25,928 bases of DNA, taken from a virus. Its lineage: Duplodnaviria; Heunggongvirae; Uroviricota; Caudoviricetes. The notes beneath the pieces were generated by a model. That model had not been told where the DNA came from, did no database searches, and saw only the letters and a list, made by a program, of their open reading frames with translations. A program made the position numbers and the translations under genes. Below are positions 1 through 25,928 of this stretch, one piece after another (position 1 is the first letter of the stretch; every line of letters begins with the position of its first letter). The DNA is taken from IMG/VR virus record IMGVR_UViG_2579778694_000005; one strand, given 5' to 3'.

Positions 1-615
1 GTGACCAAGCACAAAGTTTTCATCAGTTACCACCATGCTAATGACCAATGGTACAAAAACGAACTTGAAAAAATGAATGATGTTTTTGATATTTTTGTGA
101 ATCGCTCGGTATCACTTGGTGACATTGATGAAGAAGAAGAACCTCAAAAGATCAGAGAAATAATAAGGGATGAATATTTACGTGATACATCCGCTCTTAT
201 TTTACTCGTTGGGACTGAGACTAAAAATAGAAAGCATGTTGATTGGGAATTATATTCATCCATGAGGGATAGTCCCAGAAACGGCAAATCAGGTATTTTT
301 ATTATAAATCTTCCTTCAACAGGGACAAACAACATTAGAGCCAGTCATGGTGAAAATGAAAAAAATGAATTTCATCCTAATATAACCGAGTGGATAACAA
401 TCAACGACAGAACAACATATAAAGAAATATATCCATATATGCCTGAAAGAGTTATCGATAACTTGATGAGTGAAAAGTCATATATATCAATAGTCAACTG
501 GGATCAGATACACAATAACCCAGAAAACCTTAGAAAAATGATTGAGTTAACATATCAAGATAAAGATAAGTGCGAATACGTTTTTTCTACCCCAATGAGA
601 ATGCGTAATGGCTAG
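1..615 (+). CDS. TIR-domain protein, Thoeris ThsB-like (MTH538/DUF1863 type)
   Basis: N-terminal KVFISYHH strand, IRDEYL..TS..ILLVG.ET..RK.VDWEL with the conserved catalytic-position Glu, and GIFIINLP. GTG at position 1, so the RBS and any upstream partner are not visible. AT-rich. Confidence 0.85.
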   Translation: MTKHKVFISYHHANDQWYKNELEKMNDVFDIFVNRSVSLGDIDEEEEPQKIREIIRDEYLRDTSALILLVGTETKNRKHVDWELYSSMRDSPRNGKSGIFIINLPSTGTNNIRASHGENEKNEFHPNITEWITINDRTTYKEIYPYMPERVIDNLMSEKSYISIVNWDQIHNNPENLRKMIELTYQDKDKCEYVFSTPMRMRNG

Positions 616-622
616 CAGAAAC

Positions 623-653
623 AGTAAAGGGGAGTATGATACTCCCCTTTACT
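623..653. terminator. Hairpin between convergent passenger genes, probable bidirectional terminator
   Basis: Perfect 15-bp inverted repeat AGTAAAGGGGAGTAT-G-ATACTCCCCTTTACT between the stops at 615 and 656. Confidence 0.75.
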
Positions 654-655
654 TG

Positions 656-1363
656 TTACCAATCCCATTTGGTGGTGTTCACGTTAAATGTTTGTTGAAC
701 CCGTGATGTGAAAAAATCATTTACTACTTTAAAATCGTTACATATTTTACTGTAGTTATAGTATTGCTTTTGTATTTTATTTATAGGCGTCAGGTGAACT
801 TTTAATGGTGTATTAGTTATAACATCAATAACTTCATCCTTATCTGATATATATTTATACCATCTTTTATAATTATTTTGATTTTTAGTTAAAAATTTAT
901 TTAACACCATTAACATATCATTGCTAATATTATATAACTCATTGTCTTTTTTTGGATTCAATAGTTTCATTTCATCTCTAATAAATTGATATGTCTGATA
1001 ATATGATGAGATAACTTCATCGAATGCGTCCACATTTTTCTTCAACTTAAAGATAGCTCTTTTTGAATCCAGATGATTTTTTATACTTTTGCGATATAAC
1101 GTACCACTTTCATTGAACAGAACATTAACGCCGCCTAAACTTAATTTCTCTACTTTAAATGAGTATTTTTTTAAAAGATATAACGCTACAATTAGCCATA
1201 TAAAAATAGATATTAGTAGTATATATATAATACCAGTTACTAAAGGTTTGTTTTTATTAAATACGGTGTAAATTGAAGGTGCATATAATGAAAGATCCAC
1301 TGTACACATTACAGCAATTACCGCAATGAAAGCTATCGTCCAAATTATAACAAATGTTCTCAC
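656..1363 (-). CDS. Membrane protein with two N-terminal TM helices and a ~165-aa helical soluble domain; function unknown
   Basis: 235 aa, GTG start with AGGTGG RBS, 27 nt after the tnpR stop. Hydrophobic stretches FVIIWTIAFIAVIAVMC and LVTGIIYILLISIFIWLIVALYLL followed by basic KK. Very AT-rich. Confidence 0.8.
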   Translation of the reverse strand: MRTFVIIWTIAFIAVIAVMCTVDLSLYAPSIYTVFNKNKPLVTGIIYILLISIFIWLIVALYLLKKYSFKVEKLSLGGVNVLFNESGTLYRKSIKNHLDSKRAIFKLKKNVDAFDEVISSYYQTYQFIRDEMKLLNPKKDNELYNISNDMLMVLNKFLTKNQNNYKRWYKYISDKDEVIDVITNTPLKVHLTPINKIQKQYYNYSKICNDFKVVNDFFTSRVQQTFNVNTTKWDW

Positions 1364-1390
1364 AATTCCACCTTGTCAGTTGTAAGATAA

Positions 1391-2076
<686 letters not shown>

Positions 2077-2120
2077 GTTGCGAAATTGTTAATATATAAC
2101 CGTCAGGCAGGAAGGCCTAT

Positions 2121-5100
2121 ATGCCCGTCGATTTTCTGACCACTGAGCAGGAACTGAATTATGGTCGCTATGTTGCAGAACCCAATGACGTGCAGCTGGC
2201 GCGCTATTTTCATCTTGATGAGCGAGATCTTGCCTTCATTAACCAGCGACGGGGAAGGCATAACCGGCTGGGAATTGCGCTTCAGCTCACCACCGCCCGT
2301 TTTCTGGGCACCTTTCTGACAGATTTAACCCGGGTTCTGCCGGGTGTTCAGCAATTTGTCGCGGTGCAGCTTAATATCCGCCGTCCGGAAGTCCTTTCCC
2401 GCTACGCAGAACGGGATACCACCCTCAGAGAGCATACTGCGCTGATTAAGGAATATTACGGTTACCATGAATTTGGCGATTTCCCCTGGTCTTTCCGCCT
2501 GAAGCGCCTGCTATACACCCGTGCATGGCTCAGTAATGAGCGACCCGGCCTGATGTTTGATTTTGCCACCGCCTGGTTGCTTCAGAATAAGGTCCTGCTG
2601 CCCGGAGCAACCACACTTGTACGTCTCGTCAGTGAAATACGTGAACGGGCAAATCAGCAACTTTGGAAGAAACTGGCCGCGTTGCCGGACAGCTGGCAGA
2701 CCGCCCGCGTGACTGAGCTGCTGGACATTCCTGAGGGGCAGCGAATTTCACCGCTGGAGCAACTGAAAAAGGGACCTGTCACCGTCAGCGGTCCGGCATT
2801 TACCGAAGCGCTGGAGCGGTATATCCGGCTGCGAAACCTGGAGTTTTCCCGACTGAGTTTTACCGGTCTGCCCGCTATACAACTACGTAATCTGGCCCGT
2901 TACGCAGGCATGGCGTCGGTAAAATATATCGCGCGAATGCCACAGCAGAGAAAGCTGGCCGTACTCACCGCATTCGTTAAAGCACAGGAGACTGCGGCGC
3001 TGGATGAAGCCGTTGATGTGCTCGATATGCTTATACTGGATATCACTCGTGCGGCGAAGAAAACGGGGCAGAAAAAACGGCTCAGGACGCTGAAAGATCT
3101 TGACCGTGCTGCGCTACTGCTGGCGCAGGCATGTTCATTGTTGCTAGCTGAGCAGGCTGACGATGCTGAACTGAGGGAGACCATATTCAGCAGCATACCG
3201 AAAAGTAGGCTGGCAGAATCCGTCAGCAAGGTAAATGAGCTGGCCCGGCCTCAGAACAACAATTTCCATGACGAAATGGTGGAACAGTACGGGCGGGTAA
3301 AGCGTTTTCTTCCGGCGGTATTGCGCGACCTGCATTTCCAGGCAGCGCCAGCCGGAGAACATACGCTGTCCGCCATTCATTATCTGACCGAACTGAACGG
3401 CTCGAAAAAGCGCATCCTGGACGATGCGCCTGAACATATTATTACCGGCCCCTGGAAACGCCTGGTATACGATGCGGAGGGCCGGATACAGCGTGCCGGT
3501 TACTCGCTTTGTCTGCTGGAGCGCCTTCAGGATTCTTTGCGCCGTCGTGATCTCTGGCTGGAGAACAGTGATCGGTGGGGGGACCCGCGTCAAAAATTGC
3601 TTCAGGGAGCTGAATGGCAGGCACAACGCATCCCGGTATGTCGGGCGCTGGGTCATCCATCAGACGGAACTAAAGCAGCAGAACAACTGGCTACGCGGCT
3701 TGATGACACATGGAAATCAGTGGCTTCACGTTTTGCCTGCAACGCAGCGGTCAGCATAAGCAATGAAGGTAAGCATCCCTCACTGACGATTAGCAGTCTG
3801 GATAAACTGGATGAGCCACCGGCACTGATACAATTGAATCGTCGGGTAAGAGAATTGATCCCTCCGGTTGATCTGACGGAGCTGTTGCTTGAAATAGATG
3901 CCCGAACCGGTTTTACCCGCGAATTCAGCCACGTCAGTGAATCAGGTGCTCGGGCGCAGGATCTCCAGGTCAGTCTGTGCGCAACACTGCTGGCAGAAGC
4001 CTGCAATATAGGGCATGAACCCCTGATAAAGCATAATATTCCCGCGCTTACTCGCCATCGTCTGAGCTGGGTTAAACAAAATTATCTCAGGGCAGAAACG
4101 CTGGTCACCGCTAATGCACGGCTGGTTGATTTTCAGTCCACGCTGCCGCTCGCGGGGTACTGGGGAGGTGGTGAGGTTGCCTCCGCAGATGGTATGCGTT
4201 TTGTCACACCGGTTAAAACGGTTAATTCCGGACCAAATCGTAAATACTTTGGTTCAGGACGCGGTATCACCTGGTACAACTTCGTCTCCGATCAATACTC
4301 CGGTTTCCATGGCATTGTAGTTCCCGGGACGCTTCGTGATTCCATCTTTGTACTGGAAGGGCTTCTGGAGCAGCAGACCGGGCTGAATCCGGTAGAAATT
4401 ATGACGGACACGGCAGGATCCAGCGATATCATTTTTGGCCTGTTCTGGTTACTGGGCTACCAGTTTTCCCCTCGTCTGGCCGATGCAGGCGGGGCGATAT
4501 TCTGGCGGGCAGATAAAACGGCACATTATGGTGCCCTGAATGAGCTGGCCCGGGGATGTGTTGAACTGTCAAAAATAGAATCCCAATGGGATGAAATGAT
4601 GCGAATGGCGGGCTCACTGAAGCTTGGGACCATCCATGCATCAGAGCTTATTCGTTCACTGTTGAGAAGTAGCCGACCATCTGGTCTGGCTCAGGCGATT
4701 ATGGAAGTGGGCCGGGTCAACAAGACGTTGTATCTTCTCAACTATATCGATGATGAGGATTACCGGCGTCGGATCCTCACTCAGCTCAACCGGGGAGAAG
4801 GACGCCATGCAGTGGCTCGAGCCATTTGCTACGGACAACGTGGTGAGATTAGAAAACGCTACCGTGAAGGGCAGGAAGATCAACTCGGTGCTCTGGGTCT
4901 GGTGACCAATGCGGTTGTGCTGTGGAATACACTTTACATGCAGGAGGCGTTGTCACATCTTCGCAAATCGGGGGAAACACCTGAAGAGGAGCATCTGGCA
5001 AGATTATCGCCGCTGATACATGGCCATATAAATATGCTGGGACATTATACGTTTTCGTTACCGGAAGATATTCTGAAGGGCGAGTTAAGACCATTAAATT

Positions 5101-5129
5101 TGAATACAAACAATGAATTAACCTCTTAG
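2121..5129 (+). CDS. tnpA: Tn3-family DDE transposase
   Basis: 1002 aa, starts MPVDFLTTEQ...QLARYFHLD...HNRLGIALQ. Contains SADGMRF, IMTDTAG and ILTQLNRGEGRHAVARAI motifs. The stop codon lies inside the terminal IR. Confidence 0.98.
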   Translation: MPVDFLTTEQELNYGRYVAEPNDVQLARYFHLDERDLAFINQRRGRHNRLGIALQLTTARFLGTFLTDLTRVLPGVQQFVAVQLNIRRPEVLSRYAERDTTLREHTALIKEYYGYHEFGDFPWSFRLKRLLYTRAWLSNERPGLMFDFATAWLLQNKVLLPGATTLVRLVSEIRERANQQLWKKLAALPDSWQTARVTELLDIPEGQRISPLEQLKKGPVTVSGPAFTEALERYIRLRNLEFSRLSFTGLPAIQLRNLARYAGMASVKYIARMPQQRKLAVLTAFVKAQETAALDEAVDVLDMLILDITRAAKKTGQKKRLRTLKDLDRAALLLAQACSLLLAEQADDAELRETIFSSIPKSRLAESVSKVNELARPQNNNFHDEMVEQYGRVKRFLPAVLRDLHFQAAPAGEHTLSAIHYLTELNGSKKRILDDAPEHIITGPWKRLVYDAEGRIQRAGYSLCLLERLQDSLRRRDLWLENSDRWGDPRQKLLQGAEWQAQRIPVCRALGHPSDGTKAAEQLATRLDDTWKSVASRFACNAAVSISNEGKHPSLTISSLDKLDEPPALIQLNRRVRELIPPVDLTELLLEIDARTGFTREFSHVSESGARAQDLQVSLCATLLAEACNIGHEPLIKHNIPALTRHRLSWVKQNYLRAETLVTANARLVDFQSTLPLAGYWGGGEVASADGMRFVTPVKTVNSGPNRKYFGSGRGITWYNFVSDQYSGFHGIVVPGTLRDSIFVLEGLLEQQTGLNPVEIMTDTAGSSDIIFGLFWLLGYQFSPRLADAGGAIFWRADKTAHYGALNELARGCVELSKIESQWDEMMRMAGSLKLGTIHASELIRSLLRSSRPSGLAQAIMEVGRVNKTLYLLNYIDDEDYRRRILTQLNRGEGRHAVARAICYGQRGEIRKRYREGQEDQLGALGLVTNAVVLWNTLYMQEALSHLRKSGETPEEEHLARLSPLIHGHINMLGHYTFSLPEDILKGELRPLNLNTNNELTS

Positions 5130-5162
5130 CGTGGTTTTTTACATCATTGGACCTCGAACCCC
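5125..5162 (-). repeat. 38-bp terminal inverted repeat of the Tn3-family element
   Basis: Minus strand reads GGGGTTCGAGGTCCAATGATGTAAAAAACCACGCTAAG: GGGG start, TAAG end, exactly 38 bp. Adjacent AGATC (5163-5167) is the predicted 5-bp target duplication. Confidence 0.95.
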
Positions 5163-5626
5163 AGATCAAAGTATTTGGCCAGCTCCGGGGAGATATGGCG
5201 CTCCACCAGATAATCAGGAAGACGACCGTCAATGGGGAGTTCGTAATGGCGCGGGAGAGCTACTGGCCCTTCGAGTTCAACCTTGCTGGCCAGCACGACC
5301 TCTTCCGTCTTCGGCGCCCATCCTTGTGAGATCAGCGCGTTCTGGACGTACTCTTCAAAATCGCGACGGGATTTGCCGCTGTAGTGCTTGAGGAAGACCA
5401 GCTTGTTGAACTGAATCTCTTCGGGATGATCACCAGCAAAGCATTTGCCGACGCCATTGGTCAGGTTGAAATAAACCTTCCAGTTTGAGCTGCCGCATAC
5501 CGGACACTCCTTGATATTCACCTCACGTCCACGAGTACTGACGCCACCACGACGGTAGATGATTCCTTCCATATCGAGCCATTGTTCAAAATCCAGCTCG
5601 GTCAGTAATTCTTTCAAGTCGCTCAC
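5163..5626 (-). pseudogene. DNA primase, N-terminal zinc-binding part, truncated by the transposon
   Basis: Probable GTG start at 5626 (VSDLKELL...). CPVC...KCFAGDH zinc-finger pattern, directly downstream of the helicase. After ...AKYFDL the frame enters the IR (GFEVQ*) at about codon 155; no TOPRIM domain follows. Confidence 0.85.
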
Positions 5627-5751
5627 GTTCTTAACCCTACTTTTTGCAGGTAATATCTTGATAAGCCTCGGTATTTGAATACCATAAAGGCTCATGTGTT
5701 TTTTCTTTTGTGGCTTTGGCAAAAGAGAAAATTTGTTCTCTTATGGAGACC

Positions 5752-5786
5752 GGCGTGGAGAGCGTTTCTCCACGCCTTCTTTTTTT
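5752..5786 (+). terminator. Intrinsic terminator-like hairpin oriented against the helicase-primase transcript
   Basis: GGCGTGGAGA-GCGTT-TCTCCACGCC (10-bp stem) followed by TTCTTTTTTT on the + strand only. Confidence 0.6.
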
Positions 5787-7125
5787 AGAGGACGTCCATA
5801 ATGCGTTCGATGAATCGCATTTGTTCGAGGTTCTGCTTAACGCGGATGCTTACGCCGCCTTTCTGGTTACGTGAACCAGCGAAGTACAGACGCGCTTCGC
5901 CTTTCGCTTCTTCCTCTTCCGTTTTGTTGATCGTGATAACGAGGTCAGCGATACGCACCTTCTCGATGTTGTCCGCTGCGTGCATCATTGTAGCCACCTC
6001 TGAAGCACCACCTTCCCTGTTAGTCTGCGATGCAGTGATGCCGGCAACGTTGTGTTTGTCGTACAGCGCACGCAGGTCAGTGTAGATGCTGCGAATGTTG
6101 GCGCGGTCGTCGCGGAGGTCGTAGCTGGCACGCATCAGGTCAGCGTAGTCGACCACGACCATGTCGGGGATCATGCCATTGGCTTTCATGCTGCCCAACA
6201 TACGATCCAGATCTGCAGGCGACATGCTTCCGGACGGTCGTTCAACAATCCACAAGCTCCCCACGCCTTTCGTCGCGCCCAGCTCTGCCAGTTTGCGATG
6301 GACGTCGTCGCGGCGCTCCACCAGCTTGGACATTTCGGTCTCAGACAGACGGGCGTCAAAGCGATCTGACAGAATGGAGGTGTGAACTTCCAGCGACAGA
6401 TACAGGACGTTGTAACCGGCAAGCGTGGCGTTGATGGAGAACTCACCCATCGCCGTCGATTTACCAGACTTCGCGAAGCCCATGAACAGCACCATTTCAC
6501 GCTTTGCCCAGCCTTTCTGGTAAAGCAGCTTGTCGAGCAGCGGTAGACCCGTTGTGATGCTGTTTGGCACGTAATCGTCGGACGCTTCATACTCACGCGC
6601 CTTGTAACGCTCTGCTGATTCAGAGAAGTAATCGTAAATGCCGGTCGCTTCGTTAGAGCCGATTTGCTGGACTTTAGCCATGATTGCCATCGCGCCCTGG
6701 AAATCGCCCTTCTCTTTCATCTCAGCCGCTTTAATCAGCGCGTCGTCGAATGCTACGCTTTTGGCGAACGTGGCGACCTGGTCGACCATGTACGCCGTGT
6801 CTGACAGCTTCTCAGCGAGAATCCGCTTAAACGCCTCAACGACGTCGGGGAACAGCTCTTCGCGGATCGTCTTATCGCGTTTGGCGCGTTTGAGCATGTC
6901 GAGTATGGCCGACGATGATGGTGCGCTCTTATACATTCTGTAGTAGCCCGACACCATGTTCACCAGAATGGCGTTGGCCGCATTGGAGAACTGGTTTGGC
7001 GCAACCAGATCACCGGCGCGAGTCAGAAACTCATGGTCGCGACAGAAGTAGGCTGCGAGTCGATTCTGGAAGTCGTCATCGAACTCTTCAGACAACCCTC
7101 GTCCTGTGTGGCAAAGTTCGGTCAT
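5785..7125 (-). CDS. dnaB: Replicative DnaB-like (SF4) helicase
   Basis: 446 aa. Walker A GFAKSGKS, YLSLE, Walker B VVVDYADL, TASQTNR, and ADLVITI...RNQ C-terminal motifs. Confidence 0.92.
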   Translation of the reverse strand: MTELCHTGRGLSEEFDDDFQNRLAAYFCRDHEFLTRAGDLVAPNQFSNAANAILVNMVSGYYRMYKSAPSSSAILDMLKRAKRDKTIREELFPDVVEAFKRILAEKLSDTAYMVDQVATFAKSVAFDDALIKAAEMKEKGDFQGAMAIMAKVQQIGSNEATGIYDYFSESAERYKAREYEASDDYVPNSITTGLPLLDKLLYQKGWAKREMVLFMGFAKSGKSTAMGEFSINATLAGYNVLYLSLEVHTSILSDRFDARLSETEMSKLVERRDDVHRKLAELGATKGVGSLWIVERPSGSMSPADLDRMLGSMKANGMIPDMVVVDYADLMRASYDLRDDRANIRSIYTDLRALYDKHNVAGITASQTNREGGASEVATMMHAADNIEKVRIADLVITINKTEEEEAKGEARLYFAGSRNQKGGVSIRVKQNLEQMRFIERIMDVL

Positions 7126-7185
7126 GTGCTTTCCTTTGGTGCTTAAACAATTTGTTTTCTAATACTAAAAAAGCCAAATAGGGGA

Positions 7186-7911
7186 TCAACAGAATCGCCG
7201 TGCTTCTTCCAGTTCTTCCGGGAAGTGCGCGTAAATCACACGCTCAGGCACGATTTCCATCAACCAGACAGCGGAGAAGATGATGCGGACACGTTTGTCT
7301 CGGGTAATGCCACGCAGACGCTCCAGAACCCACTCAAAATAGCGTTCTTGAATCGGGTCGTGCTGCATGTCTCCCAGATGCTTAAAACTCACCAGAGAGT
7401 CATCCAGACGGGTTACAGCGCGTTTGGCTAACTTCTCTTCGAATATCTCAATCAGCTCGGGCTGCCAGAGATGCTGGGGGCGAGGTAATTTGTCCCACAG
7501 ACGGCGTGCAGCTGCGGAAAGAACGGTAGAAATGAAGTAGTCATAAGAGCAGCAGTACTGGTCGGCAAACTGGCGTGCTTTCCAGAGAGATGTTTTGTTG
7601 GCCGTCGACAGCTCCTGATACGGCACACGTTTCAAACCGGTAGTGAATTGGGCCGTCTCATAGTGTTCGCGGCCATGCGACAGCATGATGTATGAGTACT
7701 GGCGCTTGTATGCCTCAGTGAAGAGGCATGTGGCCATAAGCGGGTGCATGTCGCGGTAATCAAACCACTTTGTCTCGAACAACTCCGCCTCATCCTTGCA
7801 GCGTGACAGCCCAATATTCTCGGCCACCCACTTGTCCATGACTGTGGTGTCCCACTCGGTCATGAAGTCGTACTGATCGTTGTTAATAGTGTTAAAGAAG
7901 ATCTGGCTCAT
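7186..7911 (-). CDS. Hypothetical protein, first gene of the helicase-primase operon
   Basis: 241-aa ORF with backbone-like composition; ATG at 7911 preceded by AGGCGG. No recognisable motif. Confidence 0.75.
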   Translation of the reverse strand: MSQIFFNTINNDQYDFMTEWDTTVMDKWVAENIGLSRCKDEAELFETKWFDYRDMHPLMATCLFTEAYKRQYSYIMLSHGREHYETAQFTTGLKRVPYQELSTANKTSLWKARQFADQYCCSYDYFISTVLSAAARRLWDKLPRPQHLWQPELIEIFEEKLAKRAVTRLDDSLVSFKHLGDMQHDPIQERYFEWVLERLRGITRDKRVRIIFSAVWLMEIVPERVIYAHFPEELEEARRFC

Positions 7912-7923
7912 GTGCACCGCCTG

Positions 7924-7943
7924 ATAGGTAGATACTTACTTAT
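7924..7943. promoter_or_regulatory. 20-bp palindromic box, copy 1
   Basis: ATAGGTAGATACTTACTTAT, 17/20 to consensus ATAAGTAAGTACTTACTTAT. Lies between a candidate promoter and the ATG at 7911. Confidence 0.7.
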
Positions 7944-7955
7944 CATAATGAGCGA

Positions 7956-7984
7956 ATCATAGCGACTGGAGACAGCTTTTGGAA
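7956..7984 (-). promoter_or_regulatory. Candidate sigma70 promoter of the replication operon
   Basis: Minus strand TTCCAA (7984-7979), 17-bp spacer, TATGAT (7961-7956). Confidence 0.5.
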
Positions 7985-8051
7985 GTGGAAACGGAAGGGA
8001 ATGTGTCTGAGAAGTTGGCATAGAAAAAGACCTGCTTCCGTATAAATAATA

Positions 8052-8071
8052 ATAAGTAACTTAGTATTTAT
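8052..8071. promoter_or_regulatory. 20-bp palindromic box, degenerate copy 2
   Basis: ATAAGTAACTTAGTATTTAT, 15/20 to consensus with intact outer arms. The region is AT-rich, so this match is weaker. Confidence 0.45.
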
Positions 8072-8174
8072 ATACAGAAGCAGGTTCTGAACTCGAAGTC
8101 TCCACCAGATTCTGAGTGCTGTAATGAAACACAAAAAAGTGCATAATCCTTTCTAAACCTCAACAAAAGGCGAC

Positions 8175-8972
8175 ATGATGATATTGTACAAATACGTCCC
8201 AGAAGAAACTTTAAAACTGTTTTTTGATCATGACGCAACCAGCTTCAAATTTACTCCAGTTGGTCAGTTCAATGATCCTTTCGAAACCTACGGTGTATCG
8301 TTTGCCTCTGAAGATGAAGACTCGCTAGCGCATTTGACGTTTCGCTCAAAGATCAATTCAGACCTAGCCAGTCTATGCTTATCAAGATCACCTTTAGAAG
8401 TGCTAATGTGGTCTCACTATGCTCAACACCACAGAGGTTATGTTGTTGGCATTGATACCGAATTAGCAGGGTTTCACGATGAGAATCTTTGTTTAATCAC
8501 TGCGAATGAAGGGGGTATTGATTATCTCGATGAACGAGACAAATCCAGAGTCATCATCTCCGATAAAAACTTTAAAAACAAGGATATAGTTAAAAAGGTC
8601 TTATTTAGAAAAAGCCAACATTGGAAATATGAGAAAGAAGTTCGAATTGTTATTGAAAGTGACAAATTGATACCTATCGGTGATGATGAAGAAGATAGGT
8701 TTTATATATACAAGGCGCCAGGCACAAATATTATTAAAGAGATATTCATAGGAATCAACAATGAGGATTTTGAACTTACAGCACTCGAAAATGATAATTT
8801 AAGAAATGGCATTTTGGATAACAATATTAAAATCCAAAAATGTTGTTTCAAGAGGGGAACTTGGGACTTAGATAAAACGGATTATGATATGAGTCTGCTT
8901 ACTGATTGGCCTAGCGCTGATTTCGGTATTCTTGCCGGTGTGATATCAGCATTCGAAAAAAACGAAATTTGA
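8175..8972 (+). CDS. DUF2971-family protein, accessory insert
   Basis: LYKY N-terminus, FNDPFE, CLS....LMWSHYA..H.GYVVG and K...W.YE.EVR motifs typical of DUF2971. AT-rich and on the opposite strand to the backbone. Confidence 0.8.
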   Translation: MMILYKYVPEETLKLFFDHDATSFKFTPVGQFNDPFETYGVSFASEDEDSLAHLTFRSKINSDLASLCLSRSPLEVLMWSHYAQHHRGYVVGIDTELAGFHDENLCLITANEGGIDYLDERDKSRVIISDKNFKNKDIVKKVLFRKSQHWKYEKEVRIVIESDKLIPIGDDEEDRFYIYKAPGTNIIKEIFIGINNEDFELTALENDNLRNGILDNNIKIQKCCFKRGTWDLDKTDYDMSLLTDWPSADFGILAGVISAFEKNEI

Positions 8973-9009
8973 GATGAAGCGAACACAAGCGGTTTGTGTT
9001 CGCTTCATC
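8973..9009. terminator. Long hairpin between convergent DUF2971 and partition genes
   Basis: Perfect 16-bp stem GATGAAGCGAACACAA-GCGGT-TTGTGTTCGCTTCATC. Confidence 0.75.
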
Positions 9010-9013
9010 ATAA

Positions 9014-9373
9014 CTAGCCTTTCTTCATCAGCTCACGCTTGATTTCATCGGTGCGCATCGTGACGTCGGCAGCGGTGATCGCCTCGTTCAGTTTCACGAT
9101 GTCTTCGATTTCCTGCGGCGACTTCTCTGCCAGATGGAAAATGGCTGCACGAATCACGTCAGAACGGGTGAATTTCTCGAAACGAGGGATGAACTTCATC
9201 ATCTCCAGCAGATCGAAGTACTCGTCTTCCAGCGACATTGTGCGGCTCTTAATCTTCTCTTTCCCACGAGTCGGACGCCCCTGCGGTCTGACTGGCTGGC
9301 GCATTGGGGTGCTGCTTTTTACCGGTTCTTCCGGATCTTTGCGCTTTGCAAGGTCTCCCATTCTCATGGACAT
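9014..9373 (-). CDS. Small ribbon-helix-helix partition protein (type Ib, ParG-like centromere-binding)
   Basis: 119 aa, start overlaps the parA stop (TAATG). Low-complexity basic N-terminal tail (PQGRPTRG) then SRTMSLEDEYFDLLE...TRSDVIRAAI, a strand-helix-helix pattern. Confidence 0.7.
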   Translation of the reverse strand: MSMRMGDLAKRKDPEEPVKSSTPMRQPVRPQGRPTRGKEKIKSRTMSLEDEYFDLLEMMKFIPRFEKFTRSDVIRAAIFHLAEKSPQEIEDIVKLNEAITAADVTMRTDEIKRELMKKG

Positions 9374-10038
9374 TATTCTTCCTCCAGACTCATGATGTAA
9401 TCTACAAACTCTTCGAACTCGGCTTCTGCCTTCTTATCGCGTTCGGCGCCAGTCATTTCAAAGATAGAACGACCCGCCTCTTCCGCATCGTCATAAACGT
9501 TACGGTTGTACAGGTTAACCGGCGCAGCCTCGATGCCGAATGTCTCGACAATTTCTTTCGCCGCCAGAATACGTGACGCCTGGGAAGGCAGTGACGGACA
9601 CTGGTTCACTACCGCGCGGATCTTCACAGTCTCGTTCACGTTGCGAACGTTGTCGATAATCGGGTCGATATCACGCAGGGATTTCAAATCACGACGCTTA
9701 GGGCGCAGCGGGATAATGATGAAGTCTGCCAGCAGCATCGCTTGTCGCTGAATTTCGGAGTCAAAACCACCCGCATCAATGACGACGTAATCGTAGCGTC
9801 CCTTCAGCGATTTGATGTGTTTGACGATGTCGTCCTGAACGTATGCGAACGGGATTAGCTCAAGATCTTCGTTCTGGCGACGGTCTTCACACCAGCTCGT
9901 TGTGGTGCGCTGAATATCAATGTCGGTGACGTGAGTCTTCTTTTTCTTTTTAACTTTGAGGCATACCGCAATTTGCTGGGCAACGGTAGATTTGCCTGGG
10001 CCGCCTTTTGTGCCGCCAACCACAATGATCCTGGTCAT
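9373..10038 (-). CDS. parA: ParA-family partition ATPase (short, type Ib)
   Basis: 221 aa. Deviant Walker A KGGPGKST, DIDIQ, Walker B VVIDAGG, and ADFIIIP. Confidence 0.93.
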   Translation of the reverse strand: MTRIIVVGGTKGGPGKSTVAQQIAVCLKVKKKKKTHVTDIDIQRTTTSWCEDRRQNEDLELIPFAYVQDDIVKHIKSLKGRYDYVVIDAGGFDSEIQRQAMLLADFIIIPLRPKRRDLKSLRDIDPIIDNVRNVNETVKIRAVVNQCPSLPSQASRILAAKEIVETFGIEAAPVNLYNRNVYDDAEEAGRSIFEMTGAERDKKAEAEFEEFVDYIMSLEEE

Positions 10039-10179
10039 TGGTGAGTTCCCTTTGCGTGAATTATTGTCGTATGAAACAACTTGTTTTCTTATATGCGATA
10101 TAGCCTAAATGCCTACGGCTACGGTGTAAAGGTGAAATGATAGGCAGTACGGGTGTTGGCTCACAGGACAAACAATCAG

Positions 10180-10208
10180 TTGAAAGTTTGTTCGATTGGC
10201 TTTATAGT
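10180..10208 (+). promoter_or_regulatory. sigma70 promoter of the toxin-antitoxin operon
   Basis: TTGAAA (10180-10185), 17-bp spacer, TATAGT (10203-10208). Confidence 0.7.
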
Positions 10209-10210
10209 TC

Positions 10211-10233
10211 TTGTACGGAAAGATGCCGTACAA
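10211..10233. promoter_or_regulatory. Antitoxin operator
   Basis: TTGTACGG-N7-CCGTACAA directly after the -10 box. It has the GTAC inverted-repeat layout I recall for AtaR/KacA operators. Confidence 0.7.
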
Positions 10234-10265
10234 AGAGTGGCGTAATCCGTCTACAAAACTAAATG

Positions 10266-10350
10266 CGAAAAACTGAAAATCGAAAAACTGAAAATCGAAA
10301 AACTGAAAATCGAAAAACTGAAAACTGAAAACTGAAAACTGAAAAATCGA
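10266..10350 (+). repeat. Compound tandem repeat tract (15-bp and 7-bp units)
   Basis: CGAAAAACTGAAAAT x3 (10266-10310), CGAAAAACTG, AAAACTG x3 (10321-10341), AAAAATCGA. Confidence 0.95.
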
Positions 10351-10397
10351 CTATAGAGATGCCTCGCGAGTCAAGGCGTGGGGCTAGGAGTACAAGC

Positions 10398-10667
10398 ATG
10401 TCAGCACTGAAAAAACAGCGCATCGATCTCAGATTAACCGACGACGACAAGAGCATGATCGAAGAAGCTGCGGCAATGACCAACCAGACAATTACTCAGT
10501 TTATGGTTGCCAGTGCCTCTGAACGTGCTGCGGAAGTGATAGAGCAACATCGTCGCCTGATTCTTAGCGAAGAGTCATGGAATATAGTGATGGATGCCAT
10601 CAGTAACCCGCCTGCACCGAATGATAGGCTGAAACGAGCTGCCGAGCGTCTACAAAGCATGGAGTAA
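10398..10667 (+). CDS. ataR: DUF1778 RHH antitoxin (AtaR/KacA/TacA type)
   Basis: True start MSALKKQRIDLRLTDDDKSMIEEAAA at 10398 after an AGGAG RBS; 89 aa; closely resembles AtaR/KacA. Confidence 0.92.
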   Translation: MSALKKQRIDLRLTDDDKSMIEEAAAMTNQTITQFMVASASERAAEVIEQHRRLILSEESWNIVMDAISNPPAPNDRLKRAAERLQSME

Positions 10668-10670
10668 GAC

Positions 10671-11195
10671 GTGGCCAACCTGACCATTGAGATGTTTTCA
10701 GAAGAGGCTGTATATGATTTCTCATGCTTCGACTGCGGAGAAACGTCTCTCAATGATTTTCTTAACAATCGCCTCGCCCAGCAACACAGCGGGCGTATAT
10801 TACGCGGATATCTGCTTCTGACGAGAGATCCGATACCGAAAGTGATGGGGTTTTACACGTTGTCCGGGAGCTGCTTTGCAAGAAACACGCTTCCTTCCAA
10901 CACTCAACAGCGTAAAGTCCCCTATTCCGACGCCCCAAGCGTTACGCTCGGTCGTCTGGCAATAGACAAAAGTATCCAGCGACAAGGGTATGGGGAAACG
11001 CTGGTGGCACATGCGATGAAAGTGGTATACCGGGCTTCCCTGGCCGTTGGGATCTACGCTTTGTTTGTTGACGCCAAAAATGAGAATGCGATGCGGTTTT
11101 ATAAGCAGTTAGGCTTTACCCCTCTTACGGGTGATAACGCCAATTCGCTGTTCTATCCCACAAAAGGCATTGAGAAGTTGTTTGGTGGAAAATAA
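10671..11195 (+). CDS. ataT: GNAT tRNA-acetylating toxin (AtaT/KacT type)
   Basis: FDCGE..LN.FL, GFYTLSG, SVTLGRLAID, QRQGYG acetyl-CoA loop and A.RFY..LGF; starts 3 nt after the antitoxin stop. Confidence 0.92.
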   Translation: MANLTIEMFSEEAVYDFSCFDCGETSLNDFLNNRLAQQHSGRILRGYLLLTRDPIPKVMGFYTLSGSCFARNTLPSNTQQRKVPYSDAPSVTLGRLAIDKSIQRQGYGETLVAHAMKVVYRASLAVGIYALFVDAKNENAMRFYKQLGFTPLTGDNANSLFYPTKGIEKLFGGK

Positions 11196-11224
11196 AGAAG
11201 CCCCTCGATTGAGGGGCTGTTTTA
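11194..11224. terminator. Bidirectional terminator between the toxin and the lysis cassette
   Basis: AGCCCCTC-GATT-GAGGGGCT (11199-11218) with a T-run on the right and an A-rich run on the left. Confidence 0.75.
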
Positions 11225-11446
11225 ATTCAAGGCTTGTCTGTCCTGCCAGTTGCACAATCGCTCTCCCATCGTGTTATGGAAGAGGATCTCGCGTTCCGTC
11301 TCTTCGGTCATAAAGTCGTCGTTACTGACATAAATAGGGTTTGCTGCATCGCAGAACAGCACGCCGGAAGTCTGTGTCTTAATCACGCAGCCACTTATCA
11401 TGCAGCTCGCGATGAACAGCAGAAGCATCTTTCCGCCGCACTTCAT
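11222..11446 (-). CDS. Outer-membrane lipoprotein, o-spanin (Rz1-like)
   Basis: MKCGGKMLLLFIASCMISG-C signal peptide and lipobox; overlaps the 3' end of the i-spanin; last gene of the lysis cassette. Start could be 11458, 11446 or 11428. Confidence 0.7.
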   Translation of the reverse strand: MKCGGKMLLLFIASCMISGCVIKTQTSGVLFCDAANPIYVSNDDFMTEETEREILFHNTMGERLCNWQDRQALN

Positions 11447-11630
11447 TAAGTGTCTCATTTTTGACGTCCACTGTGCTTTGAAGCCTTTTCCTGTCCTCCT
11501 GTCTGGCCTTCTCTTCGATTGCTTGCCGGGCCGCACGACCTCCCATCGTATAAGCACCGACAAGCACGAAAAGAACGGCAGCCAGAGTCATCAGAGCAAA
11601 CTTCAGCTTTGAAAATAGGCTGCCGGTCAT
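11379..11630 (-). CDS. Inner-membrane i-spanin (Rz-like)
   Basis: 83 aa from ATG 11630; N-terminal TM (FALMTLAAVLFVLVGAYTM) then a charged helical tail; follows the endolysin. Confidence 0.7.
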   Translation of the reverse strand: MTGSLFSKLKFALMTLAAVLFVLVGAYTMGGRAARQAIEEKARQEDRKRLQSTVDVKNETLNEVRRKDASAVHRELHDKWLRD

Positions 11631-11631
11631 A

Positions 11632-12324
11632 TCAGACCATCCCGTTCTGGTGTTTTCGCACCTGTGACCAGGCGATAAAGCCAGCCACCACAATGGTCGC
11701 GATACCGAAGATGATCCGAACCGTATCACCACTGGTGATGTGTCCCTGCGCCTTGTCCATTGCCGCAGAGACCTGTGGCATGACGTCGGCCAGCTGTGCC
11801 AGACCAATTCCCGCCGTAACGGTCGCACCGGCAGTTTCTTTGGTTACAGGAACAGCCTTCACGGTTTTCACCGGCTTAACGACACCAGCGCGACGCAGAC
11901 CTTCCTCAATAACTTCTGCCGCATACCAGGTGTTCGGCGTTTTGAGCGGGCCACGGCCATTTTCATGACGGATAATCGCCTCCACCAGCGGACGCAGAGT
12001 GTCGTAGTCGTGCAGATCGATAATCATGTCCGGGGTCACGCCAACGGCTTTAGATACCTCGTTCACGTAAGCTACGGTGTTGTTTTCATGCGGAGGCGCC
12101 CAGCGTTCGATGACTTCGCGGATCGTATCGATGCTGGAGCCATCCTTCGCGCGGCGCTTGTCGTGGTAGGTAATGAGCGTTACTGCCAGCGCCCGAATCC
12201 CCCATACGGGATCTTTGAACGTGCAGAAACGCGGTTCGGCAGGGTTGTCAATTAACCCCTGCCACGGCGAACCTTTGTCGAGGTTGCCAGGGTTGTTATT
12301 ACGAATGCCTCTCGGAGTTTTCAT
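11632..12324 (-). CDS. Putative endolysin (NNNPGN lysozyme-like family) with a hydrophobic C-terminus
   Basis: Start MKTPRGIRNNNPGNL at 12324. RFCTF..PVWGIRAL, TI..VI.RWAP..ENNT..Y and AII.HENG motifs. Sits between the holin-like and spanin genes. Confidence 0.7.
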   Translation of the reverse strand: MKTPRGIRNNNPGNLDKGSPWQGLIDNPAEPRFCTFKDPVWGIRALAVTLITYHDKRRAKDGSSIDTIREVIERWAPPHENNTVAYVNEVSKAVGVTPDMIIDLHDYDTLRPLVEAIIRHENGRGPLKTPNTWYAAEVIEEGLRRAGVVKPVKTVKAVPVTKETAGATVTAGIGLAQLADVMPQVSAAMDKAQGHITSGDTVRIIFGIATIVVAGFIAWSQVRKHQNGMV

Positions 12325-12337
12325 CCTTGATCTCCTG

Positions 12338-12661
12338 TTATTGCAGTCCATTCTTCACGCCATAAGCGGCCAGACCCAGCAGCAGCGCGGTAATCAGGAA
12401 CGACGTTATCTTTGAGATAATGCCGCCAAAGAACCCGCTGGAGATGGCGTCTAGCCGATTAAGTAGTTTGTCCAGGTTGGAGTGCTGAATGCTGTGTTGC
12501 GAAGGCGTCATATCGCCAAAGTAGGTTTTGAGCTGGTCGTTGACCTCCTGGCCAATTTCCTCACGTAACTCCTTACCTAATTTGCCGACAACTTCACGCG
12601 CAACGATAGCGGCAATGCGCTCTACCTGCTCTGGCGTTACGCCTGCCATCTCGTTCGACAT
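12338..12661 (-). CDS. Small membrane protein, putative holin
   Basis: 107 aa from ATG 12661 (GGAGG RBS). C-terminal hydrophobic segment FFGGIISKITSFLITALLLGLAAYGV; first gene of the lysis cassette. Confidence 0.55.
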   Translation of the reverse strand: MSNEMAGVTPEQVERIAAIVAREVVGKLGKELREEIGQEVNDQLKTYFGDMTPSQHSIQHSNLDKLLNRLDAISSGFFGGIISKITSFLITALLLGLAAYGVKNGLQ

Positions 12662-12697
12662 TATTTCCTCCATGAATCGTCAAATCGGGATGGCTGT

Positions 12698-12706
12698 TTT
12701 ATACCA
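12698..12706 (-). promoter_or_regulatory. Extended -10 element upstream of the lysis cassette
   Basis: Minus strand TG-G-TATAAA; no good -35, whose position is overlapped by palindromic box copy 3. Confidence 0.45.
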
Positions 12707-12723
12707 CAAATCACCCTTACATG

Positions 12724-12743
12724 GTAGGTAAGTACTTACACAC
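12724..12743. promoter_or_regulatory. 20-bp palindromic box, copy 3
   Basis: GTAGGTAAGTACTTACACAC, 15/20 to consensus, with a perfect 12-bp core GTAAGTACTTAC (12728-12739) overlapping the gp38 stop. Confidence 0.65.
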
Positions 12744-13524
12744 GAGCACCATAAATTGCACCGACTTTAGTCCATGTAGGCGCGTTCCCCGTGACAGCCT
12801 TACCCGCCGCGCCCCCTCCGTACATTGTCCCCAATCGTCCAGTAGCAGCCGCACCAGCAGCCCCCACATTACCTCCACTGCCGCATGTGTATTGAACAGC
12901 GGTAGAGCCGATCAAATATTGAGCACCAATCCCGGGAGCGGTTAGAGTGCCAGAAGTTGCCGCACGCGAAGTTGAAGCTGGCGGCCTTGTAGTGTTTGCA
13001 ACACCAAACGGGCGACCGCCACCACCCATACCACCATCGGCTGAGTTACCGCCGCCACCACCACCGCCACCGGCAATAGCGCCGTTATTGGTTATTCTTA
13101 AACGAGTCCCAATCCCGTTGTTAATAGCAGTGCCACCGGCAGCACCGCCACCTTTAACGCCACCATTACCCCCACGACCATAGACAGTTACACCTGCGTT
13201 GATTACCAGGCTGATATAAGAGTTGGTAAGCGAACTCGGGAAATCTAAACATGGCACGCCGCTGCTGGACGACACCAGATCCCCTGTAATGGTAACAACG
13301 ACTGGCGTCGCCCCCTGGGATTTTAAATAGTTGATCAGTGTGTCTTTGTTGTAGTTATGATTCGCACCGATGCTGTAATGAATTTCCTTAGAACGACCTG
13401 CTAACTGAGACATATTCCCAGCAGCAGACAATTGCACCGCCGTTCGAGCTGCACTCATCCATCTCTGGCCTGTCACACTGACAGCCGAAGACCCAATCCA
13501 ACCGGGAACACCGACAATTGGCAC
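12736..13524 (-). CDS. T-even gp38-type tail fibre tip adhesin (T2/S16 class)
   Basis: True start GTG 13524 (AAGGAG RBS), 262 aa. PIVGVPGWIGSSAV..TGQRWM N-terminus, GRSKEI, glycine-rich motifs GRGGNGG, IAGGGGGGGG, GGGGRPFG and GGGAAG, and the W..VG.I.G C-terminus. Confidence 0.9.
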   Translation of the reverse strand: MPIVGVPGWIGSSAVSVTGQRWMSAARTAVQLSAAGNMSQLAGRSKEIHYSIGANHNYNKDTLINYLKSQGATPVVVTITGDLVSSSSGVPCLDFPSSLTNSYISLVINAGVTVYGRGGNGGVKGGGAAGGTAINNGIGTRLRITNNGAIAGGGGGGGGNSADGGMGGGGRPFGVANTTRPPASTSRAATSGTLTAPGIGAQYLIGSTAVQYTCGSGGNVGAAGAAATGRLGTMYGGGAAGKAVTGNAPTWTKVGAIYGARV

Positions 13525-13590
13525 ATCTAATCTCCTTTTTGATGTGAATATCCTGAATTGGTGAGGGTGGCCCCTCACCATTCACCTTGA

Positions 13591-16500
13591 TTACATTTTT
13601 GCCTTCAGTTCGCGCACTTCCTCGCGCAGCTCTTTGACAGCCTCGACCAACATGCCGATAACGCCGTTGTAGTTAAGACGCAGACGAGGCTCTCCTGACT
13701 GATCGTTATGGTCAACCGTTACCAGTTCAGGCTGAACATTCTGGACGTCCTGAGCGATGAGGCCGCCAGACTGCTCATACCGGTCACAGACCTGAATCTC
13801 GTACAGAACACCTTCGATCCGATCCAGCTTGTCGAGCGCTCGTTCAATCTTGCGAATATTGCGTTTGCTACGACGGTCAGAGCGGATATAAACGTCATTA
13901 AAGCTGCCATTACCGCCACAAACCCAAGTACCATCATTCTGGAGGTATGCGTTCGCATCCGTGCCGTTTGCGGTACGTGAGTTGTTGATCATGTAAAAAC
14001 CAAACTGACTGTTTCCCAAGCCACCCAAGAAGAATTTGCGATCCGCGTGGTCTTGTCTCAACAACGCTTGTGCAGAGCTTGTACTTACAGCGTTCCTCCC
14101 GAAGATGACGTTCTGGTTACGCATATCTATCCACGCGCCAGAGCCGCTGTTGATGGAAAAACGGTTGGCGTAAACCCACGCACTTGACGTGATGTCACCC
14201 GTTACACTCAACGGCTTAAGGCTTTGCAGCGTGCTATTAACGAACCTAAAAACATGGGCGCTATTGGCGTAAACATCCAGAATGCCATCTCCGTTCTGTT
14301 TAAAGCCGGTGTCATTGTCACCCAGAACAATGGAATTACCGCCAAGACCATTGACCACACCCAGCCCAAGACCACCGTTAACAACAGCACCATTGCCCAT
14401 TGTTACTCTGCCATTAGTGAGATCTACATAAAATGGACGAAGCGAACCTATATCACCATTTTCTCCCTGGTCTTTTGCTGTCGGGATAAGGTAAAAATTA
14501 TTTTCGGAACGGCGAAAAATCATCCCGTATGCCGCATCGTAAATGCGTAACCCATCCGTAGAGCGGATCTTAAGCTGTCCGGACATCGTACCGCCGCTGT
14601 TTTTCATAAATAGCGCATCAATCCAGCCTGCAAATCCCGACTTATTAATGTATAAATTTCCATCATTTGCCAGAATGCCTCCACCTTGCGTCTTGAGGGG
14701 CTGACTCACATTTTGCAGCGTCAGCACACCAGTCATTGTTCCGCCAGAAATCGGTAACGCACCGACATCAGCCGCAGTGGGTTTGAGAGCAGTGTTGTAA
14801 TCTCTGCGCCAGGCAGGGGCATACGCGCTACCGTGATTAATATAGGTGAACTGAGCACAGGCAATCCCACCACCGGTAGTCGTTGTAGGCGTAGTAACTC
14901 GGATGGTCATTGCGCCTTCGGTACCTAAAACCTCGATAACCGCACCAGCAAGGCAGATATTGCCGACACCTGTATCAGTGATAATTTTATTGTCGGCATA
15001 TGACCAGGAACCCTTCATCATCCAGTACGGCACTTCGAAAGCACCACGCGCCTTCAGCCATGCGATAAATTCAGCGGTAGTCCAATTACCAGCCCCTGTG
15101 CTGTACGACGCGCTAAATGCTTGCGCGGCCCCAACGTCTTTCGCTGTGGGTTTGTGTGCTGTGGTGTAAACCTGTGCCCAACCAGACCAGTTTGCGTCAC
15201 CGGCATCACGTCGAGATCGCACATATACCGGGGCATGAGCACCGCTTGTTCCACTCCAACCAACTAAAAGTTCACCCTCACCAGACGCATAAGCACCTTT
15301 CAAGTGAATAACGTTGCCGTAAGCCGTTGGATAGCTATTGTTATAGGCTTCATACATCTGAATGCCAGGCATGGCCCCTTGAGTGTTCGAAGCCAGCGCA
15401 TTAACTCGCCCGCGGGAAACCAACGTCGGGATAGTAATGTTGGCAGAGCCATCGAACATTACGCTGTTGATTGTCCGCGGTGTTTGCAGTTTGGTTGCAG
15501 TAGCGGCATTACCAGTGGTGTTCTGATCACCCTGAATATTCACACCTGGCAGGTTGATATCAGTCGAACCGTCAAATCTCACCCCACCGATATAACGAGC
15601 GGTTTGAAGCACGGTAGCGGTACTTGCGTTACCCACCAGCGAACCGGTAATGGAGCCATCCTGATCAGAAATGACGCGATGGTAGACAGTCCCCTCTACA
15701 GCGTCTTCAGGCAGCGTATCCACAACCTCCAGTACTTCCAGAGTTTCGACCACAGCACCGGCAGATTGCAGGTTGACGACCAGCTTCTGAGAGCCAGCGC
15801 CAGCTTTGATGTAAATGTCGTAGTTATCATCAGCCGTGTTCACGGTAGCTACAGACAGCACAGCCGAATCCATAGTGCGATAAGCGACCGCATTCACCGA
15901 TTTCGGATCGCCTGCAGCAGTTCGCAGCACGATATCGGCCATTGCAGCAAGCGCTGGCTGCCCGGCTTCGTACCCTGCCCCGCCGATCACTTCGATGTAT
16001 ACGGTGCTGGTCGACTGTGGCATACGTGCCGTGGACACTTTCACCCACTTCGGCGCGTCGGTAGCCATGTCCATTTCAGCCGAAGTCCCTTTCCATTTCA
16101 CACTGGCAACACTGGCCTGGGCGTTCTGGGCGTACTCATAAGCCTTCGTTTCTGATTCTTTGGCATTCAGTTCAGAAGTTTTCGCCCCGGCAGCCGCATC
16201 GGTCGCCTCAGTTGCTTTCGTGGATGCCAGAGCAGCAGAATCAGAGGCTTCTTTGGCTTTAGCTTCAGCCACTGCCATCGCTTCGGTCGCAGTCGTTGCG
16301 GAAGCAGCAGCCTCACCTGCGGATTTGGCAGCAGCTGTTGCAGATCCTTCAGCGGCGGTCTCAGCAGACTTCGCGTTGGTTTCAGAGGTTTTGGCGGCTG
16401 CGGCAGATGCCTCAGAAGCTGTCGCCTGTTCACTGGCAACGTTGGCCTTCTCTGTTGCAGTTGTGGCCGAATCGGCAGCCGCAGTAGCTGATTTGCTCGC

Positions 16501-17772
16501 AGCATCAGCACTGCCAGCTGCGGCAGCGGCACTTTCCCCTGCGTGGGCTTCTGAGTTCTGGGCAGCCGCTTTTGATGCTTCGGCAGCCGTTGCGCTCTCC
16601 GATGCAGCTGTCTCGGACGCCTTTGCATTGGTCTCCGAAGTTTTTGCCTTCTCTTCGCTGGACGCAGCCGCGTTTTGACTCGCTAAAGCGGCGTCAGCAG
16701 ACTCACCTGCAGCGGTGGCGCTTTCGGAAGCGGCGTTCGCGCTGGATGCGGCAGCTGACTCGCTGGCAGCAGCAGCCTTCTGTGATGCGTCGGCGTTGGT
16801 TTCTGACGTTTTGGCAGCCGCAGCACTTGCCGCCGACTCACCGGCGCTCGAAGCAGCATGGGTTTCTGATTCCTTAGCCGCATTTTTTGAGGCCAGCGCA
16901 TCAGCTGCACTGCCAGCGGCGGCCTGCTCTGAGGCAGAGGCATTGGTTTCAGAGGTTTTGGCAGCAGCAGCAGAGTCAGACGAGGCAGACGCCGAAGCAG
17001 AGGCTTCGGACGCGCTGGTCGCAGCCTGAGTTTCAGATGCTTTCGCCGCATCTTTGGATGCCGCGGCACTCGTGGCTGATTCTCCCGCTTCAGTCGCTTT
17101 GGTAGACGCTGTCGCGGCAGACGCAGCAGCATCTACCTTGAAGCTCTCAGCATTGGTTTCAGACGTTTTTGCGGCGGAAGCGCTTGCACCGGCAGCGTTT
17201 TCTGATGCAGCAGCTGCGGCAGCACTCTGGCTTGCTTCGGTGGCTTTGGTAGACGCTGTATTGGCGCTTTCCGCAGCGGCCGCGGCACTGGCAGCAGCTT
17301 CCCTGGCCTTGTCGCCAGCGGCATTGATAACGTCGGCGTTATCCGTATACCATTTCTGGTTTGCGTTATGCTCATTGACGATCTGCGTCAGCGACTTCAC
17401 GGTCACTTCCGTACCGTCTTCACGCTCAAGCGTTACCTCATCAACTGCCGTCAACCAGCTGCGCATCGTCTTCGAGTCGGCTGACATTCGGGTCATGAGC
17501 GCGGTAAAGCGTGCGCTGAACTGCGTTAAGTCGCCTTCATAGGTTGTGATGATGCGGCACGGAACGTCCGTCTGGGTCTCGCCCGTGTACGGCTCCGCGA
17601 GAATCAGGCTTGTGTCGCTGATTACGCGCTTAATTTCGTACAATTTGTTGTCAGGGCCGATGACGATCATGCCCGGCAGAACGCCGTTGGCGGTCACATT
17701 CCAGTACGTGCCAGTGCCAGAAAGTGCGTCACTTCCCTGTGTAAATGTGATAGTACCTTCCCTGTACCACAT
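13591..17772 (-). CDS. Long (side) tail fibre, mosaic, with a C-terminal intramolecular chaperone (peptidase S74)
   Basis: True start MWYREGTITFT at 17772 (AAGGAG RBS), 1393 aa. Ala/Ser-rich coiled coil, Mu/P2/P1-type fibre modules, gp37-like GDNDTG and LRPF motifs, FNDVYIR-SDRRSK autocleavage motif and GLIAQDVQ. Confidence 0.92.
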   Translation of the reverse strand: MWYREGTITFTQGSDALSGTGTYWNVTANGVLPGMIVIGPDNKLYEIKRVISDTSLILAEPYTGETQTDVPCRIITTYEGDLTQFSARFTALMTRMSADSKTMRSWLTAVDEVTLEREDGTEVTVKSLTQIVNEHNANQKWYTDNADVINAAGDKAREAAASAAAAAESANTASTKATEASQSAAAAAASENAAGASASAAKTSETNAESFKVDAAASAATASTKATEAGESATSAAASKDAAKASETQAATSASEASASASASSDSAAAAKTSETNASASEQAAAGSAADALASKNAAKESETHAASSAGESAASAAAAKTSETNADASQKAAAASESAAASSANAASESATAAGESADAALASQNAAASSEEKAKTSETNAKASETAASESATAAEASKAAAQNSEAHAGESAAAAAGSADAASKSATAAADSATTATEKANVASEQATASEASAAAAKTSETNAKSAETAAEGSATAAAKSAGEAAASATTATEAMAVAEAKAKEASDSAALASTKATEATDAAAGAKTSELNAKESETKAYEYAQNAQASVASVKWKGTSAEMDMATDAPKWVKVSTARMPQSTSTVYIEVIGGAGYEAGQPALAAMADIVLRTAAGDPKSVNAVAYRTMDSAVLSVATVNTADDNYDIYIKAGAGSQKLVVNLQSAGAVVETLEVLEVVDTLPEDAVEGTVYHRVISDQDGSITGSLVGNASTATVLQTARYIGGVRFDGSTDINLPGVNIQGDQNTTGNAATATKLQTPRTINSVMFDGSANITIPTLVSRGRVNALASNTQGAMPGIQMYEAYNNSYPTAYGNVIHLKGAYASGEGELLVGWSGTSGAHAPVYVRSRRDAGDANWSGWAQVYTTAHKPTAKDVGAAQAFSASYSTGAGNWTTAEFIAWLKARGAFEVPYWMMKGSWSYADNKIITDTGVGNICLAGAVIEVLGTEGAMTIRVTTPTTTTGGGIACAQFTYINHGSAYAPAWRRDYNTALKPTAADVGALPISGGTMTGVLTLQNVSQPLKTQGGGILANDGNLYINKSGFAGWIDALFMKNSGGTMSGQLKIRSTDGLRIYDAAYGMIFRRSENNFYLIPTAKDQGENGDIGSLRPFYVDLTNGRVTMGNGAVVNGGLGLGVVNGLGGNSIVLGDNDTGFKQNGDGILDVYANSAHVFRFVNSTLQSLKPLSVTGDITSSAWVYANRFSINSGSGAWIDMRNQNVIFGRNAVSTSSAQALLRQDHADRKFFLGGLGNSQFGFYMINNSRTANGTDANAYLQNDGTWVCGGNGSFNDVYIRSDRRSKRNIRKIERALDKLDRIEGVLYEIQVCDRYEQSGGLIAQDVQNVQPELVTVDHNDQSGEPRLRLNYNGVIGMLVEAVKELREEVRELKAKM
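16140..17310 (-). repeat. Ala/Ser-rich coding repeats (AKTSETNA-type) in the fibre
   Basis: Many SETNA/SETHA/SETQA units with heptad-multiple spacing, as in lambda Stf-like fibres. Boundaries approximate. Confidence 0.85.
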
Positions 17773-17808
17773 ATTCTCTCCTTGAAAAGACGGGCATCCA
17801 TGCCCGCC

Positions 17809-17828
17809 ATAAGTAAGTACATACTTAT
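17809..17828. promoter_or_regulatory. 20-bp palindromic box, copy 4
   Basis: ATAAGTAAGTACATACTTAT, 19/20 to consensus, 36 bp upstream of the fibre ATG. Confidence 0.75.
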
Positions 17829-17852
17829 TTTTACCGATGTAAAGATGGATGT

Positions 17853-18470
17853 CTACCGTCGAGCAGAACCATCCTCCCATCCGACCTGATAATTTTTGAT
17901 TAGCTCAGGGTCGCTCATCTCCAGAATGTCTTTTTTCATCACCCTCTGGTGTTCGTGAATGCTGAACTTGCGGTCGAATAGCGTCTGCGTCATTCGCATC
18001 TCTAGCTCCTTCAGTTGCTCCAGCGTTACCGGAACATCGTTATTGTCCGCATCTGTCCAGAAGAAATTGTCCGGAAGACCGCCTGCCGCAGCTTTTAGCG
18101 AGATATCCAGCCGCTCTTTGGAAATGTCATTCGCGTCCCAGCGGTGGCCGTTCCATTCGAAATAGACGGTGAAACTTTCCTGACGAATACGCCAGTCGTT
18201 AATTTCTGCCAGCTTCTCGACTTTCAACCGTTCAATGTACTCGTCCTGATCAGGGTACGGTGCGATACCGCCACTGGCTTCAGACCCCAGCGCCTCAAGT
18301 ATCTTCTTTGCCAAAGGTGACGTGTCAGTCTCTGCCAATGTGTATGGCAAAAACAGAGGCGTTACACCATCCTCCATAACAAGCCCATCAAACTGAATCT
18401 CACAGGAGATCCCGCCACTAAGATTGCGCACTGCATTCCTTACAGCAGAGATGACGGGGGTTTCTTCCAT
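17853..18470 (-). CDS. Tail fibre assembly-type protein with a DUF4376-like C-terminal half
   Basis: LK..KLAEIN.WR, FEWNGHRWDA, FFWTDADNNDVPVT.EQL motifs. Start 18470 (or 18485). Confidence 0.75.
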   Translation of the reverse strand: MEETPVISAVRNAVRNLSGGISCEIQFDGLVMEDGVTPLFLPYTLAETDTSPLAKKILEALGSEASGGIAPYPDQDEYIERLKVEKLAEINDWRIRQESFTVYFEWNGHRWDANDISKERLDISLKAAAGGLPDNFFWTDADNNDVPVTLEQLKELEMRMTQTLFDRKFSIHEHQRVMKKDILEMSDPELIKNYQVGWEDGSARR

Positions 18471-18487
18471 AATATCCTTCTCCATTT

Positions 18488-21400
18488 TTAAGCCTTAAAC
18501 ACCAGAACGAGATAAGGCTCGTTAACACGGTGATTGTATTTACGCTGCTCGTGCCAGGTATAAACATCGACAGTTGCAGACTGGCCAGCAGGCAAGTTGT
18601 AATAGCCGAACATGCCGGACTGGTTTTCTGAGTTGTCTCGTTTGCCATACATCTGCTGCTTGACACCATTTACCGTATATTCAGTAATCCTTGACCATGA
18701 ATAGGTGTTGGTATTCTCCGATGGAGCGTAATAGTAGTACCCACCGGAAACGTAGATCACACGAGCGAACGTCTGAGGCGCAAGATAGATACTGCTGCCA
18801 TTAACCATGTAGGCTTTAACGATATCGCCATCAATCTGGTTGGCGTGCAGTTTCCCCAGAATCTGGCAGTTCTGTGCGATGGTAACGTTATTCAGCGAGC
18901 CGGAGTTCGCAGTGATGCTTCCCCGGAACGTACCGTTATTAAACTCAGGACTACCATTTTTGGGGATAATCCAGCCTTTACTGCCAGCGGCGTAATCGTT
19001 CGACTGAATGACGTTACCAATTTTGGCGTTAGTGATTGTGCCGTCTTTGATATAAGCGCCGTTCATATACGCCACGCTGTTTTCGATGACAAAAGGCGTG
19101 GTGATCTTCCCGTTTACGGAGTTGACCAGACCAAAACGGTCTGCCTGAACCAAAAACTGCGATAGACCGGTGCTGTCGATACCCAGCGCGATACCTGCAA
19201 CGTACTTCTGGCCGCCACTGGTAGACGTTTCCATCTTCAGCGTCCAGGCAGCAGAAACCTTCTTATCGGTATCAGCAATTGCCTTCGCCTGCTCCTGGAT
19301 GAGAGCCGAGTTACCATCAACTTCAGCCTTAACTGTATCAATTCTCTTACCGAGAGCACCGTCAGCATTTGCACGCGCGGTGGCTTCGGATGTGATAGCA
19401 GCGTTGATATCTTTGCCGGTCTGAGCCTGAAGATTGGTGATCTGCCCGGCCAGAGCAGAGTCGGCATCTGTACGCGCTTTCGTCTCCGTGTCGACAGCGG
19501 CCTTGATGTCCTCTGCCGTCTGAGCCTTCAGCGAGCTGATCTGCGAAGCCAGAGCACCATCTGCATCGGTTCTAGCCTGGGTCTCTTCCGCAACGGCGGC
19601 TTTGATATCCTCACCAGTCTGGGCCTTCAGTTGGGTGATTTGCTTCGATAGCGCCTCATCCGCTGTGGCTCGGGCAATCTGTTCTTCAGTGAGTGCCGCG
19701 CTGATATCCCCTTCAACTTTCGCCTGCAACGTGGTGATCTGACGAGAAAGCGCTTCATCCGCAGTCGCACGCGCCTCTTGTTCAGCAACGATGGCCGCTG
19801 AAATATCGTCGTTGAGCTGGGCTTCCAGCTTGGAGATATGCGTCGCAATAGCCTTATCTGCCTCTACGCGAGCCGTTGTCTCTTCCAGAATCGATGCCCG
19901 GATATCCTCACCAATTTCTGCGCGGATCTCTTCCACTTTTGAGGCCATTGCAGACATATCGTCGGCAAACGTCTTCTGAGTGGTGGCGATCTTCGCGTTA
20001 TTGACCATTTGCTTGTGCTGGTCTTCATCCTGACGCAGAGCGAGGTCAATATTGGTTTTGGCCAGAGCCTCGATATTGGTCGATACTTCCGCGCTGGCGC
20101 GTTCGACTTCGGCAACGGTCTTTTTCATCTCTTCGACGGCGGCAACGCTGTCATCGACGGAGGATTTCATTGCCTCAATCTGTTTGGCATTTGCCTTATC
20201 GCCTTCGACACGGGCTTCACGCTCTTCAGCAATCAGCGCGGAGGCATTGTCGAGCGCAGCGTGTGCCGCTTCCACAGCACCTGCAACGGCTTTGCCCTGC
20301 TCGGAAACGGTCTCCTGCAACTCAACCAGAGCCGCATTAGAGTCCTCAACCTGTTGCAGCGCGTCGTTGACCTTGTCCAGCGTGCCAGAGACTTCATTTT
20401 TGAGGTCGTTCTGGGCCTGTTCAAGCCGACCGCTGGTGTCTTCCAGTTTGCTGTCCAGATCGGCAACGGACTGATCAAGCTCTTTCAGGCTTTCTTCCAT
20501 CTGTTTGTTGATGGCGTCGACCGCATCCTGAGAGGCTTTAGAGTCGATTTCCTCCAGCAGCTCCTGTCCCAGCTCGGAAGAGGTGATCTTCCCGGTAAGG
20601 AATGAGAGGACGTCTCGCGTCATCGCTTCCGTACCCAGATTGGAGTTCGGCGGGCTTAACATGCCACGCTTGTTCACCGCGCGAACCCAATAGTACCAGG
20701 TCTCGCTATCCCCAAGACCGGCATGGGTGAACGTGGTGCTGGCAGCCTCTGCAATCAACTTTGCCGTTTCCAGATCGTTGGTCTGGGAGGCGTACACGTT
20801 GATGTGATCGAGGTCGATTGAGTCCGGGTTGACCCAATTCAGAATCACGTTGCGGTAGTCACCAACGGCCGTCAGAGAGGTAGGAGAGCCTGGCGGCGTC
20901 ATCGTACCTTTCACCTGGTAAACGGTACTGATGATGTCCGTCTTCTTGCCGCTGAACGAAACCGCATAGAGCTGAATGTCGTATTGGCCATTCTCGGCAA
21001 TATTGAGTATCTCGAACTGCTCTTCGGTAACGCGTGCGGACTGCCAGTTAGAGACGTTGTTCTCATCGGAACGACGCCAGCTGATCCAATATTCCGCAGA
21101 CTTACCTTCCCAGGTGGCAACGAGCTTGATTGAGAGGTTGCCCGGACTGGAGATATACGTCCCTTCCGTCACCTGCAGGTTGGTCGGCTTCGAATAAGTC
21201 GGGTCGAGAACGGTGTTGTTCTCGGGGATCAGCGTCGCGCCGTTGTCGATGGCTTCGTACTTCGATGCGTTATTTTGGACAACGGTAACGTCAAACGTCC
21301 CCTGAGCCTCGCCCTGGGCAACGTTGATAACACGCACGCGCATTGGCTCCAGATCTGGCTCGGTAATCGTCCAGACGCCATTCATAACCGGCATATCACC

Positions 21401-23119
21401 GGAATTGAGCGCTTTGGAGAAGGTTACTTTGGTAATGTCTTCCCCGGTCTCAAGAATATCGCGCTCAACGATTTCGCCTTCCTGATTCAAGATCCGGATG
21501 TAGCTACCAGCCTTATTCAGCGTAACCGGTGCGTCGAGAGTGATGCTGTTCTTTGTGAACGCCACAATGCGGCCAGAGTTGCGTTTACCAGCACGGTATT
21601 TGTTCTGAATCAGCACCGTTTCGCCCGGCATCAGGAAGGAAGCATCCAGCCCTGCCGTAAAGCTGATAACGTCGGACTCCATGCGTGCGGTATACAGCAG
21701 CCACAGACCGACACGATGCGCCTGGCCACGGCTGGTACAGCCGAACGCAACCACTTCGGTTTTGCGCTCGCCATAACGACGCATCGCCTCCTGGTCTTCG
21801 ACGTACTCGATGTTCTGCTTGTAGCCGTCTTCCTTGTTGTTGTAGGTCACAAGAGCAACTGACGGACGGTCTTTACGCGCAGATCCCTTGTAGCTGAACA
21901 TGCCGTCTTTGACGTTCGCGTTGGTGAACATCATGACCGGATCTGACGGGCTATCCTGCATGACGTTAACCATGCCGCCAGCCCAGAAGACCATACCGCG
22001 GAAGGCGCCAGCGATATCCTGAATCAGTCGGTACGCATCCTGACGGCAGGTGATCTGGGTGTTGATAGCGAAGCGCTTCTCTTTACCCCCGAAGCCATTG
22101 TCAATTTCTTCATCGCAGTAGCGGCCAATCTGGTAAATCTGCCCGAGGTCAATCATGGACTCAGAAACGTACTGCCCCAGGCCATAACGAGCGTTGGTAA
22201 GCAGGTCGAAGAGAATCCAGGCAGGGTTGGAAGATGACAACAGCTTGAATGTGCCATCCCATACGCCGATATAGGTGTTTGTGTGTTCGTCGTAGTTGGA
22301 CGGGACGCGGATCTTCAGACCACGCACCAGATACGAACGAGACGGCATCGAGCTGCCGAACTGCTCTGAGTTGACCTTGAGGCCGACCAGCGCGGAGTTC
22401 GGGTAGTTCATCGGCGTATCGACGATCTCACCGACAGAGTCCACCCACGTATCGTTAAAGATGTACTGAGTGTTGCTGTCATCGGTCAGACGAAGCACGC
22501 GAACCTTGTAGGCACGGCCTGGCTTGGGCAGTTTTAGTTCATAGCTGCGGTAGTAGACGCCCGTCTTTTTTGCCGTCAGCGTAATTTCGGAAGTGCTCTC
22601 CCCTTCTGCAATGGCGTCCTTGAAGGCATTATCGCCATTGGCAATCTGGAATTTGTACTTCACGGTCGTACCGTTGGTATCACCGGTCTTTTTGTCAATG
22701 CTACGCAGAGACGGGAACTTCAGAATGACGCGGACACGGTCTGCCTCATCGTTATCGATGGCAATCGTAACGTCGTGCATTCTTTTCAGCTGGATGTTGA
22801 CTGACTTCGGCGTTTCAACGAAATCGAACCCGGACATCGGCGTCTGGTCTTGTGAGCCATCGCGGAAGTCCCAGGTGATACCGCTAAAGTTTGGAGATCC
22901 GTCTTCGTTCAGGATTGGCAGGTCATCAACGAAGATCGACTTTGCGCCATCCACCAGCCCGCCAATGACACCCTCCCCGAGCAGGTCGAGGATGGACGCC
23001 ATAGCACGCGAGTTTACGGTATCGTCGGCTTCAACCGGCGTGCGGCTGGAGCCACTGCTTTTCTTACCGCCAGCACCTGCAATCAGGAGAGGCAGTCTCT
23101 TCTTCTTGAACTGTTCCAT
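18488..23119 (-). CDS. Central tail fibre / tip attachment protein J
   Basis: GAGGKK...P.EA.D N-terminus, DLLGEG.I.GL, NPAWILFDLLTN.RYGLG, GCTSRGQAHR.G.W, FN3-like segments, coiled coil, and DUF1983-type YVAGI.LG...F...ADRF region. Confidence 0.95.
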   Translation of the reverse strand: MEQFKKKRLPLLIAGAGGKKSSGSSRTPVEADDTVNSRAMASILDLLGEGVIGGLVDGAKSIFVDDLPILNEDGSPNFSGITWDFRDGSQDQTPMSGFDFVETPKSVNIQLKRMHDVTIAIDNDEADRVRVILKFPSLRSIDKKTGDTNGTTVKYKFQIANGDNAFKDAIAEGESTSEITLTAKKTGVYYRSYELKLPKPGRAYKVRVLRLTDDSNTQYIFNDTWVDSVGEIVDTPMNYPNSALVGLKVNSEQFGSSMPSRSYLVRGLKIRVPSNYDEHTNTYIGVWDGTFKLLSSSNPAWILFDLLTNARYGLGQYVSESMIDLGQIYQIGRYCDEEIDNGFGGKEKRFAINTQITCRQDAYRLIQDIAGAFRGMVFWAGGMVNVMQDSPSDPVMMFTNANVKDGMFSYKGSARKDRPSVALVTYNNKEDGYKQNIEYVEDQEAMRRYGERKTEVVAFGCTSRGQAHRVGLWLLYTARMESDVISFTAGLDASFLMPGETVLIQNKYRAGKRNSGRIVAFTKNSITLDAPVTLNKAGSYIRILNQEGEIVERDILETGEDITKVTFSKALNSGDMPVMNGVWTITEPDLEPMRVRVINVAQGEAQGTFDVTVVQNNASKYEAIDNGATLIPENNTVLDPTYSKPTNLQVTEGTYISSPGNLSIKLVATWEGKSAEYWISWRRSDENNVSNWQSARVTEEQFEILNIAENGQYDIQLYAVSFSGKKTDIISTVYQVKGTMTPPGSPTSLTAVGDYRNVILNWVNPDSIDLDHINVYASQTNDLETAKLIAEAASTTFTHAGLGDSETWYYWVRAVNKRGMLSPPNSNLGTEAMTRDVLSFLTGKITSSELGQELLEEIDSKASQDAVDAINKQMEESLKELDQSVADLDSKLEDTSGRLEQAQNDLKNEVSGTLDKVNDALQQVEDSNAALVELQETVSEQGKAVAGAVEAAHAALDNASALIAEEREARVEGDKANAKQIEAMKSSVDDSVAAVEEMKKTVAEVERASAEVSTNIEALAKTNIDLALRQDEDQHKQMVNNAKIATTQKTFADDMSAMASKVEEIRAEIGEDIRASILEETTARVEADKAIATHISKLEAQLNDDISAAIVAEQEARATADEALSRQITTLQAKVEGDISAALTEEQIARATADEALSKQITQLKAQTGEDIKAAVAEETQARTDADGALASQISSLKAQTAEDIKAAVDTETKARTDADSALAGQITNLQAQTGKDINAAITSEATARANADGALGKRIDTVKAEVDGNSALIQEQAKAIADTDKKVSAAWTLKMETSTSGGQKYVAGIALGIDSTGLSQFLVQADRFGLVNSVNGKITTPFVIENSVAYMNGAYIKDGTITNAKIGNVIQSNDYAAGSKGWIIPKNGSPEFNNGTFRGSITANSGSLNNVTIAQNCQILGKLHANQIDGDIVKAYMVNGSSIYLAPQTFARVIYVSGGYYYYAPSENTNTYSWSRITEYTVNGVKQQMYGKRDNSENQSGMFGYYNLPAGQSATVDVYTWHEQRKYNHRVNEPYLVLVFKA
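19325..19890 (-). repeat. Six tandem 33-aa (99-bp) repeats in J
   Basis: Units of the form E..AR..AD.AL..QI..L.AQ...DI.AA recur every 33 residues. Boundaries approximate. Confidence 0.85.
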
Positions 23120-23140
23120 GTTCAAAAATTTCCCTTCTTA

Positions 23141-23728
23141 CTAAAGCTGGTCGATGGTGATCGAAGAACTCACAACCTGTGAGCCGACCAGAATTTCCTC
23201 GCCATAAATGAGCTGAACCGGGTTGCCCTGGTTAGTGGTGTTTTGTGGCCCGTCGAAATAAAACGAGTTCGAGTTATCTGCCTGCCTTACGCTGTCATTG
23301 GTCGCCTGGGGCGAAATTAGCTGCGAAATACCGCCCATCATTAGCGACAAGCCGAGCGGGGCCAGCGCTGGGAACCAGAATGAGGCAACCATGACGAGTG
23401 CCCCTACGACTGTCTGGAACCAACCAAAAGCCTTACCGCCACTACCGCGAGGAACTGGCGTGATGCGGATCTTCGCGATGTTGTCGGACTGCCCCATCAT
23501 TTGAAACTCGCTCTCATCAACCGACCACTTATGCCCCTGCTTATTGGTGATCTGGATGTGGTAACTGTCGTAGGTCTTCATGTTGCGTTTCATCCAGGCT
23601 TTTAAGCCCGGACGGTTGGCTTCGACCAAATCCAACGCCTGTTTGGTGTTGCGCACTTTTAAATGCCAGTGGCGGCCGAAATGTCTGGCCATCGGGCCAC
23701 CAAGTTGCACATGAACTAACTCAGTCAC
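23141..23728 (-). CDS. Tail assembly protein I (lambda gpI-like)
   Basis: IRITPVPRGSGG, hydrophobic Gly-rich segment, F.GPQNTT.QG.PV.L.YG; GTGA overlap with K. Confidence 0.92.
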   Translation of the reverse strand: MTELVHVQLGGPMARHFGRHWHLKVRNTKQALDLVEANRPGLKAWMKRNMKTYDSYHIQITNKQGHKWSVDESEFQMMGQSDNIAKIRITPVPRGSGGKAFGWFQTVVGALVMVASFWFPALAPLGLSLMMGGISQLISPQATNDSVRQADNSNSFYFDGPQNTTNQGNPVQLIYGEEILVGSQVVSSSITIDQL

Positions 23729-24513
23729 GCTTCATCTCCCTTGAGTAAGTCTCTGTGACGCAGGTGGTGCGTCGTGTGTTTCTGGTACATGCCACCGTAA
23801 TAAGCGCGACAGCTCAGACGGTCGATCTGGTGGTGCAGGATCATTCCGTCTCCGATGTACACCGCGCAGTGGTCAGGCATCTTTCCGTACTGAATGAAGA
23901 AGACGTCACCACGCTGGGGTTCCGTCCCCGGCGCCAGACGAACAAGCCCTTCATTGCGGTAGTTCTGATCGAGAATGTCGGTATCACCCGTGTACCACGA
24001 TGGAATATGCAGGTGCGGGTTTGGATTCAACTCGACGTTGAACTCACGCTTCAGGTAGTCGCGGCACAGCATCCAGCAGTCGAAGACACCAAACACATAG
24101 GGCCGCCCCAGATAAGGCATCTCAAAGCCGTCTGGGGTGATCACATTCATCTCACTGAAGTGAAATGGCGCATCGCCCTCGACATTCTTCCTAACAGCCA
24201 GAATCAGCCACGGAACTTCCGTTGCCTCGCATCCGGCGCGGTCGGCGTCTGACGCTTCAGCTGATTCGTCAGTGTGGGAGTGCCAGATGGCAACCACGTC
24301 TCCCGCATCTTCCGCTGCGATAATGTCGTCAGCGTGCATAACAAACGTGTTTTCCGGGTTTTCAGACACGTTCCGGGCTTCCATGAAGCGATATTTCTCG
24401 CCAGTGGTACGCACCAGAAAGCCACACGCTTCGTTCGGGTAGCGTTTGATGGCTGTCAGATAGATTTCCTGCATAACGTCCGAACCAAGCTCCGGGAAAG
24501 CTCTATTACCCAT
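23725..24513 (-). CDS. Tail assembly protein K (JAB/MPN + NlpC/P60)
   Basis: PNEACG, WHSH...S.AD JAB motif; GRPYVFGVFDCW and HCAVY.GDG.ILHH NlpC/P60 motifs; start 24513 overlaps the L stop. Confidence 0.93.
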   Translation of the reverse strand: MGNRAFPELGSDVMQEIYLTAIKRYPNEACGFLVRTTGEKYRFMEARNVSENPENTFVMHADDIIAAEDAGDVVAIWHSHTDESAEASDADRAGCEATEVPWLILAVRKNVEGDAPFHFSEMNVITPDGFEMPYLGRPYVFGVFDCWMLCRDYLKREFNVELNPNPHLHIPSWYTGDTDILDQNYRNEGLVRLAPGTEPQRGDVFFIQYGKMPDHCAVYIGDGMILHHQIDRLSCRAYYGGMYQKHTTHHLRHRDLLKGDEA

Positions 24514-25204
24514 AACGCGTTGCTCCAATGAACCCGCCAAAGTGGATTACGCCATTGGCAAAGTAGTTACGGCGTGCGTTGCATGAGTCGTAGCGTTTCG
24601 TGCAGTAATCCGCGCCTGACATGGTGGTTTGCTGGTTGTTTTTGTCGAAATAGGGGCCGGTGTAGCCGCACTCTGGACCGCGGTATTTCCACGGGCAGGT
24701 GTTTTTGATGATCTGGCGGTACGGCAGCTGCACACCCATCAGATCGAACACACTCGACAGCTCAAACTCGACAACCTCATGGGTTTCGAGAGTCTTCTGT
24801 TCGATGAACCACATCTCATCCGGGAAGTGCTGGTTTGGATCTGCGGTTGGATTCCCGTCTTTGAAGTTGGCCGCGTCGAGAAAACGCGCCAGCGTCATCT
24901 TGCGGATGATGCGGCAGCCCACCAGATCGTCGTTTGCCTGAACTTCAGCGGAGACAGTTCCGGCAAAGTTGGAGACCTGGATTTTTGGACGCGGCAAAGT
25001 ACCCTGACCAGTCTTATCAAAGCCTGACGCCTTGATTGGCCACGGTTCGTAGGACACGCCTTGCCAAACGACTGGCTCCATCAGTTCGTTTGTACCGGCG
25101 TGGAAAAACAGCTTGCCCCCAGAGGTGGTGTTCGACATATCAAGTTCGAACAGCTCAATGAGCGCGGAGGGCGACAAGCTCTGAATATCAGCTTTAATAC
25201 CCAT
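24506..25204 (-). CDS. Minor tail protein L (lambda gpL-like)
   Basis: IELFELD, YEPWPI..SGF, C-terminal Cys cluster CPWKYRGPECGY.G...D.C.KR...C; start ATG 25204. Confidence 0.95.
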   Translation of the reverse strand: MGIKADIQSLSPSALIELFELDMSNTTSGGKLFFHAGTNELMEPVVWQGVSYEPWPIKASGFDKTGQGTLPRPKIQVSNFAGTVSAEVQANDDLVGCRIIRKMTLARFLDAANFKDGNPTADPNQHFPDEMWFIEQKTLETHEVVEFELSSVFDLMGVQLPYRQIIKNTCPWKYRGPECGYTGPYFDKNNQQTTMSGADYCTKRYDSCNARRNYFANGVIHFGGFIGATRYG

Positions 25205-25260
25205 CGTTTCTTCCTTGAAATAAAGAGGCGCCAACATCCTGTCAGCGCCTATAGATAATA

Positions 25261-25280
25261 GTAAATAAGTGCTTACTTAT
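25261..25280. promoter_or_regulatory. 20-bp palindromic box, copy 5
   Basis: GTAAATAAGTGCTTACTTAT, 17/20 to consensus, in the M-L intergenic gap. Confidence 0.7.
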
Positions 25281-25293
25281 CTAGTGGGTTAAA

Positions 25294-25629
25294 TTATCCT
25301 TCATAAATTTGTCGGAAGGTCGCAGTGAGAACGAGATAGCCCTGGTAACGCTTCACAGTATGGCTGTCGCACACCACAACCATCTTTTTGCCACGAGGGT
25401 TCGTCCAGTAGAACGACTCAACGGCCGCGCGTGCCGTCAGAAAGTCATCGACGGCATTAATAACGTCGTAAGAGCGCGTAAATGTTAGGCTCCACTCTTC
25501 TTTAATGCGATTGAGACCTTTGGCCTGGCGCTGTTCGTAATCGTCACCGAAATTCAGCACCGTCACGTTAGGCTTCACGGTCTTTTCCGACTCGTAGTCG
25601 GGATACCAGTTAAAAGTCAGTCTTTCCAT
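25294..25629 (-). CDS. Minor tail protein M (lambda gpM-like)
   Basis: FGDDYEQR...GLN, W.LTF, FL..R.....FYWT.P, and final ATF.Q motif. Confidence 0.93.
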   Translation of the reverse strand: MERLTFNWYPDYESEKTVKPNVTVLNFGDDYEQRQAKGLNRIKEEWSLTFTRSYDVINAVDDFLTARAAVESFYWTNPRGKKMVVVCDSHTVKRYQGYLVLTATFRQIYEG

Positions 25630-25670
25630 CTCACATCCTTGTGAGACTGCCCCTTCCGGGGCAGCCGTGG

Positions 25671-25928
25671 TTAGTTACGTTGAGAGTTAGGGTTGAGCGA
25701 ACCGCCTGGCCGCTTCTCCTGAGCGATGGTTTCAAGCGCGATCGCCTTCATGCGCTGCGCTGCCTGACTCCATGCGCCTTCGGAATTGCTGTTCTCCGAG
25801 ACACTGCCGTCGCTGTTGACGTTGATCTCAATGCTGACAGGTGAGAAAACGCCGCCACCGCCGCCTTTAACACCCTCTGCGTTGAGCGTGACCGGGATGG
25901 AACGCCCATCCGGAAGCGGAACGTAGGC
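25671..25928 (-). CDS. Tape measure protein, C-terminal 85 aa (partial; not in the ORF track)
   Basis: My translation: AYVPLPDGRSIPVTLNAEG...IEINVNSDG...IAQEKRPGGSLNPNSQRN*. The lambda-H-like ..EKRPGG.L ending sits directly upstream of M. Confidence 0.85.
   Translation of the reverse strand, partial: AYVPLPDGRSIPVTLNAEGVKGGGGGVFSPVSIEINVNSDGSVSENSNSEGAWSQAAQRMKAIALETIAQEKRPGGSLNPNSQRN

What the first reader, a model, noticed from the sequence alone, without database searches (positions are those of the whole stretch)
1..1363. Transposon-borne TIR + 2-TM membrane protein pair: candidate non-canonical antiphage system
Seen: a ThsB-like TIR gene with its catalytic-position Glu (VDWEL) converges on a gene for a 2-TM protein, sharing one hairpin; both are much more AT-rich than the transposase. 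Established: ThsB TIRs make NAD-derived signals that activate a ThsA effector (SIR2-SLOG or TM-Macro). The ~165-aa soluble part here (D.V..SYY..Y..IR..MK...LN.FLTK.Q..Y.RWY...IQKQY..Y.....D...VN) looks all-helical and does not resemble either to me. Inference: this is a TIR signalling system with a different membrane effector, mobilised on a Tn3 element. It may relate to the described 2TM/1TM/TIR system, and further components may lie upstream of position 1.
Basis: partly seen in the sequence, partly recalled or inferred. Interest (0 to 1): 0.75.

Follow-up and report, generated by a model that had tools for sequence, protein, structure and literature searches.

The report
Transposon-borne type VI Thoeris defence system
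The TIR gene and the two-helix membrane protein gene are a real antiphage signalling pair of a kind described in late 2025 (type VI Thoeris, ThsB plus ThsG), here carried with a second TIR gene on a Tn3-family transposon that spreads on enterobacterial plasmids.

Summary
Window 1-615 (+) encodes a 204-aa ThsB-type TIR protein whose Glu83 is invariant. Window 656-1363 (-) encodes a 235-aa protein with two N-terminal TM helices. The two genes converge on a 14-bp hairpin (623-653). Their GC is 28-34%, against 52-56% for the transposase.

The membrane protein has no Pfam, PADLOC, NCBIfam or PDB match. It is 42-47% identical over its full length to the effectors next to two E. coli TIR proteins (strains ACN001/ACN002 and S1). 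Those proteins are letter-identical to ThsBs of validated type VI Thoeris systems (Yirmiya et al., bioRxiv 2025; signal 2'cADPR, effector ThsG "DUF6650 and TM").

Every homologue locus examined has an adjacent TIR gene. A wider sister family is also TIR-linked (58 of 61 loci).

New details:
- It is cargo of a 6.2-kb Tn3-family element found on more than 50 plasmids.
- The pair is convergent rather than operonic.
- A third passenger lies just upstream of position 1: a DUF1883-TIR gene that recurs beside ThsG-like genes in several phyla and may be a second sensor.

The parts
1..615 (+). thsB: 204-aa ThsB-type TIR protein, catalytic-position Glu83
   Evidence: PF08937 at E 1.3e-18. PADLOC ThsB models at 4.5e-11 and PDC-M50B at 2e-12. 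Glu83 is invariant in alignment A2. The N-terminal 98 aa are 41% identical to the validated type VI ThsB of E. coli ACN001/ACN002.
623..653 (.). Shared hairpin between the two convergent stop codons; likely bidirectional terminator
   Evidence: 14-bp stem with 3-nt loop, -23.4 kcal/mol, z -5.4; 0 of 200 shuffles fold as well.
656..1363 (-). thsG-like effector: 235 aa, two N-terminal TM helices plus a ~170-aa cytosolic domain (beta-hairpin and four long helices)
   Evidence: AF2 model m0ae7f2087070, pLDDT 82.7. It is 42% and 47% identical over full length to the effectors beside the validated type VI ThsBs of E. coli ACN002 and S1 (E 5e-68 and 1e-63). TIR adjacency holds in every homologue locus.
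1391..1957 (-). tnpR, serine resolvase of the Tn3-family element; thsG starts 27 bp downstream on the same strand
   Evidence: Resolvase PF00239 at E 8e-39 plus HTH_7. Annotated as WP_004098835.1 in plasmid copies.
2121..5129 (+). tnpA, Tn3-family DDE transposase (1002 aa)
   Evidence: DDE_Tnp_Tn3 at E 1e-152 and DUF4158 at E 1e-53.
5125..5162 (.). Right terminal inverted repeat of the transposon (ends ...GAACCCC at 5162); beyond it lies the truncated primase gene of the phage-plasmid
   Evidence: An inverted repeat pairs L004 6943-7012 with 13094-13163, where L004 8001 equals window 1. Sequences read.

Best explanation
Window 1-1363 holds a type VI Thoeris antiphage system. thsB (1-615) encodes the TIR sensor and signal synthase. 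The 2-TM gene (656-1363) encodes a ThsG-type membrane effector.

Proposed mechanism:
1. Phage infection activates ThsB. This is inferred.
2. ThsB's TIR domain, using Glu83, converts NAD+ into the cyclic ADP-ribose isomer 2'cADPR. This was shown for three type VI ThsBs in the 2025 preprint and is inferred here.
3. The signal binds the conserved cytosolic domain of ThsG. That domain carries invariant Lys and Arg residues (K73, K101, R102, R129, R167) and many invariant aromatic residues. In the preprint's AF3 models ThsG is a ring hexamer with basic pockets between protomers.
4. The N-terminal TM helices then damage or depolarise the inner membrane, stopping growth of the infected cell (abortive infection).

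The pair is cargo of a ~6.2-kb Tn3-family transposon together with a DUF1883-TIR gene just upstream of the window. In this record the transposon's right end abuts a truncated phage-plasmid primase gene.
For: 1. Link to validated systems. The TIR proteins of E. coli ACN002 and S1 are letter-identical to the TIR domain sequences listed for IMG genes 2638504641 (E. coli ACN001) and 2719191281 (E. coli S1) in Table S1 of Yirmiya et al.. Table S2 of that paper lists both as type VI Thoeris with effector 'DUF6650 and TM' and defence 'Yes'.
2. Effector homology. The genes adjacent to those TIRs encode 243- and 242-aa proteins. They align to the window's 2-TM protein over its full length at 42% and 47% identity (E 5e-68 and 1e-63).
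3. Conserved TIR adjacency. It is seen in Providencia P2-like prophages (in the gene A-to-portal gap), Acinetobacter, Serratia, Bacillus, Amphibacillus, Levilactobacillus, Cytobacillus, Trichococcus and Weissella. Gene order and orientation vary between them.
4. Sister family. A related family (hhalign probability 99.1%) has a TIR gene within 1.5 kb in 58 of the 61 loci with enough flanking DNA.
5. Catalytic residue. Glu83 is invariant in the linked TIRs.
6. Mechanism. Type VI signal and effector behaviour are taken from the preprint.
7. Mobility. The element is identical or near-identical in at least 57 plasmid records from Klebsiella, Enterobacter, Citrobacter and E. coli.
Against: - There is no experiment on this copy.
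- Beyond its first ~98 residues, the window's ThsB does not align with the two validated E. coli ThsBs. By eye it is closer to the validated metagenomic gammaproteobacterial ThsB in Table S1. That comparison was not computed.
- Effector identity is only 42-47%, so ligand specificity could differ.
- The Pfam DUF6650 model (PF20355) hits neither this protein nor any of about 90 relatives scanned, and it also misses the two validated E. coli effectors. The only support for the DUF6650 label is a language-model look-alike score of 0.82.
- The validated operons are co-directional with overlapping genes. This pair is convergent.
Confidence: 0.82

Rival explanations
1. Three-component variant. The DUF1883-TIR gene upstream of window position 1 belongs to the same system as a second sensor and synthase. 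It would feed the same signal to ThsG and widen the range of phages sensed. This extends the best explanation rather than excluding it.
For: Sets of a ThsG-type gene, a DUF1883-TIR gene and another TIR gene recur in unrelated settings:
- the transposon;
- an uncultured gammaproteobacterial contig, L007;
- Acinetobacter, L014;
- a tight three-gene operon, L106;
- Vibrio L047 and a cyanobacterium L065;
- 8 of 79 sister-family loci, including Clostridium, Butyrivibrio and Thermoguttaceae.

In Bacillus fungorum (L015) the only TIR beside the ThsG homologue is a coiled-coil TIR. Its TIR domain matches that of the DUF1883-TIR protein at E 1e-36.

DUF1883-TIRs group with AbTir, and AbTir makes 2'cADPR, which is the type VI signal.
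Against: - 75 of 80 DUF1883-TIR loci in species-representative genomes have no ThsG-type gene within 5 kb.
- PADLOC models the protein as a single-gene candidate, PDC-S66 (E 6e-71).
- Defence genes cluster in islands, so adjacency alone is weak evidence.
- The two P2-prophage versions and the validated E. coli systems work without it.
Confidence: 0.35
2. A Thoeris-like system of a separate, still unnamed type. Same logic, but the ThsB makes a different NAD-derived signal, and the 2-TM family should not be merged with DUF6650/ThsG.
For: - PF20355 does not detect any member.
- Structure searches return only unnamed clusters, and none of the named hits is DUF6650.
- The window's ThsB belongs to a different subtype from the two validated E. 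coli ThsBs: about 27% identity overall, with a different C-terminal half.
Against: - Direct full-length homology to the effectors of validated type VI systems.
- Both ThsB subtypes pair with the same effector family.
- The preprint's own TIR cluster 2741407742 holds both the E. coli ThsBs and a ThsB resembling the window's.
Confidence: 0.1
3. The pair acts mainly as an addiction or stabilisation module for the transposon or plasmid, like the toxin-antitoxin passengers of other Tn3 elements, rather than as phage defence.
For: It sits beside tnpR on a Tn3-family element on plasmids. A membrane-damaging protein could act as a toxin.
Against: - Homologues are mostly chromosomal or prophage-borne in defence hotspots.
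- Close homologues protect against phages.
- No antitoxin-like partner is evident.
Confidence: 0.03
4. It is a form of the three-gene 2TM/1TM/TIR system of P2-like phage AC1 (Rousset et al. 2022).
For: Both combine a TIR protein with TM proteins. Homologues of this pair occupy the same P2 gene A-to-portal hotspot.
Against: - There is no third (1-TM) gene; only two genes fill the Providencia and E. coli hotspots.
- The 2-TM protein has no PADLOC hit.
- It has no tblastn match in 50,697 phage records.
Confidence: 0.02

Closest known systems
Type VI Thoeris (ThsB + ThsG; Yirmiya et al., bioRxiv 2025, doi 10.64898/2025.12.03.692087), specifically the 'DUF6650 and TM' systems of E. coli S1 and ACN001
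   Same: - ThsB-type TIR with the catalytic Glu.
- Adjacent ~240-aa effector with two N-terminal TM helices and a homologous cytosolic domain (42-47% identity over full length).
- Relatives sit in P2-like prophage hotspots.
   Different: - The genes converge on a shared hairpin instead of forming a co-directional overlapping operon.
- The ThsB is of a second subtype, with a different C-terminal half.
- The pair is carried with a DUF1883-TIR gene on a Tn3-family transposon on plasmids.
- Neither the signal nor defence has been tested for this copy.
Type II Thoeris (ThsB + TM-Macro effector; signal His-ADPR)
   Same: A TIR signal synthase is paired with a small effector that has N-terminal TM helices and a cytosolic ligand-binding domain. 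Likely membrane disruption.
   Different: The cytosolic domain is a beta-hairpin plus helical bundle, not a Macro fold. No Macro hit by Pfam, PADLOC or fold search.
Type VII Thoeris / CBASS SLATT effectors (2-TM pore-forming effectors)
   Same: Two TM helices followed by a helical cytosolic region, activated by a nucleotide signal.
   Different: No SLATT Pfam hit in any of the 19 members scanned. The SLATT entry in the AFDB search scores only TM 0.24.
Rst_2TM_1TM_TIR of P2-like phage AC1 (Rousset et al. 2022, PMC9122126)
   Same: A TIR protein plus TM proteins in the P2 hotspot.
   Different: That system has three genes, two of them encoding TM proteins; here there is one TM protein. No sequence link was found with the tools available.
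PADLOC candidate PDC-S66 (single-gene DUF1883-TIR) and AbTir-clade TIR NADases
   Same: The upstream passenger gene matches PDC-S66 at E 6e-71 and belongs to the DUF1883-TIR clade, which groups with AbTir.
   Different: Here it sits beside a ThsB/ThsG pair, which is the minority context for this protein (about 5-10% of loci).

Membership tests
Type VI Thoeris | ThsB: a TIR-domain protein with the catalytic Glu, encoded next to the effector | tested here: met
   PF08937 at E 1.3e-18. Glu83 is invariant in 15 effector-linked TIRs. The two genes are 40 bp apart and convergent.
Type VI Thoeris | Effector ThsG: homologous to the effectors of experimentally validated type VI systems | tested here: met
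   42% and 47% identity over full length to the effectors beside the validated ThsBs of E. coli ACN001/ACN002 and S1.
Type VI Thoeris | Effector carries Pfam DUF6650 (PF20355) | tested here: inconclusive
   hmmscan finds no PF20355 hit at E up to 10 in this protein or in the two validated E. coli effectors. It also finds none among the 69 sister-family and related proteins scanned at E cut-offs of 0.01-1. Because the HMM misses validated members, the test cannot discriminate. An ESM-Atlas feature search lists a DUF6650 cluster third at 0.82, which is a lead only.
Type VI Thoeris | Signal is 2'cADPR, made on infection and toxic to effector-bearing cells | not testable with these tools
   Needs LC-MS and growth assays. 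Shown for other type VI systems in the preprint.
Type VI Thoeris | Effector forms a ring homo-oligomer with basic inter-protomer pockets | not testable with these tools
The monomer model shows conserved basic and aromatic residues in the soluble domain.
Type VI Thoeris | Protects against phages | not testable with these tools
   Shown only for homologues.
Type II Thoeris | Effector with a Macro domain | tested here: not met
   No Macro hit in Pfam or PADLOC. The fold is a beta-hairpin plus helices.
Type I Thoeris | SIR2-SLOG ThsA next to ThsB | tested here: not met
   The neighbours are DUF1883-TIR, the 2-TM protein and tnpR. No SIR2 or SLOG protein is present.
Rst_2TM_1TM_TIR | Three genes: a 2-TM protein, a 1-TM protein and a TIR protein | tested here: not met
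   No third TM gene in the cassette or in the two-gene P2-hotspot versions.
PADLOC PDC-M50 | Both PDC-M50A and PDC-M50B present | tested here: not met
   The TIR hits PDC-M50B weakly (2e-12, 45 bits). The 2-TM protein hits no PADLOC model at E up to 1.
Tn3-family transposon | Terminal inverted repeats starting GGGG, a DDE_Tnp_Tn3 transposase and a serine resolvase | tested here: met
   Inverted repeats of up to 70 nt at 83% complementarity; ends at L004 6944 and window 5162. tnpA and tnpR domains. Flanks differ between plasmids exactly at the IR ends.

The most novel reading that the evidence does not exclude
The transposon carries a two-sensor, one-effector Thoeris. The DUF1883-TIR protein belongs to the AbTir clade, whose founding member makes 2'cADPR. 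It would act as a second infection sensor, activating the same ThsG membrane effector as ThsB. This would explain why DUF1883-TIR genes recur beside ThsG-type genes in Proteobacteria, Clostridia, Cyanobacteria and Planctomycetes. It would also give a cellular role to a very widespread, highly conserved TIR family, and possibly to AbTir-like proteins that show no defence on their own.
Probability: 0.35. Interest if true: 0.55.

Novelty: new member of a known kind. Interest (0 to 1): 0.33.

Why it matters
- It shows that a recently defined Thoeris type is spreading on a Tn3-family transposon. The element sits on clinical enterobacterial plasmids, including KPC plasmids such as pKPC-933d, and on a phage-plasmid. 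Phage resistance may therefore travel with antibiotic-resistance replicons, which matters for phage therapy.
- It shows that 2023-era tools (PADLOC-DB 2.0.0, Pfam) miss the effector family entirely. The family and its sister family occur in about 290 species-representative genomes and are almost always TIR-linked.
- The recurrent DUF1883-TIR partner gives a testable idea about multi-sensor Thoeris systems and about the function of AbTir-like TIRs.

Tried and rejected
Domain and fold searches on the 2-TM protein:
- Pfam, NCBIfam and PADLOC scans gave nothing.
- Foldseek against the PDB gave nothing at E up to 0.001.
- AFDB clusters gave only weak helical look-alikes, such as DUF4230 and DUF4129, at TM 0.45-0.5.
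- The ESM Atlas gave only unnamed clusters.

Attempts to fetch true DUF6650 proteins for a profile-profile test all failed, so the DUF6650 relation stays untested at that level:
- PF20355 was searched in 105 Bacillaceae genomes, 401 genomes of the class of Bacillus fungorum, 401 genomes of the phylum that holds Westiellopsis, and 10 other genomes.
- It gave no hit over the family cut-off.

Other steps that led nowhere:
- Phage records hold no homologue of the 2-TM protein.
- Accession-number searches of the literature found nothing.
- No paper combines Tn3, Thoeris and passenger genes.
- The supplementary tables of the preprint are truncated in the held copy, so I could not check whether this exact TIR is listed.
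- Wang et al. 2024 (PMC11350192) screened only chromosomal E. coli TIR loci and holds no accessible accession list. A match to their TIR-I to TIR-IX systems could not be tested.
- The idea that the 2-TM gene is unrelated to the TIR gene was rejected because of the universal adjacency.

Full report
WHAT IS IN THE SEQUENCE

The window opens with GTG at position 1, the start of a 204-aa ORF (1-615, +). A 235-aa ORF lies at 656-1363 on the minus strand. The first is a ThsB-type TIR protein: PF08937 at E 1.3e-18, PADLOC ThsB models down to 4.5e-11, and the candidate PDC-M50B at 2e-12. The second has no hit in Pfam, PADLOC or NCBIfam.

Between the two stop codons lies a 14-bp-stem hairpin at 623-653. 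It folds at -23.4 kcal/mol, z -5.4, and no shuffle folds as well. GC is 0.28-0.34 over 1-1500 and 0.52-0.56 over the transposase.

A serine resolvase gene (1391-1957, -) ends 27 bp upstream of the 2-TM start, on the same strand. A Tn3-family transposase gene follows (2121-5129, +). All parts of the observation are confirmed.

THE MOBILE ELEMENT AND THE MISSING UPSTREAM PART

The record is an IMG/VR provirus record (the window is bases 1-25928 of 89,928), and it begins exactly at the TIR start. Window 1-2100 is 99.8-100% identical to the best-matching plasmids of Citrobacter, Klebsiella, Enterobacter and E. coli. In all, 57 records match at 99% or more and 76 cover at least 80% of the query.

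In three plasmids with different surroundings, the same 255-aa gene lies upstream of and divergent from the TIR gene. It encodes DUF1883 (E 1e-34) fused to a canonical TIR (TIR_2 at 1.6e-20). It matches the PADLOC single-gene candidate PDC-S66 at 6e-71.

Inverted repeats resembling the Tn3 ends (starting GGGGTTTGAAGG) bound the element. One end is 1057 bp upstream of window position 1 and the other is at window 5162, giving about 6.2 kb. Plasmid flanks diverge exactly there.

The cargo is therefore three genes: DUF1883-TIR, thsB-like TIR and the 2-TM gene. A plasmid with the same right junction as the window is pFY-1.p1 of Enterobacter hormaechei.

WHAT THE 2-TM PROTEIN IS

An alignment of 19 homologues (A1) gave an AF2 model with pLDDT 82.7, above 90 in the soluble part. 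It shows:
- TM helices at 2-21 and 39-63;
- a beta-hairpin at 68-84;
- helices at 86-99, 114-134, 141-175 and 204-226.

No solved structure matches. AlphaFold DB and ESM Atlas give only unnamed or weakly similar clusters. It is not a Macro, SLOG, SIR2 or SLATT protein.

LINKAGE TO TIR GENES

Homologues at 36-72% identity were placed in their genomes. In every case a TIR gene is adjacent or one gene away:
- two Providencia P2-like prophages, where the pair alone fills the gap between replication gene A and the portal gene;
- an uncultured contig and an Acinetobacter island that also hold a TIR-SLOG protein and a DUF1883-TIR;
- Bacillus, with two ThsB genes;
- Serratia, two more Acinetobacter, Amphibacillus, Levilactobacillus, Cytobacillus, Trichococcus and Weissella.

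Orientation varies. It is convergent in the enterobacterial, Providencia and two of the Acinetobacter loci (L012, L014). It is co-directional with overlapping stop and start codons in A. idrijaensis (L013) and the four Firmicutes loci L017-L020. Conserved adjacency across phyla with shuffled orientation is strong evidence of a functional pair.

An exhaustive profile search found 181 cluster representatives. The weaker tier forms a sister family (A3; hhalign probability 99.1% to A1). It was found in 280 species-representative genomes. A TIR gene lies within 1.5 kb in 73 of 79 loci, and in 58 of the 61 loci with enough flanking DNA.

IDENTIFICATION WITH A KNOWN SYSTEM

A sensitive DNA search of E. 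coli genomes found 65%-identical chromosomal matches to the soluble-domain region, among them strains ACN002 and S1. In both, a 242-243-aa hypothetical gene overlaps a downstream TIR gene. In ACN002 the pair sits in a P2-like prophage remnant.

The two TIR proteins are letter-identical to the TIR domain sequences of IMG genes 2638504641 (E. coli ACN001) and 2719191281 (E. coli S1) in Table S1 of Yirmiya et al., bioRxiv 2025. Table S2 of that paper lists both as type VI Thoeris, effector 'DUF6650 and TM', cloned in E. coli MG1655, defence 'Yes'. For S1 the gene numbering agrees with the neighbouring 242-aa gene being the effector.

The window's 2-TM protein aligns with these two effectors over its full length at 42% and 47% identity (E 5e-68 and 1e-63). 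The preprint shows three things for type VI systems:
- their ThsBs make 2'cADPR on infection;
- 2'cADPR, but not other isomers, arrests cells carrying the system;
- AF3 models the effector ThsG as a ring hexamer with basic pockets, and TM-bearing forms probably breach the membrane.

I therefore file the window pair as a type VI Thoeris system.

CAVEATS

- The Pfam DUF6650 model detects neither this protein nor the validated E. coli effectors. It also misses 69 other relatives and sister-family proteins scanned. A language-model look-alike search lists a DUF6650 cluster only third, at 0.82. I could not obtain true DUF6650 sequences for a profile-profile test.
- The window's ThsB belongs to a subtype that differs from the E. 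coli ACN/S1 ThsBs after residue ~98. By eye it resembles the validated metagenomic gammaproteobacterial ThsB of the same published TIR cluster. That comparison was not computed.
- Signal identity and defence are inferred for this copy.

THE THIRD GENE

DUF1883-TIR proteins are very conserved (60-85% identity across many phyla) and are usually alone. Only 5 of 80 loci hold a ThsG-type gene within 5 kb.

Even so, sets of a ThsG-type gene, a DUF1883-TIR and another TIR recur independently:
- the transposon;
- L007 and L014;
- a tight operon, L106;
- Vibrio L047 and the cyanobacterial L065;
- 8 of 79 sister-family loci.

In Bacillus fungorum a coiled-coil TIR of the same TIR clade is the only TIR beside the ThsG homologue. 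DUF1883-TIRs group with AbTir, which makes 2'cADPR. A two-sensor system is plausible. I put it at about 0.35.

VERDICT

The system is real, ordered and very probably defensive. It belongs to a type published in December 2025, so it is a new member of a known kind.

The new details are:
- Tn3 carriage on clinical plasmids and a phage-plasmid;
- the convergent layout with a shared terminator;
- the recurrent DUF1883-TIR partner;
- the effector family has no Pfam match and no hit in PADLOC-DB 2.0.0 (2023).

Noticed in passing
L004:7065-7832 (-), i.e. 168-935 bp upstream of window position 1, outside the window: A third passenger gene of the transposon. It encodes a 255-aa DUF1883-TIR protein (PADLOC PDC-S66 at 6e-71), divergent from thsB. 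The protein is conserved at 60-85% identity across many phyla and recurs beside ThsG-type genes.
   Followed up: yes
L105:3230-3250 (pFY-1.p1, NZ_CP090793.1) and window 5159-5170: This plasmid shares the window's right junction. In it, the left IR is preceded by GTCAC inside a fragment that continues the T4SS/T2SS-family ATPase gene seen intact in other plasmids. It is not preceded by AGATC or the rest of the primase. The two ends therefore have no matching 5-bp target duplication, and the primase disruption is not a simple insertion. About 27 kb of extra plasmid DNA lies to the left.
   Followed up: partly
L016:1187-5687 (Amphibacillus marinus): The ThsB and ThsG homologues sit within a co-directional run of 5-hmdU DNA kinase, thymidylate-synthase-like and Nmad2 genes (a thymidine hypermodification set). 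The Nmad2 gene lies between thsB and thsG.
   Followed up: no
L007:5348-10626 and L014:2301-7067: These islands combine the ThsG homologue with two ThsB genes, a ~680-aa TIR-SLOG (LD_cluster2) protein and a DUF1883-TIR. Several Thoeris effectors and sensors are packed together.
   Followed up: partly
L108-L187 (alignments A3 and A4): A sister family of ThsG-like proteins (about 200-280 aa) occurs in 280 species-representative genomes of many phyla and one archaeal MAG. Its soluble domain matches alignment A1 at hhalign probability 99.1%. It has no Pfam match and almost always lies next to TIR genes.
   Followed up: partly
L047:5001-6904 (Vibrio sp. TBV020) and L065:3394-5780 (cyanobacterial MAG): TM-less ThsG-like proteins (159 and 170 aa) are flanked by a DUF1883-TIR and another TIR gene, all co-directional. 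These are possible soluble-effector variants.
   Followed up: partly
L006:6001-7412, L009:228-1658, L021:3331-4679: In Providencia and E. coli P2-like prophages the thsG/thsB pair alone occupies the gene A-to-portal gap. This is the tin/old defence hotspot described by Rousset et al. 2022.
   Followed up: partly

Follow-up and report, generated by a model that had tools for sequence, protein, structure and literature searches.

Silencing of a temperate phage through many dispersed operators is known from other phages. The prophage of P1, a plasmid of ~100 kb, is silenced by a single repressor, C1, which acts at many scattered operators located before separate lytic units, the C1 gene itself being operator-controlled; these operators are asymmetric 17-bp sequences read by a large protein. 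In L5 and other cluster A phages, about 30 sites of the repressor gp71 are located in short intergenic gaps, including gaps inside long operons. These sites (stoperators) are asymmetric 13-bp sequences with a fixed orientation relative to transcription and could block elongation as well as initiation. In the late promoters activated by P1 Lpa, a -10 element is combined with an inverted repeat that takes the place of the -35 and is centred about 20 bp before the start; such promoters serve late genes only and need the activator. Cro/CI-type repressors and C-proteins bind palindromic operators as dimers and autoregulate, and dispersed palindromes are also read by proteins of the ParB family, such as KorB on RK2 and Noc. 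For the SSU5-type family, we found no description of such control in the literature searched: searches for the motif string, for a repressor or operator of pHCM2 and for a promoter or inverted repeat of SSU5 returned no description of the palindrome studied here, and the plasmid silence and lytic switch of SSU5-type phage-plasmids were not described in the papers that could be searched.

The stretch of DNA that we analyzed (25,928 nucleotides, hereafter the window) belongs to an SSU5-like phage-plasmid of Enterobacter hormaechei. The palindromes that it carries recall the P1 C1 system in that putative operators are dispersed before the lytic units of a plasmid prophage and that the gene of the candidate repressor appears to be under operator control; they differ from it, as far as the descriptions can be compared, by being 20-bp perfect dyads for which the candidate reader is a small Cro/CI-type helix-turn-helix (HTH) protein. 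As with the gp71 sites of L5, many copies occupy short intergenic gaps throughout the genome but, unlike stoperators, they are symmetric and many of them coincide with a -10-like hexamer. The centre of the palindrome would lie near -19.5, close to the layout of the Lpa-dependent promoters, whereas the palindromes precede all gene classes and some of them appear to be located within complete sigma-70 promoters.

The palindrome family and its placement

The original prediction, that five copies of one palindrome form the operators of a dimeric phage regulator, gave coordinates and mismatch counts that were all correct, including 15/20 for the sequence at 8052. However, only four of the five belong to the family (Table 1), whose consensus is ATArGTAAGTACTTACyTAT, a 20-bp perfect dyad. 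The sequence at 8052-8071 (14.7 bits) is the AT-rich loop of a separate inverted repeat, which on the minus strand has a folding energy of -24.2 kcal/mol (z -6.2) and precedes a T run. This element is terminator-like on the minus strand and is no member of the palindrome family; it belongs to a family of its own with ~3 copies per genome, the others being located at 40862 in the contig that holds the window (G000) and at 65181 and 93307 in the reference genome.

Table 1. Features of the window, and the gene of the candidate reader, which is located outside it
Feature	Coordinates	Strand	Remarks
Palindrome copy ATAGGTAGATACTTACTTAT	7924..7943	.	17/20, 26 bits (PWM)
Palindrome copy with perfect 12-bp core GTAAGTACTTAC	12724..12743	.	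15/20, 21 bits (PWM)
Best palindrome copy of the window, between DUF4376 gene and tail-fibre gene	17809..17828	.	19/20, 29 bits
Palindrome copy between tail genes M and L	25261..25280	.	17/20, 25 bits
GC-rich hairpin + T run	17789..17808	-	directly downstream (transcription direction) of copy 17809, upstream of tail-fibre RBS
GC-rich hairpin, T-rich tail	25226..25250	-	10 nt downstream of copy 25261, upstream of gene L RBS
241-aa gene (phrog_2500, unknown function)	7186..7911	-	heads DnaB-helicase/primase operon, downstream of copy 7924
Holin gene, first of lysis cassette	12338..12673	-	downstream of copy 12724
Tail-fibre gene	13591..17772	-	downstream of copy 17809
Minor tail protein L gene	24506..25204	-	downstream of copy 25261
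Separate inverted repeat, 15-bp arms	8030..8085	-	arms 8030-8044 / 8071-8085
128-aa Cro/CI-type (XRE) HTH gene	G000 75369-75755		adjoins tyrosine recombinase gene, outside window

Sequences were scanned with a symmetric PWM, using shuffled sequence as a control. The four members in the window scored 21-29 bits, and shuffles of the window yielded on average 0.04 sites of at least 14 bits; matches with at most three mismatches to the consensus numbered three in the window versus none in 100 shuffles. Five copies turned out to be a large underestimate for the element as a whole, since 19 sites of at least 18 bits were present in G000 (89,928 b). In the complete relative NZ_CP126775.1, which served as the reference, we obtained 28 matches of at least 18 bits, 26 of them true members, compared with none in shuffles. 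The sites were far above chance both in the contig and in its complete relative, and their conservation in relatives was recovered as well: orthologous sites are present in SSU5, Cyrano and the Klebsiella element pJN2-26, with a motif identity of 84% (Cyrano) and 83% (pJN2-26) versus 49-59% in the 20-nt flanks. In more distant elements, we found variant palindromes, aTCAGTCAGTACTGACTGAt in a plasmid of the Acinetobacter AB group (32 sites), which differs from the enterobacterial one at 4/20 positions, and gTcArTCAATATTGAyTgAc in the Rhizobium phage RHEph10 (39 sites), against about 0.1-0.2 sites in shuffles.

Although intergenic DNA accounts for 15% of the reference sequence, 25 of its 26 true sites are intergenic. 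The claim that no copy is located in the transposon or within genes held for the window, in which the only other matches (at 419 and 5555) are two 11-bit ones of chance level, but not beyond it, a single conserved intragenic copy being present in a CobT-like gene (G000 73864). The outer positions of the dyad (1-3 and 18-20) are conserved as strongly as its core. Early, middle and late genes alike are preceded by sites, these being genes for replication, recombination, nucleotide metabolism (including nrdA and thyA), head, tail and lysis, as well as dam, and sites also occur where promoters diverge and overlapping the -35 of the 128-aa regulator's promoter. The family thus combines dyad symmetry, an abundance above chance and a placement at gene starts, the features by which a set of operators is recognized. 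The presence of sites before all functional classes is more in keeping with a global silencer than with a class-specific activator.

As originally described, the four window members occupy intergenic gaps and precede the 241-aa/DnaB operon, the holin gene, the tail-fibre gene and tail gene L. Twelve nucleotides separate the copy at 7924 from the start of the 241-aa gene downstream of it, and this copy has orthologues in SSU5, Cyrano and pJN2-26. The copy at 12724 overlaps the 3' end of the adhesin gene, 50-60 nt before the holin gene starts, and is kept in the same three genomes despite an unrelated upstream flank (2, 1 and 9 identities out of 20, respectively); the suggestion that it overlaps a -35 was not borne out, as we found no sigma-70-like promoter there. 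The hairpin that follows the copy at 17809 is kept in SSU5 with an interrupted T run; Cyrano retains the stem, with altered bases, but lacks the T run.

In a recurrent layout, a -10-like hexamer is made up of the outer TAT of the palindrome and the three bases after it. In the window, the copy at 7924 is followed by CAT on the plus strand (TATCAT), the copy at 12724 by CAT on the minus strand (TACCAT) and the copy at 25261 by TAT on the minus strand (TACTAT), and the copy at 17809 has no such hexamer. The reference sites 4728 and 61615 are located exactly between TTGAAA and TATCAT or TATGAT, at a 17-bp spacing, with a -35 that is kept in all four genomes; judging from these elements, each of them lies in a complete predicted sigma-70 promoter that should need no activator. 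Over 23 sites, the fifth hexamer position was A in 18 cases downstream versus 9 upstream (p = 0.016), a modest signal, and TAnnnT followed 15/23 sites in gene direction versus 13/23 on the mirror side.

A candidate reader and a proposed mechanism

The best candidate for the reader of the palindromes is the 128-aa HTH protein. It matches phrog_8 "transcriptional regulator" (1.8e-11), and its Pfam matches are all below the curated cut-offs (for HTH_31, 18 bits versus a cut-off of 27). The AlphaFold model has a pLDDT of about 85 for the N-terminal domain and low confidence for the C-terminal half. The modelled N-terminal domain resembles the C-proteins C.AhdI and C.Esp1396I, 434 Cro, P22 c2 and lambda cI (TM 0.7-0.8 over the domain), suggesting the same fold, with weak Foldseek E-values (0.009 or worse) and 15-22% sequence identity. 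Unlike Cro/CI repressors and C-proteins, the candidate has an additional C-terminal helical part of ~50 residues that gave no match, and it has no S24 peptidase domain.

The gene is preceded by a sigma-70-like promoter (TTTACA-16-TAATAT), the -35 and start region of which are overlapped by two degenerate copies of the palindrome, with a core (GGTAAGTrCTTACC) that is kept in Cyrano and pJN2-26. With tblastn, we recovered the protein in about 820 enterobacterial plasmids, with genus counts nearly those of the phage backbone, which is matched by 822 plasmid records. It was missing only from the virion isolate SSU5, together with the whole int-regulator block. SSU5 keeps about 25 intact sites, so that either the gene was lost recently or another protein reads the sites. 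A 38%-identical homologue occupies the syntenic position in the Acinetobacter plasmid and in RHEph10, and residues of the recognition helix, as well as some preceding it, differ among the enterobacterial, Acinetobacter and Rhizobium lineages, the three to which the argument from co-variation of regulator and palindrome is confined. In the LF82 lysogen, where few phage-plasmid genes are expressed, the gene of the Cyrano homologue, CYRAN_45, is one of those that are (PMC9928086). In the contigs of one RNA-seq run (X5), which are a poor measure of expression, depth was 0-9 over tail genes versus 50-205 over parA and toxin-antitoxin genes. The raw reads of two RNA runs (X20 and X23) contained none from the element. 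Another run (X1) exhibited a flat depth of 100-140 and may hold DNA.

We consider it moderately probable, from these sequence comparisons, that the palindromes are the dispersed operators of the lysogeny repressor of the phage-plasmid and that the 128-aa protein is this repressor. An operator of a dimeric regulator controlling replication and morphogenesis, as originally proposed, thus remains the best-supported reading, with a regulon that would also comprise recombination, nucleotide-metabolism, head and lysis genes. A putative dimer of the 128-aa protein would bind each 20-bp site before most of the lytic transcription units, covering either the promoter spacer and -10 or the first bases of the leader, and RNA polymerase would be kept off or blocked. 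The lytic units would remain silent while the element replicates as a plasmid, and the two weaker copies over the repressor's own promoter would mediate negative autoregulation. Once the repressor is lost or inactivated, all units would be released together; the protein having no S24 peptidase domain, this induction could not occur through LexA-like self-cleavage. Arguments against this reading include the lack of a -35 at most sites, which leaves the firing of the promoters after derepression unexplained, and a geometry that varies, the copy at 17809 having no -10-like hexamer and several others being directly adjacent to the RBS or start codon.

Alternative readers of the palindrome

The scarcity of -35 elements, the -10-like TAYnAT hexamer at the end of the palindrome and the Lpa-like position of the dyad centre would all be expected if the palindrome were mainly a promoter-specificity element, through which a regulator conserved in all relatives, including SSU5, recruits RNA polymerase to -10-only promoters. 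SSU5 indeed keeps all sites without the 128-aa gene, whose product would then have another role or be a mere competitor for the sites. The reader could be an unrecognized factor or an 88-aa protein encoded just upstream of terS, where late activators often sit; the latter is confidently modelled as a MarR/PadR-like winged helix (pLDDT 87.6, TM 0.72-0.77), and homologous proteins are encoded by the Acinetobacter plasmid (hhalign 98.5%) and perhaps by RHEph10 (44%). This second DNA-binding protein conserved in three lineages was counted against the 128-aa protein as reader. We nevertheless regard an activator as rather unlikely, since early, middle and late genes are all preceded by sites, two of which appear to lie inside promoters complete enough to work alone, and since the degenerate sites at the promoter of the 128-aa gene would be left without a reason unless the factor were Cro-like. 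In addition, the recognition helix of the 88-aa protein is almost the same in the enterobacterial and Acinetobacter forms although their palindromes differ, and the genes reported to be expressed in the Cyrano lysogen (PMC9928086) do not include that of its homologue, which cannot therefore explain silencing. A phage sigma factor like gp045 of RHEph10 was dismissed, having no homologue in the SSU5-like reference. The FljA-family regulator (PF03614, 4.5e-97), which co-occurs with a second palindrome, AAACAAnTTGTTT, was set aside because neither the Acinetobacter plasmid nor RHEph10, both of which have the dyad family, encodes it.

The palindromes could also be, or double as, sites of the host nucleoid-occlusion protein SlmA, which would link control of cell division to the plasmid or to replicating phage DNA. 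The 12-bp core GTAAGTACTTAC satisfies the preferences published for the SlmA-binding sites (SBS) of Enterobacterales, GTGAGTACTCAC, in which position 3 may be any purine (Kd about 60 versus about 50 nM for a G-to-A change) and position 6 any pyrimidine (PMC3020112). Even a few such sites on 110 kb would represent a high density compared with the E. coli chromosome and its mere 52 or so SlmA ChIP peaks. However, both halves follow the rule GTRAGYRCTYAC in only 5 of the 26 reference sites, as well as in 3 sites of SSU5, 1 of Cyrano and 6 of pJN2-26. The conserved unit is 20 bp rather than 12 bp long, with conserved positions 1-3 and 18-20 falling outside an SBS, and it sits at gene starts, unlike the SlmA sites of the chromosome, which avoid promoter regions. 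The Acinetobacter and Rhizobium variants are not SBS, as they break the rule at positions 3 and 5, and we know of no SlmA in Rhizobium. SlmA as the reader is thus very unlikely in our opinion. We find it quite unlikely, too, that the enterobacterial operators converged on the SlmA site and have dual readers, the repressor for silencing and SlmA on the best-fitting copies. If this were true, the SlmA-bound plasmid, or hundreds of replicating phage genomes, would switch on nucleoid occlusion and delay division, and relatives in hosts without SlmA would keep the ancestral non-SBS dyad.

Two further readings appear extremely improbable to us. In one of them, the palindrome would act in RNA, as a hairpin in intercistronic regions or 5' leaders serving as processing site, stabilizer or translational operator, in agreement with the position of the sites in intergenic gaps that are transcribed, often shortly before the RBS, and with the second, GC-rich hairpin that follows the tail-region sites. 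This reading was rejected based on strand-specific pair counts and on folding compared with shuffles: departures from the dyad in the transcribed orientation were of the G-U type in 14 cases and of the A-C type in 25, the opposite of what selection on an RNA stem would produce, and the folds of the copies at 12724 and 7924 were not more stable than those of shuffles (z 0.6 and 0.0). Nor does this reading fit the sites that overlap the -35 of the regulator promoter or lie in divergent promoter regions. In the other, a ParB/KorB-like protein would be the global silencer or would act in partition or condensation, the candidates being two tandem ParB_N proteins of an ABC-ATPase operon, both conserved in SSU5, RHEph10 and the Acinetobacter plasmid. 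Pfam recognized the ParB N-terminal domain alone in both of them, with no HTH or other DNA-binding domain, and we found no link between the variation of the ParB_N proteins and that of the motif.

Implications for SSU5-type phage-plasmids

Phage-plasmids of the SSU5/pHCM2/pKpn/pMT1 type rank with the most common large plasmids in Klebsiella, E. coli, Enterobacter, Salmonella and Yersinia, and they also carry resistance and defence cargo. A single operator family and a named candidate repressor make the question of their silencing and lytic switch experimentally simple. The palindrome also provides a sequence signature for annotating transcription units throughout this family. Finally, the variant dyads of the Acinetobacter and Rhizobium elements suggest an old, co-evolving pair of repressor and operator that could lend itself to studies of changes in specificity.

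A palindrome family dispersed over the phage-plasmid backbone

By megablast, positions 7000-25928 of the window were 100% identical to the Enterobacter hormaechei plasmid pEh22_1 (NZ_CP126775.1, 110,856 bp; hereafter the reference) and ~90% identical to Salmonella phage SSU5, with 822 plasmid records in total matching the backbone. The gene map of the window was transferred from the annotation of the reference. The genome holding the window is a single contig of 89,928 b, from which ~30 kb of the reference (78010-108705) are absent and in which the primase gene is interrupted by a Tn3-type insert that the reference lacks. The intergenic region between parA and the toxin-antitoxin pair (window ~10040-10390) contains 8 bases more than the otherwise identical reference plasmid, so that downstream gene coordinates are offset by 8.

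The original prediction had described five copies of a 20-bp palindrome in the window, and its coordinates and mismatch counts were correct on recheck. Four of these copies are true members of one family (21-29 bits), whereas the copy at 8052 (14.7 bits) is another element. The family is not a product of chance: three window copies match the consensus with at most three mismatches, and 100 shuffles gave no such match. A symmetric PWM built iteratively on the complete reference gave 28 matches in that genome at a threshold of at least 18 bits, against 0 in shuffles, and the untrained consensus with at most four mismatches gave 16 words against 0. Two of the 28 matches were removed; like the 8052 copy, they are AT-rich loops belonging to a different inverted repeat, whose arms are 15 bp long. 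There remained 26 true sites in the reference, 19 in the 89,928-b contig and 4 in the window. All but one of the 26 are located in annotated gaps, which make up 15% of the reference DNA; the sole intragenic exception, a conserved copy within a CobT-like gene, was also found in SSU5 and Klebsiella pJN2-26.

The inverted repeat with 15-bp arms is present in about three copies per genome. On the minus strand, the window copy (-24.2 kcal/mol, z -6.2) leads into a T run and is terminator-like; it may insulate the replication operon.

The dyad recurs at the orthologous gene junctions of SSU5, the E. coli phage-plasmid Cyrano and pJN2-26. When the sequences were compared without gaps, anchored on the dyad and scored by identity to the reference, the dyad reached 84% in Cyrano and 83% in pJN2-26, against 49-59% for the 20-nt flanks. 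At the holin site, the dyad was retained although the upstream flank was unrelated (1-9/20 identities). The main motif is real, conserved and of regulon scale.

Locations of the features discussed (contig, the 89,928-b contig G000 holding the window; L006 and L007, local pieces of it; reference, NZ_CP126775.1)
Feature	Location	Strand	Context
Main dyad, window copies	window 7924, 12724, 17809, 25261		
Main dyad, only strong copy inside a coding sequence	contig 73864 = reference 16792		CobT-like gene
Dyad types by lineage			TAAGTAAGT enterobacterial; TCAGTCAGT Acinetobacter
Second palindrome AAACAAnTTGTTT	window 7146-7156, 10075-10085; contig 40768, 49631, 51078, 53108, 74804		
Inverted repeat, 15-bp arms, 26-nt AT-rich loop	window 8030-8085		between DUF2971 gene and replication operon
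Tape measure, M, L, K, I, J, DUF4376, tail fibre, adhesin		minus	annotation of the reference
Holin-endolysin-spanin cassette, parA, 241-aa gene then DnaB-like helicase		minus	annotation of the reference
Toxin-antitoxin pair, DUF2971 gene		plus	annotation of the reference
88-aa protein of unassigned family, phrog_900	contig 40922-41188 (L007:14994-15260)	minus	just upstream of terS
Promoter and hairpin upstream of the 128-aa HTH gene	L006 518-570 (contig ~75217-75269)		
128-aa HTH gene	contig 75369-75755		adjoins tyrosine recombinase
Junction of the block missing from SSU5	SSU5 (NC_018843.1) 41776-42761 vs reference 17712-25224		

Anatomy of the sites and their position relative to promoters

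An information profile, with each site oriented towards its downstream gene, gives the 20-bp dyad as ATArGTAAGT/ACTTACyTAT, with T6 and A15 invariant and with positions 1-3 and 18-20 as conserved as the core. Outside the dyad, position 22 is A in 22/29 and position 23 is T in 19/29, so that positions 18-23 often read TATCAT, TACCAT, TACTAT or TATGAT. This hexamer signal depends only modestly on direction: among 23 sites, the fifth base of the hexamer is A in 18 on the gene side and in 9 on the mirror side (p = 0.016), and TAnnnT occurs in 15 and 13, respectively. The profile revealed no general -35, the six bases upstream of the dyad being A-rich.

At reference sites 4728 and 61615, TTGAAA is located at exactly 17 bp from the hexamer (TTGAAA-17-TATGAT at 61615), and this -35 is kept in 4/4 genomes. 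At sites of this type, the dyad fills the promoter spacer together with some of the -10, as repressor operators classically do. A -10-like hexamer is lacking at copy 17809; downstream of both this copy and 25261, a GC-rich hairpin ending in a T-rich tail precedes the RBS, and some copies elsewhere directly adjoin the RBS or the start codon. The geometry of the sites relative to promoters and genes is thus not uniform.

A second palindrome and other candidate regulators of the element

The PGAP annotation names just two transcriptional regulators, a FljA-family protein (PF03614, 4.5e-97) and a 128-aa protein. The former is absent from two distant lineages, represented by an Acinetobacter plasmid and Rhizobium phage RHEph10. 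A second dispersed palindrome, AAACAAnTTGTTT, is present in 14 copies in the reference, where the main palindrome occupies 24 gaps, AAACAAnTTGTTT 14, and none contains both. It lies 12-40 nt upstream of gene starts, in the window those of the genes for the DnaB-like helicase and for parA. SSU5, Cyrano and pJN2-26 have it as well; copy numbers are 11-13 in the four enterobacterial genomes and 0-1 in the distant pair, a phylogenetic profile equal to that of the FljA-family protein, which may be its reader.

The 88-aa protein encoded upstream of terS is confidently modelled as a MarR/PadR-like winged helix (pLDDT 87.6) and is conserved in SSU5. The Acinetobacter plasmid encodes a homologue in the equivalent position (hhalign 98.5%), and RHEph10 possibly does so too. 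The recognition helix of the Acinetobacter form is almost unchanged although the dyad differs there, which makes the 88-aa protein less likely as reader of the main dyad. The ParB_N proteins were rejected in this role, no DNA-binding domain being recognised in them.

A Cro/CI-type candidate reader and its distant homologues

The 128-aa protein matches phrog_8 (1.8e-11) and also Pfam HTH_31, the latter with a score below the curated threshold. AlphaFold modelled its N-domain with a pLDDT of ~85, and the model is similar to C-proteins, 434 Cro, P22 c2 and the lambda cI N-domain. The promoter of its gene is sigma-70-like (TTTACA-16-TAATAT) and bears two degenerate dyads, one over the -35 and the other over the start region, the latter with a core, GGTAAGTrCTTACC, conserved in Cyrano and pJN2-26. 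Another sigma-70-like promoter, GTGACA-16-TAGTAT with an overlapping TATAAT, lies ~50 nt further upstream and leads directly into a short hairpin and a T run; this element might represent an attenuator or a very small RNA. The Cyrano homologue of the 128-aa protein, CYRAN_45, is annotated as a "putative repressor" and belongs to the small set of Cyrano genes with expression in the lysogen (PMC9928086). Our literature search turned up no published description of either the motif or the regulator.

By tblastn, the 128-aa gene was found in ~820 enterobacterial plasmids, with genus counts almost equal to those of the backbone, and SSU5 was alone among phage records in being without it. In SSU5, the regulator, the recombinase and a small neighbouring gene are all absent and the dyad sites are still there. 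The block missing from this virion isolate comprises phoH, glutaredoxin, a toxin-antitoxin pair, the recombinase, the 128-aa HTH regulator and a 70-aa gene; at the junction, SSU5 holds just a tRNA-Asn gene.

The same search retrieved 38%-identical homologues in Acinetobacter plasmids (~110 kb) and Rhizobium phages, both related to the SSU5 supercommunity (Pfeifer et al., PMC7969092). In both lineages the homologue is syntenic, beside CobT/CobS-like genes. Dyad searches using no prior model recovered the family aTCAGTCAGTACTGACTGAt in the Acinetobacter plasmid (32 sites) and gTcArTCAATATTGAyTgAc in RHEph10 (39 sites in a genome of 60% G+C), against ~0.1-0.2 in shuffles. The half-sites of the three lineages have T2, A4, T6, A8 and T10 in common, the differences being at positions 3, 7 and 9. 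An alignment of the HTH proteins showed the recognition-helix residues N41, I46 and K47 to be invariant and residues 38-40 and 42 to vary by lineage.

Two raw-read RNA runs of the species yielded no reads of the element. In run X5 (rRNA-depleted, assembled contigs), the tail genes had a depth of 0-9 as opposed to 50-205 across parA and the toxin-antitoxin region, a contrast weakly compatible with silencing. The X5 contigs break at window 8364-8366 with loose ends on both sides, and an insertion or rearrangement within the DUF2971 gene is probable in that strain's related plasmid.

We lean slightly towards the main dyad being the dispersed operator of a candidate Cro/CI-type repressor encoded by the element. 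The main rival reading, an activator-type promoter element, would agree with the missing -35 at sites in general and with the retention of sites in SSU5 without the HTH gene; however, all gene classes have sites ahead of them, and two sites sit within complete promoters. That the dyad is instead a site of the host protein SlmA appears very improbable: the published preferences (PMC3020112) admit the core GTAAGTACTTAC, but both halves fit in just 5 of the 26 sites, conserved outer bases extend beyond the 12-bp SlmA site and the dyad variants of the distant lineages violate the rule. An RNA hairpin was not supported, departures on the transcribed strand being of A-C type in 25 cases vs G-U type in 14.

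The original prediction of an operator for a dimeric phage repressor or late regulator stands in outline, with one of its five copies, 8052, wrongly included. Dispersed operators of an element-encoded Cro/CI-type repressor would be a mechanism of a kind already known; the present analysis adds a named candidate protein for it and the co-variation across lineages.
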